Shown: positions 1-64,000 of the stretch, piece by piece | Layout of the letters: every line of letters begins with the position of its first letter | Numbering within the stretch: position 1 is the stretch's first letter | Origin: Candidatus Omnitrophota bacterium | Lineage (GTDB): Bacteria; Omnitrophota; Gorgyraeia; Gygaellales; Profunditerraquicolaceae | Assembly (NCBI GenBank): GCA_028712375.1 | Contig: JAQTQG010000003.1 | Coordinates: forward strand, 14,619-78,618 | Direction of reading: 5' to 3' | Length of the DNA stretch: 64,000 nucleotides | The notes under the pieces: model-generated | What the model saw: only the letters and a program-made list of their open reading frames with translations | What the model was told of the DNA's origin: nothing | Database searches by the model: none | Position numbers and translations under genes: made by a program

Positions 1-238
1 TCTGCCAGCTCATTACTTCCGGAGATTCCGGAAAATCATTTACCAACTTCTGATAAAACAACTTGGCTTCCAACAGGCTGCCTTTAGACTCGAGTTGGCG
101 CGCCTGAGCGGACAAAGAACGCGCTGATGAATGGCCGGGAGCTTGAACAGTTTTATTTATTTTTCTGCCGCTAAAAAAAATGGTGATCCCGGCTAACGCA
201 ACCACCGCTATAATTATAATTAAAATTATTTTTTTCAC
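1..238 (-). CDS. Partial CDS (N-terminal part; continues beyond window start): membrane-anchored protein with a TPR/YbgF-like helical segment
   Basis: Manual minus-strand translation from GTG at 238 (GGGGGTGGAAA SD-like just upstream): VKKIILIIIIAVVALAGITIFF..., then ...SLLEAKLFYQKLVNDFPESPEV. Open to the window edge. Absent from the ORF track because it is truncated. Confidence 0.4.
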   Translation of the reverse strand, partial: MKKIILIIIIAVVALAGITIFFSGRKINKTVQAPGHSSARSLSAQARQLESKGSLLEAKLFYQKLVNDFPESPEVMSWQ

Positions 239-256
239 TTTCCACCCCCTGTCCAT

Positions 257-706
257 TTAAATCCGGGACACTAGCGCAATCGCAATACCCAATAATAATC
301 CCATAATTACTTCTACCGGAGTATGCCCGATAAGTTCACGCAGGCGCATTTGCTGAATTTTACCCCGCCAATAAATATCTTCCATAATTGTGTTTAGGAT
401 ACTGGCCTGTTTACCTGTGGAACGGCGAACACCCTGCGCATCAAACATTACGACAATCGCAAAAGCAAAAGCCAGGGCGAAATAAACACTATCAAACCCG
501 CATTCTAAACCGATACTAGTCGCTAAACATGCCGCGCCGGCAGCATGCGCAGAAGGCATGCCTCCGCTACCGATAAATAAACGAAAATCGAATTTCTTTT
601 TACGGAACACTCCAATGACCACCTTAATCGTCTGGGCGATCAACCAGGCAGAAACGGTAGACATTAAAATCTTATTCCGGTATATTTCGGTAAAAAATTC
701 CTTCAT
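257..706 (-). CDS. Divergent PAP2 / YuiD-like integral membrane protein
   Basis: 149-aa ORF with several hydrophobic helices. Motifs GSGGMPSAHAAGAA and MFDAQGVRRSTGKQA, recalled from the divergent-PAP2 (acid phosphatase/vanadium haloperoxidase-related) family. Confidence 0.7.
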   Translation of the reverse strand: MKEFFTEIYRNKILMSTVSAWLIAQTIKVVIGVFRKKKFDFRLFIGSGGMPSAHAAGAACLATSIGLECGFDSVYFALAFAFAIVVMFDAQGVRRSTGKQASILNTIMEDIYWRGKIQQMRLRELIGHTPVEVIMGLLLGIAIALVSRI

Positions 707-1317
707 TATTCTTCGAGTTTTCCCGTTTCTTCAGAAAACGGCATGGGCCTGCCTGTAGCAGGAGTAACTTCAATTATTATTTTTTCAGATGTCAGGCGCC
801 CATCCTTAATTAAAAAACCACGGTTGCCTTCTATTTCCAACCCGAGAGCTTTACGTCTTTTAGACTTTAATTCTTTGATTGCCTTCTTTAATTCCGCCAC
901 TGAACCCAATTTCAGCTTGAATCGCTCGTTTTCAGAAAAAATACGCCTATGAATACCGATCAACGCCCGGTTTTCCGCTTTTAAGACCGTAAGCTTGGCA
1001 TTTGCTTCTTCAAGCTCATTCTGGGCTTTCGAGCTATCACGAAAAAGGCGCTTTATTTTCTTCATACTGGCCTTTAAATAAACCTTGAGATTTGTATTTT
1101 TGGCCGCCAGCTGCGCGTTAAGCTCTTGCTCTTTCTCCAGTTCTTGCAATAAGTTTTGTTTCTCTTGTGTTAAAATTGAAATTTTCCCTTGAGCCTGGAC
1201 CAGACTATCCTGAAGCCTGAATCTTGCCTTTAATTCGCTCACATACCTGACCATACTAAAAACAGTGACCACTAATAATAAGATGAGTGCCAGGTTTTTA
1301 ATCTTGTCTTTGGTCAT
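706..1317 (-). CDS. Membrane-anchored coiled-coil protein, function unknown
   Basis: 203-aa ORF. N-terminal hydrophobic helix (LALILLLVVTVFSMV), then K/E/L/Q-rich heptad-like sequence. The stop abuts the next gene's start at 706. Confidence 0.55.
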   Translation of the reverse strand: MTKDKIKNLALILLLVVTVFSMVRYVSELKARFRLQDSLVQAQGKISILTQEKQNLLQELEKEQELNAQLAAKNTNLKVYLKASMKKIKRLFRDSSKAQNELEEANAKLTVLKAENRALIGIHRRIFSENERFKLKLGSVAELKKAIKELKSKRRKALGLEIEGNRGFLIKDGRLTSEKIIIEVTPATGRPMPFSEETGKLEE

Positions 1318-1509
1318 AACGTTATATTATATATTCCCTTACTTAAAAAGCAAGTTATTTTCCTTAAAACCCGGTTAGATTGCCGGCCTTAATCCGTCTA
1401 TTATCTTGGAAGGAGCAACCGCGCGCATACTGTGCATACCACCTGATAGGATTGACGGGGTACCGACACAAGTACAACGGGCATCGGATGCGTCCCACGT
1501 GGAGGAAAT

Positions 1510-1736
1510 ATGATCGCTAAGACTTATAGTTTTGGCCTGCTGGGCCTGGAGGCTTACCCGGTAGAGATTGAAATTGATGTAGCAAGCGGACTGCCGGCGA
1601 TTAACCTGGTAGGGCTGGCCGATACCGCAATTAAAGAAAGTAAAGAGAGAGTGCGCTCGGCCATTAAAAATTCAGGGTTCCAATGGCCTGCCCAAAGAAT
1701 AACGGTAAACCTGGCCCCTTCCGATATCAAGAAAGA
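1510..1736 (+). pseudogene. comM: comM (Mg-chelatase-like / YifB family AAA+ competence protein), 5' fragment interrupted by island insertion
   Basis: GGAGG SD upstream of ATG 1510. MIAKTYSFGLLGLEAYPVEIEIDV...RITVNLAPSDIKK is colinear with ComM/YifB N-termini. Similarity stops at the att repeat and the frame runs into island DNA to a stop at 1812. Confidence 0.85.
1723..1736. repeat. attL core: GATATCAAGAAAGA, imperfect direct repeat of 20964-20977
   Basis: 13/14 identity with GATATCAAAAAAGA at 20964-20977. Both copies lie in the comM reading frame (codons D-I-K-K). Confidence 0.7.
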
Positions 1737-1774
1737 CGATACCAAAAAACCAGGATTCCCCCCCTACTTTTCCT

Positions 1775-3238
1775 CTAAAAGTTATACTCAATCTCTATCT
1801 TTCCCCCTATAAATACCCTGATAACCTTAATTAAGTCGTTAATCAAATCTCTTTTTTCCTGATCATTAGCCTCAGCCCAGGTAGACTTAAACTCCTTATA
1901 GAATCTACTTTGGCTCTTAAAATCATCCTTTTTTGTTTGTTCTCGCTCAAGTTTAATTCTAGCCTCTAAGATAGAGCATCCTATGCTATCTATTTCTTGT
2001 TTTATCCTCTCCAGCCTACTTAGGACGTCCTCATCATCCGATTTTTCAAGGGCGTTAAGTATCCTTTCTTTTGCCCTTTTTTTACCCTGAAGAGAATCTT
2101 CCTTATTTTTTATCTCTCCTCTAAGTCGGGTAATTTCTATCTGGGAATTTATTTTAAGATGTTTGAATAAATAAGATTCATCTGAAGATAATCCTTCCAC
2201 GTGTTTGAAAATCTCTTCCAGCACCTTATTTTCTAGAAAATCTTTACGATAATTTTTTCTATGCCTACACTTTCCGGGGTTCGTTCTTCTAAGAGAACAG
2301 GCATAATAATACAGATTTCCCCCGATCTTCTTCTGGCTCTTAGTTTGCTTCTGAACTAATTGGTGTCCACACTCACCGCACTGGGCAACATCCCTGATAA
2401 AGAATCCGGGAGCAATAAGTCCAACCTGAGCATGATTCTGGAAGTTCTGTTTTAAAATCTCCTGGGCCTTGGTAAAAACATCTTCACTAATTATCTCTGG
2501 ATGTTTTTTCTCATAGGTTTTTCCCTTTACCATCATCCTGCCTGTATATTTAACATTCTTTAGTATCCGTCTAATCTGCGTGTCTCTTATCAAAAAAGGT
2601 AAAGCGATCTTCTGATTTATCAATTCTTTTACTACTCGCTTATTACTCTTAAACCTGTTATACAGCTCGAAAATTAATCTTACTTTCTCGGCTTCTTCTT
2701 CAACTATAACAAAATGCTTGTTCTCTGATCTATAACCAAATGGAGGATACCCGCCGAAGTTTGTCCCATCCCGAGCAACCTTAATATATCTAGCAGTTAG
2801 GTTACGTTCTCTTATAGTATTTAATTCCATCTCGGCAAAGATCGCAGTTATCTGCATTACAAGTTTCCCCATATCACTAGAGGTATCAAAGGGCTGAGTA
2901 GCTGAAATGAAGACAACTTTGTTCTGCTCAAACTCTTTAAACAAGGTTAGCGTATCAAGAGCAGACCTTGAAATTCTATCAAGACGCCAAACCAATAGGG
3001 CTTTAACCTGGCCTTTGGCGATATCAGCCCTCAGCCTTTGTAATTCAGGCCTTTCGGTGTCGCTACCGCTTAGTTTATCAATATAGAAATCGGAATCTGT
3101 AAGAGGAAGATACCCGTGCAGCTTAGCGCTGTTTAAAATACCTTCCTTCTGCATATCAAGCCCAACCCTATTTACTTCGGCCTGCTCAAGCGTTGAAACT
3201 CGGAGATACGCTTTCGGTTTTATCTGTTCTGTGTTCAT
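1775..3238 (-). CDS. Large serine recombinase (resolvase domain + recombinase domain + Zn ribbon + coiled coil)
   Basis: YLRVSTLEQ (catalytic Ser), VWRLDRISR, GGYPPFGYR, CGECGH...YYYACS...CRHR Zn ribbon, and a K/E-rich coiled-coil tail. The track ORF starts at TTG 3262; ATG 3238 (MNTEQIK) is the more likely start. Confidence 0.95.
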   Translation of the reverse strand: MNTEQIKPKAYLRVSTLEQAEVNRVGLDMQKEGILNSAKLHGYLPLTDSDFYIDKLSGSDTERPELQRLRADIAKGQVKALLVWRLDRISRSALDTLTLFKEFEQNKVVFISATQPFDTSSDMGKLVMQITAIFAEMELNTIRERNLTARYIKVARDGTNFGGYPPFGYRSENKHFVIVEEEAEKVRLIFELYNRFKSNKRVVKELINQKIALPFLIRDTQIRRILKNVKYTGRMMVKGKTYEKKHPEIISEDVFTKAQEILKQNFQNHAQVGLIAPGFFIRDVAQCGECGHQLVQKQTKSQKKIGGNLYYYACSLRRTNPGKCRHRKNYRKDFLENKVLEEIFKHVEGLSSDESYLFKHLKINSQIEITRLRGEIKNKEDSLQGKKRAKERILNALEKSDDEDVLSRLERIKQEIDSIGCSILEARIKLEREQTKKDDFKSQSRFYKEFKSTWAEANDQEKRDLINDLIKVIRVFIGGKIEIEYNF

Positions 3239-3397
3239 TAGTTTTATTTTGCCTTCTTTCAACTATCTTTTTTACTATCTCCCAAAAATGATCTTCGTTT
3301 TCGTTCTTTACTAAATTAGATTTCATTTACTTTTCTCCTTGCTCTATACTTTGTCCTAAACATTGTCTTTTTTACAGTGTAAGATCAAAAAAAATCC

Positions 3398-3913
3398 TTA
3401 CTTGTTCTGGCTGATCAAAGTCACCATCTGTATATTCTCGAAATTCTTTCTACTTTCTATCTCAAGTATTTTATCCGCTTTATCTATCCGGTCATCAATT
3501 TCGTTGCAAATATCCAAATACCGGGTGACATTATCCAAAAGCTGTTGATGATCAGCCTTATGGTCTTCTTTTACAACGCCTAATCGTAGGACCAGATCAG
3601 CATATGACACTTTTCCAGTCGGTATCTCATGACCTTTTAAGACAATAGGAGAATCTATGATCTGTTTTCTTAAATTAAGAAAGTCCTTTATCCTCTTAAG
3701 CGACATCCCTATCATCTTCATAGTAAGGACTTGTTTTATTGTGTCGACTACCTCTCGGCCATATACCCGGTATCTATTCTCCATCTTTTCCGGTGAGAAC
3801 AATCCATAATCCTCGTATTTTCTGAGCTGCTCGCTGGATATATCAAAGCCTTGACGCTGCAACTCTTCGGCTAATTCCGTTCTTAAAAGTCCATCTACTG
3901 GTGATTTATCCAT
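3398..3913 (-). CDS. MerR-type HTH protein (possible regulator or recombination directionality factor)
   Basis: 171 aa. ...QLRKYEDYGLFSPEKMENRYRVYGREVVDTIKQVLTMKMIGMSLKRIKDFL fits the MerR HTH plus dimerisation-helix pattern. It lies immediately upstream of the recombinase. Confidence 0.6.
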   Translation of the reverse strand: MDKSPVDGLLRTELAEELQRQGFDISSEQLRKYEDYGLFSPEKMENRYRVYGREVVDTIKQVLTMKMIGMSLKRIKDFLNLRKQIIDSPIVLKGHEIPTGKVSYADLVLRLGVVKEDHKADHQQLLDNVTRYLDICNEIDDRIDKADKILEIESRKNFENIQMVTLISQNK

Positions 3914-4061
3914 CTGTATCCTTTCCTGACATTAAGACTGTCTTTAAGGCTGTCTTATTATAATCACATCATAGCCTATTTGTCAAGAAATTTCTTTAGT
4001 TATTTTTTGTAGATAAACTGTCTTTTAAAACTCGGCATTTTCTCCGTCTGCGGTAATTAAT

Positions 4062-4370
4062 TTACGTCTTTTTAAGTGGCGTACCATCTGAATCTACCAT
4101 CCTATTTGAAACAATTAGAATTAGATCGATTAACCACCACATGCCAAGACCTCCAAGCGTGCATAATTTCAATATCCCTAACCCTACGTAACCAAGATAG
4201 AATCTATCAAATCCCCAATATCCGAGAAAAAGAGAAAGCAATAACGCCACTAACCAACTTTTACCTTCTTTCTGTAGCCCACTAATTGATCTTCCAGATA
4301 CTGCACAACCGCACTTAACGCAAATAACGGCTTCATTGTCTATCTCTGCACCACATTTTTGACAAAACAT
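4062..4370 (-). CDS. Zn-ribbon + TM2-domain membrane protein
   Basis: N-terminal CQKCG...CVKCG ribbon. C-terminal [27 protein letters not shown]...[10 protein letters not shown] matches the TM2-domain pattern. Confidence 0.75.
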
Positions 4371-4392
4371 TAAAGCCTCCTTTATCTTAAAT

Positions 4393-4764
4393 TTATCTTC
4401 CAGTTATAGAATTAATTATAGTCATAGGATGGACAAACCACAGAATAAGAAGTATTGTGAAAATTGTCCCCATAATTACGCCAAACATAGCCCTACCCAT
4501 TCCGTGTTTTTCAGGGTTTCTCTTAATGTCCCTTATCGCGAGAATACCAAATAGCAAAGCAAACGGAGCTGGAATAAAAAGAATGGAAAAGAAAGCTAAA
4601 TAGCCCGCTGTAATAGCATATCCTGATCTTCCCACTGGCAATAAAGCACGAACAAGGGCATCCTGTCCTGGATCCTTGTTTATTTTTGCTCCTGTAGGAA
4701 CTCCGCACTTCATACAAACAACAGCATCGTCTTTAATTTCTCCACCGCATTTTCTACAAAACAT
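4393..4764 (-). CDS. Zn-ribbon + DUF4190-like membrane protein
   Basis: CRKCG...CMKCG ribbon. Two hydrophobic helices flank [26 protein letters not shown], the DUF4190-like pattern as I recall it. Confidence 0.65.
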
Positions 4765-4835
4765 TTTGCTCCTCCCTTTTATTTCCGAAACCAGGTCTTT
4801 TATTCCTTAGTATTTTAGCTATATGTAGATAGCTC

Positions 4836-5228
4836 TTAATTCTTTCGGACACATTCTGCCTCGACTATATTCCCCCCAGGCATTACTGTGAACATTTTAG
4901 TTCCCGTGGTTCCACAAACAGACGGTGCTGCAATAATCCCATATTCGTTAGGAAATAAATTTACTCCATAGTAGTAGCCATTCACTGTTTTGCTATTGTA
5001 AGCTTCAAAATTAGCGAAATATTGAGTAACCTCATCTCCAGTAGTAGGATATTGCCCCCCGTGGGAAGATGCATAAACCTCAAGCGCTGTAGATATATAC
5101 CTAACCGTTGCTTTTGCAGCAGCTTCATTTTTTGCTATATTATTTCCACAACCCATTACAAAACCCCCAATCAGGACACCCATTAACACAATCCAAACTT
5201 TTCTCATTCTACTCCCTCCTTTTTTCAT
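4836..5228 (-). CDS. Small lipoprotein, function unknown
   Basis: Signal peptide with lipobox (GGFVMGC). The mature part AKATVRYISTALEVYASSHGGQYP resembles pilin-like helices but lacks a prepilin cleavage motif. Confidence 0.55.
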   Translation of the reverse strand: MKKGGSRMRKVWIVLMGVLIGGFVMGCGNNIAKNEAAAKATVRYISTALEVYASSHGGQYPTTGDEVTQYFANFEAYNSKTVNGYYYGVNLFPNEYGIIAAPSVCGTTGTKMFTVMPGGNIVEAECVRKN

Positions 5229-5235
5229 ATATTAT

Positions 5236-5253
5236 CACCTAATTTAATAGGTG
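5236..5253. promoter_or_regulatory. Candidate operator: CACCTA-N6-TAGGTG inverted repeat in a divergent promoter region
   Basis: Perfect 6-bp arms separated by ATTTAA. A further TAGGTG half-site lies at 5277-5282, overlapping the possible GTG start of the XRE gene. Confidence 0.3.
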
Positions 5254-5279
5254 TAAATAGAAAAGACCGACAATAGTAG

Positions 5280-5531
5280 GTGTTCAAAGAGAGGATTTTA
5301 TTGGAAAATGTTAATATGGAAAACATCAATATCAGGTTCGGTAAACATTTGAGGGAATTAAGGAAGGAACGGGAACTGACACAAGAAGAGCTTGCTGAGA
5401 TTTCGGGGCTTGACTATAAATATATCCAACGTCTGGAAGGTAAAAAGCCTTCTTCTCCTACCCTAAATTCATTAGAAAAGATTGCTAAAGCCTTTAATAT
5501 AAGACTCTCAAAATTACTTAAATTTAATTAA
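5280..5531 (+). CDS. XRE-family HTH transcriptional regulator
   Basis: FGKHLRELRKERELTQEELAEISGLDYKYIQRLEGKKPSSPTLNSLEKIAKAFN is a canonical Cro/CI-type HTH. The start is either GTG 5280 or the in-frame ATG 5316. Confidence 0.85.
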   Translation: MFKERILLENVNMENINIRFGKHLRELRKERELTQEELAEISGLDYKYIQRLEGKKPSSPTLNSLEKIAKAFNIRLSKLLKFN

Positions 5532-6193
5532 TACCAACCATCAAGAATACACATTAGAATGCTTAATTCGTTAAGAACGGCCCGAAACTTCTTGTCCTTC
5601 TTGTAGTGCTTGTTATAAGATTCTTCACCTTGGACAACAAGATATTTCTTCTTTTTTGAATCCCAATCGAATTTAATCCTTGTGCCTTCGGCCTTAGTCG
5701 TAACAGTACGGAGTACTCCATCCTTCTTCATTCTCTTAGCATATTCTTCCTCTGGAATGCCGTCTTTACGAGCATGCTTGCCAATAAACTTCTCATGGAT
5801 CTCACGCACATAATCAATCCACTCTTGCTCTTCACTAGGCGGCTTATAACCTTCTGGCAGAATATCACTCATCTTCTTTGCATTACTCACATAACGAGAA
5901 TAAGCCGTAACATCACCAGTGCCGATCCAACGGTCAATGTCACTCTTGCGGAATATGGCTCTACCATCAGCTATACGTGAGAACGGCATCTTTTCCTGAC
6001 GCACCCAACCATCTATAGTCGTTTGTGGCACGCAAAGATATTCTGCTACTTGGACCTTACTTAAATGAATCCTTTTTGTTTTTTTGAATGTTTCGGATTC
6101 TTGGAGGGATTTTTGATCTAAAAACTCACCACAATGACGACACTTAATAGCTTCTTCTTGGATTTCTTCAGCACAAAATGGACATTTCTTCAT
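5528..6193 (-). CDS. Zn-ribbon + excisionase-type (HTH_17-like) DNA-binding protein with an uncharacterised C-terminal domain
   Basis: CPFC...CRHCG ribbon. LSKVQVAEYLCVPQTTIDGWVRQEKMPFSRIADGRAIFRKSDIDRWI fits the excisionase/MerR-like HTH_17 pattern. It starts 5 nt after the upstream gene's stop. Confidence 0.65.
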   Translation of the reverse strand: MKKCPFCAEEIQEEAIKCRHCGEFLDQKSLQESETFKKTKRIHLSKVQVAEYLCVPQTTIDGWVRQEKMPFSRIADGRAIFRKSDIDRWIGTGDVTAYSRYVSNAKKMSDILPEGYKPPSEEQEWIDYVREIHEKFIGKHARKDGIPEEEYAKRMKKDGVLRTVTTKAEGTRIKFDWDSKKKKYLVVQGEESYNKHYKKDKKFRAVLNELSILMCILDGWY

Positions 6194-6198
6194 ATCAA

Positions 6199-7509
6199 TT
6201 ATTTAGCTAAAGTAAGGCTTTTGAGTGAGTTGGCAAAAAATTCACCAATTATAGATTCTTCATAAGAGATGCTCTCACCTTTAGGTAAGATATAGAGATT
6301 CTTGATTTCATTCATAAGAGAACGGTAATTCTGAACATCAATTGAACTAGAATTAAGATTATCTCTATAGGGGTTAAGTGTTTTCATTTTTTCATTAAGA
6401 TCTTCAATTTTAGAGAAAATTTTATTAATTCTGTTAAAAATTACCTGGTTGGTATAAAACACTTCAAGCTTAATCAACTCTGGCCACATAGCATGCTTAT
6501 TTGCAGTATTAAAATCTTTATAATTCAATAATACCCAATGCGAATCTGCGTATAAATAATTATTTACCCCTATAAAAAGTAGCTGATAGTATTCTTTTAA
6601 ATCCCCATCAAGAGCAGCTAGATAATTACGGGTCACCTTTGCCTCGGGATCTGAATTTATCTTCTTTAAAACAATATCGCCTTTTCGACTCAACTCCTCT
6701 TCTTCGGATTTAATGAATTTTCTAACCTTTTCCTTAGAAATTTCAGTTACATTATCCAATAGCCATTTTGCTACTGTGAGCTTAAAATTTCTTAAACCAC
6801 CATATGAAAGATGCTCTAGGCCATCAATATCAGTAAATTTTTCTACTTCAGGCCGTAGTAAAAGACAAACTTTTATTCCTAATCCATGCATTAAACCATA
6901 CTCATAACTAACACTGTTACTTGCAGAAGATATATCTACAATTCCATATTTACAGGTTTTTATTAATTTGCAAACTTTACAAAGAACAGCTTCAGAGGTT
7001 AATTTATCCTTGGCTATGATTGGAATTAAACCAAACTTAGTTAATATTTCTTTTAAAGCTGATTCGCAATCCTCATATTTTTGATAAGGTATATCTAAAA
7101 AAACGTTATTCTCGTTAAATTCCTGTGTAATTTCATTATTCAAATCACAAGCATCCTTTGCTAAAGGCCCACAGGCATTAATAAAGACTTTTTCCGAATC
7201 CACACTTTTTTGTTTAGGCTTTGTAGCATTCTCCTTGCCACTTTCTTTTTCCAATTTTAACTCTTCTATTGCCATCTGAACTTGACTTTTCATTATGTTG
7301 AATGCTGGTTTCAAAGTATAAGAAGAAAGTGGTAAATTAATTTTGTGGGCATTTTGTATAAAATTATAGTAATATTGTTCATTAAATTTCAACAATGGTG
7401 CAACTTTGTTCGACCAATCAATACATGCTTGCTGAGAAGGAAATCCCTTTTCGACTTCCTCTATATTATAAAGATCTTGTAATTTTTTTAAAATTCCACC
7501 GAAATCCAT
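6199..7509 (-). CDS. Hypothetical protein with a central TIR / nucleoside 2-deoxyribosyltransferase-like Rossmannoid core
   Basis: 436 aa. VFLDIPY...ALKEILTKFGLIPIIAKD...CKYGIVDISSASNSVSYEYGLMHGLGIKVCLLL follows the beta-alpha pattern with a conserved Glu after the third strand, as in TIR/NDT-like domains. The flanking N- and C-terminal regions are unrecognised. Confidence 0.5.
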   Translation of the reverse strand: MDFGGILKKLQDLYNIEEVEKGFPSQQACIDWSNKVAPLLKFNEQYYYNFIQNAHKINLPLSSYTLKPAFNIMKSQVQMAIEELKLEKESGKENATKPKQKSVDSEKVFINACGPLAKDACDLNNEITQEFNENNVFLDIPYQKYEDCESALKEILTKFGLIPIIAKDKLTSEAVLCKVCKLIKTCKYGIVDISSASNSVSYEYGLMHGLGIKVCLLLRPEVEKFTDIDGLEHLSYGGLRNFKLTVAKWLLDNVTEISKEKVRKFIKSEEEELSRKGDIVLKKINSDPEAKVTRNYLAALDGDLKEYYQLLFIGVNNYLYADSHWVLLNYKDFNTANKHAMWPELIKLEVFYTNQVIFNRINKIFSKIEDLNEKMKTLNPYRDNLNSSSIDVQNYRSLMNEIKNLYILPKGESISYEESIIGEFFANSLKSLTLAK

Positions 7510-7558
7510 CTTTTAATATTTTTAAATATTTGTGGAGTAACCAGCAAGTAAGTTAACA

Positions 7559-8317
7559 TTACCCTACTTTAACTTCTTTCAGTATTTTCTGGTAAATACA
7601 GAAATCACAATCAGCACTATATTCAGGAACTACGGGACCCACCAAGCATTTATACATCTCAATAATCTTAGCCTCAATCCAAGAATCATTTCCGTCATAA
7701 GGTATTATTTTGATATCGAAATCAAGCTTTGCACTAAAGGTATCCCTGTCAGTAAGCCCATTGCAATACACAAAATAACCGGTTGGAGATACATTAAAAC
7801 CGTTTTTTCTGAATAACCACTGGTATATTTCCATCTGCCTCTTATAAGATATCTGCCAATCAGCATCTATGCTTACTTCTTCTTCCTTTGATGTGCTCTT
7901 GTAATCTACGATAAATAGCTGGCCATCCGATGAGGCCCAAACGTCATCTATCCCCCCTGTAAGTAAAAGATTTGTCGGTATGTGCAGATATTCAATACCA
8001 CCATGAAGAGCATCCCGCCAGATATTCAGCTTATCGTGCTTAAAAGGAACCGCCTTGATCCCATTTGCTTCCATAAGAGGATGGCTTATCTGTTTATTCC
8101 GATAGACATCGAATTCTTTCTTCAGTAACTTGTCTACTGCTGAATTTAGTGTAAAAGGGAACCCGGGTGGTTGCCCTACGCCTAATCTTCTGTCTAAATA
8201 GAAGCAACGTGGGCAATTTATGAATAGTTCAATTTTGGAGCGGCTTAGTTTAAATGGAATTTTACTATGCGGATCGAATAAATTCTTAGTTTTTCTACCA
8301 GTATAGTATTTAGACAT
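7559..8317 (-). CDS. PD-(D/E)XK nuclease, Cas4/RecB-like, with four terminal Cys
   Basis: GGIDDVW...LFIVDYKST (D...D-x-K), QMEIYQWLF (QxxxY), CPRC near the N-terminus and CDFC near the C-terminus (possible Fe-S or metal site). Confidence 0.8.
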   Translation of the reverse strand: MSKYYTGRKTKNLFDPHSKIPFKLSRSKIELFINCPRCFYLDRRLGVGQPPGFPFTLNSAVDKLLKKEFDVYRNKQISHPLMEANGIKAVPFKHDKLNIWRDALHGGIEYLHIPTNLLLTGGIDDVWASSDGQLFIVDYKSTSKEEEVSIDADWQISYKRQMEIYQWLFRKNGFNVSPTGYFVYCNGLTDRDTFSAKLDFDIKIIPYDGNDSWIEAKIIEMYKCLVGPVVPEYSADCDFCIYQKILKEVKVG

Positions 8318-8461
8318 AGACCTACAGACTATTATTCCCGATTCTTCTTTGGCTATCTGCCGCCGTAGAACTTAAACTAGGCTTGGATTTAGGTTATCTA
8401 TCCATCAGCTTAAAAGCTTCCCGCTTTCAACAATGCTGATGTAGTGAAAAAACTATAAATC

Positions 8462-10351
8462 TTAAGAAATAGTTACAACCGCTTCTGCTTCTGACCAAGT
8501 GTTTATCAAATCCAATATTTTTTGAATTTGAATCGGATAATCTTCTAATGAAAGATCTTCATATTTCATAAAAGCAGCTCCGATCTTGCCATGTTTTTCT
8601 ACTTGATTTGTAGCTATGCCTATAATGTTTTCAAGTTCTGGTGTAATTTTGATGATCTTCCCAATATTTTTATCCAAAGAACCATCAATAAAATCGTTTT
8701 CTTTAAACATTCTGAGCTCAGATTCTTCTTTGTCTGTTTTATTAGGTTTATTTTCTGGAAAGTTAATAGGGTCTATATCATGGATAGCAACGTAAGGAAC
8801 TTTGAACTTATTAAGTACTCGCATAAATATATGTATATTGGTTTTTCCGCCACATTCAACTACGCATATGTTTTTAGCAACGAAGTCATATTTTTTATCT
8901 TTTACAGTAAATTTTGTTGCCCAGAAAGGAACTATAAATTTTTCGGTATCACCTTCAACCAATACTACTTTCTTAGAGAAAAACATTTCACTACGCGATA
9001 AGTCAAAAAGGCTTAAATAACGGAAAACTTTTTTTAACCTATTGTTTTCCTGTGTGGTTTCAGCAGCAAATATATCTCCAACAAATTGAAAGGTATTTGT
9101 TGGACCTTTTTCCTCACGCCCAACGATCACGATATTCTTGTATTCAAACATATCTACAAAAAAGTTAGAATGTGTACAGGCCAATATTTGATCAGTAGTT
9201 GCGATATTCCTTAAAACTTCAATCATCTTTCTTTGGCCATTAGGATGTAAATATAGTTCTGGTTCCTCAATTGCAAGTATAAAATTTTTCACCAAGGCTT
9301 CCGGTTGATCTTCTTCTACAATTACAGTACTTACTGTTTTAGCATAAGCTCTTATATAAGCTAAAATTAGTGCACGTTGAAGACCATGTCCCTTAGAATC
9401 AATCGAAGTAGGCAAAGCGTCATCTAAAGTAATATTCACATCTTTAAATAAATCAACAAGTTCGGGAGTGACGATTTCAATACCAACCTTTGTTCCTGGC
9501 ATACTTTCGCTTATTATGCCTGTAATAGTGCTTTCGAAATCTTTTATTTCCTGTAATCGGTCTGAGTCATCTCCAGTACCTGATTTATTTAAATATTTCT
9601 TCAACCCTTCGAGCTGGTTCTTAACCTCTTCAAATTTTGGATTCTTTAAAACTATCCTATTTGTTAAATCGGTTACTAACTTCCCTAATACAGTTTGCTG
9701 TGTAGTCTTAGATTCATCACATGCATCTTTTACAGCAGGAACCAAATAAAATTTAGGCAACAAATCAGCAAATACTTCTTTGAGGCCTGCAGGATTCTTT
9801 ATCCAATCTGGATCACCAAATTCCACTTTTCCGTCCTCTATACACTTCATAACCCCTTCTTTATATGAAGCCTGGGTCACGGTTCCCTTATCAGTTTTAA
9901 AATAGTCTGGTAAATTTTTATCTTTCACAATTTTTGCAATATCCCCTTTATATTCATCAAATCTTGATAGATCAAAATGGAGCTCGCGAGGCTTAGCTTG
10001 CCATCCATAAAACGTCGTTTCATATTTTTCACTCTGATTATTATACTCTACGACCTTTTTCACTCGAATTGCATGGTCATAGATCCAATGCTTAAGATAC
10101 TTTTGTTTTTCATCATACTCAGTTAATCTATCAAATGTCAAAATAATAGTGATTGGTTCATTATTCTTTTTGAAATAAAAATATTCCTCGTTTATCCCCT
10201 TAACCGAATCTTGATAGAATAATTCTATTGCTCGAAGTATATTGGATTTACCTGCATTATTCTCTCCAATAAACATAGCCAATGAATCTATTTCAATTTC
10301 TATGCTGTCTATGGACTTAAATTTGTGTATTTCGACTTTACGTAACTTCAT
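8462..10351 (-). CDS. OLD-family nuclease (ABC-type ATPase + Toprim)
   Basis: Walker A GENNAGKSN. LAIEEPELYLHP (Walker B/D-loop). C-terminal Toprim motifs VVLVEGDTEKF, VVECGGKTN, AIHDIDP. 629 aa. Confidence 0.9.
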   Translation of the reverse strand: MKLRKVEIHKFKSIDSIEIEIDSLAMFIGENNAGKSNILRAIELFYQDSVKGINEEYFYFKKNNEPITIILTFDRLTEYDEKQKYLKHWIYDHAIRVKKVVEYNNQSEKYETTFYGWQAKPRELHFDLSRFDEYKGDIAKIVKDKNLPDYFKTDKGTVTQASYKEGVMKCIEDGKVEFGDPDWIKNPAGLKEVFADLLPKFYLVPAVKDACDESKTTQQTVLGKLVTDLTNRIVLKNPKFEEVKNQLEGLKKYLNKSGTGDDSDRLQEIKDFESTITGIISESMPGTKVGIEIVTPELVDLFKDVNITLDDALPTSIDSKGHGLQRALILAYIRAYAKTVSTVIVEEDQPEALVKNFILAIEEPELYLHPNGQRKMIEVLRNIATTDQILACTHSNFFVDMFEYKNIVIVGREEKGPTNTFQFVGDIFAAETTQENNRLKKVFRYLSLFDLSRSEMFFSKKVVLVEGDTEKFIVPFWATKFTVKDKKYDFVAKNICVVECGGKTNIHIFMRVLNKFKVPYVAIHDIDPINFPENKPNKTDKEESELRMFKENDFIDGSLDKNIGKIIKITPELENIIGIATNQVEKHGKIGAAFMKYEDLSLEDYPIQIQKILDLINTWSEAEAVVTIS

Positions 10352-10533
10352 GGTGTTATTATACCTCTTTTTATTACCCCTAACAATAATTTCAAGTTTT
10401 TCACTGAGAGCTTATCTGCATGCCTCAAGCCACAATCATACCTTAGAAACCGATAAAACTTCATAATCTGCTTAGTTTCTTCTATTAACTTCCTATGCCT
10501 TATGTTCCATAGCCGAGTAATCGGACTGATCAT
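10348..10533 (-). CDS. 61-aa basic micro-protein, translationally coupled to the OLD gene
   Basis: AGGAGG SD 8 nt upstream of ATG 10533 (MISPITRLWNIRHRK...). Its TGA overlaps the OLD ATG as ATGA. No recognisable domain. Confidence 0.45.
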   Translation of the reverse strand: MISPITRLWNIRHRKLIEETKQIMKFYRFLRYDCGLRHADKLSVKNLKLLLGVIKRGIITP

Positions 10534-10708
10534 CTTTACCACCTCCTGCTATCAATAGACGCAGAAAGTGGAAAAATCTAACAGGATTTTTAGAATTTAA
10601 CTTCGTTTTTTACTTAATTTTGGGCAGGATTTATATATGGAATTTCTCTATGAACTTCGCTTTTGGTATAAATTACGAAGCTATATTATTGAAACCTGAA
10701 ATTTGCTT

Positions 10709-12220
10709 CTATTCTGGAGCTCCCATAATAAAACCTGTGGTAAGCCCTTTTTCTTTAAACCAACTTTTTAATATGCCCTTACTTCCAGCAATTGCCGTAT
10801 CAATTTCTGAATCCGTTGGGGCACTCCACATTTGCCAGTTAAATAATCTTGCTAAACATGCTTTTATTTTTGAGTAGTCGCTATCCACTAAATCCCTATA
10901 AAATGGCTTAGCTTTCTCATCTCCATCATGAATATCTAATTTCGCACATATTGCGTCTCGCAATAGTTCTGACCAGGCCATAATTGATTTTGAAGAAAAT
11001 ATCCTACTGAGTTTACGCTGATTTTGATCACTAGGCGCGGCTGCAGGATTCCAATGTGAAAGCGCAAGTTCAAAAATCATATTCATTAAAGCAATAACAT
11101 TCTTAAACTCTGATTCTCTCCTATATTTTTCTGAAAACATATCATCATCAAGAGGCTCGGTATAAAGAAAACAAGCAAGGATTGACTTAGAGAGCATATC
11201 CACAGTAAGCGGTTGTTCATTGGAGCTCCTATTACTTGTTGAAACGAGTGGTTTGAGTTTATTAGACTCATCTTCAAGAATAGAATTATATAAGTAACTA
11301 CGGAAACGCTTGTTTCGCTCGCCCCGCGTAAGAGATATGTCTTTCTGCTCTAGAAATGACAAAAAACCACTTTCATTTTTTTTCTCAATATCTTCTCTAT
11401 TTTTATACTCTTCAAAATCTTTCCCAAATTGATTCCCTAATTTAAGAATTAATACTGACGAAAAAAATCTTGTTTGGGCGAATTTATCATGTGCTGATAT
11501 ATTAGCTTGATTAAGCATCCTCAAGTCGGGATCAAGATAGATCTTGCATTCAAATGTCTTTCTCCCATTCCACAATATCGCAGCTGCCTTGTGTTGACCA
11601 TCAAAAAGCAATATCCTATTATTTGAAACACGTCCTATTGAAGGTTGCAAAACTGGATAAATCTGGAAATGACGAAACATTTCAAATACTTTATCAAAAA
11701 TCAAATAACGTGGTTGTAGGCCCAAATGTTCATTATCATCATCATCGCTGTTAAGAATTGATATGGGTAAATTACCATAAAAATATTTCCAACCGGTTCG
11801 CGGACAGGTTTGGATATTAAACTGAGATGAAAAGGAGTGGTGTTGTAAAGTAACTGTTTTATCTTGGACATTAATAGCAACCGCTTCTCCAAAAGACTCA
11901 ATATCACCTGCCTTTTTTAAGTGCGTAATTAGATTACGCAATGTTAATCTATCGCCTTCTTCAAAAAATGATTCAAGTCGAAGTTTTATACGAAAATCCC
12001 CTAGAGGCAACATTCCCTTCGCCTTATTATGGTATTCGCACATAGGTGCAATATTATCAAGTTCTGATTGCCCATCTCGAGCATAAGCCCAAATATGGTC
12101 AAAATGAACCCTCTCCCCTTCCGGGATTGCATGCCCATTGGCAAAGCAAATACGCCCATGTCGATTTAAAATTATTTTCTTTTCATCATCATTGATTTGC
12201 CTTTTTAGAGTAATTGCCAT
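10709..12220 (-). CDS. HNH nuclease fused to a DGQHR-type (here DGQHK) ParB/DndB-like domain
   Basis: N-terminus: VHFDHIWAYARDGQSELDNIAPMCEYHNKAKG (HNH). Middle: RILLFDGQHKAAAILW (DGQHR-like motif). GGAGGT SD upstream of the ATG. Confidence 0.8.
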   Translation of the reverse strand: MAITLKRQINDDEKKIILNRHGRICFANGHAIPEGERVHFDHIWAYARDGQSELDNIAPMCEYHNKAKGMLPLGDFRIKLRLESFFEEGDRLTLRNLITHLKKAGDIESFGEAVAINVQDKTVTLQHHSFSSQFNIQTCPRTGWKYFYGNLPISILNSDDDDNEHLGLQPRYLIFDKVFEMFRHFQIYPVLQPSIGRVSNNRILLFDGQHKAAAILWNGRKTFECKIYLDPDLRMLNQANISAHDKFAQTRFFSSVLILKLGNQFGKDFEEYKNREDIEKKNESGFLSFLEQKDISLTRGERNKRFRSYLYNSILEDESNKLKPLVSTSNRSSNEQPLTVDMLSKSILACFLYTEPLDDDMFSEKYRRESEFKNVIALMNMIFELALSHWNPAAAPSDQNQRKLSRIFSSKSIMAWSELLRDAICAKLDIHDGDEKAKPFYRDLVDSDYSKIKACLARLFNWQMWSAPTDSEIDTAIAGSKGILKSWFKEKGLTTGFIMGAPE

Positions 12221-12288
12221 GTGCTACCTCCATCTATTCTATTAGCTTAAAATCAAAATGTGTTTTTGGTAAAAAATTCTATCTATAC

Positions 12289-12501
12289 TCAATGATGCTC
12301 TCTTTCGTATAGAGTGTGCAGTATCTTATATAATCTTTTGCCGTTTGTAACTTGTCCATCACTATTAACAGATACAATCAAATCCTTAGTTGCTAGCCTT
12401 ATCCCGTCATCACCATATTTGAACATTCTTACAACATCACTTAAATAGATAGCAAATCTACCTTTGGGACTTTGAATAATCTTACCTTTTGCACCAGGCA
12501 T
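12289..12501 (-). CDS. 70-aa hypothetical protein
   Basis: GAGGAGG SD 5 nt upstream of the ATG. Co-directional with and upstream of the HNH-DGQHK gene. No motif recognised. Confidence 0.5.
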   Translation of the reverse strand: MPGAKGKIIQSPKGRFAIYLSDVVRMFKYGDDGIRLATKDLIVSVNSDGQVTNGKRLYKILHTLYEREHH

Positions 12502-12553
12502 ATTATCCTCCTCTGGATTAAATCAAAGATGGAACCGACACGTATTGTTATAA

Positions 12554-12886
12554 TTAAGCATATTTCTCTTTGTGCATTTCATAATACAAATCAAATATTT
12601 TCTTTGCAATCTTAGAACCTGTGCTATTTTTAATAATACTCATGGTATTCTCTACTGAACCTATCCAAACTTCTCCTTTATGATTTAAAACGGGTCCATG
12701 TTTTGTTAATTGCCTCACAACCCATTCCCAGTCTTTTTGAAATTCCTCAGGAAAATCTTTTGGTTCTAAAACATGGCAGATTAAATATGATCCAATGAGC
12801 CTTGACCTTACGTCTTTTTGACCAACAGCTAAAGCATAAACAACTTCAAATAATTTCTCTTGTACATAAGAATAACTTTTTCTCAT
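12554..12886 (-). CDS. 110-aa hypothetical protein
   Basis: First ORF of the co-directional array. Apparently helical, with no recognisable motif and no obvious SD. Confidence 0.45.
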   Translation of the reverse strand: MRKSYSYVQEKLFEVVYALAVGQKDVRSRLIGSYLICHVLEPKDFPEEFQKDWEWVVRQLTKHGPVLNHKGEVWIGSVENTMSIIKNSTGSKIAKKIFDLYYEMHKEKYA

Positions 12887-13088
12887 AATAAATATCTATA
12901 AGCAAAAAAACAACCCTATTTTAGAGAGTTGCCTTAGATTTGACCTAGTTTAACCTCATTACCGCTCCTATTTAAATATAAGTTATTATCCTACCCCCAT
13001 AGCCCAAAATCAACCCTTTTTTAACTGTTCTAGGATAATAAATGTTAAATGAATTTAGTATTCTACACAAATTTCGAAGTAGTAATAC

Positions 13089-13117
13089 TGGACGCAGCAT
13101 CTTAAAAGGTATATAAT
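13089..13117 (+). promoter_or_regulatory. Candidate sigma70-like promoter for the restriction nuclease gene
   Basis: TGGACG, 17 nt, then TATAAT (13112-13117), about 22 nt upstream of the AAGGAAAA SD and ATG 13140. Confidence 0.3.
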
Positions 13118-13139
13118 ATTTTTAACAAAGGAAAACACA

Positions 13140-13988
13140 ATGAAGTTTGCCGATGTAAATAAGACCATAATAAAGCTGTGCAAAGATAACAGTTTGGATT
13201 TCTTAGCTGAATGCGAAGCTATCCAATCTGAAGTTGATGCCTGCTCTCTACCTGAAATTCTCGACCATTTAGATAATGCAGGTATCATACCCGAATGTTT
13301 TGATCACGATTCTACGGAAGAAAAGTTGTTCGCAAAGTATTGTGACTCTTTATTAGCTCGTGGGTTACGAGAAATAGGATTAAACGCATATACAATACCA
13401 GAACGCAGTGATGCGGCTGATGTTCAAGGGAAGGGTAGCAATTACACTATTGTTGGAGATGCTAAAGCGTTTCGTCTTAGCAGAACAGCAAAAAACCAAA
13501 AAGATTTTAAGGTCGAGGCTCTTGATAAATGGAGAAATGGATCCGATTTCGCTGTATTAGTAAGCCCTCTTTACCAGTACCCAAATACAAATAGCCAGAT
13601 TTACTCACAAGCAATAAGGTATAATGTTACCCTATTATCTTATACCCACCTAGCTTTCCTAATAAGAAATAGAAATAATATAAAGAATGGCTCTCTTAGG
13701 GGATTATGGGAAATCGGAAAAAAGCTCTCTATTGGTAAAAGCGCCAAATCATACTGGGGATTAATTGACGCTAAAATGCTAGAAATTACCGGGAAGGATA
13801 AAAAGGATTGGGATAGCGCTATAGAAACAGAATACAAATGCTTAGTTCAGAGAGCTAAGGACGAGATTAAGTATTGGGAAGATGAAAAAGCAAAGATATT
13901 AAAATTGTCTCACGATGCGGCAATACAAGAACTAATTAAGGCTAGGAAAATAACAGAAAAGGTCGGAGTTATTAAGCAGTTTATATAG
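13140..13988 (+). CDS. Putative type II restriction endonuclease (PD-DxK)
   Basis: 282 aa, convergent with and 7 nt from the methyltransferase stop. AADVQGKGSNYTIVGDAKAF fits D...(D/E)xK. The specific family was not recognised. Confidence 0.55.
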   Translation: MKFADVNKTIIKLCKDNSLDFLAECEAIQSEVDACSLPEILDHLDNAGIIPECFDHDSTEEKLFAKYCDSLLARGLREIGLNAYTIPERSDAADVQGKGSNYTIVGDAKAFRLSRTAKNQKDFKVEALDKWRNGSDFAVLVSPLYQYPNTNSQIYSQAIRYNVTLLSYTHLAFLIRNRNNIKNGSLRGLWEIGKKLSIGKSAKSYWGLIDAKMLEITGKDKKDWDSAIETEYKCLVQRAKDEIKYWEDEKAKILKLSHDAAIQELIKARKITEKVGVIKQFI

Positions 13989-13995
13989 CGTTGAT

Positions 13996-16200
13996 TTAAA
14001 GAGATTTTCTTTTTGTGATTTTGAAGCCTGAATAGAGTGTTGAGATGTAGTCTGAAATACTCATAATCATATCTGCATCACATCCACCCCCAGTGATGTT
14101 CTTATAGTTGACCAGTAACCCAATTCCCTGTGCGAATATTGCCAACCCAATGTCTTTCTCGCTCCATCCCGCTTCTTTCAACACATTACCATAATCAGAT
14201 ACGTAAGAAGATACCTTAGCAATTATTTCGGGGAAAGATATTGATGATTTCTCTTCCATTGTTTTATGACAGACGAAGGTAATGCAAGTATCTATTGCTT
14301 CTGATGTCATGCCGCGAGGTCTTGCTTTTCTTTCTATACTAAGTGGTTGCACGCTTGTGATTATAAAATTAGTGTCTCTAAACGCCCGAATAATTGCGTC
14401 CCATCCGCCTAGTGAGCTATGGCTATAAATAAACGATAGGACGCCGTCATATTTCAAAACTCTCTCAGCTTCTTTTATCGCCTTGCCTAATTCTAAGCAA
14501 TACTTATCGTGAGCTTCAAGGGCCGATTGACTACGAAATGCTGAAGCAACTAATTCGGAACCAAAGCTAGTGTCTTGTTTGTTAAATAAATCCGGATCAA
14601 CATTTTTTAATAAAATTCTTTTCCACGCATAAAAGAAATCCGCTAATATGCTGTAATAAATATTATCATAGTATGGGGGATCTGTTATAATTGCATCAAA
14701 ATAATTGCTCTTAAATGGGAGGTTTTGGGCAATTCCACAGTTTACTTCCGGTTTATATGGAAATTTTTCGATGGAGCTAATGCCTGAAATGATACGGTCG
14801 AGCTTATCCCAAAGATTAGCTGGGCCATTCATTATGGGGTCTATTTCGCCATAATCCCAAAGCATGGGAACGCCTGGACCGCAAAAAGCTCGCCCCATCT
14901 GTTCATTTTGCGAAATCCACATAGATAAACGACAATTCCAATCCACAAGTTGATCAATTAAACTCGCCAATACAGAAATAGCAAAATCCGCCAACTCCTT
15001 TGAATTCTGCTCCTTCAATAACCGATATTCATCTTTCAGACACTTTATCAAAGACAGTAGAACCACCCTCTGCCTTTTATTGACAAAATCACTATGAGTT
15101 TCTATGCCGTAAACTGAGGGGTTCACAATGCCGGACCATTTGGGCAATTTCGTATTTGGAAGACTGCTTTCTAAAGATTTTAATAAATCATTTTCAAGAT
15201 GAGAGATCTTAACGGCTGAGGGAATCAGCAAATCGTTGTTTTCTATAAGCAAAAACTCTTTCCCGGATTTTTCTTTCCGCTTAACAAAAGCAATTAGCTC
15301 ATCTCGAGTGTTGCTAATATCAACTTTTTCAACTATATGAGAGCATTTTGGGCATTTAGCAGACCCATTTCGACCTTCCCAATTTGAGTTATGTTCATAT
15401 TTGTCATCCACTTCCTTAATCCCAATATGCTGTCGATCCTTGGAATTATTTATAATAATTGCTATTCGCTTATTTTTCTTGCGTGACAGCCAGGGTCTTT
15501 TTATTAAATAATATACATATTTACATTTTGGGCATTTTAATGAATACGTCCAGAAATACACTACAGGTGGTCTTTGTTTCGTCTCGGATATCTCACCCTG
15601 CTTACTTCTTGATACCCCTCCCTTCCTCAATGGAAACAATTCATTTGTTGCTTCTTCTAAAGACTTTAAAACACGAATGCCAGATTTCCTTACAATATCT
15701 TCGGCACTTCTTAAATCAACTTTCTGCGAGTATTCAAGATTTGCTTTTTGTATAAAAACAGACAATTCATTCGCATCAATAGAGTATGCTTTGGCACCTA
15801 TGTTGGCTATTTCTAATGGTATTGTTCCTCCACCACCAAACATATCTAGGGCCTTTGGAGGAACTACGTATTGTTCTTTAATAATAGCTCGGGCTTTATC
15901 TATGGCACTTTTGTTTGCATCCCCCGCTAACTCAACCATTATTTCATACATTTTAGGTGTACTTATTTTACATAGAGAAGCAAACGCAAGTATCCTCATA
16001 GCAGAATGAGGTCTTCGAGCCCACCAAACGTGGAGTGTATGCGACGTTTCTCCACTTCGGTATCGTTCCGCAAGACCAGCTATTGAGGCTTCGTAATGTA
16101 AAAGTCCACTATCTATCAAACGATGTTCCGAAGTGTTTGGGATCAGAGCAATTTCAGGACTTGATTGGGTTTTATTTTGACACATACTACTTATTGGCAT
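13996..16200 (-). CDS. DUF1156-type DNA methyltransferase (DPPY, N6-A/N4-C class) with an internal Zn ribbon
   Basis: LHVWWARRPHSAMR (DUF1156 signature as recalled), DMFGGGGTIPLE (SAM motif I), ITDPPYYDNIYY (motif IV), and CPKC...CPKC ribbon in the middle. Confidence 0.9.
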   Translation of the reverse strand: MPISSMCQNKTQSSPEIALIPNTSEHRLIDSGLLHYEASIAGLAERYRSGETSHTLHVWWARRPHSAMRILAFASLCKISTPKMYEIMVELAGDANKSAIDKARAIIKEQYVVPPKALDMFGGGGTIPLEIANIGAKAYSIDANELSVFIQKANLEYSQKVDLRSAEDIVRKSGIRVLKSLEEATNELFPLRKGGVSRSKQGEISETKQRPPVVYFWTYSLKCPKCKYVYYLIKRPWLSRKKNKRIAIIINNSKDRQHIGIKEVDDKYEHNSNWEGRNGSAKCPKCSHIVEKVDISNTRDELIAFVKRKEKSGKEFLLIENNDLLIPSAVKISHLENDLLKSLESSLPNTKLPKWSGIVNPSVYGIETHSDFVNKRQRVVLLSLIKCLKDEYRLLKEQNSKELADFAISVLASLIDQLVDWNCRLSMWISQNEQMGRAFCGPGVPMLWDYGEIDPIMNGPANLWDKLDRIISGISSIEKFPYKPEVNCGIAQNLPFKSNYFDAIITDPPYYDNIYYSILADFFYAWKRILLKNVDPDLFNKQDTSFGSELVASAFRSQSALEAHDKYCLELGKAIKEAERVLKYDGVLSFIYSHSSLGGWDAIIRAFRDTNFIITSVQPLSIERKARPRGMTSEAIDTCITFVCHKTMEEKSSISFPEIIAKVSSYVSDYGNVLKEAGWSEKDIGLAIFAQGIGLLVNYKNITGGGCDADMIMSISDYISTLYSGFKITKRKSL

Positions 16201-16463
16201 TTTACAGATAGGCCTTTGCCACGACTTATTTCAAGCACATAGCATTTTTCATTAAGGGGGATCTTACGGGTATATCGCCAACCAAATGAAATACGTCTAT
16301 ATTTCCAATCGATTCTTTTTTTACCTAAATCTTGTCCTTCAAAATTAACCAAAATTTCATCAGCATCATTTAACAACTTTTTAATATCTGGATCTCGCTT
16401 TTGTTTCCATATTATGTATCCCCATTTCCTAGCACGGTTCAAAATTGGTATAGTAAAGGCCAT
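16191..16463 (-). CDS. 90-aa basic protein translationally coupled to the methyltransferase
   Basis: AAGGAGGT SD. Its stop overlaps the MTase start by 10 nt. K/R/W-rich (RIDWKYRRISFGWRYTRK), possibly a small DNA-binding barrel. No firm family assignment. Confidence 0.5.
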   Translation of the reverse strand: MAFTIPILNRARKWGYIIWKQKRDPDIKKLLNDADEILVNFEGQDLGKKRIDWKYRRISFGWRYTRKIPLNEKCYVLEISRGKGLSVKCQ

Positions 16464-16519
16464 TGTCTACCTCCTTTTTATTTAGTCTATTGTAAAACGA
16501 TGGAAGAGTCAAGCTTGGT

Positions 16520-17104
16520 TTAAACACTAAGTAGCTCGGCACACTCCGCCAGATCTTCCTTCGTTACGCCCGTGTAGATCTGCGTCGTAGAAACGAACTT
16601 GTGTCCCAAAAACTCCTGCACCTTCCGGATGTTGCCACACTTTCGCATTAACTCCGTCCCAACCGTGTGCCTCAGACAGTGTGGTGAATATCTTCCTTCC
16701 AAGCCACTTTCACTAACCCATTTATTAAGGTTTAACTGCACTGCCCTCTGGGTAATTCTTTTGTTGTTCCTTGATAAAAATAAGGGTTCGCTCAAGGAGA
16801 AGCCTTCATCCTTTGCCTTTCTCTGCCTAATGTATTTATCTATGTGGGCTCTAATATCCTTGTTTAATGGTATTTGCCTAATCCTGTCGCCCTTGCCTTT
16901 TATCTCCAACACTTCCTTTGACGAATAGCCGTTGTGCACATCCTTGGCATTAAGGTTGATCGTTTCACTAAGGCGTAATCCAGTATTAAGCATAAGGTCA
17001 AACATACAATAATCACGCCAGGCTTTCCTGCTGTCGGCAAGTGTCTTTAAGAATTGTTTCTTTTGTTCAGAAGTCAGATATCTTATCGTGTTCCTCTTGG
17101 CCAT
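16520..17104 (-). CDS. Short tyrosine recombinase (Xer/phage-integrase catalytic domain only)
   Basis: NTGLRLSE, HCLRHTVGTEL, LGHKFVSTTQIYTGV (R..HxxR..Y). The likely start is ATG 17104 (GAGGTG SD); the track ORF extends to 17134. Confidence 0.9.
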   Translation of the reverse strand: MAKRNTIRYLTSEQKKQFLKTLADSRKAWRDYCMFDLMLNTGLRLSETINLNAKDVHNGYSSKEVLEIKGKGDRIRQIPLNKDIRAHIDKYIRQRKAKDEGFSLSEPLFLSRNNKRITQRAVQLNLNKWVSESGLEGRYSPHCLRHTVGTELMRKCGNIRKVQEFLGHKFVSTTQIYTGVTKEDLAECAELLSV

Positions 17105-17105
17105 T

Positions 17106-17528
17106 TCACACCTCTTCGTTAATATACTGCTCAACCTTAACCCTTACCTTTTCTTTTAATACCTGAAACTCTTCTGAGAACTCGCCATTATCACTAAAAT
17201 CTCTGTCTTTCCATAAATTGTCATACGCCTGGCAGAGAAAATATTGGTATTCTTTATTTTGCGGGGACATCTCAATAGCCTTAAGGATAATTTCAGTGCC
17301 TGTCCTTAAAGAAGTAACCCAGAAAGTTGTAAGCAGAATATATGATTGTTCGTAAAGAAGCTCTGCTCTCTGTTCTTTTGAGAGGCCGTAATTCTGCAAT
17401 AATTTATAGACCCTATCAAGCCTCTCAGATTTTTGTGTATCTCCATCAGGTTCTTGAGCAAAGAGATTAACTAAAAATAATAACGACATCGAAACTATTA
17501 AAATAACTATTATCTGTTTTGTATTCAT
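17106..17528 (-). CDS. Small secreted helical protein
   Basis: GGAGGTG SD upstream of ATG 17528. Signal-like MNTKQIIVILIVSMSLLFLVNLFAQ. No enzymatic motif. Confidence 0.5.
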   Translation of the reverse strand: MNTKQIIVILIVSMSLLFLVNLFAQEPDGDTQKSERLDRVYKLLQNYGLSKEQRAELLYEQSYILLTTFWVTSLRTGTEIILKAIEMSPQNKEYQYFLCQAYDNLWKDRDFSDNGEFSEEFQVLKEKVRVKVEQYINEEV

Positions 17529-17576
17529 TTTCACCTCCAATATCTTTTTTCCTATATATGGCCTGACCCTGGCTTC

Positions 17577-18971
17577 CTATGAATTAGCAAAAAAACCTAT
17601 CTTGGTTTTATTGTCCTTAACAAAGATTCCGTCCTGTTCTAGACTCGCTCCAAACAAAAGGTCATTCATTGTAATAATATTCCTTTTCTCTTGAACCAGC
17701 CGTCGCAGGGCGTGGAAGACAGCATTCTTGATGTAGCCACCACTAAACTGAAATTGTCTGGCCAGAACAGCAAAATCAACACCTTGGGCAAGAGTTACCT
17801 TGCTTGGAATATGCGATCGCCAAATTTCTTTGCGTATCTTCTCATCAGGCAAATCAAATTTAACCTTTAAAGTAACTCTGCGTTCAAGTGCAGGATCAAG
17901 CAAATTATCCATGTTCGAAGTTAAGATTACCACTCCTTCAAACCGTTCAATTTCCTGTAGCATAATATTAACAAACCTAATATCGTGTTCTTGGGCTGCG
18001 AAGTTGCGGTTATATAAAATAGAATCCGCCTCGTCAATACAGATAACAACATTATTTTGCTTTGCTGACTTAAAAATAGAAGATATTTGTTTATCGGTTT
18101 CACCAAACCAACGTGAATTTATTTTGGGAAATTCAACAACAAGCAACTTCTTCTTAAGATGTTTTGCTATTGCCTCAGATAACATCGATTTTCCCGTGCC
18201 GGGCGGACCGTAAAAGAGGAAAACCAATCCTTTGCCATTTTTAATTGTTTCTTCTACACCAAGATCTTCAAGTCCTTTATCCTGCAACCCGGATAATAAG
18301 AAACTGACGTTTTTCTTCACATCGAGAGATAGCTTAACATCTTCAAGAGAATATGCCGGATCCTTTAAAAAACCAACCTCTTCGCAAGGGTGTAAATCTT
18401 TTTTATTTTCTGCCCTTCCAGGTCTAGATTCTTTATACTCCCCACTTATCATCCTAGAAAAAACGTCCAACAAAGACGAACTCATCCCGAAACTGACTAC
18501 GGCCGAGTTGTGGTTGTTTCGATAATATGGGTACAAAATAGAATATTTTAAAAGATTGGCATTTCGGTTAAAATAACGAGACAACCCCATTCTCCCGATT
18601 ACAGAATCATTTAAGTCAAAGATCCTAAGGAGCAGATCCCTTGAACAGATATTCTCTTTTAGGTGCAAGAACTCCAAATAAAGGTAATATAGGAGTATTT
18701 GCTTTTCAAAGATATCCAAACCGTATAGCGAGGCAGTTTTTTCTAACGCAAACTTACTGCCCTTAGACATGGAATCCTGTACCCTTTGCCAAAACAAAAC
18801 TTCTTTTGTCTTTATTGTTGAGTCCAATTCTGATACATTCTTGCGGAATGCCTCTACATCATCCTTAGATTTCTTAATAAGAATAATTCTTTTGTTTTGG
18901 TAAAGTTCGCAGATCTTGAAATATTCTTCGATGTATTCTTGGTCACCTGAAAGAAAATTATTTTCCGGCAT
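17577..18971 (-). CDS. Classical-clade AAA+ ATPase with an uncharacterised N-terminal domain
   Basis: FLFYGPPGTGKSMLSEAIA (Walker A), VICIDEADS (Walker B), LTSNMDNLLDPALERRV (second region of homology). AAGGAG SD upstream of ATG 18971; the track ORF is over-extended to 19037. Confidence 0.9.
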   Translation of the reverse strand: MPENNFLSGDQEYIEEYFKICELYQNKRIILIKKSKDDVEAFRKNVSELDSTIKTKEVLFWQRVQDSMSKGSKFALEKTASLYGLDIFEKQILLYYLYLEFLHLKENICSRDLLLRIFDLNDSVIGRMGLSRYFNRNANLLKYSILYPYYRNNHNSAVVSFGMSSSLLDVFSRMISGEYKESRPGRAENKKDLHPCEEVGFLKDPAYSLEDVKLSLDVKKNVSFLLSGLQDKGLEDLGVEETIKNGKGLVFLFYGPPGTGKSMLSEAIAKHLKKKLLVVEFPKINSRWFGETDKQISSIFKSAKQNNVVICIDEADSILYNRNFAAQEHDIRFVNIMLQEIERFEGVVILTSNMDNLLDPALERRVTLKVKFDLPDEKIRKEIWRSHIPSKVTLAQGVDFAVLARQFQFSGGYIKNAVFHALRRLVQEKRNIITMNDLLFGASLEQDGIFVKDNKTKIGFFANS

Positions 18972-19617
18972 TACCTTTTCTCCTTTCTTTCTGCACAAAC
19001 TTATCAAAATCCTCAACTGTCTTTTTGAGCCTTTCATTCATCTGATCATTCATTAACTTTGTTAAGGCTATCGCTTTTTCATATTTCTTGCCATACCAAA
19101 TAAGTTTCTTCGTAGGTTTACCTTTGTAACACCACCGCTTAAAACTCGCCGCTTGCTTTATCAGTTCAGGCACATTGATTACGCCAAATTTCTTATAAAT
19201 ACCGCTTAATCTAGAACTCTCATAAGCAAGATCAAAACAGTTTCGACATCCAAAATAATTGCCGACCCTGTAAAGTACCCCTACCCGCCTATCACAGCCT
19301 AAGATTGACAAAGGACACTTAAACCAATATCTGACACCGCCGTAATTACAAGAAGTTGCGACTAAATCGACCCTGTATTCGAAATTCTGATATTCTCCAT
19401 TAGGCTGAAGAATAGAGTAATAGAAATCTAAGAATGGATCATTCTTGTTTATAAACGATACTACAATATGGATACCGTTTTTAAAGACTTCCCCATTATA
19501 AGGAATATCAATAATCCCAAAATCACTGGCTTCTAAAAAATCATTAAGTTTTAGTGATAATATTGGAATCTTGTAAAGGTTATCTGCCACCAACTTGGGG
19601 CTTTTATCTCTGTCCAT
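18958..19617 (-). CDS. Zn-ribbon protein, function unknown, overlapping the AAA+ gene by 14 nt
   Basis: GAGGTG SD upstream of ATG 19617. CNYGGVRYWFKCP...CDRRVGVLY...FGCRNCFDLAYESSR is a 4-5 Cys cluster. Confidence 0.55.
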   Translation of the reverse strand: MDRDKSPKLVADNLYKIPILSLKLNDFLEASDFGIIDIPYNGEVFKNGIHIVVSFINKNDPFLDFYYSILQPNGEYQNFEYRVDLVATSCNYGGVRYWFKCPLSILGCDRRVGVLYRVGNYFGCRNCFDLAYESSRLSGIYKKFGVINVPELIKQAASFKRWCYKGKPTKKLIWYGKKYEKAIALTKLMNDQMNERLKKTVEDFDKFVQKERRKGNAGK

Positions 19618-19738
19618 TGTAAAACACCTCAAAAAAATGCCGAAATGAATAAGAATTCTTTGATTTCAATCTTAAATTGGTTGACCAATTTTGCCTTTTA
19701 TATAAACCAAAAATAACACGCAGAAATAATCAACTTTA

Positions 19739-20098
19739 TTACCATTCAATAATAATCTTCTTATCTAACATCTGCACTTTTCCGATAGCCTCCATTTTGA
19801 TTAGGCGTTTTCCCTTGTTTTCTGACACCTGGTTGAGTGATCTATCTTTTGACATAGCAAAACACCTTTTTGACTCATTCCCCTCGGAAAATCGTGTTGA
19901 GTTGGTCAAAACGCCTTCCAGAATTGACCTGACATATACTCTGCTAGGACCAATTCCTTTTCTAGCAGGATTGTGCCCCATTCTGAATGGGAACAAATAA
20001 CAACCCGTCGTGTTATCACAGAAGCGAACATCTTTAGGCCTACCTGCACAAATAAGACAGTGTTTTCGGATGGCTTGTAACGGCGTAAGGTGTTTCAT
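19739..20098 (-). CDS. Small Cys-rich protein (LQAIRKHCLICAG...RFCDNTTGCYLFPFR)
   Basis: AGGGGG SD. Cys cluster near the N-terminus. Preferred over the antisense ORF 19677-20000, which has no SD or motif. Confidence 0.5.
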   Translation of the reverse strand: MKHLTPLQAIRKHCLICAGRPKDVRFCDNTTGCYLFPFRMGHNPARKGIGPSRVYVRSILEGVLTNSTRFSEGNESKRCFAMSKDRSLNQVSENKGKRLIKMEAIGKVQMLDKKIIIEW

Positions 20099-20299
20099 TT
20101 ATAACCCCCTTTCGTGCCCACTCTTCTGGCCTACGACCGGAATCAACTTTACTGAGAGTAGTTCAAATTCACTTAAGTTGTCTCCTCTGTCGTTTTTCAA
20201 TATTACTTTGGCTGTTGAGGAACTCCGCCGAAGGCGGATAAATGTATAACTACTCTTTTGTACAATACTCTTCTGTAAAGTATTCTATTGTGTCCCCCT

Positions 20300-20390
20300 A
20301 CTTAGGGGGTAGCGAATAACCTATATAGGAGACAGTAAATAACCCACTTAGGGGGTAGCAATAACCCATATAGGGGTAGCAAATAGTATA
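20300..20390. repeat. Iteron-like direct repeats (putative origin)
   Basis: ACTTAGGGGGTAGCGAATAACCTATATAGG (20300-20329) and ACTTAGGGGGTAGCAATAACCCATATAGG (20346-20374), plus a third GGGGTAGC core at 20373-20380. They lie directly 3' of the Rep-like gene. Confidence 0.6.
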
Positions 20391-20402
20391 ACTAAATCCA
20401 TA

Positions 20403-20831
20403 TTAACTTGGCTTCACCCATATCATCCTGCCCTCTATGTACGGGTAATCTTTGCCGTTCTTCACTTCAGATCCCTCCTTAATATCTATACGAATCTTCC
20501 AGCTTTTCCGCTTGCCTTTGGTTACTGTTATCACCCACTTTCCAGCGTCCTGCTCAATCCCAATTTTTCTTCCATCCCGGGTTATCATTTTTTTCTCCAA
20601 TAGCTTTTTCTTTGTTCTAGGTACGTGAGATAATGGTATACCAGTGCTATTTTCGATTTGGCTGTTGGAAATCCAGTCCAAATCCTTTTGGTACCCTAAG
20701 GTCTTCATAACAATAAACCACCACAAGGCGTGCTCGTACGGACTAAGGTAACGAGCAATCCAAACATAACCCATTCTCAACAAACGCCAAGGCAGTTTTA
20801 TGAAACGTACATTATCTTTTAGATCTGCCAT
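20403..20831 (-). CDS. Replication protein O (N-terminal wHTH)-like initiator
   Basis: ...LSPYEHALWWFIVMKTLGYQKDLDWISNSQIENSTGIPLSHVPRTKKKLLEKKMI... follows the Phage_rep_O N-terminal pattern. AAGGAG SD. Confidence 0.65.
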   Translation of the reverse strand: MADLKDNVRFIKLPWRLLRMGYVWIARYLSPYEHALWWFIVMKTLGYQKDLDWISNSQIENSTGIPLSHVPRTKKKLLEKKMITRDGRKIGIEQDAGKWVITVTKGKRKSWKIRIDIKEGSEVKNGKDYPYIEGRMIWVKPS

Positions 20832-20954
20832 TTATTCAGCTCCTTTCCTGGTCATTTCCCCAAGGGAAAATACCACTTTTCTTTCTTTTTTATTGGTAAT
20901 TTTTAATTGCTATAACTTTAAGATAATTAAAGAGATGAGATATATCCTTGCGGA

Positions 20955-22298
20955 ATGCACTCTGATATCAAAAAAGAGGGCGCTTGTTTTGATTTAGCCA
21001 TTGCCCTGGGCATTCTGGCGGCAACCGGGCAGATCGGCAAAGAGCGCCTTCAAAACTACTCTTTTCTGGGAGAATTATCCCTAGACGGCCAATTGCGGCC
21101 GGTGCATGGCGTTCTGGCGATAAGTTTAACTATCTCTAAATTCCCGGTTAAGAGCCTTGTTCTTCCCGAAAAGAACGCTCAGGAAGCAGCGGTTATACAA
21201 GAAATTTCTGCCTGGCCGCTCAAAAACTTAAAAGAAGTGGTGCAATTTTTAGCTGATCCCGGAAGCCGAAGCCCATTTAAATTAGATATTAACCACGTTT
21301 TTAAAGGCGGTGGGAATTATACTTTGGATTTCTCCGAAGTTAAAGGCCAATATTTTGCAAAAAGAGCGCTGGAAGTGGCGGTATCCGGGGGGCACAATAT
21401 TATTATGCTCGGTCCGCCCGGCAGCGGGAAAACTATGTTAGCTAAAAGGATTCCCACTATTATGCCTAACCTTTCCTTAGAAGAAGCTCTGGAAATCACC
21501 AAAATCCATTCCGTAGCCGGGACGCTATTAAATGATAATTTTATCAGAACCCGGCCCTTTCGCTGCCCGCATCACAGTATTTCAGATACCGCCTTAATCG
21601 GAGGAGGCAGCGTGCCTAAACCCGGAGAGATCAGCCTGTCTCATTACGGCGTGCTCTTTCTGGATGAACTCCCGGAATTTAACCGCAAGGCCCTGGAAGC
21701 ATTAAGACAGCCGCTGGAAGACAACCTGATTTGTATCAGCCGCGTAAAAAGAACCCTGGTATTCCCGGCTTGTTTTATTTTAGCCGCCGCGCTTAACCCT
21801 TGTCCGTGCGGCAATTATTTTAACCCGCACAAACCATGCCATTGCAACCCGACAAAAATCAAAAATTACCTGGGGAAAATTTCCGGGCCGCTGCTGGATA
21901 GAATCGACCTGCACATTGAAGTCCCGCAGGTAAAACACCGGGAATTATCAGACGCGCGGGAAGCAGAATCATCGGCAGCCATCCGGCAACGCGTAGAAAA
22001 CGCCCGCGCAATTCAACAAAAAAGATTCTCCGCCATAGGCAAATCCGGCTCCACAAGCATATTTTGTAACGCCCAAATGACCAATAGGCTCATTAAAGAA
22101 TATTGTGTTTTAGATGCCGAGGCTAGTAACTTATTAAATATGGCAATAACCGAATTGGCCCTATCGGCAAGGGCTTATGATAAAATACTTAAGGTGAGCC
22201 GGACGATTAGTGACCTGGCAGGCAGCCAAAACATTAAATCCGAACATGTTGCCGAGGCAATTCAATACCGCTCTTTAGACCGGCAGCTCTCCGGATAA
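20955..22298 (+). pseudogene. comM: comM 3' fragment (rest of the N-terminal domain, AAA+ module and C-terminal domain)
   Basis: SDIKKEGACFDLAIALGILAATGQ..., GPPGSGKTMLAKRI (Walker A), VLFLDELPEF (Walker B), CPCG...C.C Zn motif, and a C-terminal Mg-chelatase-like domain. The ATG at 20955 is supplied by island DNA. Confidence 0.9.
20964..20977. repeat. attR core: GATATCAAAAAAGA
   Basis: Direct repeat of 1723-1736 (13/14), in the comM frame. Confidence 0.7.
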
Positions 22299-22506
22299 AA
22301 AACTTTTTAATTATTGCAACCTCCTGGCACGCGCCCCCGAAAGGGTGTAGCCCCAAAATCGGGCAGACGGATAAGCTGTAGTAATATATCCGATTTTTAT
22401 TGATCCGGAAAAAACAAAAACACATACTACTTTAATAAAATGGCAGCTGGCTTAAACAATAAATACTTAATTACCCGTTAGCCATTTAAATCATTTTTTA
22501 ATTTAT

Positions 22507-24762
22507 TTATTTCCTATAAGGCTTAAGTAGCTCCAGTAGTTTCGGGCTAATAGCATAACCTAATTGGCCGGCCTTATCGCAATGCTGGATTGCCAGGTTG
22601 TATTCTCCGGCATAATAGTAAGCCAGGGCAAGATTATGATGCGCAACGGCGAGAGTTGAATCAAGCTCCAGGGCTTTATTAAACCAGGCTACCGCCTCTT
22701 TGTTCCTGCCGAGAGTTAAGTATGCGTTACCTAAACCCACGCATGATTCCTTGGAGCCTGGATTAAGTTCCACGGCTTTCCTGTAGCAGGCAAGCGCGTC
22801 TTTATCTTTTTGAATGCGCGCAGACAAATTGCCGCAATAATAGTAAGCATCAAAAAAATCCAAGTTATTGGTTACGGCTTTTTTATACAACAACTCTAAT
22901 TTTTCCTGCTGGCCTAACGATTTGTAAAGTCCGGCAAGTTTAATGTAGGCCGGCAGATAAGCCGGATCTATATCTATCGCTTGGGACAACTCCGCCTTAG
23001 CCTCTTCTTTACGGTTAAGATTAACATATAAGGCACCCAGATAGTCGCGGGCATATAAAAACCGCGGAGCAAGCTCCGTTGTTTTAATATACAGCTTTAA
23101 TGCTTCATCCTTATCTCCGAGCAAATCTTTTATATTGGCAAGGTTAAAATATGCCCCTGCCTCTATCGCCATCCGGTTAGCTTCCACTACTTTTCTTCTA
23201 TCGCGCAGCAAATATTTTAAATTAGCGAATTTAAAATATGACCCTTCTTCTACAGCCGGACCACTAGCCGCTATCTTTTTTTCTTCAGTAGACAAACTAT
23301 TAAAATGAACGGAATCAAGATATTCCTCGGAATCTTTTATCAGGCGCTCAAATACCGCAATCGCCTCCGGGTTCCTGCCGAGAGCTTTTAAAGCATTGCC
23401 CAAGTTAAGATAATAATACTTCAACATCGGATCATCCGGAGACTTGGGCCTGGCGTTTATGGCAAACATGAAATCGGAAAGCGCCTGATGGTATTGCCCT
23501 TGCTTTAAGAAAAATTCACCGCGGTTACTGAAGGCAGCGGCAGTATCAGGATATTTCTTTAAAATATCATTCCACAGGCTTAATCCATTCTGCCAAACAG
23601 AGCATCTTTTCCAAGTAGCACATCCCAGGAAAATAATGATTGCCGCCAACATTATCGTTAAAAAAGTTTTAAGTAAATAACCATACTTTATTTTTCTTGC
23701 GTATAGCCACATGCAGCTTTGCGCAAACAGATAAAATATCCCGATCGCCGGCAAATAAACATACCGGTCGGCCGGCAATATTTTATCCAACGGCAAAGAG
23801 CGCAGCGCCGGAAAAATAACCAAGAGGAAGAATCCACTCCCTAAAATTATCTTTTTTGTATACCGGATTGAGATAACTGCCGCAATGGCCAAAATAAGCA
23901 CCAGCACAAAAGCATATAAATAAAACGGGTTATTTTTGACTTCAAAATACGGGTATAAAGCAGAAAGATTGAGCGGCGCGATTAACTTGCTAAGGTAAAA
24001 AACAATATCTCCTGATGCTCCGGCTAATTTAGTAAACAACCCGTATGAACCTTGAATGTAAAAAGCCTGGGATGAGGATGAAGCTAAAAGGGCAAGCAGG
24101 CCAAAAAGCACAGACAAAAGAAAATAAGGAATTTTTTCAAGAAAAACGGCCCAGCTTAGCTTTCTGGAATAAAAATAATCCAACAGTAATAAAACCAGCG
24201 GCAAAGTAATCGCCATGGACTTGGACAAAAGCGCCAGAATAAATAAACCCAGGCATAAGAAGTAACATTTTTTAGCCTGTTCTTTTTTCAAATAGTAAAG
24301 ATAGGCAACCAGGGATCCCAGGAAGAAAAATGCGCACAATACATTTTTTCTTTCACTAATCCAAGCGACCGATTCTACCTGCATCGGATGGATGCCAAAA
24401 AGAATAGCGGTGATCCAGGCAATAGCAATATTGCCGCTGATGATATAAATCAGCCAGAATACCCACAAACAATTTAATAAATGCAGAATCAAGTTGGTTA
24501 AATGGTAATTAAACGGGTTGAGCTTAAAAAAATGATACTCCAGTAGATAAGAATAGATGGTTACCGGCTGGTAATGCGCGATGAAGAAGGAAGTAGAAAT
24601 CTCTTTAATGTTCTCCAAAGAAACAGAACGAATGGCTTTATTTTCGGTGACATATAAATTATCGTCCCAATTGGTAAAATCATTTTTCAAGGAGGGATAG
24701 AAAGAGGCCAGAGTAATGGCCAGAATTAAAAAAACGGGGATGAGTATTTTATTTTTTTTCAC
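22507..24762 (-). CDS. GT-C-like (TMTC/PMT-like) polytopic membrane protein with a C-terminal TPR array
   Basis: 751 aa. FTNWDDNLYVTEN motif, about 10 or more hydrophobic helices, then multiple 34-aa TPR-like repeats. Confidence 0.7.
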   Translation of the reverse strand: MKKNKILIPVFLILAITLASFYPSLKNDFTNWDDNLYVTENKAIRSVSLENIKEISTSFFIAHYQPVTIYSYLLEYHFFKLNPFNYHLTNLILHLLNCLWVFWLIYIISGNIAIAWITAILFGIHPMQVESVAWISERKNVLCAFFFLGSLVAYLYYLKKEQAKKCYFLCLGLFILALLSKSMAITLPLVLLLLDYFYSRKLSWAVFLEKIPYFLLSVLFGLLALLASSSSQAFYIQGSYGLFTKLAGASGDIVFYLSKLIAPLNLSALYPYFEVKNNPFYLYAFVLVLILAIAAVISIRYTKKIILGSGFFLLVIFPALRSLPLDKILPADRYVYLPAIGIFYLFAQSCMWLYARKIKYGYLLKTFLTIMLAAIIIFLGCATWKRCSVWQNGLSLWNDILKKYPDTAAAFSNRGEFFLKQGQYHQALSDFMFAINARPKSPDDPMLKYYYLNLGNALKALGRNPEAIAVFERLIKDSEEYLDSVHFNSLSTEEKKIAASGPAVEEGSYFKFANLKYLLRDRRKVVEANRMAIEAGAYFNLANIKDLLGDKDEALKLYIKTTELAPRFLYARDYLGALYVNLNRKEEAKAELSQAIDIDPAYLPAYIKLAGLYKSLGQQEKLELLYKKAVTNNLDFFDAYYYCGNLSARIQKDKDALACYRKAVELNPGSKESCVGLGNAYLTLGRNKEAVAWFNKALELDSTLAVAHHNLALAYYYAGEYNLAIQHCDKAGQLGYAISPKLLELLKPYRK

Positions 24763-24854
24763 GGTTGAAATTTTGCCATGCGGAATAACTATAATCTTTC
24801 CCTGCGCTATATTAAAATAAACCGGGCCTTAAAATCACCCGATGGGCTACGGAA

Positions 24855-25841
24855 TTAACGCGTGATTACTTCAATTACGGAGGTAGTGCTAGAGACAGAG
24901 CCTGCCTGGTCGCTGACGGTAAGAGTAACTGTAAAATTACGCGGCCCAAAAGTAGTGCTCCAGTAGGTATTTTCAGGATTTTTCTGGGTAGAAGTGTCTC
25001 CATCGCCGAAATCCCAAGCATAAGAAACAATCTTGCCTGCCCGGGAGTAAGACTTTTGCGCGGAGAATGCTACTTTAAGCGGAGAATAACCTCTAGCGGG
25101 CTTAGCAATAATCACCGCCACTGGCGGCTCTGGTGCCGGTTTGGCTGCGGGAACTTCTTCGGCCGCCGGATGTTTAATGGCTACAGGCTCGGAAACAGGC
25201 ATAACAGGTTCTGCAACAGGTGCAACTACGGGTTCTGCTTTGGCTGCCGCCGGCGGCACCACTGGCGCGCTCTGGGCAACCGGCTTCACAGCAACCACAG
25301 GTTCCATTACCTTGGGCAGCTCTTCCTTTGGTTCAGGTTTAGTCTCCACTATAGCCGGAACCCCGGTTTCTTGTGCTAGATCTTCAGCAACATAAACATC
25401 AAGCTCTTTCTTAAGCTTAGCTATGCGCGCTGCTTCCAATGTCTCTTTCTCTTCATCCAGCCTATCCACTTTAGCTTTATACCCGGGGTTATGATTATAC
25501 TTATAATCTGCTGCTGCCCGGAACGGCCAATTTAAAACTCCTCCCAAAAATCCTACAATCATCGAGGGGGGTTCCCAAAACATCTCTTTCAGGCGTGATT
25601 CAATCTGGCCCATCTGCTTATAATAAAACTCTACTTTGGATTTACGGCGCTTAAAACGCTCCTTAGCTAAATTCAAATCCGGGAGCGACTTCTCTTTACC
25701 CACAGTATATTCAATAATCGGCTTATCATCATAATAAGCCAGATAACCTTGGGCACCTGAAGCGGTAGACTTTTGAAATTTATAAGTAGCGCAACCGGAT
25801 AAAAATAATACCAGGGATAAAAATAATAAAAAATTCCGCAA
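24855..25841 (-). CDS. Lipoprotein with a Pro/Ala/Val-rich linker and a C-terminal PKD domain
   Basis: Lipobox LSGC. A PVxxPxAxxP low-complexity stretch. YAWDFGDGDTS...FTVTLTVSD is the PKD signature. Confidence 0.7.
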   Translation of the reverse strand: MRNFLLFLSLVLFLSGCATYKFQKSTASGAQGYLAYYDDKPIIEYTVGKEKSLPDLNLAKERFKRRKSKVEFYYKQMGQIESRLKEMFWEPPSMIVGFLGGVLNWPFRAAADYKYNHNPGYKAKVDRLDEEKETLEAARIAKLKKELDVYVAEDLAQETGVPAIVETKPEPKEELPKVMEPVVAVKPVAQSAPVVPPAAAKAEPVVAPVAEPVMPVSEPVAIKHPAAEEVPAAKPAPEPPVAVIIAKPARGYSPLKVAFSAQKSYSRAGKIVSYAWDFGDGDTSTQKNPENTYWSTTFGPRNFTVTLTVSDQAGSVSSTTSVIEVITR

Positions 25842-25882
25842 AACTGTTATTCCTTTCTTTTCTATGCCGTCTCAAACAGCTA

Positions 25883-26437
25883 TCAACGCATTAATGCCAG
25901 TGCTTCGGAACGGGTCTTTTCATTCTCTTTAAAAATCCCGCGCACAGCGCTGGTTACGGTCATGGTCCCGGGTTTTCTTACCCCGCGCATTGACATACAC
26001 AAATGTTCCGCCTCAATAACCACCATTACCCCCAAAGGTTTTAGCTTATTCATCACAATTTCAGCGATTTGCGTAGTCAGCCTTTCCTGTACTTGCGGCC
26101 GGCGGGCCAAAATATCCACCACACGCGCCAGCTTGCTTAAACCGGTGACCCGGCCATTTTTGGGAATATAAGCAATATTAGCTTTACCAAAAAAAGGCAC
26201 CAAATGATGTTCGCAAACAGAATACAACGGTATCCCCCGCAATAAAATTATTTCATGGTGTTTTTGCTCTAAGATCACCTCTAATTCCTTCTCCGGGTCT
26301 TGTTTAATCCCTGAGAATATCTCCTCGCACATCTGAGCATAGCGGCGCGGAGTCTCCAAAAGGTCTTTTCTTTGAGGATCCTCACCAATTGCTTCTAAAA
26401 TCTGACGCACCGCTTTTTCAATCTTCGCTTTATTCAT
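25883..26437 (-). CDS. folE: GTP cyclohydrolase I
   Basis: 184 aa. [20 protein letters not shown] and the HLCMSMRGV motifs. Confidence 0.95.
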
Positions 26438-26665
26438 TTAAAATTCCTTAATTAAACAGTAAAATTATCTAGAGTATTATCTAACGAAAAACACCTTTAC
26501 GCAATAGGTTTTTAATGAGGCCACGACTTACGGCAGCCGCAGCGAACGTAAGTCGTCGGGCCGAATCAAGCACCTATAGCTTTTATCCAACGCAGTCCTT
26601 GTGAGCATCAGCGAACAAGGATAATTCTTACATATAAAACATTGGCAAAGAAAACCTCATCCTGC

Positions 26666-28048
26666 CTACTTCCCAATACAAAAATCCATAAAAATTTTAT
26701 CCAGAAGGTCTGCCGAAAAATCTTTACCCAAAATCTTATCAAGATACACGCAAGCATCTTTTAAATTTTGGGTAATAAATTCTACGGGTAATTTCTCAGC
26801 ATGGATATCTCTTGCTTCGGCGATCAATTTTTGAGCATCCCGCAAAGCTTGAATATGCCTCAGGTTGCTTACCAGCATGGGCTCCGGGCCGGCCAGTTTA
26901 CCCTGATAAACAAAATTATAAATGGCATCCTCCAAAAGATTTAAATTTTTTCCGGATTTTGCCGCCAACAGCACAATCCTCTTAAAAACCTGATTAATTT
27001 TATCTTTTTCGATACGCGTTTTTAAATCAATTTTGTTAATTACAGCAATAACATTTTTATTTTTCAACACCTTAATTAATCCCCGGTCCAACTGATTTAA
27101 TTTACTACTGGCATCAAATACCATAATTACCAAATCGGCTAAATCAATCTGGTTGCGGGCCAAGCTGACCGCTTTTTTTTCAATCAGGCCGCGCGGCTTA
27201 AGGATGCCGGCAGTATCTACAATTCTTACCGGAATCCCCTTAACATCAATTAGTTCTTCAATCGTGTCGCGCGTAGTCCCGGCAACCGGAGTAACAATGG
27301 AGCGTTCTTTTTTAAGTAAAGCATTTAAAAGCGAAGATTTTCCCACATTGGGCCTGCCGCAAATAACTACATGCAGCCCCTCGCGCAGGATCCTGCCGCT
27401 ATCGGCGCTGGTCAACAATGTTTTTAACTGCGCATCAATACCAATAAGTCTGCGTAAAATCCCTGCCACATCCTGCGTTTGGGCGGTTTCTTCTGGAAAA
27501 TCAATGTTCGCCTCCAAAATTACCAAAATATCCAATAACCCCCGGCGGATTCGATTAATTTCCCGGGAAAGAGCACCGTTTAACTGACTTAAGCTTATTT
27601 TAAGAGCAGAATCTGTTTTGGCGCGGATAATATCAATAACTGCTTCTGCCTGTGCCAAATCAATACGGCCGTTTAAAAACGCCCGCTTAGTAAATTCACC
27701 CGGCTGCGCCAAGCGGCATCCATGCCGCAGGGTTAAATCAAGAATCTTGCGTAAAGATAAAAGTCCGCCGTGGCAGTTTATCTCTACCACATCCTGGCGC
27801 GTATAAGATTTAGGCCCGCGCATAACACTTAAGATTACTTCATCAACAACTTTATGATTATCTACTATCTGGCCATAATGCATCGTATAGCTCTGATAAT
27901 TTGCGGGTTTGATCTTATCTACGCCTACGAATATTTTGCCGGCAACCGCCAATGACCGGCTGCCGCTTAAGCGCACAATGCCAATCCCGCCTTCTCCGGT
28001 AGCAGTAGAAATCGCCGCAATTGTATCTTCTATATTATCTTCCCGCAT
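26666..28048 (-). CDS. mnmE: tRNA modification GTPase MnmE
   Basis: 460 aa. GRPNVGKSSLLNAL, DTAG, and the C-terminal CIGK. Confidence 0.95.
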   Translation of the reverse strand: MREDNIEDTIAAISTATGEGGIGIVRLSGSRSLAVAGKIFVGVDKIKPANYQSYTMHYGQIVDNHKVVDEVILSVMRGPKSYTRQDVVEINCHGGLLSLRKILDLTLRHGCRLAQPGEFTKRAFLNGRIDLAQAEAVIDIIRAKTDSALKISLSQLNGALSREINRIRRGLLDILVILEANIDFPEETAQTQDVAGILRRLIGIDAQLKTLLTSADSGRILREGLHVVICGRPNVGKSSLLNALLKKERSIVTPVAGTTRDTIEELIDVKGIPVRIVDTAGILKPRGLIEKKAVSLARNQIDLADLVIMVFDASSKLNQLDRGLIKVLKNKNVIAVINKIDLKTRIEKDKINQVFKRIVLLAAKSGKNLNLLEDAIYNFVYQGKLAGPEPMLVSNLRHIQALRDAQKLIAEARDIHAEKLPVEFITQNLKDACVYLDKILGKDFSADLLDKIFMDFCIGK

Positions 28049-29399
28049 TCCTGAATTCTCCGACTACAAATAATGAACCGGTAACTAAAATTAAATCCTG
28101 CTTGCCTGCCAGTCTCCCGGCTAAAAGCTTAGCTTCTTTTACGCTTTGCGTCAAATATAGTTTTCTTTTAAAACAAGCGGCCAGCTTCTGCGGAGCAGCT
28201 GCCCGGGAAGTAGCTGCCCGGGTAATTATAATCTCATCGGCTAATGAATCCAAGCTTTTGCAGATCCCCGGGATGTCCTTGTCTGATGAAATCCCTAAGA
28301 CCAAAATGAGTTTCTCATATTTTCCGCCGTAGGCGGATCTGCCTTTGGCGGAAAAATTTTCTTCTATTGCTTTTTTTAAAACTAACGCGGAAGCAGTATT
28401 CTGAGCGCCATCTAAAACCACCCAAGGTTTTCTAGAGGCTACCTCACACCTTCCCGGCCAAACTGCCCGGCCAAGGCCCCGGCGGATAGCAGAAGCCGGC
28501 AGGTCAACACCGTAAGAACTCAAACCTTCCACCAGCCCAACCGCTAAAGCCGCATTCTCTGCCTGATGTTCACCCAAAAGATTTAAATGTAAGCCTTTAT
28601 ATCGGTTCCTTAAACCTTTAATTACTAATTCCCCCTTAGGCCTGGAATATTTAATCTGCCGGCCCACTTCATAAAGCCGGGCTTGAAATTTTTTGCATCT
28701 GCGCCGGATTACCTCTTGAGCCTCTTTATCCTGCGCAGCCGAAATCACAATCGCTGCTTTGTTTTTTATAATTCCGGCTTTCTCTGCCGCGATCTTGGCT
28801 AAAGTATTGCCTAATTTCTGCACATGCTCAAAACTAAGCGGGGTAATCCCGCAAACCAGGGAATCGGCGGTATTCGTCGCATCCAATCTGCCGCCCAGTC
28901 CAGTTTCTAAAACTACAAAATCAGCTTGTTGGCGCTTAAAATACAAAAAAGCCAAAACAGTATAAATCTCAAAAAACGAAAGTTCTCCATATTTTGAGGA
29001 ACGGTTATACCGATTAATCCGCGGTTTCAATTCTTCCACCAATCCGGATAGCGCTTTTTGAGAGATCATCCCTTCAAAATCCCCTCCCCGGCCGCTACGC
29101 TTATAAGTCAAAGGCCGCAGCAATCTAATCCTTTCCCTAAAATCATGCAGATGGGGCGAAGTATAAAGCCCGACGTTAAAACCGGCTTCTCTAAGCATAT
29201 ACGCGGCTAAGGCACAAATGGAGCCCTTACCTTTTGTCCCGGCCACATGAATAACCCGCAGAGATTTTTGGGGATTGCCAAGCGCCGCCAAAAAACCCTG
29301 GATACGCCTTAACTTAAGTGCTTCCGGATAAGAATAGTTTATGTTTTTTTCGTAATTAACGAGAGAATTTAGGTATTTCTTAACTTCCGGGTAGGTCAT
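28035..29399 (-). CDS. folC: Folylpolyglutamate synthase / dihydrofolate synthase
   Basis: HVAGTKGKGS P-loop, Mur-ligase-like organisation, 454 aa. Confidence 0.9.
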   Translation of the reverse strand: MTYPEVKKYLNSLVNYEKNINYSYPEALKLRRIQGFLAALGNPQKSLRVIHVAGTKGKGSICALAAYMLREAGFNVGLYTSPHLHDFRERIRLLRPLTYKRSGRGGDFEGMISQKALSGLVEELKPRINRYNRSSKYGELSFFEIYTVLAFLYFKRQQADFVVLETGLGGRLDATNTADSLVCGITPLSFEHVQKLGNTLAKIAAEKAGIIKNKAAIVISAAQDKEAQEVIRRRCKKFQARLYEVGRQIKYSRPKGELVIKGLRNRYKGLHLNLLGEHQAENAALAVGLVEGLSSYGVDLPASAIRRGLGRAVWPGRCEVASRKPWVVLDGAQNTASALVLKKAIEENFSAKGRSAYGGKYEKLILVLGISSDKDIPGICKSLDSLADEIIITRAATSRAAAPQKLAACFKRKLYLTQSVKEAKLLAGRLAGKQDLILVTGSLFVVGEFRNAGR

Positions 29400-29402
29400 A
29401 CA

Positions 29403-30959
29403 TTAATGCTTAAAATGCCTGATGCCTGTAGTTACCATCGCAATTTTATATTTGTCGCAAGCGGCAATAATATCCTCATCGGCAATAGAGCCCCCGGGTT
29501 GGATTATCGCTTTGGCCCCGGCTTTATGTGCCCAGGAGATAGCATCGGGCTTGGGGAAAAAAGCATCGGAAGCCAAACAACAGCCCTGTTTAAGTTTGGA
29601 GGATTTCTTTTTAGCAATCATCACCGAGTCTACGCGGGACATTTGCCCGGCGCCGATACCCACCGTCGCGCTCCCCGCCGCCAAAACAATTGCGTTTGAT
29701 TTTACATGCTTAGCTACTTTCCAGGCAAAAATCAAAGTCTGCAGCTGAGCTTTGCTGGGTTTTTTTCTGGTTACCACTTTAAGATTACGCATATCCAAAG
29801 TAAGCGCATCCCGGGTCTCTAAAAGTATGCCTCCGCTGACCCGCTTCATCTGTAAATCATCAGACGCTCCCCAATCCGGTAATTGCAACAGGCGTAAATT
29901 TTTCTTTGTCTTAAATAAATCCCGGGCCTCTTGTTCAAAGCCGGGAGCAATAATACATTCCAAAAATCCGCTTTTCATAATAAACCCGGCGGTCTTTAAA
30001 TCCATTTTTCTATTTAATGCTACAATCCCGCCAAAGGCCGAAAGTTTATCTGCCTTCCAAGCATTTAGATATGCTTTACTTAACTCTTTATCTTCAGCAG
30101 CACCGCAGGGATTATTATGTTTAACAATTACCGCCGCCGGATTTTTAAATTCTTTGGCCAATTCCACCGCAGAGTTAAGATCGAGGATATTATTAAAGGA
30201 CAGTTCTTTGCCTTGCAATTGTTGACAATTAATTAACCCCCTGGTTTTGCCTTTTTCTTTATAAAAAGAGGCCTGCTGATGCGGATTTTCTCCATAACGC
30301 AAATCCTGAATCTTCTCAAACACTAAGTGAAGTTCGCGGGGAAAATTTTCGTCTGCCCTGTTAATTTTAAAATATTCACTTAAATAATTATAGATTGCCG
30401 CGTCATATTTACTGGTATGGCCGTAAACCTCAACGCTTAACTGGCACATTAAATCTTCAGATAAACAACCGTTATTCTGCTTTAGCTGGGCGATTACCTG
30501 CCCATAGCGCTGCGGGTTACAAATAACAGCTACGGATTGATAATTCTTAGCGGCTGAGCGCAGCATCGCCGGTCCGCCAATATCAATATTTTCAATAACT
30601 TCAGAAATGCTTACAGACGGTTTTTGGATAATTTTTTCAAAAGGATACAAATTGACCACCAGCATATCAATCAACCCGATATTCTGCTCTGCCAATACCC
30701 GCAAATGATCCGGGTTATCGCGTAAAGCTAACAAACCGCCGTGAATCTTCGGATGTAAAGTCTTTACCCGGCCGTCAAGCATTTCGGGAAAACCTGTGTA
30801 TTGCGAAACCTCGCTTACCGCAATGTTATTTTCACGTAAAAGCTTAGCCGTGCCTCCGGTAGAAATAATTTCTACGCCAAAATTTTTTAATTCCTTGGCT
30901 AAATCTACAACGCCGATTTTATCTGAAAGGCTAATCAGTGCCCTTTTAATTTTTACCAT
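29403..30959 (-). CDS. purH: Bifunctional AICAR transformylase / IMP cyclohydrolase
   Basis: 518 aa. N-terminal MGS-like KRALISLSDK. C-terminal ...TGIRHFKH. Confidence 0.95.
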   Translation of the reverse strand: MVKIKRALISLSDKIGVVDLAKELKNFGVEIISTGGTAKLLRENNIAVSEVSQYTGFPEMLDGRVKTLHPKIHGGLLALRDNPDHLRVLAEQNIGLIDMLVVNLYPFEKIIQKPSVSISEVIENIDIGGPAMLRSAAKNYQSVAVICNPQRYGQVIAQLKQNNGCLSEDLMCQLSVEVYGHTSKYDAAIYNYLSEYFKINRADENFPRELHLVFEKIQDLRYGENPHQQASFYKEKGKTRGLINCQQLQGKELSFNNILDLNSAVELAKEFKNPAAVIVKHNNPCGAAEDKELSKAYLNAWKADKLSAFGGIVALNRKMDLKTAGFIMKSGFLECIIAPGFEQEARDLFKTKKNLRLLQLPDWGASDDLQMKRVSGGILLETRDALTLDMRNLKVVTRKKPSKAQLQTLIFAWKVAKHVKSNAIVLAAGSATVGIGAGQMSRVDSVMIAKKKSSKLKQGCCLASDAFFPKPDAISWAHKAGAKAIIQPGGSIADEDIIAACDKYKIAMVTTGIRHFKH

Positions 30960-30982
30960 TGGACATCTTCCTTGTATCCAGA

Positions 30983-31684
30983 TTATTTATTAAACCGGAA
31001 ATTAACTAAATCCGCATCCTGCATCACATAATCTTTTAACTCCAGGCGCATTTTTCCGGCCTGCTTAGCCTGAGTCTCCCCGCCGCAGGCAATAAAATCC
31101 GTAAAACTTATGATTTCAGCGCGGATAAAACCCTGTTGAATATCAGAATGAATAACCCCGGCGGCCTCCCAGGCCGTTGTGCCTTTTTTAATCAGCCAGG
31201 CACGATTCTCTTTATCCCCTACGGTCAAAAAATAAATAAAACCGCTTTGCGCCAGGACTTTGGCTAATAAAGCACCTAAATCTTCCGCATCTTCTTTGCG
31301 GATTACCGCTACCGGTTTGAGCGTTAATAAACCATAGCCGGAAATAACCTCATTTTCTGCAGCCGTTAAGCCTAGCGTAGAAATAAACTCTTCTTTCTCT
31401 AAGGCTGCTTTCATCTTACTCAAAATTGTTTTTTCATTCTCCGCCGGAGACTTGGCTAAACGCGTTTCCACAAAATCCAGGTCATGCAGGATCAGGTCCA
31501 TCTTACTGTCGGCGGTAATCATAATCGCATCTGCCTCCTGCGCCGCATCCTGGCCTACCAACTCTACCTGCGGGTAAGTTTTTTTCTTGGCTTTCACTAA
31601 CTTATCCGCTTGATCTAACCGGGTTTCTTTAACATTCTGCCTGCCCAACGGAAGTTCACTAATTGCAAATACGCTTATTTTCAT
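30983..31684 (-). CDS. YchF-like protein retaining the C-terminal TGS/DUF933 domain but lacking a P-loop
   Basis: The C-terminus AWEAAGVIHSDIQQGFIRAEIISFTDFI...GKMRLELKDYVMQDADLVNFRFN is close to YchF. The N-terminus MKISVFAISELPLGRQN has no GxxxxGKS/T. Confidence 0.6.
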   Translation of the reverse strand: MKISVFAISELPLGRQNVKETRLDQADKLVKAKKKTYPQVELVGQDAAQEADAIMITADSKMDLILHDLDFVETRLAKSPAENEKTILSKMKAALEKEEFISTLGLTAAENEVISGYGLLTLKPVAVIRKEDAEDLGALLAKVLAQSGFIYFLTVGDKENRAWLIKKGTTAWEAAGVIHSDIQQGFIRAEIISFTDFIACGGETQAKQAGKMRLELKDYVMQDADLVNFRFNK

Positions 31685-31806
31685 AAATAAATTAAGTTGT
31701 CTTCTAACTTCCTCATAGTTTTAAAATCTAAGGGGACAGTTCCGTTTTCCGATCAATCAAACTGCGGAAAAATAGAACCGTCCCCTTTATTCCAACGGCT
31801 AAAAAA

Positions 31807-32994
31807 TTATTCCAGGTAGGTGTAAATCTTTCCTTTGTAATTGCGCAACACATATTTACCTTTGGCCTGGGAAAGAATATAGTTTGGCCCCACAGGGATC
31901 TTCCCGCCGCCGCCCGGCCCGTCAATGACGTAGGTCGGAACAGCATAACCGGAAGTATGTCCGCGCAATTTCTCAATAATATTAATTCCCGTAGCTACCG
32001 GGGTACGAAAATGCTGCGTGCCCCTAACCGGATCACACTGATAAATATAATATGGCCTGACCCTGATCTGTAAAAGATCATGCACCAGCCTCCTCATAAT
32101 GAATGGCCGGTCATTAATTCCTTTAAGCAGTACCGATTGGCTTCCTAAGGGAATACCGCTTTCGGCAAGCATATCGCAGGCGTTTTGACAACGCTTAGTT
32201 ATCTCTTTAGGATGATTAAAATGAATACTCATCCAGATCGGCGCATACTTTTTAAGCATCTGCACCAGATTCTCAGTAATCCGCTGCGGCAAAGTTACCG
32301 GGATACGCGTACCAATTCTTAACAATTCCACATGCGATATCGCACGAATTTTTGAAATTAAAGACTCCAGGGCTTCATCTTCCAAGGTAAGCGGATCGCC
32401 TCCGGAAATTAACACATCCCGGATTTTACGGTTAGATTTAATATACTCGATAGCCGCATCAAATTTAGTTTCCGGATTTAAGTCTTTTTCCTCATGATCC
32501 CCCACTAAACGCCGGCGGGTGCAATGACGGCAATACATCGCACAATGATCAGTCGCCAACAATAAAACCCTGTCCGGATAGCGGTGCACTAAATGCGGTG
32601 CGGGAGAATCCCGGTCTTCCGCACAGGGATCGGCCATCTCATGCGGAGCAACAGAAAATTCATCATTCACCGGAACAGATTGCCTGCGGATAGGGCAATT
32701 AGGGTCTTCTGCGTCAATCTGACTGGCCCAATAAGGAGTAATCGCCATCGCCAACCGGCCTTTGGCCTTATCAATGCCCTTCTCTTCTTCCGGGGTAAGC
32801 TTAATAATCTGGATTAATTCTTCTTTGGTGCGGATTCGGTGCTTAAGCTGCCAATGCCAATCTTCCCAATCCAAAGGATTGACATCTTTATAAAGAGCTA
32901 TCTGCTGATAATCCCGTGCGCGTTTGGTGGGCCGGTAAATAACCGGAGTCTCCATTTGTACTTTTTGGTTTTCTAAGCTTGCAGGATTACTCAA
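31807..32994 (-). CDS. kamA: Lysine 2,3-aminomutase family radical SAM enzyme
   Basis: CAMYCRHCTRRR (CxxxCxxC), DVLISGGDPL, and overall KamA colinearity. 395 aa. Confidence 0.9.
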   Translation of the reverse strand: MSNPASLENQKVQMETPVIYRPTKRARDYQQIALYKDVNPLDWEDWHWQLKHRIRTKEELIQIIKLTPEEEKGIDKAKGRLAMAITPYWASQIDAEDPNCPIRRQSVPVNDEFSVAPHEMADPCAEDRDSPAPHLVHRYPDRVLLLATDHCAMYCRHCTRRRLVGDHEEKDLNPETKFDAAIEYIKSNRKIRDVLISGGDPLTLEDEALESLISKIRAISHVELLRIGTRIPVTLPQRITENLVQMLKKYAPIWMSIHFNHPKEITKRCQNACDMLAESGIPLGSQSVLLKGINDRPFIMRRLVHDLLQIRVRPYYIYQCDPVRGTQHFRTPVATGINIIEKLRGHTSGYAVPTYVIDGPGGGGKIPVGPNYILSQAKGKYVLRNYKGKIYTYLE

Positions 32995-32995
32995 T

Positions 32996-33994
32996 TTAAG
33001 CCTTTGTCCTTTCCGAGGCGCTTAACAATATGGCCTCAATAAGATCTTCATATTTCATCCCGGCGGCATAAGCCATAATGGGAAAATTCGATTCCTTAGG
33101 ATCCAGCCCCGGTAAGGGGTTAATTTCTAGAACATAGGGTACATTAAATTTATCCAGGCGGATATCCGTGCGGGAAATATCCAGGCACCCTACAGCACGA
33201 TGCGTACGCAAAGCTACATCCTTTACTTTTTCTTCAATCTCCTTATCCAGCCGGGCCGGGCAATAGAATTCCGGCACCAGGCCTAATTCGCTATTGCCCT
33301 GGAACTCTTTCATTTTCCAGGAATAAAAATATTCTCCGCTTTTTTTACAATTAGAAAAGTCGATTTCCAAAATCGGTAAAACACGGGTTTTACCATTCTC
33401 CAGAATACCGACGGTTAATTCCTTGCCTTCAATAAATTCTTCAACTAACGCTTCCTGCCGGTAAACATCAATACATTCCTTAATCTTACAGAAAAGATCT
33501 TCAGGATTATTTACAACATTAGTTTTATTTATCCCTTTAGCCGACCCTTCACAGTTAGGCTTGACAATAAGAGGGAATTTTAAATCCGGATCCAATATTT
33601 CATCACCTTTGACAAAAAGTTGAAAATTCGGAGTAGGAATATTCTCTGCTTTAAGAATCTTTTTGGTCAAAGTCTTATTTAATGCCAGCGCCAAAGAAAA
33701 AGTATCCGACCCGGTATAGGGTATATTTAAATAATCTAATACTGCCGGTACTTCGCTTTCGCGGAAACGGCCGTGTTTTCCTTCGGCGATATTAAACACC
33801 ATATCCACGCGGTTCTTTCTAAAATAAGAAAATAGTGCCGGATACTCTACGTCAATAGCATCTACCGAATGCCCCTTGGTTTTAAGCGCGGTAACCACAG
33901 AATTAATCGTCTCCTCGGAATCGCATTCGGAGAAATAATCTGCCGGCTTTAAAGGATCTTTCTTTTTTAAATTATATGTTAAAGCAACGCGCAT
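32996..33994 (-). CDS. D-alanine--D-alanine ligase-family ATP-grasp enzyme (paralogue 1)
   Basis: 332 aa. PLIVKPNCEGSAKGI, ALVEEFIEGKELTVGIL, PYVLEINPLPGL. Confidence 0.8.
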   Translation of the reverse strand: MRVALTYNLKKKDPLKPADYFSECDSEETINSVVTALKTKGHSVDAIDVEYPALFSYFRKNRVDMVFNIAEGKHGRFRESEVPAVLDYLNIPYTGSDTFSLALALNKTLTKKILKAENIPTPNFQLFVKGDEILDPDLKFPLIVKPNCEGSAKGINKTNVVNNPEDLFCKIKECIDVYRQEALVEEFIEGKELTVGILENGKTRVLPILEIDFSNCKKSGEYFYSWKMKEFQGNSELGLVPEFYCPARLDKEIEEKVKDVALRTHRAVGCLDISRTDIRLDKFNVPYVLEINPLPGLDPKESNFPIMAYAAGMKYEDLIEAILLSASERTKA

Positions 33995-34984
33995 TTAATT
34001 TAAGTTATTCCTCACTATAGCACTGTTTAAAATTTTACCCACCATCTGTTCATAAGTAATGCCGATATTTTTAGCCACCAGCATAAAAACATCTTCCGTA
34101 GAAAGAGAGGGCAGCGGGTTAATCTCTAAAACATAGGGGCTGCCATTATTATCCACCCGGAAATCGACCCTGCCAAAATCACGGCACTCTACACTTCGAT
34201 AAACTTGCAAAGCCAGCTCATCCAGCTTTTTCTTTAAGTCGCCGGTAATCTTAGCCGGACAGATATATTCCAAGCGGTCAGAAGTAATCCGCGCAAAAGT
34301 ATAGAACTTGTCATTTAGTTTCAGCTTTCCGTCTATTTTAATCTGTACCACCGGCATTACTTCCGGGTTTTCATTGCCGACGATCGCTACAGTAAATTCC
34401 TGCCCTGAGATAAATTCTTCAACCAAAGCAGGCTGTTTATAAGTAGTAGTAATAAACTCTACCTGCTTTTTCAGTTCATCTGTATTCTCAACCCGCGAAT
34501 TTTCACTTAACCCCTTAGATGACCCTTCAAAACGCGGTTTAACAATTAAAGGAAATTTGCAGTGGTCATAATTAACCGAAGCTGCAGCGGAGCTAACTTC
34601 AAAAAATTTAGGAGTAGGGATCCCTTCGGCAATAAAAATTTTTTTAGCCATTATTTTATCCAAAGTAAGCCCTAAAGTTAAGGCATCAGCCCCTACAAAA
34701 GGAACCCCGGCCATTTCCAGTAAAATAGGGACCTGGGATTCCCGGTTTCTTCCGCTTAGTCCTTCAGAAATATTAAAAACAATATCTACCCCTAAATTGT
34801 CTATCTTCTCCAGCAGATTAGTAGCATTGCCTATCTTCTTAACTTTAAAACCGTTAGCGGCAATCGCATCAGCAATCACATCAACTGTCGACAAAGAATC
34901 AAACTCCGCGTTAGCATCCAGCGGGTCGCCTTCCTTAAATTTGTAATCTGTTTTTAAATCGTAAGTCAAACCGACGGTTTTCAT
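33995..34984 (-). CDS. D-alanine--D-alanine ligase-family ATP-grasp enzyme (paralogue 2)
   Basis: 329 aa. PLIVKPRFEGSSKGL, ALVEEFISGQEFTVAIV, PYVLEINPLPSL. It abuts paralogue 1 with no gap. Confidence 0.8.
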   Translation of the reverse strand: MKTVGLTYDLKTDYKFKEGDPLDANAEFDSLSTVDVIADAIAANGFKVKKIGNATNLLEKIDNLGVDIVFNISEGLSGRNRESQVPILLEMAGVPFVGADALTLGLTLDKIMAKKIFIAEGIPTPKFFEVSSAAASVNYDHCKFPLIVKPRFEGSSKGLSENSRVENTDELKKQVEFITTTYKQPALVEEFISGQEFTVAIVGNENPEVMPVVQIKIDGKLKLNDKFYTFARITSDRLEYICPAKITGDLKKKLDELALQVYRSVECRDFGRVDFRVDNNGSPYVLEINPLPSLSTEDVFMLVAKNIGITYEQMVGKILNSAIVRNNLN

Positions 34985-35072
34985 AATCTTTACTCGTTTT
35001 ATCCTTATATCCGGAAAGATCCTTGCGCTTCGCGCAAGGATTTCGCTGTATTTGTATGGGTGCTCAAAAAAT

Positions 35073-35109
35073 AAGGGCTCACTTTCAATGACTTTACTCG
35101 AGAGCCCTT
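35073..35109 (-). terminator. Intrinsic-terminator-like hairpin inside the leader of the ATP-grasp/kamA operon
   Basis: Minus strand: AAGGGCUC, 21-nt loop, GAGCCCUU, followed by AUUUUUUG. Confidence 0.4.
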
Positions 35110-35186
35110 AAGAATCTATCCGATTTTTTCCAACTTCAGTTTAATCCTCCGCTAAATTTTACGCAAAATGTTGTATCTATGTTATT

Positions 35187-35215
35187 TTTTTACCACAATA
35201 TGTTGGCATTGTCAA
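35187..35215 (-). promoter_or_regulatory. Candidate promoter (TTGACA-17-TAAAAA) for the ATP-grasp/kamA operon
   Basis: Minus strand: TTGACA (35215-35210), 17-nt spacer, TAAAAA (35192-35187). About 200 nt upstream of ATG 34984. Confidence 0.3.
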
Positions 35216-35306
35216 GTATTTTTTGTTTAATTGCGCGATAGGATTTCTTTTGTTTTATCGTCGGTAAATCTAATTGCGGAGGAACAGAATACTGTATTTA
35301 ACGAAA

Positions 35307-35954
35307 CTAAAACGGGGAGGTTTTTTCTTGCGGTAAAAAAGTTATTCCGGCATCCCGAAGATCCTTGACTAACTGTTCAAAATTACTAAAAACGTAACCC
35401 TGGATACCCAGGGATTTGGCGCTTTCTACCAATTCCGGACGGTCATCAGTATAGAAAATTTCTTGCGGCTTAATTTTTAAACTTTGAATAACCAAATTAT
35501 AAATTTCTTTATCCGGCTTAATTACCCCTAGCTGAAAAGAAAGAAAAACTTTATCAAAAACTCCAAATACAGGGAAATTTTTCTGTAAATATTCATAATG
35601 CAGGATATTAATATTAGAAAGCAACGCTACTTCATAACCGGACCGCAGAGTATTAATTAAACTAAAGACTGAACGGTTCTTAGCGCTTAGGAAGAATATA
35701 TCATTCCAAATCGGCTTAAACGACTCATAACTAAGCCTTAGGTCCAACATTTGTTTAACTTGAGAGTAAAAATCTTCAGGGGAAAGCTTCCCGGCCTCAA
35801 AAGCTCCGGTTACGTCGGACTCTAAAAAAAGCTCGCAAATTTGGACTGGGGTTCTGGAACAAAAAGCCGCTATTCTCTGTGCGGCCCTTAAATGGTCAAA
35901 ATCCACCAACACGCGGCCCAAATCAAACAGTAAAGCTTTAATCCCCTGAGCCAT
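35307..35954 (-). CDS. HAD-superfamily hydrolase
   Basis: ALLFDLGRVLVDFD (DxD-type motif I), LLSN, and the YTDDRPE motifs. Confidence 0.85.
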   Translation of the reverse strand: MAQGIKALLFDLGRVLVDFDHLRAAQRIAAFCSRTPVQICELFLESDVTGAFEAGKLSPEDFYSQVKQMLDLRLSYESFKPIWNDIFFLSAKNRSVFSLINTLRSGYEVALLSNINILHYEYLQKNFPVFGVFDKVFLSFQLGVIKPDKEIYNLVIQSLKIKPQEIFYTDDRPELVESAKSLGIQGYVFSNFEQLVKDLRDAGITFLPQEKTSPF

Positions 35955-35957
35955 AAA

Positions 35958-36947
35958 TTAATTTCCTTTATCTTTATTCTTTCTAAAGAGATCCAGAAAT
36001 TTATCTTCATACTCTTTATAAACATTCCATTTATCTAATTCTACCTTTAACTCTTTGGCTTTGGTGATATCCAGGCGGCTTTCTTCAAAAAGCTTTTCAA
36101 TTTTTTCTTTTACCGAAACCGGCAGATTGGTGAGCTGGCTTAAAGTTTTCTTGATCAACTCCACTTCTTCTTCTCCAATAGGAGCCGATGAGCCGGCATT
36201 GCCCAGCTTCAAATATTCCAGCAATTTATTAATTTCATTTTCCATTGCCTGCGCCTGATCTTTTAACGGCTGCACATTGATCTGCATGTTTAATATTTTC
36301 CCTAAAGCAGACAATACCGCCGCCGAAGCCTTGGGATTTTCAATCTGTATAGTATAAAGAGGTATCTCGCCCAACAAACAAATACCTTTTAATCCTGATT
36401 TTTTGGCGATGCCCAGAAATAAACCATTCATCCCGCTAATCTGTCCATCTGCTAAAGCGGTAAAATTATATTTCTTTAAATTATCTTTTGTTTTTTGATC
36501 GGTAGCCGCAAACCAAACCGCCGGATCCTGAGTATGCTCCATAGGTTGCGGCATAGAAGCAAAACTGACAATTGACTCTACGCCCAAATCCTTCGCCAGC
36601 CCGATAATCGCCTTAGCATAGCTGTCTGCTTTAGACAAATCCGGCTGAGCATTGCTTAAAAAAATAATCAAATCATTCTTGCCAGAAGGGGCGCCCTTAG
36701 CTGTGGAGTTCTTCCAATAATAAAATTTCCCCTGAGGAAGCAATGGAACCTCCAGAATCCCACCGGAGATAACACTTCCGGATAAATAAAAAAAATCATC
36801 CGGAATAATCCGGGCAAATTCTTGGGCCTTAAGTTCCTGGATTAAATATTCTGCAGCTTTAAATGCCACCTCCCCCATCCCCGGCCAGGCAACAATAAGG
36901 CAGGGTTTTTTCAAACGTGGTTTTTTAGTAATAATTAAAGGGTCCAT
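35958..36947 (-). CDS. PAC2 (proteasome assembly chaperone 2-like) family protein with a coiled-coil tail
   Basis: CLIVAWPGMGEVAFKAAEYL pattern. The likely start is MDPLII (36947); the track ORF extends to 36983. Confidence 0.7.
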   Translation of the reverse strand: MDPLIITKKPRLKKPCLIVAWPGMGEVAFKAAEYLIQELKAQEFARIIPDDFFYLSGSVISGGILEVPLLPQGKFYYWKNSTAKGAPSGKNDLIIFLSNAQPDLSKADSYAKAIIGLAKDLGVESIVSFASMPQPMEHTQDPAVWFAATDQKTKDNLKKYNFTALADGQISGMNGLFLGIAKKSGLKGICLLGEIPLYTIQIENPKASAAVLSALGKILNMQINVQPLKDQAQAMENEINKLLEYLKLGNAGSSAPIGEEEVELIKKTLSQLTNLPVSVKEKIEKLFEESRLDITKAKELKVELDKWNVYKEYEDKFLDLFRKNKDKGN

Positions 36948-37078
36948 ATTCTCTCCTCGTGTACGGACACGACACCGGCACAATACTCTGCCACCTGGCA
37001 GACACTTGCCCGATCCCTATCAGGGCAAGTGCAATAGCGTCGGGTGTAATCCACAGCTTCTTCGACGTTAACACTCTT

Positions 37079-38215
37079 TTAATTAAACCTGTATTCCTTT
37101 AAAAAAGCTACTAAAACCTGTGCGCCTTTATATAAATTATCTAAACAGGCATATTCATCGGCAATATGGGCGCAACCCTCTGTACCAAAGCCGGTAGCAA
37201 CCGCCGGTATGCCCAGCGCCTTAAAAAAAGTTATTACGGTTGCCCCCTCCGATCCGCTAATCTGCGGTTTAATCTTCAAACCTTTCATTGCAGAAACCAA
37301 GTTATTAACCAAAGGATGCTCGGGATCAATATAATACGGATCCTGAATTCCCTGAATTGTAATTTTATAATTTTTGGAGTGTTTGGTGATTACTTTTTTC
37401 AGGGAACGCAATATTTCTTTCTCCGAAGAGCCGGGCAAAAATCTAAAATCCAGCTCAAATTCACACCAATCACTAACCACATTCACTTTGTCTCCGCCTT
37501 TAATCGTGCCTACGTTTATAGTAGGAGCGTGTAAATATGGATTTTTGGTATATTGCTTGTGTTGGCGCTTAAGATCAACAATTATTTTAGCGGCCAGATC
37601 AATCGCATTAACCCCCAACCAGGGGTAAGCCCCATGCGCTTTTTTACCGCAGATACGTACTGTTAAATGCATCAGGCCTTTTTGCGTGACTACAATTTCA
37701 AAATCATCCGCGTCCAGGACAACCGCGACATCCGCCTTCAAAAGCTTACGCTCCAGTAAAGGTATTAGCCCTAACGCTGAACCGCTTTCTTCATCCGCAG
37801 TTGCCGCAAAGATCAAATCATAATCAAGCTGAACACCATCCTCAATTAAAGCGTTAATTGCTTCAAGCGCACTAGCCAAATTCCCCTTACAATCCGTGGC
37901 GCCCAATCCGTAAACCCGGTTACCGATAATCTTAGCTTTTAATGCCGGGGTTTTCCAGCTGGCACCGGCCGGAACAGTATCTAAATGCGGAGTAAGTAAA
38001 ACTGACCTTGTGTGTTTTCTGCCTCCCAGGGTGGCCACGACATTAACCCGCTTGCTGCTGAAAGTATAAGTTTTAATCTTTAACCCTAAGTCCTTTAAAT
38101 AGCTGCTTACAAACCCGGCAATTTCACGTTCATCTCCGGGAGGATTTTGAGAATCCAAAGAGATTAATCTTTGAATGGTCTGGATCAGCCTTTTTTTGTT
38201 GACCATAACGGACAA
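37079..38215 (-). CDS. M20-family metallopeptidase (ArgE/DapE-like deacylase)
   Basis: LLTPHLDTVP, GATDCKG, ADEESG. 378 aa. Confidence 0.85.
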   Translation of the reverse strand: MSVMVNKKRLIQTIQRLISLDSQNPPGDEREIAGFVSSYLKDLGLKIKTYTFSSKRVNVVATLGGRKHTRSVLLTPHLDTVPAGASWKTPALKAKIIGNRVYGLGATDCKGNLASALEAINALIEDGVQLDYDLIFAATADEESGSALGLIPLLERKLLKADVAVVLDADDFEIVVTQKGLMHLTVRICGKKAHGAYPWLGVNAIDLAAKIIVDLKRQHKQYTKNPYLHAPTINVGTIKGGDKVNVVSDWCEFELDFRFLPGSSEKEILRSLKKVITKHSKNYKITIQGIQDPYYIDPEHPLVNNLVSAMKGLKIKPQISGSEGATVITFFKALGIPAVATGFGTEGCAHIADEYACLDNLYKGAQVLVAFLKEYRFN

Positions 38216-38832
38216 ACCTCACATTTAGGATTTTGCTTACGGCAATAATCCTTGCCCAATTTTACTAACAGTGCATGATATTCACCGAACATCCCTGCGT
38301 TCTTGCTAAGGTTGCGCATAAAAATATCCTGTAGCTGCGCATAGCCTGCTTTGGCATCAACCAATCCGTGCCGGGATAGTATTCTTTTAGTGTAAGTATC
38401 GACGACGAATACCGGTTTCTTAAACGCATAAAGCAATATAGAATCGGCGGTCTCCGGCCCGATTCCTTTAACAGACAACAGTTGCGCGCGTAAAGATTTA
38501 AGTTCCTGCTTACTTATAAGTTTTACCTTACCCGCATAATAATCAAAGAAAAATTTAAGAAAATTTTTAATCCTCGCCGCTTTAACATTATAACACCCTG
38601 CACTTTTAATTAAACCGGCAAGTTTGCCTTGCGGTAATTTATAAAGCCGGGAAGCATCTAAAAGTTTTTTTGCTTTAAGGCTTAGGATTGCTTTTTCAAC
38701 ATTAGACCAACTGGTATTCTGAGTAAGAATTGCTCCTACAATAACCTCAAAAACGCTATCCGCCGGCCACCAATATTGCGGTCCAAAAACAGCATAAAGC
38801 CGCTTGAATATATTTCCTAACCTGCGTTTCAT
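38185..38832 (-). CDS. Endonuclease III-related HhH-GPD protein
   Basis: ILTQNTSW, LLSVKGIGPETADSILLY, VVDTYTKR. The C-terminal CX6CX2C cluster has Lys where the fourth Cys is expected. Confidence 0.8.
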   Translation of the reverse strand: MKRRLGNIFKRLYAVFGPQYWWPADSVFEVIVGAILTQNTSWSNVEKAILSLKAKKLLDASRLYKLPQGKLAGLIKSAGCYNVKAARIKNFLKFFFDYYAGKVKLISKQELKSLRAQLLSVKGIGPETADSILLYAFKKPVFVVDTYTKRILSRHGLVDAKAGYAQLQDIFMRNLSKNAGMFGEYHALLVKLGKDYCRKQNPKCEVCPLWSTKKG

Positions 38833-40766
38833 TCCTTCAGTTCTAAAGGATTAAAACCATAATAGGCAAACAGAGTATAGGCTGTGCCCGACACTGAACC
38901 GGTATGGCTGCCCTTGGGAGTCGACCAGCCATGGCCGGTATCTACCTGATCCAAAGTAGCATAGGGCAAACAACCTTGGCCTTGGCCGGAAGGAGAAGAA
39001 CTGGAAATAATCATATTCCCTAACTCGCTCAGATACATTTGGGCTTTCCGGCCATAACTAGCAGCCTTAGCCTTATCCCCTTTTTTTAAATAAAATTCTT
39101 CCATAATTTTATAAGAAACCACCATTTGCGCTGTCCATTCCGAAGAGACTACTCCTCCGCGGGAGGTATGGCGCTGCGGGGCAAAATCAAATCCTTTTAT
39201 TTTCACGCTCTGAGAATTTGTGCGCATAAAATCAACTTCTACGCGGCAATTCTCTTCTACAAATTCTAAGATCTTATCCGGATCCATACCTAAAGACAAT
39301 AATTTTTCCGGCCCTAAAGCAGCAATGCTCCAAGCATAAGTGTCAGTGGCAATGGTCGAGTCCCCCTTACCCCGTTTAACCGGTAGCTCCGGGCGACCAT
39401 AAGTATATTTAACCATCCAATCTACAGCTTTCTGCGCGGCCTGAGAATATTTTTCCTTTCCCGTAACCTGTGCCAACATATTAAAAAAAGCGTAAGCATC
39501 CAGGTTGTGCTCTGTAGCATACCAACTCATTGTCGGGCCGCCCCGGATACCGCCTTCGGCGTCCTGATTTTGTAAATCAATAATTGATTGGGCAATACTT
39601 TCAGCTAATTCCAGATAAGCCTGATTTTTAGCAAATTGCATATACTGCATCGCCGCCAAACCTACCCAAAGATTCGGACCGCTATGCAGGATAAATTCTG
39701 CCGGAGCGCCATCATCCACATAGTAAGCATTAAGAAACCAGCCGTTTTCTCTTTTGGCATTGTGAGCAAAAAAATCTAAAATTTTACGGGCGCGCTCAAA
39801 ATCCCCAAACCTGGAATAAGCTTGGGCTAACAACGCCAAATCATAGGTAAATGACCAATTGGCAATTTCCTTATCTCCCTCAAAACTAGCCACCAGCCCC
39901 GTACGGCTATTCTGATGAATTTTAAGCCATTGGTACATCTTATCAAAGTTGGCTTTCTCTAAAACTACTTTCTGTTCATCCAGGTGGGTTAATTCTTTAG
40001 CCGCGACATTCTCGTTACGCACCGCCGCCGCCAATTTATTTTCCAACAATAGTTTTTCTTCAGACAATCTGGCAATCAAGCCATTCAGCTGTTTGATCTG
40101 CTCCAGGTCACCTGCTTGGATTTGTTCCTTCTGAAACTGCACAGACTTAATCTGCTCCTGAAGCCTTCTTAGTTTCGCGGCAAAACTTTTACGCTGGGTA
40201 GCGATATTAGTTATTTTTTGTTTAGTCTGGCTGGAATCTTTTAATACTGTCGCCAGCTTTTCAATAAGCAATTTATTGCCCTGGGTCAATTTGAAATTTA
40301 AATAGCTGTTAACGCCCAGGCCTGCGCCCAGGATAATAACCAGCGCTAAAGCCGCCGGGACAAAAAGTTTTTTAAACCACGCATAACGCATAAGTTTATT
40401 ATTTAGCCTGGCCGGGATAGAATCATAATTTACTCCCACCAAATACTGGTGTTTATCCCCAAAAATATCTTTGGCCCAGACTATGCTGGCACGCGCACAG
40501 ATAGGCTTGCGGCTGATAGGAATATCAATTTCCAGCGACAGCTTGACATACTTTTTCTTGAATAATTCAAATAATTCCGGATCAAGATTGTTAATTGCCA
40601 GGCAGATCCCGCCGCGGCTGATATTGTTCGTAAACCCCTGTATCCAGCCGGAAAGAAATACATCCCCTTGCGGCTCCTGTAGCCTAAACTGCACCGGAAA
40701 GACAGTATCCAAACGCAGGTATTTGCGATGTTCGGCCGGGATTGATTTTTTATTTTTGAATAACAT
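38829..40766 (-). CDS. PilZ domain + TM + coiled coil + large C-terminal domain (possibly alpha/alpha-toroid)
   Basis: RKYLR...NNISRGG PilZ motifs, one hydrophobic helix, a Q/K/L-rich coiled coil, and a W/Y/A-rich helical-repeat C-terminus. Confidence 0.6.
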   Translation of the reverse strand: MLFKNKKSIPAEHRKYLRLDTVFPVQFRLQEPQGDVFLSGWIQGFTNNISRGGICLAINNLDPELFELFKKKYVKLSLEIDIPISRKPICARASIVWAKDIFGDKHQYLVGVNYDSIPARLNNKLMRYAWFKKLFVPAALALVIILGAGLGVNSYLNFKLTQGNKLLIEKLATVLKDSSQTKQKITNIATQRKSFAAKLRRLQEQIKSVQFQKEQIQAGDLEQIKQLNGLIARLSEEKLLLENKLAAAVRNENVAAKELTHLDEQKVVLEKANFDKMYQWLKIHQNSRTGLVASFEGDKEIANWSFTYDLALLAQAYSRFGDFERARKILDFFAHNAKRENGWFLNAYYVDDGAPAEFILHSGPNLWVGLAAMQYMQFAKNQAYLELAESIAQSIIDLQNQDAEGGIRGGPTMSWYATEHNLDAYAFFNMLAQVTGKEKYSQAAQKAVDWMVKYTYGRPELPVKRGKGDSTIATDTYAWSIAALGPEKLLSLGMDPDKILEFVEENCRVEVDFMRTNSQSVKIKGFDFAPQRHTSRGGVVSSEWTAQMVVSYKIMEEFYLKKGDKAKAASYGRKAQMYLSELGNMIISSSSPSGQGQGCLPYATLDQVDTGHGWSTPKGSHTGSVSGTAYTLFAYYGFNPLELKE

Positions 40767-40841
40767 TTTTATTCCTAAGTTAAAGACTCTTTAAAGTTAT
40801 ATTTTATAACAAATACCCGTTCTGGCAAACTTAAAATATGA

Positions 40842-41663
40842 TTAAGCAATTTCAAAACTTATAATATTATCCAGGCGGAAAATACGCTGCTCTTTTTTTA
40901 AACAGCAGTAAGCAACTAAATACATATATTTGTTATCTTGCCTGATTTCCTGCGGGATAACTTCACGCAATGAAAGTTGCCCGTTTTGGCTCGAAATGTA
41001 GGATAACTTTAAAACTCCTTTGGACTGTATGCACTGTTTAATCAAAGTAATTTTTCCCGGAGTGGAACTTTCCGGTGCTGCCGGATTAAAAGCAAAAAAC
41101 TTAGCAAAATCAGCAAAGCTGATAATTCCTCTTTGTTGACAAATAGTTTTCAGTTTACTAAAAACTTCCCAGGTCATTTCCACGTCAGCGAAAGCCCGGT
41201 GTTTTTGGGTTAATTTCACTTCCAGTTTCTGAGCGACAGACCAAAGCGCATAACGCGGCAGGCCGGGTAAAAGTTTTCTCGCCATCGTTAAAACATCAAA
41301 CACCACAAAACCGGTGATTGCGGAGGCGCCCAATAACTTAAGTTCACTATTTAAAAAACTTAAATCAAATTCCGCATTGTAAGAACAAAGGCAGCTGCCT
41401 TGGATAAACTCCAGAAATTTTGGCATCACTGTGCCTATACCGGGAGCATCTTTGAGCATCTCCGGGGTAATTTTATTTACCGCAAAAGCCCCCGCAGAAA
41501 TCGGTCTTCCGGGATTAACCAAAACATCAAATTCTCCCAGTCTTTGCGCGCCCCTCACCCTTAAACCGGCTAACTCCACAATCCTGTCTCCCGAAACAGC
41601 GGTAAGCCCGGTGGTTTCTGTATCAAAAATAGTAAACTCTACCTCTTCAATGTTTTCGGTCAT
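40842..41663 (-). CDS. DEDDh (DnaQ-like) 3'-5' exonuclease fused to a WYL domain
   Basis: FDTETTGL, YNAEFDLSFL, HRAFADVEMT. C-terminus LKLSYISSQNGQLSLREVIPQEI...YMYLVAYCCLKKEQRIFRLDNIISFEI. Confidence 0.8.
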   Translation of the reverse strand: MTENIEEVEFTIFDTETTGLTAVSGDRIVELAGLRVRGAQRLGEFDVLVNPGRPISAGAFAVNKITPEMLKDAPGIGTVMPKFLEFIQGSCLCSYNAEFDLSFLNSELKLLGASAITGFVVFDVLTMARKLLPGLPRYALWSVAQKLEVKLTQKHRAFADVEMTWEVFSKLKTICQQRGIISFADFAKFFAFNPAAPESSTPGKITLIKQCIQSKGVLKLSYISSQNGQLSLREVIPQEIRQDNKYMYLVAYCCLKKEQRIFRLDNIISFEIA

Positions 41664-42552
41664 CTTTGGTAACGATATAAGCTGGTACTAAACGTTCGGG
41701 TTTATAAGCAAGCTTGGTTTTACGTAAATTTTCTATCCCGGAATCATCCATAATATTAATATATTTATAAAACTTTAGTTCCTGCGCAAACTGGCGAAAA
41801 ATAAATTGCGCCAATCCTTTAACCCCCAGGTCTGCTATCTCATAAAGTATGCAAAAAGTATCGGAATTTAATTTATAACCGAAACTAAAAGCTTTTATTT
41901 CTTTATTCACCCTGACCGCAATCCCCTCTAAGTTCAATTGTTTATAATTAACCAGCACATCCTTGATTATTTTGCGGTTGTCTTCAAGCATACCACAATA
42001 AACATCATCCTGGCTATGTTCTTTGCGCTCTTTAGCCCAGGAATCAAATAAGCTTAAGCAGCCAGCCCTATCCGGCAGGCGTAAAATATGCCAATCATAA
42101 CTATAATGTTTAATAAAATAATTGTACGCGGCGCGCTGAGATTTAAATTTATTCCCCCTCAACAGCGCTAAATCGTTGCGCCGGCAAAGATAGTCCGGGT
42201 ATTTCTCCCGGCATAAATATCCTAAAGAACGATAATAAGCCAAATCCTGTTGCTGAACATTCTCAATACGCGAGATATCCTTATTTTTATTAATCTCATC
42301 CATGATTTTAAAAGCCTGCTGGATGACGGCTGGCTGGAGCTGTGTTGTCAGCGGGGGCAGGCACATAAAACACCCGACGGGGTCATGAAAAAATACACAC
42401 AGGCTTTTTTGGATAATCGCCCACCGGATATCATAGAGTGGGCGCCAGATATAAATATTCGTAAAAGAAAATGCTGCCAGCTGGCAAAAAACCCGGCCAA
42501 GATATTGATCAAATATTTTTTTGTCGCTTAAAGATATTTTATTCAGCTTCAT
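41647..42552 (-). CDS. DUF2156-like (MprF C-terminal / aminoacyl-tRNA transferase-fold) protein
   Basis: 301 aa. N-terminal ...AAFSFTNIYIWRPLYDIRWA... pattern, recalled from stand-alone DUF2156 proteins. Overlaps both neighbouring genes. Confidence 0.55.
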   Translation of the reverse strand: MKLNKISLSDKKIFDQYLGRVFCQLAAFSFTNIYIWRPLYDIRWAIIQKSLCVFFHDPVGCFMCLPPLTTQLQPAVIQQAFKIMDEINKNKDISRIENVQQQDLAYYRSLGYLCREKYPDYLCRRNDLALLRGNKFKSQRAAYNYFIKHYSYDWHILRLPDRAGCLSLFDSWAKERKEHSQDDVYCGMLEDNRKIIKDVLVNYKQLNLEGIAVRVNKEIKAFSFGYKLNSDTFCILYEIADLGVKGLAQFIFRQFAQELKFYKYINIMDDSGIENLRKTKLAYKPERLVPAYIVTKDDRKH

Positions 42553-43048
42553 CTGGCAAACTTAATTCCGCAACTTCCCTAACCTCCTCATAAGCCTGAA
42601 TAATCTGAGGATTATCTTTAAGCATTGAGCGCAACGCAGCAGAATTAAGATGTTTCGTCAGATAGGCAATATAATCTTTAGCCTCCTGGCTGTTTATCCT
42701 CTCGTATACGTAGGGACAATTTAAATCTACGGTTAATAAAACTTTCCCTCTGCGTAAATTAATCAAAAACGGGTAAAGCTGGCATTCAAACGGCCGGATA
42801 CTATAAATTTTACATTTGTTATCCGGAATCCCCAAAAACGGGCAGATAAAATCTCCTCCGTCGGGATTAGCGATCGGCTGAAGCCTCCGGTCAAGAGTAA
42901 TTGAAGCCGCCGGAACACCCGGTTTATCTGCCAAATCCTGAACTTCTTCATCCAACAGGCAGGGGCTCCACACTGAATTTTCCTCTTTAAACCGGCAGCA
43001 ACCGCGGCATTTAATACAAAACTCCTGCGGTACAAATTGTTTAATCAT
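42539..43048 (-). CDS. YkgJ-family Cys-cluster protein
   Basis: CIKCRGCCRF N-terminal cluster plus downstream Cys residues. 169 aa. Confidence 0.7.
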   Translation of the reverse strand: MIKQFVPQEFCIKCRGCCRFKEENSVWSPCLLDEEVQDLADKPGVPAASITLDRRLQPIANPDGGDFICPFLGIPDNKCKIYSIRPFECQLYPFLINLRRGKVLLTVDLNCPYVYERINSQEAKDYIAYLTKHLNSAALRSMLKDNPQIIQAYEEVREVAELSLPDEAE

Positions 43049-43365
43049 TTAACGATACTCCCTAATCTCAGAGTTTTTTCCGGGCTGATAACTGCCAGAG
43101 CATTCTCGTCAGATCCCGCCAAAATCATTCCCTGGCTTTCTACCCCCCGCAAAATTACCGGATCAAGATTATCCACCAAGACCACCTGTTTACCGACCAG
43201 CTCCTCTTTAGCGTAATAATTCTTAATTCCTGCCACCACCTGCTTCTGCCGATCGCCTAAATCCAGTGTTAAAACTACTAATTTATCTGCATTCGGATGG
43301 TCGTTAACCTCTTTAATCTGAGCAATCCTCAATTCTAACTTTCTAAAATCATCAATGGTTGCCAC
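43045..43365 (-). CDS. Stand-alone tRNA-binding domain protein (CsaA / MetRS C-terminal-like)
   Basis: IAQIKEVNDHPNADKLVVLTLDLGDRQKQVVAGI...VLVDNLDPVILRGVESQGMIL. Confidence 0.85.
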   Translation of the reverse strand: MATIDDFRKLELRIAQIKEVNDHPNADKLVVLTLDLGDRQKQVVAGIKNYYAKEELVGKQVVLVDNLDPVILRGVESQGMILAGSDENALAVISPEKTLRLGSIVK

Positions 43366-43543
43366 TTTATCCTCCTTATCTATCTATACAACATGCGCCA
43401 CAAGACGCATACCGGAGTAATTTCTATATACTCCGGGTGCCCACGCAATTTTCGCCGCCTGGCGAATACAGCGCAATTCCTATTCGCGTTAGATATAGAA
43501 TAACACCGGATACCTTGGCGGAACTTGTTTAGCATCAGGCTTA

Positions 43544-45055
43544 TTAAAACGTTACCTCCACATAAAACTCAAGCTGGTAAGCATTGTTCGCCTGGCCATC
43601 ACCCCGCACGTATGGACTAAAGGGGCTTCCGTCTGTATCATCGCGCTTTTCTTTATAATACTTTCCAGGAACAAAGATCCCGCCTAAAAAACCCAGGTTA
43701 ATATGCTCAGTTGCTTTGTAGTCCACAAATACATCTGCTTCAACCCCTAAATCAGGTGAAAGATACCGCGCTTCTCCGTCCAAAGTCCCTACCGGGCGGT
43801 TAAATGCCCTCAGATAGTATCCATACAGACTTACGCAAAGCTTATCGGTAACATTATAATCAAAGCCTACCGAGGGCATAATCAAATCTTCGAAATCTCC
43901 GGGAGAAAATGTCCCGGGCCGGGGCACTCCATAATTTAACCCGTATCCTCCCCCCATAGTTATAATCGGCAACATACTCACATTACTGCTGCTTACCGCA
44001 TCCCCTAAATTTCTGTTTGTAGGAGAAGCATAGCTAAAAGCCCGGTTCTTTCCTGAAACATAAAGCTCATCCGGTTTCCCGGCCATCTCCAAAGTTGCCT
44101 TGTTCCCGGAACAGAATAAAAATTGCAATTCCGGAACAAGCTTTCCTAAAACATAATCGAACCCGGAATAAAACATATAACCGGTATGCTCAATGTTTTT
44201 ATACTCGCTATCCTGGGTATGCGCATACCCAAAGTTGCGCGCTGCCTCCAGCTTTAAAGTAAATTTATCCGCCGCATATTCCCAAGCGGTGCCCAAAGTC
44301 CCCAGCAAATCCCGGTTTATCGGAGCAGCATAAAGATTATCTCTTTTGCCATTAGAGGTATAATCTGCCAGCATGCCAACATAAGGCCAGAATGTCTGAT
44401 TTCCTGCGGTAATTTTAACGTCGGTGGCAAAAAAATTGGCCGCATTCGGTTCGTATTTCTGCCCCTGCTCCCTTTCCTGTTGAATACGCGGGCCCAAATA
44501 ATATTTATAAGCTAAATCCGGCCGGCAATAATACAGGCGCCAAAAAATATTTTTTGCCTGATAATACACAGTAGCGCCGTAATTTTCATAACCGCCGTTA
44601 AGGCTAAAACCATTGCCTACTTCATAAATATACAACCCGGTCTTTAAGCCAAAATTACCCCAAAGCTTATTATCCAGCCAGGCTTCTTCAACTTGTGGGA
44701 ATAATTCTGCATTACGGTATTTTTCTATCCTGCCTCCGGAGGTAATCAGGGTGTTGTGAATAAAAAGCGGGGCATCATAATCATAAGGCCCATTACGCTC
44801 AAGCTTAATATAAAACTTGTTCCCGGAATCTTTAAAATCAGCATCCAGAGCAAAACTATAATCAATCCCTAAATAAGTAGTTTGATCGTCTTTATTGTGG
44901 CTATCCAAATCCACAACATTCTTCAGGGTCACTAAGTCCGTGCGGAAATAGGAGTTAAGTTGCAGCGTTAACTGATCGGTATTTAGTAATTCATAGCCGT
45001 GTGCCGCCGGAATAAAAGAGAAAGCTAAAAACATAAAGAGACAAACTATTTTCAC
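43544..45055 (-). CDS. Outer-membrane beta-barrel protein (porin-like)
   Basis: Signal peptide MKIVCLFMFLAFSFIPAAHG, alternating aromatic-rich strands, and a C-terminal ...YVEVTF. Confidence 0.6.
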   Translation of the reverse strand: MKIVCLFMFLAFSFIPAAHGYELLNTDQLTLQLNSYFRTDLVTLKNVVDLDSHNKDDQTTYLGIDYSFALDADFKDSGNKFYIKLERNGPYDYDAPLFIHNTLITSGGRIEKYRNAELFPQVEEAWLDNKLWGNFGLKTGLYIYEVGNGFSLNGGYENYGATVYYQAKNIFWRLYYCRPDLAYKYYLGPRIQQEREQGQKYEPNAANFFATDVKITAGNQTFWPYVGMLADYTSNGKRDNLYAAPINRDLLGTLGTAWEYAADKFTLKLEAARNFGYAHTQDSEYKNIEHTGYMFYSGFDYVLGKLVPELQFLFCSGNKATLEMAGKPDELYVSGKNRAFSYASPTNRNLGDAVSSSNVSMLPIITMGGGYGLNYGVPRPGTFSPGDFEDLIMPSVGFDYNVTDKLCVSLYGYYLRAFNRPVGTLDGEARYLSPDLGVEADVFVDYKATEHINLGFLGGIFVPGKYYKEKRDDTDGSPFSPYVRGDGQANNAYQLEFYVEVTF

Positions 45056-45171
45056 AATTTTCTCTCCTTGCTACAATCGCCTTAATGAAAAACTAATGCC
45101 ATAGTAACACCGGGAAATAAAAAACTCAAGGCAAATCAAAATTATACCTGTAAACCGGGGAAATTCCGGGC

Positions 45172-45199
45172 ATAAAAAACGCCATAAGTAAATTATGGC
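45172..45199 (-). terminator. Rho-independent terminator downstream of tRNA-Asp
   Basis: Minus strand: GCCAUAA-UUUAC-UUAUGGC followed by GUUUUUUAUG. Confidence 0.55.
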
Positions 45200-45211
45200 G
45201 TTTATTTATAT

Positions 45212-45290
45212 TGGCGGGGCCGACGAGATTCGGACTCGCGATCTCCTCCGTGACAGGGAGGCGCTTTAAGCCAGGCTAAGCTACGACCCC
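45212..45290 (-). tRNA. tRNA-Asp (GUC), CCA encoded
   Basis: Hand-folded cloverleaf. Acceptor GGGGUCG/CGGCCCC, anticodon stem CCUCC/GGAGG with loop CUGUCAC, T arm GCGAG-UCCGAAU-CUCGU. Confidence 0.9.
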
Positions 45291-45390
45291 AATATTGGTC
45301 AATAATACCTTAAGTTTATATATTGTATGTAAATTCCGAACAAATGCAACAATTTCTTCTCAGCTACACACCATCGGATGAGAATTAAAA

Positions 45391-45464
45391 TGGGCGATAG
45401 AGGAGTTGAACCCCTGACCTTCTGAATGTAAATCAGACGCTCTAACCAACTGAGCTAATCGCCC
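45391..45464 (-). tRNA. tRNA-Val (UAC)
   Basis: Acceptor GGGCGAU/AUCGCCC, D stem GCUC/GAGC, anticodon stem UCUGA/UCAGA with loop UUUACAU, T loop UUCAACU. No encoded CCA. Confidence 0.9.
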
Positions 45465-45794
45465 GTAAATTTAGGTTACTTTTCCCTACGATTAGCGTGT
45501 CCGCCAAAGCATTATGGCGGAGAGCTGATCGCCCAACAATCCCAATTTTACCTATTTCTACGATTAAATCACCTTGGCCGCGTTTTTATCATTACAAACA
45601 AATAAAATAAGGTTCGTTTTCGAGGCTGTAGGCCTTAAGCTCCAGAAGTGAAATCAACTATACCAGATTTACTAACCTCTGTAAAGCAAGATTTCGCAAT
45701 TTGATCAAATCACCAAATCAATGAATATTACACAGGGATACCCGTCCACATGGTTACTTAATAACTGATTACTTAAAAGGGGCATAACGACGCT

Positions 45795-47261
45795 TTACTG
45801 TCCGAATACTTCTTTAAGAATTACATCTGCGGCGTGCTGCGCCAGCAGCTGATTGCCCTTGTCCGTGCAATGCCCGAAATCTCCGGCAAAACTGTCCTTA
45901 AATAACGCCGCATAACCGTTACCATGTAAAGCATCTTTAAACACCTTCTCATTATCAATAAAAAGAATCCCCTCGCAATCCGGAAAAATATCTTTTAACG
46001 GTTTTACACTGCGCACAGGGTATTGCATACAAGCCAGCTTTATGCCTCTTTTATCTAAAACACTCCTGAGCTTTAAATAATTACTTCTGGTGGTGGGATT
46101 ATAATACTGCATTCTTAACCTGTTCGATTCCTTATAATACCGGTCTGCAAATTTGCCTTCTCCGGACTGGCTGTAAAAAGCCCCCAGCATACCATACAAA
46201 TAATCGCTCTTTAAACCTTTATCCAAATACTTATTCAATAAATTTTCTATTTCGGAGTATTTACCCTGGCAGCGATAAACTAGGATTAACTCTGCAACTA
46301 TCTGCAGGTCATCCGGATTTATTTTCAAAGCCTTATTAAATAAATCTTCGGCTAAAGAGTACTTCTGCCTGAGACGGTAACCAATTGCCATCCAATAATA
46401 TGCGTCTGCGTTTGAAGGGTTTACCTTGATGGCTTCCTTAAAAAAATCCTCTGACTGCGAAAAATATTTATAATCCCAATATAATTTTATAAGAAGCCCG
46501 TAAGCGGCATTATTCCGGGGATTAATCGCAATAGCTTTTTTAAATGAAGATTCGGCATCCGCAAATCTACCGGCTATCGAATATAGTTCCGCATCCTCAA
46601 CATACTCTTCATCATTTTTTAAGCCGAGACCGGGGGCGTTTTCCTCGGGAATAGGGGCAGCATAAACCATATTTAAGCAGATTTTCGAAAAATAGTTCTG
46701 CTTTCTGTGAAAAGCGGCCTGGCTTGTTTTTAATTTATGCGGTTCTTTTCTCTTGAATTTATTCTGCGCATGCAGATAAATAAGCCGGGCTAATTTATAT
46801 ACCTTAAAAGACTCCAAAAAAGACAAGGCCTTGGCGCTTACCCTGTTTTCCCAAAATACACGTTCCCCCCCGTCATTTATTCCCATCATAGCAATAACCA
46901 TTTGCGGTTTATATTTATCCAGGTTTGCTTCTAATTTTGAAACTATAGTTTTCGTATTAAAACCTGCCGCACCATCATCGATAACACTAAATTTAATTCC
47001 AATATTGCTCCGGTTCAAGGCTTCTTCCAGAAAACGGGGGTATTGCCCGCCGGTAGTAGATTCCCCCAGGCAAAGAATACGGTAGGTACCTTTTTGTTTG
47101 ATTGATTGCAGATTCCGGTATTCCTGTATAGACGACAGGATGGCTCCGCCCAAACGCAGGCCGGCTTCCAGGGCCAAGATAAACAAAAACAGCCCGAATA
47201 ATATCAGGGCTATTTTTTGTTTAAGCGGGATCTTAAAAAGTAAGGGCTTACTTGCTGCCAT
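45795..47261 (-). CDS. Membrane-anchored SGNH/GDSL-like hydrolase interrupted by a TPR array (paralogue A)
   Basis: N-terminal TM, ILCLGESTTGG (block I), MMGINDGG, TPR repeats, and C-terminal GDFGHCT (DxxH block V). Confidence 0.7.
   Translation of the reverse strand: MAASKPLLFKIPLKQKIALILFGLFLFILALEAGLRLGGAILSSIQEYRNLQSIKQKGTYRILCLGESTTGGQYPRFLEEALNRSNIGIKFSVIDDGAAGFNTKTIVSKLEANLDKYKPQMVIAMMGINDGGERVFWENRVSAKALSFLESFKVYKLARLIYLHAQNKFKRKEPHKLKTSQAAFHRKQNYFSKICLNMVYAAPIPEENAPGLGLKNDEEYVEDAELYSIAGRFADAESSFKKAIAINPRNNAAYGLLIKLYWDYKYFSQSEDFFKEAIKVNPSNADAYYWMAIGYRLRQKYSLAEDLFNKALKINPDDLQIVAELILVYRCQGKYSEIENLLNKYLDKGLKSDYLYGMLGAFYSQSGEGKFADRYYKESNRLRMQYYNPTTRSNYLKLRSVLDKRGIKLACMQYPVRSVKPLKDIFPDCEGILFIDNEKVFKDALHGNGYAALFKDSFAGDFGHCTDKGNQLLAQHAADVILKEVFGQ
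46996..47232. repeat. 237-bp block identical to 48617-48853 (5' coding ends of the two SGNH-TPR paralogues)
   Basis: Aligned by eye with no mismatch found. Identity ends abruptly on both sides. Confidence 0.85.
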
Positions 47262-47292
47262 ATGATTAAAAACTCAAATGCAACTTATTTAA

Positions 47293-48882
47293 TTAATTTG
47301 GTAATTTATTAAATACTTCCTCCAAGATGGCATCTGCAATATTCTGCGCTAAAAGCTTATTGCCTTTTTCCGTGCAATGGCCGAAATCTCCGGCAAACAT
47401 ATCGCTAAAATATTCATTAGAATCCGCTTTTCTCAATGCTTCTTGAAATATTTTTTCATTATCGACAAAAATAATATTATCATCTTTTTCAAATATTTTC
47501 TTTAGAGGTTCCACGCTGCGCATAGGATACTGCACACACACCAGCCTTATTCCTTTTTTATGTAATATATTTTTTAACCTGCGGTAATTTCTCACGGTAG
47601 CCGGATTATAATATTCTAGCCGCAGCCTATTTGCTTTTTGAGCATATTCTTTTGCCAATTGCGGCCGTCCGGTATTTTTATACAATAAACAGATTGCGCC
47701 GTAAGCTTTATCGTTTTGGGGGTTTAACGCTAGGGCTTTTTGGAATGCCTCTTCGGCCAGCGAAAATTCACCCTGGCTTTGATAAAGCCAGCCCAATTCC
47801 ACATAAACACCCCCGTTTTTAGGATTTATCTGTATAGATTTATTAAAAGCCTCCCTAGCCAAAGAAAATTTATTTTGCAGCCGATAAATCCACCCCAAGC
47901 CGAAATAGGCATTATCGTTTTGGGGGTTTAACGCTAGGGCTTTTTGGAATGCCTCCTCGGACAGCGAAAATTCACCCTGGCTTTGATAAAGCCAGCCTAA
48001 TTCAGTATGCGCATTATCGTTTTGGGAGTTTAACGCTAGGGCTTTTTGGAATGCCTCTTCGGCAACGGACAGCCTATTTTGATGCAGATAAATCCACCCT
48101 AACCCAAAATATGCCTTATCGTTTTGAGGGTTTAGCGCTAGGGCTTTTTGGAATGCCTCTTCGGCAACGGGTAATTCTCCCCGATCCCGATAAAACATTC
48201 CCATTTCAATATAAACCTTATCATTTTGGGGGTTTAGCGCTAGGGCTTTTTGGAATGCCTCTTCGGTTGAAACAACCTCGGCATAAGCTTCTTTTAATCT
48301 TATTCCCTGGAAATGAACTTGAATTGGCCCGGCTCTATTTTTATTATCATTAGATTTTCCACTCCGCATTTCCTGAGCCTTAGCCAAAATATGATGCCAA
48401 AGCAAGCTGGCTAATTTATAAGTTTTAAACGATCTAATAAAAGACCCTGCTTTGTAAGTATTTTTTACTCCAAAACAAACAAGCTCCCCCCAATCATTAA
48501 CCCCCATCATTACCGTGACCATGCTTGGATTATACTCAAAAATATAGGATTCGACCTTACTTAATATTGCCGATGTGTTTGTGCCCCCCACGCCTTTATC
48601 AATTACGCTAAAGTGTATTCCAATATTGCTCCGGTTCAAGGCTTCTTCCAGAAAACGGGGGTATTGCCCGCCGGTAGTAGATTCCCCCAGGCAAAGAATA
48701 CGGTAGGTACCTTTTTGTTTGATTGATTGCAGATTCCGGTATTCCTGTATAGACGACAGGATGGCTCCGCCCAAACGCAGGCCGGCTTCCAGGGCCAAGA
48801 TAAACAAAAACAGCCCGAATAATATCAGGGCTATTTTTTGTTTAAGCGGGATCCCGGGGTAAAAAGATTGATCTTTCTGCAT
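47293..48882 (-). CDS. Membrane-anchored SGNH/GDSL-like hydrolase interrupted by a TPR array (paralogue B)
   Basis: Same architecture as paralogue A. Seven 34-aa TPRs, most containing EEAFQKALALNPQND. Confidence 0.7.
   Translation of the reverse strand: MQKDQSFYPGIPLKQKIALILFGLFLFILALEAGLRLGGAILSSIQEYRNLQSIKQKGTYRILCLGESTTGGQYPRFLEEALNRSNIGIHFSVIDKGVGGTNTSAILSKVESYIFEYNPSMVTVMMGVNDWGELVCFGVKNTYKAGSFIRSFKTYKLASLLWHHILAKAQEMRSGKSNDNKNRAGPIQVHFQGIRLKEAYAEVVSTEEAFQKALALNPQNDKVYIEMGMFYRDRGELPVAEEAFQKALALNPQNDKAYFGLGWIYLHQNRLSVAEEAFQKALALNSQNDNAHTELGWLYQSQGEFSLSEEAFQKALALNPQNDNAYFGLGWIYRLQNKFSLAREAFNKSIQINPKNGGVYVELGWLYQSQGEFSLAEEAFQKALALNPQNDKAYGAICLLYKNTGRPQLAKEYAQKANRLRLEYYNPATVRNYRRLKNILHKKGIRLVCVQYPMRSVEPLKKIFEKDDNIIFVDNEKIFQEALRKADSNEYFSDMFAGDFGHCTEKGNKLLAQNIADAILEEVFNKLPN
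47700..48270. repeat. Intragenic tandem repeat, period ~102 bp (TPR units), with near-identical ~50-bp cores
   Basis: The core ...TATCGTTTTGGGGGTTTAACGCTAGGGCTTTTTGGAATGCCTCTTCGG recurs near 47710, 47911, 48013, 48116 and 48218. Confidence 0.8.
48617..48853. repeat. 237-bp block identical to 46996-47232
   Basis: See the partner copy. Confidence 0.85.
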
Positions 48883-49030
48883 AACTTAATTTAGCTATTC
48901 CGCTTATTATACAATTATAAGCAATTTAGCAGGCGGAAAGATGTAACAACAGGGGCAATCAAGAAGTTTTAATCGGAATAAATAAAACTTGGTTTTAGAG
49001 AATAGTTAAGCCCGCATAACTGAATAAACT

Positions 49031-49495
49031 TTATGCTCCGGAAAATTTTCCCAGAATAATTAAAGTAAAAACCATCACAAAAAGCGCCACGGTTTCGATA
49101 ATACCTAAAACTGCCAAATAGTTTCCGAACCCTTTACCGGTTTCCCCCATCGCGTCGCAGGCGCAAGCAGCGCATTTTCCCTGGTAATATGCCGAAAACC
49201 CGATCGCTAACCCGGCAAAAGCACCAACCCCCCAGAAATACTGCCCCTTGCTGGCTAATTCAAACATTTTAGTCATCACGATATTGCCGTAAATTGTCTG
49301 GGTTAAAGGCGCGCCCACCAAAGCTACCAATAAAAAAGAGGCGCTTTTATTTTGGGCAAAATTTTTCTTCCAAGCACCAACAGCCGCCATCCCGGCGACC
49401 CCTGCCCCGGCGGCAGAACCGCAAGCCGCTAGAGCCAAAACCAAAATTAATCCTAAGTCCTTAAATTGAGACACAACCCCTGTATCCATATTCAC
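49031..49495 (-). CDS. atpK: V-type ATPase proteolipid subunit K
   Basis: 154 aa, four hydrophobic helices, Gly/Ala-rich, with a conserved Glu in GIIETVALF. Confidence 0.85.
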   Translation of the reverse strand: MNMDTGVVSQFKDLGLILVLALAACGSAAGAGVAGMAAVGAWKKNFAQNKSASFLLVALVGAPLTQTIYGNIVMTKMFELASKGQYFWGVGAFAGLAIGFSAYYQGKCAACACDAMGETGKGFGNYLAVLGIIETVALFVMVFTLIILGKFSGA

Positions 49496-49500
49496 TCTCC

Positions 49501-51270
49501 TTATTCTTTCCGGCTAAAAGGTTTATAAGCAAAACCGTTCCAGGTAACGCCCAGATGCCCGCAAAACTCTAAAACATTAAGCCTTACTCCGTGCACCAAG
49601 ACGGACATCGGCCCTAAAATAATATTCAACATGTGCCCACAGATAACGATTACCCCGGCGGCAATTAATGTTACGAAATCGCCTTTTTTAATTACCCCAG
49701 CGGCCATGGCATTAAAAGCATCCGCGATGGCTACTCCGGCCAAACCTACAGCAAAAAGACGGATATAAGAAACTACGTCTGTAAAATTATTTACCAGGCT
49801 TAAAGCAATCGTCCCTAGCCCCGATCCGATGGTTTTGAATATATTTTTCTGCGGATTAGTGAAAAATAACACTAAAATCAGGCCCAGGACAATTAACTGG
49901 TTGCCAAACACGGGGAATGGCTCACTAAGAATCAAATTCTTGGCCAGAAAAAATACTGCCCAAATGATAGAAATCCAGCCAATTTCCGCCAAAGCCACCA
50001 GCGCCGGGGCGCGCAACAAAGCCCTCCAGCCGTGAGCTAAAGTTAAATGCAGCGCGCCGAGAAAAAAACAGAATTTCTGAACAAAAACCGCATTGGCTAA
50101 AACAGGCAGCAGCGGTTTAAACCCGGCTTTCAACAGCCACTCCTGGCCAAAAAATGTACCGGTTAACAACCCCCATATAATAGCGCAAAAGCTTAGGATG
50201 TAAAAGAGAAAAAAAACACTTCGGTCTTTAATTTTTTTACCTAATTTATTATCTAACCAAAAATTAAGCAATAAATAAACTAACCCGTATCCGGCATCTC
50301 CGATAAGTATCCCGAAAAAAAGGCTGAAAAAAACAATAAATAACGGGCTAATGTCAAGTTCATGATACCCCGGAACAAGCTCCAGGAGTTTTAACAACGG
50401 CTTGATAAATGAAATCCAGGCCGGATTCCGCAATAATGTAGGGACTTCATCTTCCTCTTGCGGGGCAACAGTTAAAATTCCCCAGCCTTTTTGCTTAGAC
50501 TGCGCGATCAATAGTTGCTCCGCATCAGCCGGAGCATACCCTTTGACATATACCAATTGTCCTGCCTGACCCATCCCCTGCAATGTTTCAAAAAAGTTTT
50601 TTTGATAAGTTAAAACTTCTTTTTCGGCAACCAGTTGGCCATGACAACCAAGATATTTAATCAACTGGTTTTTTAAACTTATACTTATGCCCGCATCTTC
50701 CGTCAACCTTTGGCGCATTTGAGATAAAGACATTTTGGGTAATTCCAACTCTTTGAAATTAAGCTGCTGGTTATCCCGGGAAAAAACTATGCAGTTATCG
50801 ATTCCTCCTTCTGAAAATATCTTTCTTACTACAACATCCTGCCCGATTTCTTTTAACTGTTCCCGGGGGATCTGATAAAGCCGGGCAGAAATATTGTTCT
50901 GAGCCAATTGCCTTATTTCTTGAGGATCAAAATCTCCCCAGAGGCTCCACTGATCGATCCAGGCATGTAAGGTAACCGCGTACTCCTTAAGTTGCTCTAA
51001 TCTTTTCTGTAAATCAACAATGTGGCGGCAAGCAACAATTAGATCTTTAGGCCGCACGGAATCAGGAACAACTCCCTGATCAATGGAAGATAAAATTAAA
51101 ATGGCCTGCTCAAACAAAGATATTTGTTCGTTGAGCGTATTAATCTGTTCTCCGCTGGGAGGATTTTGATGCTCAACATGCAATAACCCTAAAGAAGCCA
51201 AATCCTCCAAAGCAGACTGGGCATGCTCTTTTTGCAGTAAGAGAAAAACTTTTCTCATTTGAACAATCAT
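49501..51270 (-). CDS. atpI: V-type ATPase subunit I (a)
   Basis: 589 aa. Soluble N-terminal half plus a polytopic C-terminal half (...SYIRLFAVGLAG...). Position in the operon supports the call. Confidence 0.85.
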   Translation of the reverse strand: MIVQMRKVFLLLQKEHAQSALEDLASLGLLHVEHQNPPSGEQINTLNEQISLFEQAILILSSIDQGVVPDSVRPKDLIVACRHIVDLQKRLEQLKEYAVTLHAWIDQWSLWGDFDPQEIRQLAQNNISARLYQIPREQLKEIGQDVVVRKIFSEGGIDNCIVFSRDNQQLNFKELELPKMSLSQMRQRLTEDAGISISLKNQLIKYLGCHGQLVAEKEVLTYQKNFFETLQGMGQAGQLVYVKGYAPADAEQLLIAQSKQKGWGILTVAPQEEDEVPTLLRNPAWISFIKPLLKLLELVPGYHELDISPLFIVFFSLFFGILIGDAGYGLVYLLLNFWLDNKLGKKIKDRSVFFLFYILSFCAIIWGLLTGTFFGQEWLLKAGFKPLLPVLANAVFVQKFCFFLGALHLTLAHGWRALLRAPALVALAEIGWISIIWAVFFLAKNLILSEPFPVFGNQLIVLGLILVLFFTNPQKNIFKTIGSGLGTIALSLVNNFTDVVSYIRLFAVGLAGVAIADAFNAMAAGVIKKGDFVTLIAAGVIVICGHMLNIILGPMSVLVHGVRLNVLEFCGHLGVTWNGFAYKPFSRKE

Positions 51271-51884
51271 GCTGCTGCCTCTTCTAAAATTAGTTCCTCG
51301 ATTTTTCTTTTGGCAATTTTACTGCGCCCCACCGCATTAGCCATTTGATCACCGATATAAATCTTAATTAACCGGATATTTTCCTGTGCCTGCGGAATCT
51401 TCACTTTTTCAAAAAGATTTACTCTTTGCGTAGTAACCCGCAGTTCCTGGCGCAAAATATCTATGCCCTCCTGGCGCAGAGAAATCTCTTTTTTTAATAC
51501 AATTACTTCTCTGAGCGCCTGGATCGCCGCATCTATCCATAAAGGCGTCAAGAATAAATCATAATCTTTCTCTATAAACTCCAGTCCGTCAAACACGGGG
51601 ATATCCACACCGGCGATATTTTTCTGATGGGTAATTGTTTTGGCGGGCTGAATAAACGGCCGGATATCCGCCTGCGGCTCCGCTAATAAACCAGCCCATA
51701 AATAGGCGGCCTGCCTTTTTTTAATTGCAGTTTGTTGCAGGTCTTGGAGAAAGGTATGCTGCTGCAAAATCTCAAGCTGAAGCTGTTGTTTCTTTAATTG
51801 TAAGGTGGGTAGATAACGTTGAAATTGCTTTAAAGCATCCCGCTGCCTTTTTAATTCACCCTTAGTAAGCTTAATTTTAGCCAT
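51267..51884 (-). CDS. atpD: V-type ATPase subunit D
   Basis: 205 aa. MAKIKLTKGELKRQRDALKQFQRYLPTLQLKKQQL is a typical subunit D N-terminus. Confidence 0.85.
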   Translation of the reverse strand: MAKIKLTKGELKRQRDALKQFQRYLPTLQLKKQQLQLEILQQHTFLQDLQQTAIKKRQAAYLWAGLLAEPQADIRPFIQPAKTITHQKNIAGVDIPVFDGLEFIEKDYDLFLTPLWIDAAIQALREVIVLKKEISLRQEGIDILRQELRVTTQRVNLFEKVKIPQAQENIRLIKIYIGDQMANAVGRSKIAKRKIEELILEEAAA

Positions 51885-51924
51885 AACATTTACAATAATA
51901 ACTTCTATTTAGTTTACAGACTGC

Positions 51925-53223
51925 TTACTGATTTTTCGGCCAAAACTTCTGAATAATAGAAAGTTTGATCCCTGTCTCTTCGGGGGTAAAACAATTCGCT
52001 AAAATCTGCCAACCCAAATCCAGGGCTTTTTCCAGGGGAATATTTACTTTAAGCGACATCATATTTTCTTCAAACAGTAGACCATACTTAAGTAATTTCT
52101 CATCCCAGGGGCTCATTTGAAATCCCATGGATTGTTTTTCCAGGGTTTCGCGGTAACTGGCGAAAAGTTGGATCATCGTATCCATAATTGTACGGTGATC
52201 AGGCCGGGTTTGGCCGTTGACCTGCTGTTTTAAACGGCTTAAAGACCCAAAAGGCTCAATCACCCCGCCTTTTAAATAAAATTGGCCTTCAGTAATGTAG
52301 CCGGTATTATCCGGGACAGGATGTGTTACATCGTCTCCGGGCATAGTTGTAGCCGAAAGAATGGTAATGGATCCGGCACCTTCAAAATCCACCGCCTTTT
52401 CATACCGGGCAGCCAGCTGGCTGTACAGATCGCCCGGATACCCGCGGTTAGAAGGAACCTGTTCCATAGTAATAGCTATCTCTTTTAAAGAATCCGCAAA
52501 ATTAGTCATATCCGTCAACAAAACTAATACTCGCTTGCCTTTCAAGGCAAAATCTTCGGCTACCGCCAGGCTGATGTCTGGCACTAATAAACATTCTACG
52601 GTAGGATCCGAAGCGGTGTGGATAAAGAATACACAGCGGGAAAGCGCCCCGTGCGCATTTAATGTCTCCCGAAAAAAAAGATAGTCATCATGTTTTAACC
52701 CCATACCACCGACGATGATTATATCCACTTCCGCCTGAATAGCAATGCGCGCCAGAAGTTCATTGTAAGGCTCCCCGGCAATGGAAAAAACCGGTAGCTT
52801 CTGCGATTCCACCAATGAATTAAAAACATCAATCATCGGAATACCGGTACGGATAATTTTATTTGGAACAATCCTTTTTACCGGATTTACCGAAGGAGCG
52901 CCAATATCAATAAACCCTTCGGTAAGCAGGGGGCCGCGGTCCAAAGGCACCCCACTGCCATTAAAGATACGCCCCAACAGGTTTTCTCCGGTAGCAATCC
53001 GCATAGGATGCCCTAAAAACCTCACCTTATCATTTGTAGTAATCCCGCGGGTCCCGGCAAAAACCTGTAAAGATATCTTCTTAGAATCAATGCGGATTAC
53101 CTGAGCCAAAGATACGCCGCGGCGGGTAGTTATCTGGGCGATATCTAAATAACCTACCCCTTCGGCTTCCACCGTAATTACGTCCCCGGCGATTTGAATA
53201 ATGTTCGTATAGGCCTTTTGCAT
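51925..53223 (-). CDS. atpB: V-type ATPase subunit B
   Basis: 432 aa. GQKLPVFS-type degenerate P-loop region ([11 protein letters not shown]), [11 protein letters not shown]. Confidence 0.9.
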
Positions 53224-53224
53224 T

Positions 53225-54967
53225 TTATTTGCTTTCCTTTATCTCTTTTGCGGATAAAAACATTTTAATTTCGGCTTCAGAATTCTTAAACTCCGGGCTG
53301 TTATATTCCATAGAATTCCAAGTACGCATAAGCTGGCGCAACCCCTGAAAAAAGTGTAAAGCGGCGGCCTTATCTGCCAGATTATATTTTGTATCCAGCA
53401 TTAAACCAATAAATTCCAATAGATAGAGCTGTCTTTCTTTAGAAGTCGCTTCATCCACAATATCAAAAGCATTCTGCTGTAAATAAACAAAATCAAAAAA
53501 CTCACCCTTAAGATATTCGATATAGTCTTTGAGCGAAGTCCCCTCTTCACCGATGACTTTCATCATTTGGGCAATTTCGTTGCTGCGGACTAAAATAGCA
53601 TGGCATTTTTCTTTAACCTCGGGATTAACAAATCCAGCGTATTTACTCCAGCTGATTAATGGATCAATTGCCGGGTATTTTCTGGCATCGGAACGTTCAC
53701 GCGAAAGGCCGTGAAAAGCACCCACAACTTTCAAAGTCGCCTGAGTCACCGGTTCTTCAAAGTTTCCTCCGGCCGGACTCACCGTCCCGCCAATCGTTAC
53801 TGAACCGGTTACGCCTGCACGCAATTTAACTACCCCGGCCCGCTCATAAAAAGAAGCAATCCGGGATTCTAAATATGCCGGGAAGGCTTCTTCGCCGGGA
53901 ATTTCTTCAAGGCGGCCGCTCATTTCGCGCATCGCCTGCGCCCAGCGGGAAGTTGAATCTGCCAATAATAAAACATTTAAACCCATCTGGCGGTAATATT
54001 CGGCAATGGTTACTGCCGTGTACACGCTGGATTCACGGGCAGCCACCGGCATCGAGCTGGTATTGCAAATAATTACCGTGCGGTCCATTAAAGGCTTCTG
54101 CGTACGCGGATCCAATAATTCAGGAAAAGTCTTTAATGTTTCCACAACTTCTCCGGCACGCTCTCCGCAGGCAGCAATAATTACAATATCTACCTCCGCG
54201 TGCCGGCTGGTTAATTGTTGTAAAACGGTTTTCCCTGCCCCGAATGGCCCGGGAATACAATAAGTTCCACCCCGGTTAATCGGAAACAGTGAATCAATCA
54301 GGCGCATTTTGGTAACCAATGGTTCAGTCGGCCTTAATTTTTCCACATAGGCACCAATCGGTATCTTTACCGGCCAAATCTGCTGCAAAAATACATTATG
54401 TAATCCGCCGTTACCATCTCTAAGCTGGGCAACTGCTTGTTTTAAATTATATTTGCCGGCGGAAGCGATACTAACCACCTCCAGGCTGCCATTAAGCATA
54501 AACGGGGCCATAATATAATGTTTAAATATTTTTTCCGGGACAAAGCCCAGCCAGCTGCCGGCTAAAACCTTATCCCCTTCCTTGACCAGGGGCGTAAAAT
54601 CCCAAAGCGCTTCATCGGGCAAAGCTTCCAGATATACACCCCGCTTAAGAAAAAATCCACACTCTTTAGCTAATGCCGGAAGGGGATTTTGCAAGCCATC
54701 AAAAATTTGCCCTAATAAACCAGGCCCCAGCTCTACGCTCAGGAGTTCATTGCTAAACTCTACAACCTCTCCCTCTTTTAAACCCTGAGTACTTTCATAA
54801 ACCTGCATCTCCGCCTGATTTTGGCGTACGCGGATAACTTCCGCTTTCAGACGCTCAACTCCGTGGACGATGTAAGCAACTTCATTTTGGATAATCTGCC
54901 CGTCAATTTGAGCAGTCACCATGTTAGCATTAACCTTAATTACTTTTCCAATTCTTAATTTTTCCAT
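53225..54967 (-). CDS. atpA: V-type ATPase catalytic subunit A
   Basis: 580 aa. GPFGAGKTV Walker [30 protein letters not shown]. Confidence 0.95.
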
Positions 54968-54981
54968 AATAAATTAGTTTT

Positions 54982-55506
54982 TTAAACTACCGTATTTAAT
55001 AATAACTCTTTATCCGCACTTTGTATTTTATCCCAGCGCTCCAGAATCTTAAGTTTTAACCCGTAAACTAACAAATACTCAAAATCAAAATAGTGGCCAA
55101 GAATTAGGCCGTCTAAAAAATTCCATCTGGCCTGATCCAAAATTTTCTCCGATTCCAGGATGGAAACGCTGCGGTAAGCAGCCATCGCTACATGCACAAT
55201 CTGTGCCTGCGGCGAATCCGGAAGGCGCAGGAATTTTGATGGATCGATTTTTTTACGGCTGGCCCTGGCGCGTACCAATTCATTCCTCAGGGTTACCTCA
55301 AAATCAGCCCATTGTTTTAAACTACTGCTGCTGTGGCCGCCCAAAGAATAGCTTTCCTGATCAACGGCTGCATACAATATTTCAAAATCATTCTCTGGTA
55401 TTAAATTTTTGCATTTAGCAAAAAAATCCTTCAGGCTAAATGGCGGCCGGGAAAAAATATTCAATCCCGGCAAACTAGAAATTAAATACGTATAATAAGC
55501 AGCCAT
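54982..55506 (-). CDS. DUF2764-like protein (C/d-like accessory subunit in this V-ATPase operon type)
   Basis: 174 aa between E and A, as in E-DUF2764-A-B-D-I-K operons. The call rests on position and length only. Confidence 0.5.
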   Translation of the reverse strand: MAAYYTYLISSLPGLNIFSRPPFSLKDFFAKCKNLIPENDFEILYAAVDQESYSLGGHSSSSLKQWADFEVTLRNELVRARASRKKIDPSKFLRLPDSPQAQIVHVAMAAYRSVSILESEKILDQARWNFLDGLILGHYFDFEYLLVYGLKLKILERWDKIQSADKELLLNTVV

Positions 55507-56118
55507 TTATTCGGATTTTAAAACTCCTTCAAGTTCCGGCCGCAGGCAGCTCAAGATATACTCGCTTAAAGACTGGCTGCTAAAATCAAAAATAGATTTT
55601 CCGGCATCGAAACTAATAATAAACCCGCTAGCAATTCCATCTGCGGACTTTAAAACAACTGTTTTCTTTGTTTGTTCGGCCAATTGTTTTAAGAACCCCT
55701 GCCCGAGCCTATCTTTATCCTCCTGCTTTAAAAACACGATAACCTGCGAACCCAAAGAAAGCGGAGCATTTTTTATTAATGCCGCAATAATTCCCGATAG
55801 CTCCTCTGCAGTCAAAGCCTGCCGCAGATCCAATTTAATCAGCCGGTCCAACATCGCAAGAATTTCCTGCCTAAGGCTAATTAACAGATCCCTGCCTGCC
55901 TGTTTTAGCGCTGCCCGGGTAGAATCGTTGGTTTTTTTTGCCTGGCTGTCTGCCTGTTCAATAATTTTTTGGGCTTGAATTTTTGCTTCTGAAATTATTT
56001 TCATTGCCGCATGTTCGGCTTCTGTTTTTATCTGTGCTGCTTGCGCTTGAGCAGCATCTACGCCTTCCTGTTGAATTTTAGCAATTAAATCCTTAATCTC
56101 CTGAGCCATATGAAACAC
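55507..56118 (-). CDS. atpE: V-type ATPase subunit E
   Basis: 203 aa. Long A/Q/K/E-rich N-terminal helix plus a globular C-terminus. First gene of the operon. Confidence 0.75.
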   Translation of the reverse strand: MFHMAQEIKDLIAKIQQEGVDAAQAQAAQIKTEAEHAAMKIISEAKIQAQKIIEQADSQAKKTNDSTRAALKQAGRDLLISLRQEILAMLDRLIKLDLRQALTAEELSGIIAALIKNAPLSLGSQVIVFLKQEDKDRLGQGFLKQLAEQTKKTVVLKSADGIASGFIISFDAGKSIFDFSSQSLSEYILSCLRPELEGVLKSE

Positions 56119-56169
56119 CCCCTAAAATTCTTATTTAGTAATGCCCCCGTCAGGCAGGTTGTTGTGTAA

Positions 56170-56865
56170 TTATCTGCGAAAACGGGATAGTTCTCCTAAC
56201 AGTTCTTCTGCCTGCAGCAGCGGGTCAACCGCCTTTAAAATCGGCCGCCCGATCACTAAAAAATCACTTCCGGCCTTAATCGCCTGGCTAACCGTAGCGA
56301 CTCTTTTCTGGTCGTCTTTACTGGATTTGACCGGGCGGATACCCGGAGTAATGATAAAAAAACTATTCTTTATTTTACGCCGCAAAACTACTGCTTCGTG
56401 CACCGAACAAACCACTCCGTCTAGCCCGCAGGAAATCCCTTGTTTTGCTAAATTGAGAACTTCTTGGGGCTTGGCCTTACAACTGGTCAGAACAGTCACT
56501 CCGATCAATAAAGGCCGGGGAATATGCAGCATCTCAGACTGCCGGGCTGCCGACTCTACCGCCGCTTTTAACATTTCCGGGCCTCCGGAAATATGCAAAG
56601 TAAGTATTTTTACTTTCAGCTTTACCGCTGCGGCTACTGCATTGGCTACGGTATTGGGAATATCAAAATATTTAAGATCTAAAAATATTTCTGCGCCTTT
56701 TGCATGTAATAGCTCAATAATCTTAGGGCCATAAGCAGTAAACAAATGGCTTCCCACCTTAAAGATTTTTATTTTGGGATAAAGTTTATCTACAAAAATT
56801 CCGGCCTCTTCTATTGTATCCACATCCAAAGCCAATATAAATTCGGGGTTGCTTAATCTTTGCAT
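56170..56865 (-). CDS. pyrF: Orotidine 5'-phosphate decarboxylase
   Basis: ILALDV, FKVG, FLDLKYFDIPNTV, VIGRPI. Confidence 0.9.
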   Translation of the reverse strand: MQRLSNPEFILALDVDTIEEAGIFVDKLYPKIKIFKVGSHLFTAYGPKIIELLHAKGAEIFLDLKYFDIPNTVANAVAAAVKLKVKILTLHISGGPEMLKAAVESAARQSEMLHIPRPLLIGVTVLTSCKAKPQEVLNLAKQGISCGLDGVVCSVHEAVVLRRKIKNSFFIITPGIRPVKSSKDDQKRVATVSQAIKAGSDFLVIGRPILKAVDPLLQAEELLGELSRFRR

Positions 56866-57788
56866 GCTTTCAGTTTCCCGGTAAGCTGGTTTAAATTCTG
56901 CATATTATTACTCATCAGGTACTGCTGCAACTCGGCAATAATCTGCAGGCTGGATTGGGGATTAATAAAATTCGCCGTCCCCACACTGATTGCCGTAGCC
57001 CCGGCAATAAAAAATTCCAGCGCGCTATCAATGTCCATTATACCACCCATCCCAATTATGGGAATCTTAATCTTATTATACGCCTCCCAAATCATTTTTA
57101 CCGCAACCGGACGGATTGCCGGGCCGCTTAATCCCCCCACCCAGGCACCTAATTTAGGAACGCGCTTCTTTACATCTATACTCATACCGCCAAGCGTATT
57201 AATTAAAGACACCGCATCTGCTCCGGCACTTTCAGCTGCCAAGGCTATCTCGGAGATAGAAGTCACATTGGGCGATAACTTAACAATTAAACATTTATCT
57301 GTAAGCTTGCGCGCTGCGCTCACTGCTTCCAGGGTGGCCTGGGAATCCTGAGAAATTAATCTTTTCTTTTGCAGGTTGGGACAGGAGATGTTTAATTCTA
57401 TTGCGGAGACCTCACGCACCGGCTCCAACTGTTTAATTAAAACTTCGAATTCATCCGGAGTTTCTTCTGCGGCAATACTCACAACCACCGGAACACCTAA
57501 TTTCTTAAGAAAAGAAAACTTTTTCTGAAGGAATTTATTTATGCCGGGGTTTTCCAGGCCGATAGAATTAAGCATGCCGGCCGGAGTCTCACAAGTACGC
57601 GGAGCAATGTTCCCTTGGCGCGGGCGGACAGTAATCGTTTTAGTAACAATCGCCCCCAGCTTTTTTAAATCCAATAAACTCTTAAACTCCTCGGCATAAC
57701 CGAATGTGCCGGAAGCAACCATTACCGGATTTTTTAGCTCCAGGCTGCCTATTTTTACATTTAAATTCGGCTTTTTCTTCTTTACCAT
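56853..57788 (-). CDS. pyrD: Dihydroorotate dehydrogenase, catalytic subunit (class 1B)
   Basis: NPVMVASGTFG, IELNISCPN, GGLSGPAIRP, IIGMGGI. Confidence 0.95.
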   Translation of the reverse strand: MVKKKKPNLNVKIGSLELKNPVMVASGTFGYAEEFKSLLDLKKLGAIVTKTITVRPRQGNIAPRTCETPAGMLNSIGLENPGINKFLQKKFSFLKKLGVPVVVSIAAEETPDEFEVLIKQLEPVREVSAIELNISCPNLQKKRLISQDSQATLEAVSAARKLTDKCLIVKLSPNVTSISEIALAAESAGADAVSLINTLGGMSIDVKKRVPKLGAWVGGLSGPAIRPVAVKMIWEAYNKIKIPIIGMGGIMDIDSALEFFIAGATAISVGTANFINPQSSLQIIAELQQYLMSNNMQNLNQLTGKLKACKD

Positions 57789-58558
57789 GCCAATTCCTCG
57801 CTGCCAAAAACCGGGCCGTCTTTACAAACACTCTTATAACCGGTTTTAGTTAGAATTTCACAACCCAGGCATGCTCCCACCCCGCAAGCCATATGCGCCT
57901 CCAAAGAAAGCTGAGCCGGAATTTTATTTTCACAGGCAATCCGAGCAACAGCCTTGAGCATCGGCTGCGGTCCGCAAGAAAATAAAGATCCGGGCTTAAC
58001 CTGCCCCAGGACAATATTTAATAAATCCGTTACTCTTCCTTTAAACCCTGCCGAGCCATCATCGGTCGCTATTTTTATCGCGCATCCCAAAGCCTTAAAC
58101 TCCTGCAGACAAAGAATTTGTTTCTTAGTCGCCGCTCCAATCAAAACTAACGGTTTACTTAATTTTAATTTTTCCGCTAAAAAAACCAGCGGTGCTACCC
58201 CCATGCCTCCGGCTACTATAATATTTTTATGCTGGCCGGACTTATCCGGGCGCAAACAATCAAAACCGTGCCCCAGCGGGCCAATAATATCCAAAAATTC
58301 TCCCGGTCTTCTTTGCGATAAAATCTGCGTACCTTTGCCGATAATCTCATAAATAATTTTCACTTTTGAACCGCTTACTCCGTGTATGCTAATCGGCCTT
58401 CTCAATAAAGGGTCCCAGGTATTATTGACCTTGATATTCACAAACTGGCCCGGTTGTGCCTGTTGAGCAATGACGGTAGATTCAAATTCCAAATGCCCAT
58501 AATTACCGTTGCGCCTTTGGTTAGAAATTATCCTGGCTTTTATCTGTTTTGCTTTCAT
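57782..58558 (-). CDS. pyrK: Dihydroorotate dehydrogenase electron-transfer subunit
   Basis: RRPISI, GGMGVAPL, and a C-terminal C...CGVGACLGC 2Fe-2S motif. Confidence 0.9.
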   Translation of the reverse strand: MKAKQIKARIISNQRRNGNYGHLEFESTVIAQQAQPGQFVNIKVNNTWDPLLRRPISIHGVSGSKVKIIYEIIGKGTQILSQRRPGEFLDIIGPLGHGFDCLRPDKSGQHKNIIVAGGMGVAPLVFLAEKLKLSKPLVLIGAATKKQILCLQEFKALGCAIKIATDDGSAGFKGRVTDLLNIVLGQVKPGSLFSCGPQPMLKAVARIACENKIPAQLSLEAHMACGVGACLGCEILTKTGYKSVCKDGPVFGSEELAW

Positions 58559-59330
58559 TTTTTTTATATGTGCACTGGCTGAGTAAAATTACAAAAATTA
58601 TAAATAAAACAAAGGTTAAAAATAGCCACACCGACTGTTGCAGATAAACCCGAAAACCTTCCCTGGCAATATCCTCCCAGGACTCTACCAATAAAGTAAG
58701 CAAAAGAAGCGTTAAAATGGAACCTATTTCTTTCTTAAACCAAGCTATTTTTATCGGCAGATAATCAACAATATCAAGCCTGACAAGGCTGGGTAGTGAA
58801 GGGAATATCCGGGGGACTTTGCGGCAATATTCCGGGTAGCTTTGCGGAAACATCCTGCGCAGTTTATTTTCTTCTTTATAAATAAGCAGGATATAGCGAA
58901 TAATAAACACGGCGATAAAAATTACTATTGCCCACCACTTGAATATCGCCAGCACCACTCCTAACCCGATCAAAAATATGCCTAGATACATCGGGTTGCG
59001 CACCATCTGATACGGCCCTCCTTGGATTAATGCCTGGCTATCCTGAGAATGCTCCGCTTTATATCCCCGGGCCGAAACCCGGATAACCTGGCCTAAGAGG
59101 ATAAGCGCAAACCCCAAAACTTCTAAAATCTCTTCTTGCATACTGCCGGAATAAACCCGCAGGAAAATTTTTGGTGAAAACACTATTACCAAAGCAGCAC
59201 AAGCCATAATAATACCGTTAATTTTAAGGCGTTTTTTCAATTTACTTTCCTTTCTAAAAACCCGCTCAACTTTAAACAAATCACACCTGGCACTTGGGGC
59301 AAAAATATGTGCCCCTTCCCCCCTGGACAA
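58521..59330 (-). CDS. ICMT-like membrane methyltransferase family protein (start uncertain)
   Basis: VRNPMYLGIFLIGLG motif, multiple TM helices. The track ORF overlaps mutM by 50 nt, so a later start (for example MACAAL, about 59207) is plausible. Confidence 0.65.
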   Translation of the reverse strand: MSRGEGAHIFAPSARCDLFKVERVFRKESKLKKRLKINGIIMACAALVIVFSPKIFLRVYSGSMQEEILEVLGFALILLGQVIRVSARGYKAEHSQDSQALIQGGPYQMVRNPMYLGIFLIGLGVVLAIFKWWAIVIFIAVFIIRYILLIYKEENKLRRMFPQSYPEYCRKVPRIFPSLPSLVRLDIVDYLPIKIAWFKKEIGSILTLLLLTLLVESWEDIAREGFRVYLQQSVWLFLTFVLFIIFVILLSQCTYKKNESKTDKSQDNF

Positions 59331-60123
59331 TTCTTTCTACCGGCCTTGAACAGACAAAACAAGGCTTACCTTCCCGGCCATAAACCTGATGGAATCGCCC
59401 ATAGTCTCCATTTTTTCCGGAAACCCGCACATAATCATCCACGGAAGAGCCGCCATGCTTAATTGCGCTTTTTAATACTGCCTGCATATGTTTATAAAGA
59501 AGGGCTTGCTCTTTTTCTTTTAAACTTTGCGCTGGCCGCCGGGGATCAATTCTGGCATGGAACAGAATTTCTGCGGCATAAATATTGCCAATTCCGGCAA
59601 TAAATGATTGATCCATCAACAAAGGCTTTATTCCGGTTTTTCTTTTTAAAAGCATATCTTTAAAAGCAGAATAAGTCAAATCAAATGGTTCCGGCCCAAG
59701 TCTTTGAATAAACCCCATTTCCTGCCAATCATCAAGCAGACGCAGTTCCGCAAATAAACGCTGATCATTAAAATCCAGAACCCGGTCGCCGCTAAGATAA
59801 AAAGTCACCCGGCTGTCAGTTTTTACAGATGAGCCGGTGATATCTGATAATTTATTTTTAACTGCGGTTGTACGCAACACAAGCTGGCCGGTCATTTTAA
59901 AATGCACGGTCAGAAATTTGCCGTTAGACAGCTCCAGGATTAACAGCTTACCCCGGCGCAACATACGTTTTATACTCAACCCCTCCAAGGATTTTTTAAA
60001 TACCGCCGGAGACGGTTGGCGAATTACTTTAGGGTTATTAATCAGCACGCGGATGATCTTGGCGCCACAAACGGCTTTCTCTAAATCACTTTTGATCGTC
60101 TGGACTTCCGGCAGCTCTGGCAT
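59281..60123 (-). CDS. mutM: Formamidopyrimidine-DNA glycosylase
   Basis: MPELPEV N-terminus, H2TH region, and a C-terminal CxxC...CxxC Zn finger. Confidence 0.95.
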   Translation of the reverse strand: MPELPEVQTIKSDLEKAVCGAKIIRVLINNPKVIRQPSPAVFKKSLEGLSIKRMLRRGKLLILELSNGKFLTVHFKMTGQLVLRTTAVKNKLSDITGSSVKTDSRVTFYLSGDRVLDFNDQRLFAELRLLDDWQEMGFIQRLGPEPFDLTYSAFKDMLLKRKTGIKPLLMDQSFIAGIGNIYAAEILFHARIDPRRPAQSLKEKEQALLYKHMQAVLKSAIKHGGSSVDDYVRVSGKNGDYGRFHQVYGREGKPCFVCSRPVERIVQGGRGTYFCPKCQV

Positions 60124-60131
60124 AATTTAAC

Positions 60132-61832
60132 CTATTTGGCTTTTTTACATTTCATTTTATGATACTCTTGCAATGATTTTACACCCAGGTCCTTCTTCGC
60201 CAGCATCTCTATGCCATTAACGGTAGCCTGTGCCCCAAAAATGGTAGTAGTATAAGGTATATTATAAAGAATAACTTGGGAACGGATTTTTACTTCATCC
60301 TGCCGGGGAATTCTGCCCGAGGGAGTATTAATCACCATCTGGATTTTGCCATCCTTCATTAAATCCAGGATATTCGGGCGTCCTTCGCTAATTTTCGGCA
60401 AGACCTTAGCAGGTATATTATTTTTTTCTAAAACCGAGGCTGTACCGCTGGAGGCAAAAATCTTAAAACCCAGGTCCTTTAATTTTTTGGCGATAAAAAC
60501 TATATCCCGCTTATCCCGGTCGTGCACCGAGATAAACACATTGCCATTCTTGGGAACTTTTTGCCCGGCGGCAATCTGGCTTTTAATGTAAGCGCTGGCA
60601 AAATCCATATCAATTCCCATAACTTCTCCGGTAGACTTCATCTCCGGCCCCAACATCACATCCACCCCCGGAAACCGGTTAAAAGGAAACACGGACTCTT
60701 TCACAGCCACATACGGCGGAATAATTTCTTCGGTAAAGCCTAAACTTTTCAGCTTTTTACCCATCATCACTTTCGTTGCCAATTTAGCCAAAGGAACACC
60801 GATAACTTTGGAAACTAAGGGCACAGTACGCGAGGCGCGCGGGTTAACTTCTAAAACATAAATCTTGGCATCTTTTACTGCATACTGCACATTCATTAAA
60901 CCAATAATATTTAGTTCTTTCGCTAACCTATAGGTAGCTTCCCTTAGCTTTTTCAAAATCTCCGGGTCCAGTGTGTACGTAGGAAGAGACATGGCCGCAT
61001 CCCCTGAGTGTACGCCGGCCTGTTCGATATGCTCCATAATTCCGCCAATAACAAAAGTTTCCCCGTCTCCGATCAAATCCACATCTATCTCAATCGCATC
61101 TTCCAAAAATTTATCAATCAATATCGGATGCTCACCGGATACTTCCGCCGCCTCATGAATAAACCTTTCCAACAGTTCCTGATCATAGACGATTTCCATT
61201 GCCCGCCCGCCCAATACATATGATGGCCTGACCAATACCGGATAACCGATATTATTGGCGACCTTTTGTGCTTCAGCAAAAGTAAACACTGTACCGCTAA
61301 CCGGCTGTAAAAGACCGAGTTTTTCAATCATTTGCTTAAAACGCTTGCGATCTTCCGCAATATCAATATTGTCGGAACTGGTGCCTAAAATATTTACTCC
61401 TGCCTGGCGTAAAGCTACCGCTAGGTTGATTGGAGTTTGCCCGCCAAATTGCACAATAACGCCCAGGGGCTTCTCTATTTCAATAATATTCATAATATCT
61501 TCAAAAGTCAGGGGTTCAAAATAAAGGCGGTCGGAAGTATCGTAATCCGTGGAAACAGTTTCCGGATTACAATTTACCATAATACTATCCACCCCTTCTT
61601 CCTTAAGCGCATAAGCCGCATGGCAGCAACAATAATCAAACTCAATACCTTGCCCAATTCTATTCGGACCACCACCCAAAATTATCACTTTTTTATTGTT
61701 GGCTTCTTTTGTAGCATAAAAATGTGGCTGCATAACAGCGGGTTTTGGGGAACGCAAACCCCTTATTGCATCTGTAGTTCTTATTTTTCTTTTTTTGTGC
61801 TGCTGTTTCACTTTTACCTCCTTAAGACACAA
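60132..61832 (-). CDS. carB: Carbamoyl-phosphate synthase large subunit, C-terminal half only (second ATP-grasp + MGS-like domain)
   Basis: KKVIILGGGPNRIGQGIEFDYCC aligns with the start of CarB's second half. The MGS-like tail is present. The likely start is internal (MQPHFY, about 61733). Confidence 0.85.
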   Translation of the reverse strand: MCLKEVKVKQQHKKRKIRTTDAIRGLRSPKPAVMQPHFYATKEANNKKVIILGGGPNRIGQGIEFDYCCCHAAYALKEEGVDSIMVNCNPETVSTDYDTSDRLYFEPLTFEDIMNIIEIEKPLGVIVQFGGQTPINLAVALRQAGVNILGTSSDNIDIAEDRKRFKQMIEKLGLLQPVSGTVFTFAEAQKVANNIGYPVLVRPSYVLGGRAMEIVYDQELLERFIHEAAEVSGEHPILIDKFLEDAIEIDVDLIGDGETFVIGGIMEHIEQAGVHSGDAAMSLPTYTLDPEILKKLREATYRLAKELNIIGLMNVQYAVKDAKIYVLEVNPRASRTVPLVSKVIGVPLAKLATKVMMGKKLKSLGFTEEIIPPYVAVKESVFPFNRFPGVDVMLGPEMKSTGEVMGIDMDFASAYIKSQIAAGQKVPKNGNVFISVHDRDKRDIVFIAKKLKDLGFKIFASSGTASVLEKNNIPAKVLPKISEGRPNILDLMKDGKIQMVINTPSGRIPRQDEVKIRSQVILYNIPYTTTIFGAQATVNGIEMLAKKDLGVKSLQEYHKMKCKKAK

Positions 61833-62019
61833 AACTAGCGGTGATCAAACCTTTAACCTTGCAATCAAACAACTTTTTATTTATCCGCCATATTCACTCC
61901 ACTTATACCAACTTTATGAAGCAATAAAACCACCCTAACCACAATTTATCCTAAATTATAGAGTCTACACTCCACTTATACAGAAACTGCTCTCTACTAC
62001 ATGCTGAATATGATTTTAT

Positions 62020-62091
62020 TGCCCCTGACAGGAGTCGAACCTGTACCACTAGCTCCGGAGGCTAGTGCGCTATCCATTGCGCTACAGGGGC
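62020..62091 (-). tRNA. tRNA-Arg (CCG)
   Basis: Acceptor GCCCCUG/CAGGGGC, anticodon stem CUAGC/GCUAG with loop CUCCGGA, T arm ACAGG-UUCGACU-CCUGU. Confidence 0.9.
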
Positions 62092-62100
62092 ATCAATAAT

Positions 62101-63342
62101 TTAAAAAAGCTTCAGTTGTTCTTCGTTTTTAACCGCAGGCGCTTCCTCAAACACGGAAACTACACCATATTCACCGTCATAACCAGGCTTTATATTAACT
62201 TTACCTTGGCGTGCCAACATAACTCCTTCAATAATTTTAGGAGGGAGCCCTCCTTTAAGCAATTCTTCATGAGAAGCTTTAAGCAAAATTTCAAACTCTG
62301 TACCAAACTTGCTTAAGTAATAAAGATAATCTCTTTCCACCCCTACCGCGGACTTGCCCAGTCCTTTTGCCGAAGCAATAATTTCATCCAAAGGAATCAA
62401 ATTTTTAAAAGGAATGGCGTTTTGCGGTTTAAACCCTTCCGGACGATCCGCTAATGCTTCCACGCGGTTAGCTACACCCACCGTAACGGATTTGCCGCAC
62501 TTAGGGCATTTTCCGTTATGCTGCCGGGTTTCCCTGGGCGGCCAACAAATTCCGCAAAGCCGGTGCCCGTCAAAATGATATTTTCCCTCTTCGGGGAAAA
62601 ACTCAATTGTATACAAAAATTTTTCCCGATCTTTATCTTTTAACACCTGGCGGATTGTCTGATAATCTAAGGCGCAATTAAAAACATTGGCTTCCCTGCC
62701 AATCTTCTGCGGTGAATGTGAATCGCTATTAGAAATCAAGGTAAATTTATCCAAAGCACTCAACCTCCAATTCATCTCCGGATCTGAAGATAGCCCTGTT
62801 TCCAGGGCGAATATTTTGGAGGTCTGATCCTCGAAGCAATCTTCAATTTTATCAAATCCGGACATTGAACCAAACAGGCTAAACCAGGGCGTCCAGATAT
62901 GCCCCGGGATAACCATGCAATTTTCGTCAATGTCAAAAACGATCCGCGCCAGTTCCGCGGCGTCCAGGCCGATAATCGGACGGCCGTCACTGGCTAAATT
63001 TGCACCCCGGCGGGAAAGAGTATTATTAATCTTATCTACAGTAGCAAAAGAAGGGGCGAAAATAAGATTATGAATACGGTACCCTTTGCCTGCCTTAGAA
63101 TAAATACTGCTGATTTCCGCAGTAAGTATAAAATTAATCCCGGCGTGTTTAAACAAACCGTTGCCGCAGTCTTCTAAATTATGCTTTAATTCCTCCAGCC
63201 ATAAATGGTGCGTAAAATCACCGGTACCCATTAAGCTGATGCCTTTTAGTTTCGCCCACTGCGCTAAGTGAACAATATCCATATCCCGGCTGGTTGCCCG
63301 CGAGTATTTGGAATGAATATGAAAATCCGCAATGAATTCCAT
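62101..63342 (-). CDS. PHP-domain nuclease, endonuclease Q-like
   Basis: MEFIADFHIHSKYSRATSRDM...GTGDFTHHLW N-terminus and a CPKCGKSVTVGV Zn finger. About 413 aa, as in EndoQ-family proteins (from memory). Confidence 0.65.
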   Translation of the reverse strand: MEFIADFHIHSKYSRATSRDMDIVHLAQWAKLKGISLMGTGDFTHHLWLEELKHNLEDCGNGLFKHAGINFILTAEISSIYSKAGKGYRIHNLIFAPSFATVDKINNTLSRRGANLASDGRPIIGLDAAELARIVFDIDENCMVIPGHIWTPWFSLFGSMSGFDKIEDCFEDQTSKIFALETGLSSDPEMNWRLSALDKFTLISNSDSHSPQKIGREANVFNCALDYQTIRQVLKDKDREKFLYTIEFFPEEGKYHFDGHRLCGICWPPRETRQHNGKCPKCGKSVTVGVANRVEALADRPEGFKPQNAIPFKNLIPLDEIIASAKGLGKSAVGVERDYLYYLSKFGTEFEILLKASHEELLKGGLPPKIIEGVMLARQGKVNIKPGYDGEYGVVSVFEEAPAVKNEEQLKLF

Positions 63343-63344
63343 GC

Positions 63345-64000
63345 TTAGCTCTTATATATTATTTTACCGTTATAAATAGTATACTCCACCAAACCTTTTA
63401 CCTTTCTTCCGATAAAGGGTGAGTTTTTGGATTTAGAAACAATGCTTTTTTTATCCAGAATAAATTCTTTGCCTGCGTCTATAACAATTACATCTGCATC
63501 AGCCCCTACGGTTAAGGTCCCTTTGTTGATCCCCAATATCTTTGCCGGGTTAAGCGCCAAGCTGCTAACTAATTCCTGCCAGCTTAAAATATTTTTATCA
63601 ATTAATTCCATAATACTCACTGCCAGCCCGGATTCAAGTCCAATTTTGCCGAATTCCGCGCGGTCAAACTCAATATCTTTTTCATTTTCCGTATGCGGGG
63701 CATGGTCGGAAGCGATTACATCTATCACCATATTTTTTAATCCGGTTTTTATTGCGGACACATCCTGCTTAGTCCTTAAGGGCGGATTAATTTTCATATT
63801 TGTATCATAATCAATAATGTCTTCGTCAGTTAGGGCAAAATAATGCGGGGCAGTCTCGCAGGTAATCTTAACTTTTCTTTTTTTAGCCGCGGCAATTATC
63901 TCTACCGATTCCCTGCAGCTAACGTGCGCAATATGCACGCTAGCTGCACATTTTTCCGCCAGCTCAATATCGCGGATGATTCTTGTATATTCTGATTCAT
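63345..64000 (-). CDS. pyrC: Dihydroorotase (C-terminal part; gene continues beyond window end)
   Basis: HIAHVS, ETAPHYF, IASDHAPH motifs. The reading frame is open to position 64000. Confidence 0.85.
   Translation of the reverse strand, partial: ESEYTRIIRDIELAEKCAASVHIAHVSCRESVEIIAAAKKRKVKITCETAPHYFALTDEDIIDYDTNMKINPPLRTKQDVSAIKTGLKNMVIDVIASDHAPHTENEKDIEFDRAEFGKIGLESGLAVSIMELIDKNILSWQELVSSLALNPAKILGINKGTLTVGADADVIVIDAGKEFILDKKSIVSKSKNSPFIGRKVKGLVEYTIYNGKIIYKS

Follow-up and report, generated by a model that had tools for sequence, protein, structure and literature searches.

Why does the comM gene of this Omnitrophota bacterium lie in two pieces, what separated them, and could the separation be undone? 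The window, as used here, is the whole 64-kb stretch of DNA that was analysed.

comM is split in frame by a 19.2-kb island

The initial annotation had described a comM gene split in frame by an island of ~19.2 kb, and all of its coordinates hold. The gene is interrupted at codon 75/76, with the C-fragment resuming at 20960:

1510..1734, plus strand, comM N-terminal fragment, codons 1-75 (translation; tblastn and colinearity with intact ComM)
20960..22298, plus strand, comM C-terminal fragment, codons 71-515 (translation; P0001 100% identical)

The ORF at 1510-1812 is ComM-like through K75 (...NLAPSDIKK) and then continues in element sequence to a stop at 1812. The C-fragment comprises part of the N-terminal domain and the AAA+ module. 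Its ORF (20955-22298) begins MH-SDIKKEGACFDLAIALGIL..., and the in-frame ATG at 20955 is contributed by the element arm. The public record lists this fragment as a YifB-family protein of 447 aa with its start at 20955; this 'YifB family ATPase' is therefore a gene fragment.

Deleting the island in silico and translating, as had been proposed, gave a 515-aa ORF with ChlI, Mg_chelatase and Mg_chelatase_C Pfam domains, each at approximately full model length. This product aligns colinearly with intact ComM: compared with P0002, an intact homologue of 515 aa, it is 85% identical and the junction shows no gap. Over residues 5-507, it also matches 8rxd, a solved ComM structure (E = 2.2e-130). Three domains, full length and colinearity place it in the ComM/YifB family. 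Both fragments are free of stop codons and frameshifts. In the integrated state, the split falls inside the N-terminal domain of ComM, which is presumably inactive.

The island ends carry a 17-bp imperfect repeat

The island is 19,241 bp long and has a GC content of 0.365, compared with 0.427 in the remainder of the window. Its ends had been assigned 14-bp imperfect direct repeats, GATATCAAGAAAGA at 1723-1736 and GATATCAAAAAAGA at 20964-20977. With up to one mismatch allowed, the 64-kb window contains two matches to this 14-mer and no more, one at each break point (0.03 expected), and two or more matches were found in 0/100 shuffles. The two-copy repeat is thus sound and its length needs correction, since the full shared segment, which encloses the 14-mer, is 17 nt with two mismatches (15/17 identical):

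1720..1736, no strand, attL shared segment TCCGATATCAAGAAAGA, putative crossover dinucleotide AA at 1729-1730 (repeat comparison)
20961..20977, no strand, attR shared segment TCTGATATCAAAAAAGA, putative crossover dinucleotide AA at 20970-20971 (repeat comparison)
1731..1774, no strand, element-side att arm P', GAAAGACGATACCAAAAAACCAGGATT... (junction alignments; conserved in the related contigs L006, L003 and L001)

The putative crossover was placed by setting the attL sequences of five relatives against four empty attB sites. At codon K74, AAG is found in 5/5 attL sequences of the closer relatives, whereas 4/5 host-derived copies have AAA (one-sided Fisher p = 0.024; 0.067 with L005 included), and the junctions fit an AA exchange within the 17-bp attB/attP similarity. 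The two mismatches between the 17-bp copies follow host versus element origin and may be explained as original attB/attP differences. On the element side, the P' arm AAGAAAGA[C/G]GATACC.AAAA.CA.GGATT is kept in the four closest elements, including that of the window, while host-side codons 71-73 vary. The arm is conserved in L001 although a 301-aa gene sits between it and the LSR gene. Dyad symmetry of the reconstructed attP and attB showed no significant excess over chance, and attR could be recovered from none of the related contigs. Both junctions were present at 100% identity in an independent assembly made with a second assembler (Logan, SRR22315508).

A large serine recombinase gene adjoins the left repeat

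1775..3262, minus strand, large serine recombinase (LSR; Pfam Resolvase, Recombinase and Zn_ribbon_recom)

The gene ends 38 bp inside the left repeat, in agreement with the 40 bp first estimated. The ORF encodes 495 aa from a TTG, and a likely start at the ATG at 3238 gives 487 aa (P0121). The catalytic domain matches Pfam Resolvase (E = 6.5e-32) as well as the TP901-1 integrase and gamma-delta resolvase domains. In a nine-sequence alignment of the LSR family, YLRVSTLEQ (S23) and D95/R96/R99 (the DR..R motif) are invariant. The C-terminal part contains Recombinase (188-273) and Zn_ribbon_recom (294-351) domains, with C295, C298, C322 and C332 invariant in the family; the protein thus has both the catalytic domain and the recombinase and zinc-ribbon domains of an LSR. 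It is a divergent member: identity is ≤35% beyond its own small family and does not exceed 30% for any integrase of the collection of deposited phages that was searched. The best NCBIfam model is XisF, with a score far under the family cut-off.

Related Omnitrophota have empty sites and related recombinases at the same codon

A search for empty attB sites in related genomes had been suggested, and four Omnitrophota genomes (L217, L219, L220 and L221) have an uninterrupted comM downstream of the same genes (a coiled-coil protein, DUF212 and LysM/YkuD); in L219, the downstream TPR gene is also in common with the window. When these loci are aligned to the window with blastn, the alignments are interrupted precisely at the repeat, skipping from 1736 to 20960/20961 with an overlap of 17-18 nt. 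An empty attB from the same species did not turn up; the nearest uninterrupted comM is only 85% identical at the protein level.

Relatives of the LSR, 42-80% identical, were found in five other independent Omnitrophota contigs. In 5/5 of these, the LSR gene adjoins a comM N-fragment that breaks off at ComM residue 75/76. Three related elements contain phage genes, two of them adjacent to comM and one a phage contig without comM; terminase or internal-virion-protein matches occur in L001, L005 and L009. Over the sequence available, the LSR is the only thing that the element in the window and its relatives have in common.

The cargo includes predicted defence genes

We scanned 24 island ORFs of ≥60 aa, many of them without a family assignment. 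The recognisable features other than the LSR gene are:

3398..3913, minus strand, MerR-family HTH regulator, adjoining the LSR gene (Pfam MerR_1)
4062..4764, minus strand, two small zinc-ribbon membrane proteins with TM2 and DUF4190 domains (Pfam; direct repeat D1)
5528..6193, minus strand, zinc-ribbon and HTH_17 protein, excisionase-like DNA-binding domain (Pfam HTH_17; PHROG 66 'excisionase and transcriptional regulator')
7559..8317, minus strand, PD-(D/E)XK / Cas4-like nuclease (Pfam PDDEXK_1; PADLOC Cas4 models)
8462..10351, minus strand, OLD-family ATPase-TOPRIM nuclease, predicted anti-phage defence (Pfam AAA_15 and OLD-like_TOPRIM; PADLOC 'Old' E = 2.8e-88)
10709..12220, minus strand, 503-aa protein with an N-terminal HNH motif, the remainder without a family match (Pfam HNH, weak; PHROG HNH families)
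13140..13988, plus strand, HindIII-family type II restriction endonuclease (Pfam RE_HindIII E = 1.3e-84; PADLOC REase_II 3.8e-67)
13996..16200, minus strand, DUF1156-type DNA methyltransferase (PADLOC MTase_II PDLC03233 E = 4.3e-197, full length)
16520..17134, minus strand, short (204 aa) Xer/FimB-like tyrosine recombinase, mid-island (Pfam Phage_integrase)
17577..19037, minus strand, AAA+ ATPase resembling IetA/IteA (PADLOC IetA E = 6e-35; NCBIfam IteA, sub-cut-off)
20303..20385, no strand, iteron-like tandem repeat, 3.7 copies of a 22-23 nt unit (Tandem Repeats Finder; sequence)
20403..20831, minus strand, lambda-O-like replication initiator, N-terminal domain only (Pfam Phage_rep_O E = 1.5e-14; PHROG 'replication initiation O-like')

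Curated models match the OLD nuclease and the type II restriction-modification genes, and the R and M genes are adjacent, marking the island as a carrier of predicted defence functions. The methyltransferase is presumed to be the partner of the HindIII-family enzyme. The PD-(D/E)XK nuclease gene lies directly downstream of the OLD nuclease gene. An IetS-like protease partner for the IetA-like ATPase was not found. The two zinc-ribbon membrane proteins have paralogous N-termini. The HTH_17 protein might, at a guess, be a regulator or excision cofactor. For the tyrosine recombinase, the NCBIfam matches (XerC/XerD and tyrosine-type invertase models) are all sub-cut-off. The iteron-like repeat is a candidate replication origin, and the lambda-O-like protein had no detectable relatives in the database searched.

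Other classes of element were considered. No PHROG or Pfam match to terminase, portal, capsid or tail genes was obtained among the 24 island ORFs, which sets the island apart from an intact prophage. Likewise, without Pfam matches to relaxase, type IV secretion or coupling proteins, it does not classify as a conjugative or mobilisable element. Transposase and Tns domains were absent from the 24 ORFs; lacking TnsA/B/C-type genes, and with a 17-bp imperfect repeat adjoining an LSR gene, the island is not of the AbaR Tn7-like type. A phage satellite would combine an integrase and a replication module with genes for packaging or for exploiting a helper. The island encodes an integrase and, next to iteron-like repeats, a lambda-O-like initiator; small terminase, capsid-redirection and primase genes were not detected among the island ORFs.

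Proposed mechanism and alternative explanations

Very probably, the 19,241-bp island is an integrative element whose own LSR inserted it into comM. The LSR would have recombined the element attP with an attB inside comM codons 71-76, at sites with 15/17 bases in common (TCyGATATCAArAAAGA). The most likely point of exchange is the AA dinucleotide in codon K74, so that the element would span about 1731-20971. This is predicted to leave attL, joining the host left arm to the P' arm of the element, and attR, joining the element's P arm to the host right arm. Recombination of attL with attR by the LSR and a recombination directionality factor (RDF, an excision cofactor) would restore the 515-aa gene precisely. 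The split, the repeat, the empty sites, the recurring LSR-comM linkage, the intact motifs of the LSR and the cargo annotations are observations; from them we infer this reversibility, where exactly the crossover lies, that the element is still mobile, that ComM has lost its function and that the excised element replicates. The element would belong to a lineage of Omnitrophota elements, prophages included, that use related LSRs and the same comM site. We hold this explanation as a whole with high confidence.

Possible, though clearly less likely, is that LSR integration is in the past and excision has been lost, leaving a decayed, fixed prophage or satellite and comM as a pseudogene. Such a remnant is consistent with 19.2 kb in which virion, packaging and conjugation genes went undetected, with a cargo wholly unlike that of the relatives, and with the recovery of only the integrated form, neither assembly containing an excised circle (attP) or an empty attB. 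It would also fit that no RDF was recognised in the island; to our knowledge, RDFs share no common sequence signature. Against decay, the LSR ORF is full length with every family-invariant residue present, the comM fragments are undamaged and jointly encode the 515-aa ORF 85% identical to intact homologues, and the att segments differ at only 2/17 positions, which original attB/attP differences could explain.

A more elaborate possibility, which we regard as doubtful, is a defence-loaded, satellite-like replicon whose LSR/attP module is common to comM-integrating temperate Omnitrophota phages, and which may also act as a reversible comM switch. We know of no description of either transformation or satellites in Omnitrophota. 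A regulated switch proper (active lysogeny or a developmental rearrangement, with the Listeria comK prophage, B. subtilis skin and SPbeta, and Anabaena XisF as models), in which conditional excision would turn comM on and re-integration might follow, appears improbable. The split is in frame and exactly restorable, XisF is the best NCBIfam match of the LSR (though far below cut-off), and divergent LSRs use one conserved comM site, all of which would suit a switch. Yet no differentiation programme is known in Omnitrophota, and selection for a conserved attB would explain the constancy of the site equally well, as would the disabling of transformation by mobile elements (PMC4774983).

Insertion by the internal tyrosine recombinase (16520-17134), by a transposase whose target-site duplication the direct repeat superficially resembles, or through an assembly chimera is very improbable, because the tyrosine recombinase lies ≥3.8 kb from either end, has no N-terminal DNA-binding domain and is absent from the sequence that the comM-adjacent relatives have in common with the window, transposase domains are absent from the 24 scanned ORFs (≥60 aa), five other contigs have the LSR-comM junction as well, two assemblers agree on the junctions, and the repeat copies differ at 2/17 positions in a pattern of host versus element origin.

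Comparison with known elements

AbaR islands had been offered as a precedent; because they move by Tn7-like transposition, the analogy extends to the target gene and not to the mechanism. In-frame splitting of a gene by a serine-integrase element is known from Listeria A118/phi10403S (comK), Bacillus subtilis SPbeta (SprA, spsM) and skin (SpoIVCA, sigK). In these cases, exact gene restoration on excision has been demonstrated, RDFs and physiological triggers are known and the targets are genes other than comM, whereas here restoration is predicted from the sequence. Like those of the island, the att sites of SPbeta have a fairly long core in common.

The claim that comM is repeatedly targeted by mobile elements is correct (PMC4774983, PMC12378983). 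Like the AbaR islands of Acinetobacter baumannii, the window island is an accessory-gene island in comM with presumed impairment of transformation (PMC11441513, PMC4774983); unlike them, it has no Tn7-like transposition genes, was inserted, we propose, by an LSR and carries defence rather than resistance cargo. Integrase-borne comM elements of Pasteurellaceae, Pseudomonas and Francisella have the same target and the same presumed consequence (PMC11441513, PMC4774983), and those of Croucher et al. use an integrase similar to CF65_00446.

A close parallel is with the LSR elements of Durrant et al. 2022, where Mg-chelatase/ComM homologues are the commonest LSR target, and 12.4% of predicted site-specific LSRs target Mg-chelatase/ATP-dependent protease homologues (PMC10083194). 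As in those elements, the LSR is at the element edge, insertion is site-specific inside the ComM/YifB coding sequence (a likeness at gene level), and divergent LSRs converge on a single conserved site; differences are the low identity of this LSR to other integrases and the host phylum, Omnitrophota, known only from metagenome-assembled genomes. Since LSR targeting of Mg-chelatase/ComM is already published, the island adds to a known kind of insertion, and with comM disruption by mobile elements also established, the conceptual gain is small. What it adds is that the mobile-element habit of occupying comM extends to Omnitrophota, in a small lineage with divergent LSRs (42-100% identity) and the same codon-level site.

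Similar to defence-carrying satellites (P4-like, PICIs), the island brings together an integrase, a putative replication initiator accompanied by iteron-like repeats, several regulators and a predicted anti-phage block with no detectable virion genes, and its integrase is common to co-occurring temperate phages. In contrast to P4-like and PICI satellites, capsid-size redirection, small terminase and primase-helicase genes were undetected and a helper relationship is not apparent. Finally, the locus provides a well-delimited LSR with attL, attR and putative attB and attP from an uncultivated phylum, and this LSR and its att sites could join integrase toolkits.

Structure of the comM split

In the window, comM is divided between two ORFs that are separated by a 19,241-bp island. 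The features at the two junctions (attL and attR) are:

1510-1812 (+): 100-aa ORF, N-terminal comM fragment
1720-1736: left copy of the direct repeat
1775-3262 (-): large serine recombinase (LSR) gene
20961-20977: right copy of the direct repeat
20955-22298 (+): 447-aa ORF, C-terminal comM fragment

The first ORF is ComM-like through ...NLAPSDIKK (K75) and then runs into unrelated sequence, and the second starts MH-SDIKKEGACFDLAIALGIL. The initial annotation had proposed that an island with 14-bp direct repeats at its ends splits comM in frame, that recombination within the repeats would rebuild an ORF of about 515 aa, and that the LSR gene lies 40 bp inside attL. Our analysis confirmed the observation and supported its interpretation. 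Both 14-mers were found at the expected positions (GATATCAAGAAAGA at 1723-1736 and GATATCAAAAAAGA at 20964-20977), and a search allowing at most one mismatch returned only these two matches in the whole 64 kb, compared with 0.03 expected. The shared segment is longer than proposed, at 17 nt with 15/17 identity, and the LSR gene, located as described, ends 38 bp inside attL. In silico removal of the interval gave a 515-aa ORF, colinear with ComM, for any cut point inside the repeat. In this ORF, the ChlI, Mg_chelatase and Mg_chelatase_C domains each cover nearly their entire Pfam model, and the solved structure of ComM (8rxd) was matched at E = 2e-130. The ORF shares 85% identity with an intact homologue, also of 515 aa, without a gap at the junction, and is ungapped over residues 56-95 in a 120-sequence alignment. 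The GC content of the interval is 36.5%, compared with 42.7% for the remaining window. In an independent second assembly (Logan, SRR22315508), contigs were identical to window positions 1-7844 and 10485-21437, and therefore both junctions were reproduced.

The cut falls in the N-terminal Lon/ChlI-like domain (Pfam ChlI, residues 20-142), and ComM function is likely lost while the island is integrated. Mean column conservation in the same alignment was 0.92 for residues 68-79 and 0.84 overall, i.e. the integration-site stretch is moderately conserved and other ComM stretches rank higher. An in-frame ATG at 20955, contributed by the element arm of attR, lies two codons ahead of comM S71 (20955-20962) and explains why the public record annotates the truncated gene as a 447-aa 'YifB' protein. 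The ribosome-binding context of this ATG is poor by eye, no sigma-70-like promoter was detected upstream of it, and a scan around attR returned neither promoters nor terminators.

Empty sites in related Omnitrophota

A Candidatus Omnitrophica metagenome-assembled genome (95.5-kb contig) encodes proteins with 100% identity to the C-terminal fragment and to the recombinase. A search of related genomes for the empty site (attB), as suggested in the initial annotation, recovered uninterrupted comM in four Omnitrophota contigs (L217, L219, L220 and L221; ComM 83-85% identical). As in the window, genes for a coiled-coil protein, DUF212 and LysM/YkuD lie upstream in all four, and L219 additionally shares the downstream TPR gene. 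Blastn alignments of these contigs to the window extended to 1736 and restarted at 20960/20961, with a 17-18 nt overlap that corresponds to the repeat. These loci are thus empty attB sites of related species, none of them conspecific. A 463-aa protein (P0091) was evaluated as another possible split comM and rejected, since its gene directly follows the syntenic upstream genes and its start was probably miscalled. In L220, a Y1 transposase gene (IS200/IS605-type; 3100-3576) is inserted directly downstream of the uninterrupted comM, indicating that the neighbourhood attracts other mobile DNA too.

The LSR family recurs at the same comM site

The LSR, 487 aa from its likely start, has Resolvase, Recombinase and Zn_ribbon_recom domains. 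Across its relatives, neither the catalytic motif (YLRVSTLEQ, DR..R) nor the four zinc-ribbon cysteines vary. The family is small: relatives are 42-80% identical, after which identity drops to ≤35%, and integrases of the deposited-phage collection share ≤30%. In five independent contigs, an LSR gene of this family neighbours an N-terminal comM fragment that stops at ComM residue 75/76, with the same host synteny wherever the contig is long enough.

Related LSR genes beside a comM N-fragment (contigs, amino acid identity to the window LSR)
L006: 79%
L001/L007: 79%
L003/L004/L008: 70%
L086: 48%
L005/L087: 42%

The island also encodes a tyrosine recombinase; that the LSR is instead the integrase, and that attB comprises comM codons 71-76, is supported most strongly by the recurrence of LSR genes beside comM. 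For the distant LSRs (≤35%; Clostridia, Candidate Phyla Radiation bacteria and gut phages), comM was absent from the 10-kb flanks retrieved, so the association is shown here for the Omnitrophota LSR family only. Rfam and tRNA scans of 1-24000 gave no matches, so the element does not occupy a tRNA-type site. Together, integration by LSR-mediated recombination between attB and the site of the excised element (attP) is well supported. Excision would restore comM exactly; both assemblies contain the integrated form only, and excision was not observed. No recombination directionality factor, the excision cofactor, was recognisable from sequence; the HTH_17-type and MerR-type regulators and small island ORFs that match no family are candidates. 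In three relatives, a small resolvase-domain gene (166-192 aa) lies just upstream of the LSR gene (L001 9108-9608, L003 2291-2863 and L005 9013-9591), a slot occupied in the window island by a MerR-like gene.

Inferred position of the crossover

The window, L006, L003 and L001 share a conserved element-side arm of attL (P' arm), AAGAAAGA[C/G]GATACC[A/G]AAAA.CA.GGATT, which L001 keeps although a 301-aa gene lies between the arm and the LSR gene. In contrast, host-side codons 71-73 differ among these loci (TCC GAT ATC, TCC GAT ATT, TCA GAC CTA and TCG GAT ATC), and therefore the element-derived part begins after codon 73. K74 is encoded by AAG in 5/5 attL sites of closer relatives, and by AAA in the window attR and at three of the four empty loci (one-sided Fisher p = 0.024; 0.067 counting the distant L005), which suggests that the G of AAG is element-derived. 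From arm conservation, codon 71-73 variation and the K74 pattern together, we infer that the exchange most likely occurred at the AA of codon 74 (1729-1730 / 20970-20971). With a slash marking the exchange, the model attB would read ...CCT TCC GAT ATC AA/A AAA GAG GGC... and the model attP ...GCAC TCT GAT ATC AA/G AAA GAC GAT ACC....

In window coordinates, the model attB junction would join 1671-1730 to 20972-21031 (...CCTTCCGATATCAA/AAAAGAGGGCGC...), and the model attP junction 20912-20971 to 1731-1790 (...GCACTCTGATATCAA/GAAAGACGATACC...). The best dyad symmetry score of the reconstructed sites was 11/24, equal to the shuffle mean; the attP optimum, which is not significant, sits on the proposed AA. 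An attP search of IMG/VR with GATATYAAGAAAGASGATACC had one match, L218, which has neither LSR nor comM and was dismissed as chance. The phage contig L009/L166 (LSR 49% identical, no comM) was rejected as an attP source, because its weak ...ACATCAATAAG... resemblance was unconvincing. A degenerate attR pattern, ATGCAYTCNGAYATHAARAARGARGG, had zero matches in IMG/VR, and relatives of the lambda-O-like protein, sought to recover other attR junctions, returned only itself.

Nature and cargo of the island

Phage genes were present in three related elements: the comM-adjacent L001 (small terminase and DnaG-like zinc ribbon) and L005, and L009, an IMG/VR phage contig without comM that has a large terminase. 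An internal virion protein is encoded in L005 and L009. Over the sequence available, the island has the LSR alone in common with these relatives. No virion, packaging or conjugation genes were detected in the island, and its left 8 kb had no blastn match to plasmids. The element best fits the description of an integrative, phage-related defence island that may carry a replication module, and could be a satellite-like element or reduced prophage.

In line with the initial annotation, comM is a documented recurrent mobile-element target in many Gram-negative bacteria (PMC4774983, PMC12378983, PMC11441513). In a systematic LSR survey, Mg-chelatase/ATP-dependent-protease homologues were the most enriched target, accounting for 12.4% of predicted site-specific LSRs, and competence genes were generally enriched (PMC10083194). 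The island therefore joins an established type of insertion. In the literature collection searched, no paper links Omnitrophota with comM insertions. The new aspects are only the host phylum, the divergent LSR lineage, whose conserved site is precise to the codon, and the presence of defence cargo where relatives have a phage genome.

The cargo comprises:

4062-4370 and 4393-4764: two small membrane proteins with TM2 and DUF4190 domains
OLD-family nuclease (PADLOC Old, 2.8e-88), followed by a PD-(D/E)XK/Cas4-like nuclease
10709-12220: 503-aa protein with an N-terminal HNH motif, the rest unassigned
HindIII-family restriction enzyme, adjoining a DUF1156 methyltransferase
16520-17134: Xer/FimB-like tyrosine recombinase, 204 aa, mid-island
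17577-19037: IetA-like AAA+ ATPase
3398-3913 and 5528-6193: MerR-type and HTH_17-type regulators
lambda-O-like replication initiator, beside attR
20303-20385: iteron-like tandem array, 3.7 copies of a 22-23-nt unit, TAGGGGGTAGCAAATAACCCATA

The array directly follows the stop codon of the lambda-O-like gene and resembles replication-origin iterons. A 27-nt inverted repeat (14251-14277 / 16482-16508; 81% complementary) lies near the tyrosine recombinase gene and encloses a 90-aa ORF together with the 5′ part of the methyltransferase gene. It may form a phase-variation switch; however, inversion would inactivate the methyltransferase beside an active restriction enzyme. Because of this cost, and since a rough estimate predicts a few such pairs, the repeat is probably due to chance.

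The OLD and PD-(D/E)XK pair is flanked by the 503-aa protein and a 436-aa protein (6199-7509; weak PDC-S35 matches only), which may be uncharacterised defence components. No IetS-like protease partner was found for the IetA-like ATPase. Downstream of it lies a 144-aa protein (17106-17540) that has a hydrophobic stretch at its N-terminus and matches no family, and the two could form a variant two-gene system. The small membrane proteins share a zinc-ribbon N-terminus, which corresponds to a 63-nt direct repeat of 75% identity.

Follow-up and report, generated by a model that had tools for sequence, protein, structure and literature searches.

TIR-type NAD+/nucleotide glycosidases are central immune executioners in bacteria, plants and animals, and how infection is sensed is a recurring question in this field. 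A 436-codon open reading frame in a 64-kb stretch of Candidatus Omnitrophota DNA (the window, to which all nucleotide positions refer) raises it in compact form: could a single polypeptide hold both the executioner and its control, and does it act alone or with the genes packed around it? The initial annotation of this DNA had reported the ORF at 6199-7509 without a strand, and had seen a TIR/nucleoside 2-deoxyribosyltransferase (NDT)-like core between unrecognised flanks. The ORF is indeed there, on the minus strand, running from an ATG to a TAA at 6199-6201; the plus-strand frame of the same interval carries many stops throughout, which rules out a plus-strand reading. Its product is identical over the full length (100%) to the NCBI entry 'MAG: hypothetical protein PHS66_01520 [Candidatus Omnitrophica bacterium]' (P0001; 95.5-kb contig), and when 1.84 billion cluster representatives were searched exhaustively with HMMER, 479 relatives came up at E<=1e-3. 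Because of this identity and these relatives, the protein is a real gene product and not a chance ORF. Besides the strand, the initial annotation had missed a four-Cys knuckle, the re-use of both flanks as modules, and the position of the gene as cargo of a serine-recombinase island inserted in comM. The gene and its parts, all on the minus strand, are as follows.

6199..7509, minus strand: target gene, complete, 436 aa plus TAA, identical to PHS66_01520
7225..7509, minus strand: N module, aa 1-95, five-helix domain without a named family
7180..7224, minus strand: linker, aa 96-110, charged and predicted to be disordered
6655..7179, minus strand: TIR/NDT-fold core, aa 111-285, made of a Cys knuckle, four beta-alpha units and a helical extension
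7147..7173, minus strand: Cys knuckle C113-x7-C121 (CGPLAKDAC), proposed first half of a Cys4 metal site
6970..6981, minus strand: C177-x2-C180 (LCKVC) in the helix behind strand 2, proposed second half of the Cys4 site
6901..6903, minus strand: codon GAG of E203, predicted catalytic Glu in SYEYG
6202..6654, minus strand: C module, aa 286-436, up-down bundle of seven helices with a four-helix-bundle core, without a named family

We modelled the protein with AlphaFold2 from a 39-row alignment, with pLDDT values of 80-98 across the core domain, 79-96 in the N module and below 50 in the linker, which varies in length and sequence among homologues. The three-part layout proposed earlier stood, whereas its boundaries, an N-terminal region of ~130 aa and a C-terminal one of ~170 aa, had to be corrected to those listed above. 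The model reproduced the alternation of strands and helices that had been read from the motifs VFLDIPY (aa 136-142), LIPIIAKD (aa 161-168) and YGIVDISSASNSVSYEYGLMHGLGIKVCLLL (aa 188-218): strands at 132-139 (VFLDIPY), 162-165 (IPII), 186-192 (YGIVDI) and 213-218 (KVCLLL), and helices at 146-158, 173-184 and 198-209 (SYEYGLMHGL). The four beta-alpha units that they form (aa 132-218) are preceded by the Cys knuckle (aa 113-121) and followed by a conserved F-x-D-I-x-G-x-E-H-x-x-Y loop (aa 225-236) and two helices (239-253 and 259-276). The Glu noted after strand 3 is E203, in the helix directly behind that strand. The fold check named beforehand brought up no unrelated fold: the core superposes on TIR domains, with its Glu at the catalytic position, and also on NDT, DNPH1 and MilB. 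All matches listed in the full-length structure searches fall in the core domain.

Alignment of 113 homologous domains revealed a small set of near-invariant positions, namely E203 (100/107), F137 (108/108), G205 (106/107), D192 (101/108), D227 (98/106) and Y236 (103/106). The second check named beforehand, which asked whether homologues keep the putative catalytic Glu, was thus passed as well. An h-h-x-F/Y-E-x-G-h motif is present behind strand 3, and SVSYEYGL of the target aligns with NVVFEFGL of Cap12, so that E203 falls on the Glu of the Cap12 FEFG motif; a literature search for the residue number of the Cap12 catalytic residue found none. The best PDB match of the core-family profile was likewise Cap12 TIR-STING (7un8, E 0.0015), with YELGL aligned to FEFGL. 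In a diverse subset of 34 sequences, C113, C121, F137, C177, C180, D192 and D227 are invariant. C177 and C180 are each kept in 105 of 109 domains, and a C-[PG]-[LI]-x4-6-C knuckle occurs in nearly all of the ~100 homologues inspected. This pattern suggests that C113, C121, C177 and C180 probably form a structural Cys4 Zn site, by which the N-terminal leader would be fastened to the helix behind strand 2. The knuckle was modelled at low confidence (pLDDT 43-60), as expected of a loop that would depend on metal. The Cys4 knuckle is the hallmark of the clade and separates this core from Cap12 and PycTIR.

Profile searches placed the core close to several families and inside none of them. The best Pfam match of the target, PF10137 (CAP12-PCTIR_TIR; 16.1 bits, E 0.011, aa 146-233), did not reach the gathering threshold of 24.7 bits, and PF05014 (Nuc_deoxyrib_tr; 14.2 bits, E 0.05) stayed below its threshold of 28.8 bits. 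The target matched neither Pfam TIR (PF01582) nor TIR_2 (PF13676), NCBIfam and PHROGs yielded no significant match to it, and no significant match in Pfam, NCBIfam or PHROGs fell within aa 1-95 or aa 279-436, in line with the flanks having been called unrecognisable. An hhalign comparison of the core family with the TIR_2 domains of partner proteins was in register and not significant (probability 0.7, E 0.076), and canonical TIR_2 membership by profile-profile comparison was rejected on that ground. Among 109 core-domain proteins, 31 match PF10137 (best 3.5e-10) and 8 match PF05014/NDT at E<=1e-3; in PADLOC, 21 of the 109 match PDC-S35 (weakly), 18 the CBASS 'Effector TIR' models, and two each PycTIR and ThsB. 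PDC-S35 is also the best defence-model match of the target, through three models of which the best reaches E=1e-5; that model, PDLC05004, covers only aa 199-258, and PDLC05007 (E=7e-5; 278 positions) covers aa 37-257. Of the named families tested, none has a curated threshold that the target reaches; it appears to be a distant relative of PF10137 and PDC-S35.

BLAST and HMMER mapping of 172 relatives resolved N module, core and C module as three independent units; within this set, N and core occur together only in P0001-P0004, core and C only in the target, and the N-core-C combination is unique to the target. Each flank module recurs in other proteins at 55-79% identity. The N module (signature GFPSQxACIxWxNKVAPLLKFNxQYYxNF...SQxxMAIEEL; L7, W32, N34, L40, Y46, Q76 and A80 invariant in its alignment) has 57 carriers, 45-79% identical. 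It precedes TIR_2, PLDc_2, DpnII/MboI-type REase, Hypoth_Ymh (of the HEPN class) or regions with a single TM segment, follows the SieB-like part in proteins with two TM segments, and lies internally in some larger proteins. SieB was rejected as the identity of the N module itself, the Pfam SieB matches covering the TM half and not the module. The C module (signature NYKxFNxxNKxxxW) has 11 carriers, in which it stands behind TIR_2 domains (P0014, P0015, P0025, P0051 and P0071) or alone as a protein of ~175 aa. A word-index search found none of these carriers with a single query and three proteins with an alignment query, and an exhaustive search found nine; the low word-index yield therefore reflects the sensitivity limit of that search. 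The PDB yielded no sequence relative for either module, neither of them matches an EAD or bDLD model in Pfam, and hhalign detected no relationship between the two. The core, for its part, is elsewhere fused to receiver, HEAT-repeat, sigma-54 AAA+, EAD7, bacterial Death-like and Shedu-like domains. Re-use of the N and C modules across TIR_2, PLD, HEPN, REase and SieB-like TM effectors has the form of classic effector swapping on a constant module.

The gene sits in an island of ~19 kb that interrupts comM, whose ChlI N-terminal part occupies 1510-~1740 and whose remaining part occupies 20955-22298, and an imperfect direct repeat, TC[CT]GATATCAA[GA]AAAGA, marks both junctions. The GC content is 36.4% in the island and 42.7% in the rest of the window; the target, at 30.8%, is the lowest among the genes measured in the island. 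The target gene itself is not flanked by any notable repeats, inverted or direct. A phage or plasmid origin was rejected, since tblastn returned no match in collections of 50,697 phage and 72,556 plasmid records. The island genes that bear most directly on the target are these.

1775-3262: large serine recombinase
5528..6193, minus strand: zinc ribbon plus HTH_17 (excisionase/MerR-type) protein of 221 aa, downstream of the target, its ATG 5 nt past the target stop
7559-8317, minus strand: Cas4-like PD-(D/E)XK nuclease
8462-10351, minus strand: OLD-family ATPase-Toprim nuclease (PADLOC Old, E 2.8e-88)

Also encoded in the island are a MerR-type protein, small membrane proteins with a zinc ribbon, an HNH protein that shows a weak DGQHR signal, and a HindIII-type REase together with a methyltransferase of 734 aa, besides a tyrosine integrase, an AAA+ ATPase and a RepO-like protein. 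The target is cargo of a mobile, comM-inserted serine-recombinase defence island, and this context, together with the partner domains, supports the defence setting suggested earlier. We examined nine homologue contexts and found no neighbour gene conserved across them. A tblastn search of the 64-kb window with all modules and the 172 relatives revealed no second copy of any module, which also led us to reject the idea of a homotypic adaptor, that is, a further N or C copy in a neighbour gene. Because the nine contexts share no neighbour and the window holds no second module copy, the target gene is probably stand-alone.

The explanation that we favour, with a probability of about 0.55, is that the target is a stand-alone, single-polypeptide Abi protein in which a TIR/NDT-fold N-glycosidase (aa 111-285) kills and two exchangeable helical modules control and sense. 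At rest, the enzyme domain would be inactive, as a monomer or as an auto-inhibited oligomer. A phage cue would be bound by the C four-helix bundle, the N five-helix module or both; most likely this cue is a protein of phage structure or replication. The core domains would then self-associate, completing the active site around E203, with D192, D227 and Y236 as the other near-invariant residues. The active enzyme would cleave an N-glycosidic bond, most likely that of NAD+, and the resulting depletion of NAD+ would stop growth before the phage matures. The helical modules would thus control oligomerisation, probably by binding a protein of the phage in the way that Swarozyc and SpbK do. Sensing by the N and C modules is an assumption on our part, since neither has an informative homologue and the likeness of the C module to 4HB sensor domains is generic. 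Several observations run against this explanation: seven homologous domains lack the Glu, the matches to curated families are all below threshold, and the comparison with TIR_2 is not significant.

The choice of substrate is where the main rival arises. NAD+ is the most likely substrate because the nearest sequence relatives, Cap12 and PycTIR, deplete it. However, the structural-neighbour ranking of the model is led by MilB (13.3), two NDTs (11.9 and 11.8) and RCL/DNPH1 (11.6), ahead of the TIR domains of RPS4/RRS1 (11.5 and 11.4), Cap12 (10.5), SARM1 (10.4) and ThsB (10.2), with Cat1 (9.7), ThsA-SLOG (9.6), SpbK (9.5) and TIR-SAVED (9.4) lower down, and Foldseek agrees. The best structural neighbours (MilB, BcmB and DNPH1) are therefore nucleotide N-glycosidases and not NADases, which keeps NAD+ from being secured as the substrate. 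On the reading favoured by this ranking, the core would be a MilB/BcmB/DNPH1-type enzyme with the same architecture and the same Abi logic that hydrolyses CMP, dNMPs or a modified nucleotide instead of NAD+; it would deplete the nucleotide pool or destroy phage-specific modified nucleotides. We consider this unlikely on balance, and it is the most serious of the alternatives. The initial annotation had left NADase, nucleotide glycosidase and sensor side by side; we now lean towards NADase without making a final choice. That the core is catalytically inert, and either binds nucleotides as a SLOG-like sensor or acts as a scaffold of the TIR type, would be very surprising given that the Glu, two Asp and the Tyr are near-invariant, that the target has no other effector domain, and that its closest sequence relatives are catalytic effectors.

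Two further alternatives concern the neighbours. The target could be one component of a multi-gene system with the OLD nuclease, the Cas4-like PD-(D/E)XK nuclease and/or the ZnR-HTH protein, in one version as a Thoeris-like signalling TIR that activates a neighbouring nuclease. The OLD, PD-(D/E)XK, target and HTH genes share the minus strand, are separated by 144, 49 and 5 nt, and have no convincing terminator between them, and HTH genes flank two of the homologues, a 60-aa protein just upstream of P0010 in L003 with weak HTH_8/MerR_1 matches only and a 136-aa HTH_17 protein just upstream of P0018 in L015. The 5-nt spacing to the HTH gene and the same-strand packing behind OLD and PD-(D/E)XK do leave room for such a unit. 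Nevertheless, an OLD or PD-(D/E)XK gene adjoins the TIR-like gene in 0/9 homologue contexts, the HTH partner differs in size and family and in the side on which it lies, and neither SLOG nor Macro nor any other known signal-sensing domain occurs in the neighbours. Moreover, the promoter/terminator scan returned counts equal to the shuffled expectation, no better than chance, and the GC content of the target departs from the 33-40% of its neighbours. We hold a multi-gene system to be improbable; the 221-aa protein is possibly a co-transcribed regulator or a recombination directionality factor, and its membership of a unit is uncertain. Still somewhat harder to credit is an addiction module, toxin-like, that stabilises the serine-recombinase island, the glycosidase being set free once the element, or a labile regulator (the HTH protein, for instance), is lost. 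A large serine recombinase or its remnant does lie one to three genes away in L001, L003/L004 and L015, and at a distance of five genes (~3 kb) in the window; the gene often has a small HTH neighbour, with an HTH gene adjoining directly in the window, L003/L004 and L015, other homologues lacking one. About half of the contexts, however, have neither recombinase nor HTH gene, and both the exchange of effectors on the N and C modules and the shared location with R-M and OLD are typical of defence genes.

Returning to the single-polypeptide Abi protein that we favour, we compared it with known systems. The TIR-like effector of Cap12 and PycTIR (PF10137; SfSTING TIR-STING, PDB 7un8), both of which are NAD+-depleting, has its Glu motif in register with that of the target. 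It differs in that the target scores below the PF10137 threshold (16.1 vs 24.7 bits), has the invariant Cys4 knuckle, and joins the core to two uncharacterised helical modules and not to a second-messenger sensor. CBASS and Pycsar effectors combine a fused second-messenger sensor with an operon cyclase; the target contains neither STING nor SAVED nor a cyclic-nucleotide-binding domain, and the island ORFs scanned include no such domain and no cyclase (CD-NTase or PycC). MilB/BcmB CMP N-glycosidases, DNPH1 (RCL) and NDTs, of the PF05014 superfamily, have the fold of the target core in common, but they are small metabolic homodimers without sensor modules or Cys knuckle, they are matched by the target below threshold (14.2 vs 28.8 bits), and they are not known from defence islands as fusions of the target type. 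Unlike Thoeris with its ThsB-type TIR, the target has, in nine contexts, no adjoining conserved effector with a SLOG, Macro or other signal-binding domain, and the ThsB model is matched by only 2/109 core-family homologues. EAD and bDLD modules, reportedly described by Kaur et al. 2020 as adaptors of NTP-dependent conflict systems, resemble the N and C modules in being small, all-helical and promiscuously attached to many effectors, and EAD7 and bDLD1 occur on some proteins with a core of the target type. The N and C modules nevertheless match no EAD or bDLD model, have no homotypic second copy in the window, and come with no conserved STAND/NTPase partner.

PDC-S35 is a single-gene 'phage defence candidate', one of 145 obtained by guilt-by-embedding (Payne et al. 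2024 preprint, bioRxiv 10.1101/2024.01.29.577857). It follows the same single-gene logic as the target and is matched by 21/109 core-family members; since these matches are weak and partial, PDC-S35 would be a neighbouring clade and not the target's own family, and its proteins are ~265-278 aa long and lack the C module. Architectural parallels are Swarozyc (DUF4062) and SpbK, in which a TIR-type NADase and a helical auxiliary domain share one polypeptide that stands alone on mobile elements. Swarozyc combines a TIR-like NADase and sensing of the phage portal in one protein (bioRxiv 10.64898/2026.05.01.722283); TIR-type enzymes need oligomerisation for activity, and both Swarozyc and SpbK are activated by binding of a phage structural protein followed by oligomerisation (bioRxiv 10.64898/2026.05.01.722283; SpbK filament 9phb). 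The likeness to Swarozyc is of architecture only, DUF4062 (PF13271) giving no match in the target at E<=10. By analogy, the best reading is that the target would work like these known single-gene TIR or TIR-like Abi proteins. Set against all the systems compared, the Zn-knuckle core clade, the two uncurated helical modules with their promiscuous re-use, and the N-core-C combination appear to be new.

If the target were simply another NADase Abi gene, it would be a routine addition to the defence catalogue. As it stands, the locus offers a compact single-gene case, in a phylum without a cultured model, of a distinct and uncurated core clade with an invariant Cys4 knuckle, and between the TIR and NDT families this core would form a further branch, whose substrate may also be new. 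The killing domains that carry an N or C module comprise at least six kinds (Zn-knuckle TIR-like, TIR_2, PLD, HEPN, REase and SieB-like membrane), and if these modules are sensors or adaptors, their ligand would explain a whole set of unannotated defence proteins. A bolder proposal, speculative and rather doubtful as a whole, is that Omnitrophota and neighbouring uncultured lineages would have a combinatorial immune repertoire in which the N (~90 aa) and C (~150 aa) modules serve as interchangeable cassettes, for 'address' or for sensing. In that proposal, at least six killing domains would share one trigger or hub, the target would integrate two inputs, and its core would represent a new clade of enzymes, acting perhaps on a nucleotide and not on NAD+. 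A search for related loci with a single core domain returned only two, both of them in Omnitrophota.

We found comM (window 1510-22298) to be interrupted by an ~19-kb island with a GC content of 36.4% inside versus 42.7% outside, and both junctions carry the imperfect direct repeat TC[CT]GATATCAA[GA]AAAGA. The window coordinates are:

1510-~1740, ChlI N-terminal fragment of comM
~1719-1738 and ~20960-20979, island junctions
1775-3262, large serine recombinase at the left end of the island
within 4062-5228, minus strand, zinc-ribbon and TM2 protein (102 aa)
within 4062-5228, minus strand, zinc-ribbon and DUF4190 protein (123 aa)
within 4062-5228, minus strand, 130-aa protein with a signal- or lipoprotein-like N-terminus
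7559-10351, minus strand, OLD-family ATPase-Toprim nuclease and Cas4-like PD-(D/E)XK nuclease
10709-12220, minus strand, 503-aa protein that carries an HNH motif near its N-terminus as well as a DGQHK motif
13140-16200, convergent, HindIII-family restriction endonuclease and methyltransferase pair
16520-20831, minus strand, right part of the island
20955-22298, remainder of comM

Three small genes (4062-5228, minus strand) separate the recombinase from the operon of the gene encoding the TIR/NDT-like protein, and the zinc-ribbon motif of the 102- and 123-aa proteins, MxxCPxCxxE...C..CG, also opens the 221-aa protein encoded by the gene that adjoins the latter. Further into the island, the OLD-family protein (629 aa) matched the PADLOC Old model with an E-value of 2.8e-88, and the gene for the Cas4-like nuclease (252 aa) follows 144 nt after it. 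The 503-aa HNH protein has a weak match to a DGQHR/DndB-like domain (TIGR03187, E 0.05), and its PADLOC search yielded no match. The HindIII-family endonuclease (282 aa, plus strand; Pfam E 1.3e-84) faces a 734-aa DUF1156-type methyltransferase recognized by the PADLOC MTase_II model (E 4e-197).

The right part of the island encodes a 204-aa ORF of the Phage_integrase family overlapped by a 144-aa ORF, which are possibly one integrase gene either split or mis-started, together with a 142-aa RepO-like protein and an AAA+ ATPase (486 aa) whose N-terminus is a winged helix. Together, these genes hint at a replication module of the kind found in satellites or prophages.

We also examined homologues of the TIR/NDT-like protein and its modules in other genomes, at the following loci:

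L012, 939-2555, region of P0170, a stand-alone C-module protein
L010, 2402-6522, region of P0158, a stand-alone C-module protein
L017, 6001-7098, P0042, an N-module protein of 365 aa with a predicted TM segment
L003, ~6428-6604 and 10962-11138, and L004, 1-4586, regions of an inverted 4.4-kb cassette

Comparison of L003 and L004, from two metagenome samples, uncovered a 4.4-kb cassette in opposite orientations, encoding a 60-aa HTH protein, the core-domain homologue P0010, a 171-aa protein and a large serine recombinase. The breakpoints lie within a perfect inverted repeat. Its right arm is formed by the 3' end of the recombinase gene, so that inversion exchanges the C-terminus of the recombinase (549 versus 566 aa).

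Two other relatives (P0131 and P0149) carry the core domain in two tandem copies, and the predicted catalytic Glu is replaced by Arg, Lys or Val in seven aligned core domains. The surroundings of both stand-alone C-module proteins are defence-like: P0170 lies 16 nt behind a SAVED-domain protein that itself follows an AAA+ ATPase, and P0158 comes directly behind an AAA_11/AAA_12 helicase of 1178 aa that also contains an MTES_1575 nuclease-like domain. P0042 interrupts a menaquinone operon, with a menF-like (chorismate-binding) gene on one side and a menD-like gene on the other, an isolated insertion distant from any defence island.

Follow-up and report, generated by a model that had tools for sequence, protein, structure and literature searches.

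A complete gene on the minus strand of the window (i.e., the whole 64,000-nucleotide stretch of Candidatus Omnitrophota bacterium DNA analyzed here) encodes a protein in which an HNH nuclease domain is joined, within a single polypeptide, to a predicted ParB-superfamily module bearing a DGQHK motif, and the family to which it belongs is unnamed, strongly conserved and set apart by its domain order and this very signature. A self-contained anti-phage nuclease is the most likely role predicted for it, and we lean, if not by much, towards a single-polypeptide, self-sufficient, NTP-gated defense nuclease that would act like GmrSD, SspE and BrxU with the order of the domains reversed. No relevant publication on DGQHK or HNH-ParB proteins was found in the literature.

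Gene Layout and the HNH Nuclease Domain

The gene and its parts lie within the window as follows:

10709-12220, minus strand: complete gene of 503 codons followed by a stop codon (10709-10711), as indicated by the ORF list, the ribosome-binding site, 865 homologues and an AlphaFold model
11981-12181, minus strand: HNH (beta-beta-alpha-metal) nuclease domain, aa ~14-80
12095-12100, minus strand: catalytic dyad D41-H42
12053-12055, minus strand: HNH residue N56
12026-12031, minus strand: HNH residues H64-N65
11777-11965, minus strand: linker helices and a small beta-rich subdomain, aa ~86-148, without a family match
11525-11776, minus strand: predicted ParB/sulfiredoxin-fold core, aa ~149-232
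11708-11770, minus strand: box-I-like L-P-I-x-I-L-N-S-D-D...L-Q-P-R, aa 151-171
11588-11602, minus strand: DGQHK, aa 207-211, of the box-II-like F-D-G-Q-H-K (aa 206-211)
10712-11524, minus strand: alpha-helical C-terminal domain, aa ~233-503 (~270 aa)
11486-11515, minus strand: box-III-like L-N-Q-A-N-I-S-A-H-D, aa 236-245, opening the C-terminal domain

The open reading frame delimited in an earlier note on this DNA is a genuine gene, as its ATG start codon follows a GGAGG ribosome-binding site located 8 nt upstream, and the N-terminus of the protein it starts (MAITLKRQ) is also kept in homologues. The AlphaFold model of the 503-aa protein has a mean pLDDT of 84.4.

The canonical N-terminal HNH that had been read from the sequence was confirmed, with D41, H42, N56, H64 and N65 of the motif V-H-F-D41-H42 ... 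N56 ... H64-N65 being invariant among 28 homologues. A beta-beta-alpha-metal fold with the catalytic His, the structural Asn and the final metal-ligand His/Asn is present, and C25, H30, C61 and H64 are the likely Zn ligands. In profile searches PF01844 scored 19.1 bits (E=0.0015) against the window protein, which is below the cutoff of 21.4, and matched 41 of 49 divergent relatives, many of them in excess of the cutoff (best E=1.3e-11); the family unambiguously belongs to the HNH endonuclease superfamily (PF01844 and relatives). The region between the nuclease and the ParB-fold core (H94-103, E115-119, E122-127, E130-135 and E145-152 in the model) is the one across which the family alignment varies most.

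The ParB-Fold Module and the C-Terminal Domain

The stretch LLFDGQHKAAAILW (aa 204-217) contains the DGQHK motif, which is located ~165 residues after the DH dyad, and not about 190 aa from the HNH, as had been estimated earlier. All 28 close relatives keep it, as do 46 of the 49 divergent ones, and in the AlphaFold model it sits at a strand-to-helix junction (E202-207/H209-217), i.e., in the position of the phosphate-binding motif of ParB/Srx proteins; both its near-invariance and this structural placement argue against a chance motif. The module shows the ParB/Srx fold in the model, with a Gly-containing motif of the GERR/GCHR/DGQxR kind at the junction, in which Lys replaces the usual Arg, and it aligns motif by motif with boxes I and II of the ParB/Noc CTPases. 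The counterparts of the ParB nucleotide pocket are I-P-x-x-x-I-x-x-(N/D)...Q-P-R, F-D-G-Q-H-K in place of G-E-R-R, and (E)-x-N-x-x-A-H. The module is, accordingly, placed in the ParB/sulfiredoxin superfamily mainly on the predicted structure, all the sequence profiles being sub-threshold, and neither the full-length nor the central-region profile found a significant match among the solved structures (PDB) besides the HNH. As Lys stands where DGQHR, DGQQR and GERR have Arg, the nucleotide pocket might be altered.

From H233 on the model is helical, with pLDDT mostly at 85-97 and a low-confidence stretch at 245-259, and E283, R368, E371 and W465 are invariant throughout the family. No significant PDB match was seen over aa ~233-503, and the role of this C-terminal domain may be DNA/target recognition or dimerization.

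Likeness to Known Systems

The combination of a ParB-superfamily module carrying D-G-Q-x-(R/K) with an HNH/His-Me nuclease is what the window protein has in common with the type IV and PT-sensing restriction enzymes GmrSD, SspE, BrxU and TgvAB, which likewise consist of one or two genes, lack a cognate methylase and reside in defense islands (BrxU in BREX, TgvAB in Type I R-M clusters; TgvAB, a GmrSD-family type IV system, is embedded in one such cluster (PMC11411939)). In GmrSD, SspE and BrxU, however, DUF262 with its DGQQR is N-terminal and DUF1524 C-terminal, whereas here the nuclease is N-terminal and of the PF01844 type, the ParB-fold module being central, so the reversal of the domain order suggested previously is borne out. 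PF03235 (DUF262), just like PF14072 (DndB), was never reported for the window protein and 49 relatives even at E<=5, and PF07510 (DUF1524) had no match in the same set at the same threshold. The protein resembles GmrSD/SspE/BrxU with the order reversed, yet falls outside these families.

The “DndB type” label that the earlier note had given to the module is weakly supported, and boxes I/II of the ParB/Noc CTPases fit equally well. Speaking for it, TIGR03187 (DGQHR) reached 13.3 bits in a co-linear match (aa 200-421 against profile positions 96-273 of 276), and a BFVD structure search returned, among its best matches, phage proteins named as sulfur-modification (DndB-family) ones (two matches, E=3e-4 and 1e-2; alignments spanning 330-420 columns). 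Speaking against it, the TIGR03187 score is far from the cutoff of 58.85, this profile was found in only 4/49 relatives (E<=5; best E 0.0075), and PF14072 is absent. The signatures of the DGQHR family are a QR pair, an invariant DGQHR and FxxxN (PMC4619093); the window protein has the D-G-Q-H core, an upstream Q-(P)-R pair (Q169-P-R171) and a downstream hydrophobic-x-x-x-N (L236-x-x-x-N240, present in the core family and missing from about half of the divergent relatives). The differences from DndB/DpdB are the HNH fusion, the motif itself, which reads DGQHK rather than DGQHR in 74/77 sequences, and the context, since the family was not found in dnd or dpd operons either in the window or at 89 loci.

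ParB-fold proteins beyond ParB bind CTP, ATP or GTP, and a 2025 survey lists fusions of the ParB-CTPase fold with HNH (PMC12704722); the present family was probably not counted in this Pfam-based survey, because Pfam ParBc fails to detect it. Unlike the ParB/Noc/KorB CTPases, which carry GERR, the window protein has DGQHK, and it lacks their HTH, centromere-binding domain and ParA partner. The sole recurring non-HNH Pfam match was DUF6551 (PF20188), seen in 7/49 relatives (best E=8.1e-5) and not in the window protein itself, with all the checked matches below the gathering threshold of 26.8 bits; in one relative (P0176) the match of 14.2 bits covers the DGQHK core. DUF6551 comprises ParB-fold proteins of phages, for which binding of CTP or ATP has been demonstrated and which, as far as described, have no HNH.

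Family Distribution and Selection

The 865 homologues are of nearly constant length (502-507 aa) and, at E<=1e-3, form 749 clusters at 50% identity, which include full-length relatives of 20-36% identity with the same layout. The family was found in 97 of 185,579 species genomes, patchily distributed over >15 phyla and one Nanoarchaeota MAG. Tblastn searches of 72,556 plasmids (PLSDB) and 50,697 phage genomes (INPHARED) revealed no members and only short HNH-only matches (E>=0.01), and 2.9 million viral contigs of IMG/VR yielded a single distant relative (32% identity), so a plasmid or phage origin was rejected.

Between copies with 45-65% protein identity, substitutions at four-fold degenerate sites have reached saturation (25-27% identity), and the GC content of the gene (0.28-0.62) follows that of the host flanks (r=0.89); the conservation therefore reflects selection rather than recent transfer, and a recent horizontal sweep as the source of the high identity was rejected on the same grounds. 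Purifying selection this strong over the whole length is unusual for a defense gene and counts against the defense reading. Pseudogenized copies are a minority of the family.

Genomic Context and a Stand-Alone Gene

In the window the gene neighbors an OLD/Gabija-like ATPase-TOPRIM, a Cas4-like nuclease, a HindIII-like REase and a DUF1156 methylase, while the neighbors of homologues at other loci include Shedu SduA_C, AbiU2 HEPN, TA cassettes, type III-like and type IIB/I R-M, TIR, ApeA and DUF87. The “defense island” holds as a trend but not invariably, because about half of the immediate neighbors are housekeeping or unrelated genes. The absence of dnd, ssp and dpd genes from the window, as claimed earlier, holds: a PADLOC scan of the 10 island proteins and the other 38 window ORFs (>=180 aa) was free of matches to Dnd, Ssp, Dpd and Pbe. 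Nor were dnd/dpd/ssp modification genes seen near the homologues, whose 89 loci are without dnd/dpd clusters. The window protein itself matched zero families of the PADLOC-DB v2 models (E<=0.1).

All-against-all clustering of the ORFs of >=60 aa from the 89 loci returned no co-occurring partner family, and a conserved partner gene was rejected, since the only recurrent ORFs were shadows on the strand antisense to this gene; the gene is thus best regarded as stand-alone, in agreement with what had been proposed. An operon with the small upstream ORFs at 12289-12501 and 12554-12886 was also rejected, as these have no family matches and stand beside no homologue; they matter, if at all, only in this genome. 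In Leptospira the gene is a single cassette of an integron-like array, among TA and defense cassettes, which argues that one gene is the functional unit. The reading of the earlier note is, in sum, partly supported: an HNH/ParB-fold fusion of reversed order, stand-alone and without modification genes in the window, is borne out, and the “DndB type” is weakly backed.

Proposed Function and Alternative Explanations

Should the analogy with GmrSD, SspE and BrxU, where the DUF1524 nuclease is under the control of a DUF262 NTPase, apply, the ParB-fold module would bind, and perhaps hydrolyze, a nucleoside triphosphate, which would gate dimerization or DNA clamping and thereby control nicking/cutting by the HNH, with the helical C-terminal domain supplying target recognition. 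As there is no cognate methyltransferase, host DNA must be spared, which, together with the repeated insertion between hsdR and hsdM, points to foreign DNA as the target. The most likely target is predicted to be foreign DNA missed by classical R-M, e.g., hypermodified phage DNA, in a type IV-like manner; alternatively, the nuclease might serve as a back-up triggered during infection. Speaking against this role, no known modification-reading domain (SRA, EVE, YTH, PUA or wH) was detected in the protein.

Doubtful, in our estimation, is the view that the family represents a new class of single-chain restriction enzymes, in which a ParB-type NTP clamp would carry the HNH along DNA and cut foreign DNA. 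The NTP switch would then close or slide on DNA as CTP makes ParB and Noc do, and the family would be ancient, constrained over its whole length and recurrently recruited to Type I R-M as a complementary arm of immunity.

At ~10% of the loci the gene is enclosed in a Type I R-M operon, with hsdR on one side and hsdM on the other. The embedding is tight: hsdR stops 0-15 bp 5' of the start codon at six loci (L019, L031, L032, L040, L053 and L077), which are dispersed over the protein tree, and at four of these (L031, L032, L040 and L053) hsdM begins -4 to +60 bp past the stop of the gene. Embedding inside Type I R-M operons is also the arrangement of PrrC/RloC, and an abortive-infection or back-up toxin modelled on PrrC within EcoprrI, whose ParB fold would sense a change in the nucleotide pool or the inactivation of R-M and whose non-specific HNH would destroy host and phage DNA, has these narrow gaps in its favor, along with the co-occurring TA cassettes and Abi-type genes, the lack of a detected DNA-modification reader domain and the versatility of NTP binding by ParB folds (PMC12704722). 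We nevertheless consider it unlikely, since ~90% of the copies are not beside a Type I system, so guarding R-M cannot be the general trigger, and the closest analogues combining a ParB fold with a His-Me nuclease (GmrSD, SspE, BrxU and TgvAB) are direct restriction enzymes.

Less probable still is a selfish mobile HNH gene of the free-standing homing type, whose ParB-like and helical domains would bind a site at which a nick spreads the gene. Being a single gene of such patchy occurrence, inserted within operons, adjoined by transposases at some loci and flanked by direct repeats at four (L005, L013, L015 and L029), it has something of this appearance, and the top PDB sequence match of the protein is a nicking HNH. 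The flanking repeats of the spirochaete loci, however, are those of the cassette arrays, and a conserved flank or target site was rejected, as blastn of the 400-bp flanks from 63-65 loci gave only a few pairs from related genomes. Homing HNH genes are, moreover, plentiful in collections of phages and plasmids, from which the family is missing; the saturated synonymous sites and host-ameliorated GC indicate that the gene has long been resident and is selected for what its protein does; and pseudogenized copies are a minority.

Very improbable is a DndB-like DNA-binding regulator (DndB being a transcriptional repressor (PMC12704722)) or a housekeeping DNA-repair/segregation factor with a structural or DNA-binding HNH, as might be suggested by the weak DGQHR/DndB-like similarities and the strong purifying selection on the protein, given that the catalytic HNH residues are invariant, the rarity of the family among species genomes is incompatible with housekeeping, dnd/dpd/ssp genes are absent from the window and the other loci, and no conserved operon is available to regulate.

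Implications

As the domain order and DGQHK are covered by no current Pfam, NCBIfam or PADLOC model, the family is invisible to defense-annotation pipelines. A small, well-folded and widespread HNH enzyme with a predicted nucleotide switch could serve as a controllable nickase. If active, the defense nuclease favored here would be a compact, one-gene addition to the nucleotide-gated anti-phage nucleases, and its repeated hsdR/hsdM insertion, integron-like cassette and unusually strong sequence constraint would make the family a test case both for the complementation of R-M by embedded effectors and for the reuse of the ParB nucleotide switch outside chromosome segregation.

The ORF and its domains

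The ORF in question (window 10709..12220, minus strand; 503 codons) opens with an ATG, 8 nt 5' of which lies a GGAGG ribosome-binding site, and the MAITLKRQ N-terminus of its product is kept among homologues. Both motifs claimed by an earlier note made from the sequence alone are present where it had placed them, namely an N-terminal HNH motif (V-H-F-D41-H42 ... N56-I-A-P-M-C61-x-x-H64-N65) and L-L-F-D-G-Q-H-K-A-A-A-I-L-W at aa 204-217, the only correction being that the second follows the DH dyad by ~165 residues, not ~190. That description is largely right, and the finding is real.

The protein belongs to the HNH superfamily: it scores 19.1 bits against PF01844, just under the Pfam cutoff (21.4), the same model is matched by 41 of 49 divergent relatives from a representative protein library (best E=1.3e-11), and among PDB sequences the Gme HNH nicking endonuclease matches best. 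An AlphaFold2 model built from the alignment (mean pLDDT 84.4) retrieves ParB-CDP, Noc and Srx in Foldseek (probability ~1.0, with modest E-values), and, as modelled, the protein belongs at the fold level to the ParB/Srx superfamily. DGQHK is predicted to lie where strand 202-207 gives way to helix 209-217, the position taken by GERR in ParB and by GCHR in sulfiredoxin. The last ~270 residues form a confidently predicted helical domain, for which fold searches returned no convincing structural match.

Placement of the ParB-fold module

The earlier note had called the module “DndB-type”; its ParB-like, DGQH-bearing nature stood, whereas the DndB assignment found little backing. TIGR03187 (DGQHR) reaches E=0.05 and 13.3 bits (cutoff 58.85) in a match co-linear over aa 200-421, and appears at E<=5 in just 4/49 relatives, while Pfam DndB (PF14072), DUF262 and ParBc match neither the protein nor any of the 49. 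One further family recurs, DUF6551 (7/49, best E=8.1e-5), whose match in one relative (P0176) spans the DGQHK core, and which comprises phage ParB-fold proteins with demonstrated CTP or ATP binding (PMC12704722). A viral structure library gave “Sulfur modification protein” and “DNA-sulfur modification-associated protein” among its better matches (alignments of ~300-330 columns). A central-region profile met Noc (E=0.44) and ParB (E=1.5) in the PDB, neither significantly; in these alignments I-P-x-x-x-I-x-x-N..Q-P-R of the family falls on ParB box I, and L-L-F-D-G-Q-H-K-a-a-A on L-I-A-G-E-R-R-W-R-A. Since the score lies under the cutoff, K stands where DndB/DpdB proteins have the R of DGQHR, and the genomic context is wrong, the protein is not a DndB/DpdB member. 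We conclude that the module forms a separate DGQHK branch within the ParB superfamily, DGQHR/DUF6551-like but outside the DndB family; a milder label than “DndB-type” is called for, namely a DGQH(K) branch of that superfamily with a distant likeness to DGQHR/DUF6551 proteins.

Family extent and selection

A search of 5.8 billion proteins yielded 865 homologues, the best 120 of which share 60-84% identity at 502-507 aa; hosts include Omnitrophica (100% match), Anaerolineales, Actinobacteria, Solidesulfovibrio and Leptospira, and named homologues are labelled only “HNH endonuclease” or “hypothetical”. Among 1.84 billion cluster representatives, searched exhaustively with a profile, 749 clusters reached E<=1e-3, with many full-length relatives keeping the same layout at only 20-36% identity. 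D41, H42, N56, H64, N65, C25, H30, C61 and F206-D-G-Q-H-K211 are invariant in a 28-sequence alignment of close homologues; C25, N56, D159, P170, R171, F206-K211, E283, R368, E371 and W465 are near-invariant in the divergent relatives, and DGQHK itself is found in 28/28 close and 46/49 divergent sequences. Some divergent relatives of 360-420 aa (P0219, P0221, P0260, P0264) match the ParB-fold and helical parts only; these could be genuine HNH-less forms or truncated gene calls and, if genuine, might hint at what the fusion descended from.

Of 185,579 species-representative genomes, 97 carry members, across >15 phyla plus one Nanoarchaeota MAG; none was found in 72,556 plasmids or 50,697 phage genomes, and 2.9 million viral contigs held a single, full-length relative at 32% identity (4259-5731 of locus L095, from the 53.6-kb contig IMGVR_UViG_3300037160_000193). 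The GC content of the gene ranges from 0.28 to 0.62 and tracks that of its flanks (r=0.89), on average 7 points below them. Copies with 45-65% protein identity show random identity (25-27%) at four-fold degenerate third positions, so that the high protein conservation stems from purifying selection acting for a long time on the full length of the protein, and not from a recent sweep. A few copies are frameshift-split, with the ORF called as fragments (e.g., L068, L074, L087).

The low-GC block

The ORF sits in a low-GC block (~2000-20500; GC 0.32-0.39 vs 0.40-0.49 over most of the remaining window) that holds all defence genes of the window, as would fit an island gained by horizontal transfer; its borders are free of tRNA genes, the closest in the window lying at 45.2-45.5 kb and 62.0 kb. 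The features are:

4062-4370 and 4393-4764, minus: two adjacent paralogous small proteins sharing a zinc-ribbon start (MFC-x-KCG)
5528-6193, minus: zinc-ribbon and MAD1-like HTH protein
6199-7509, minus: 436-aa possible TIR-like protein (faint TIR/PDC-S35 similarity)
7559-8317, minus: Cas4-like PD-(D/E)XK nuclease, in place of the usual UvrD-type GajB
8462-10351, minus: OLD/Gabija-GajA-like ATPase-TOPRIM protein (PADLOC Old, E=2.8e-88)
12289-12501 and 12554-12886, minus: two small ORFs (70 and 110 aa) directly upstream of the HNH ORF
12907-12935 and 12970-13054: terminator-like hairpin and 24-nt inverted repeat, upstream of these two ORFs in the divergent stretch before the HindIII-like gene
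13140-13988, plus: HindIII-family restriction endonuclease (Pfam, E=1.3e-84)
13996-16200, minus: DUF1156-type methyltransferase, 734 aa (PADLOC MTase_II, E=4e-197)
16520-17134, minus: tyrosine recombinase, 204 aa, XerC/D-like catalytic domain only
17577-19037, minus: AAA+ ATPase, 486 aa, adjoining the recombinase

Downstream of the HNH ORF, the defence-type genes at 5528-10351 form a co-oriented run. The HindIII-like and DUF1156 ORFs are oppositely oriented, with ends 8 bp apart, and apparently make up a complete type II R-M pair unrelated to it. The recombinase is apparently N-terminally truncated, with related recombinases near the family gene in three other loci (L038, L054, L060), and the IetA/TRIP13-like PADLOC matches probably stem from the ATPase. 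The 70-aa ORF has a good ribosome-binding site; neither it nor its 110-aa neighbour has family matches or is found beside homologues elsewhere. The 5' ends of the two paralogous small genes share a direct repeat of 63 nt (75% identity), and the C-terminal halves of their products are hydrophobic. No Dnd, Ssp, Dpd or Pbe component was detected anywhere in the window, in line with what had been noted for dnd, ssp and dpd.

Contexts in other genomes

Clustering all ORFs of 89 loci revealed no gene co-occurring with the family, antisense shadow ORFs excepted, which bears out the earlier view of a stand-alone gene. Immediate neighbours are heterogeneous, the one enrichment being Type I R-M genes: in six loci (L019, L031, L032, L040, L053, L077) only 0-15 bp separate the end of hsdR from the start codon, and in four of them (L031, L032, L040, L053) the start of hsdM lies -4 to +60 bp beyond the stop. 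Embedded copies of this kind occur at dispersed points of the protein tree, so that the arrangement has been gained or lost repeatedly. Further contexts are TIR + ApeA + DUF87 + integrase, a guanylate-cyclase gene adjoining thrS, type IIB-like and type III-like R-M, and transposases.

In L008/L009/L010 and L091/L092 (an actinobacterial lineage and the closest relative's contig) the island abuts thrS, which suggests a recurrent integration hot spot beside the threonyl-tRNA synthetase gene; in L008, infC-rpmI-rplT also lies at the thrS border, and DUF4145 genes flank the family gene on both sides. Direct repeats flank the gene in L013 (either side of 511-2013), L015, L005 and L029: a Spirochaetales MAG has 327 nt at 98% identity, Turneriella has 90 nt at 97%, and L005 and L029 have 38-50 nt. 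These repeats may be cassette-array or recombination scars.

In Leptospira sanjuanensis (JAIZBH010000002.1; L001 1-17512), the family gene (8001-9512) is part of a 17-unit array of same-strand cassettes, the others encoding PIN/VapB, BrnT, HigB and RelB/YafQ (including TA pairs), Shedu-like SduA_C, AbiU2 HEPN and HNH proteins. Because a repeated element (at least 17 copies, 45-190 nt, ending in GTTAGAC/GTTAGGC/GTTATGC-type sequences) separates them, the array looks like an integron cassette array; no integrase lies within these 17.5 kb.

Proposed mode of action and significance

The HNH active site is intact, the ParB-fold module has conserved counterparts of the nucleotide-pocket motifs, and the helical C-terminal domain is constrained; the gene has no partner and resides on the host side, with a bias to defence islands and R-M operons. 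The DUF262 NTPase of GmrSD/SspE/BrxU and the CTP switches of ParB/Noc suggest, by analogy, that the module would bind an NTP and gate the nuclease via dimerisation or clamping. Being maintained in many hosts yet lacking a cognate methylase, the enzyme must be inactive on host DNA, and the simplest ways of sparing the latter would be a need for foreign DNA modification (type IV logic) or a switch-on only during infection. We therefore lean, by a modest measure, towards a putative NTP-gated defence nuclease acting on foreign DNA, with modification dependence as the favoured, if tentative, sub-model. An abortive-infection or back-up toxin appears unlikely, a selfish homing-type element more so, and a regulator or housekeeping role scarcely credible.

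The likeness to GmrSD/SspE/BrxU is one of presumed working mode; neither DUF262 nor DUF1524 is present, and the domain order is reversed, as had been recognised for GmrSD/SspE, with the HNH N-terminal and the ParB-fold module after it. TgvAB, a GmrSD-family type IV system, lies inside a Type I cluster, the two being proposed as complementary (PMC11411939), and the repeated hsdR-X-hsdM arrangement (X being the family gene) mirrors this embedding. “ParB-CTPase fold + HNH” fusions figure as novel and uncharacterised in a survey from 2025 (PMC12704722); as that survey is Pfam-based and the Pfam ParB models are blind to the present family, the latter is probably absent from it. PADLOC has no model for the protein, and the literature searched held no mention of DGQHK or an HNH-ParB architecture by name. 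Defence enzymes joining a ParB-fold NTPase to a His-Me nuclease are already familiar as a concept; the present family is unannotated, and it is widespread, unusually constrained and open to direct testing.
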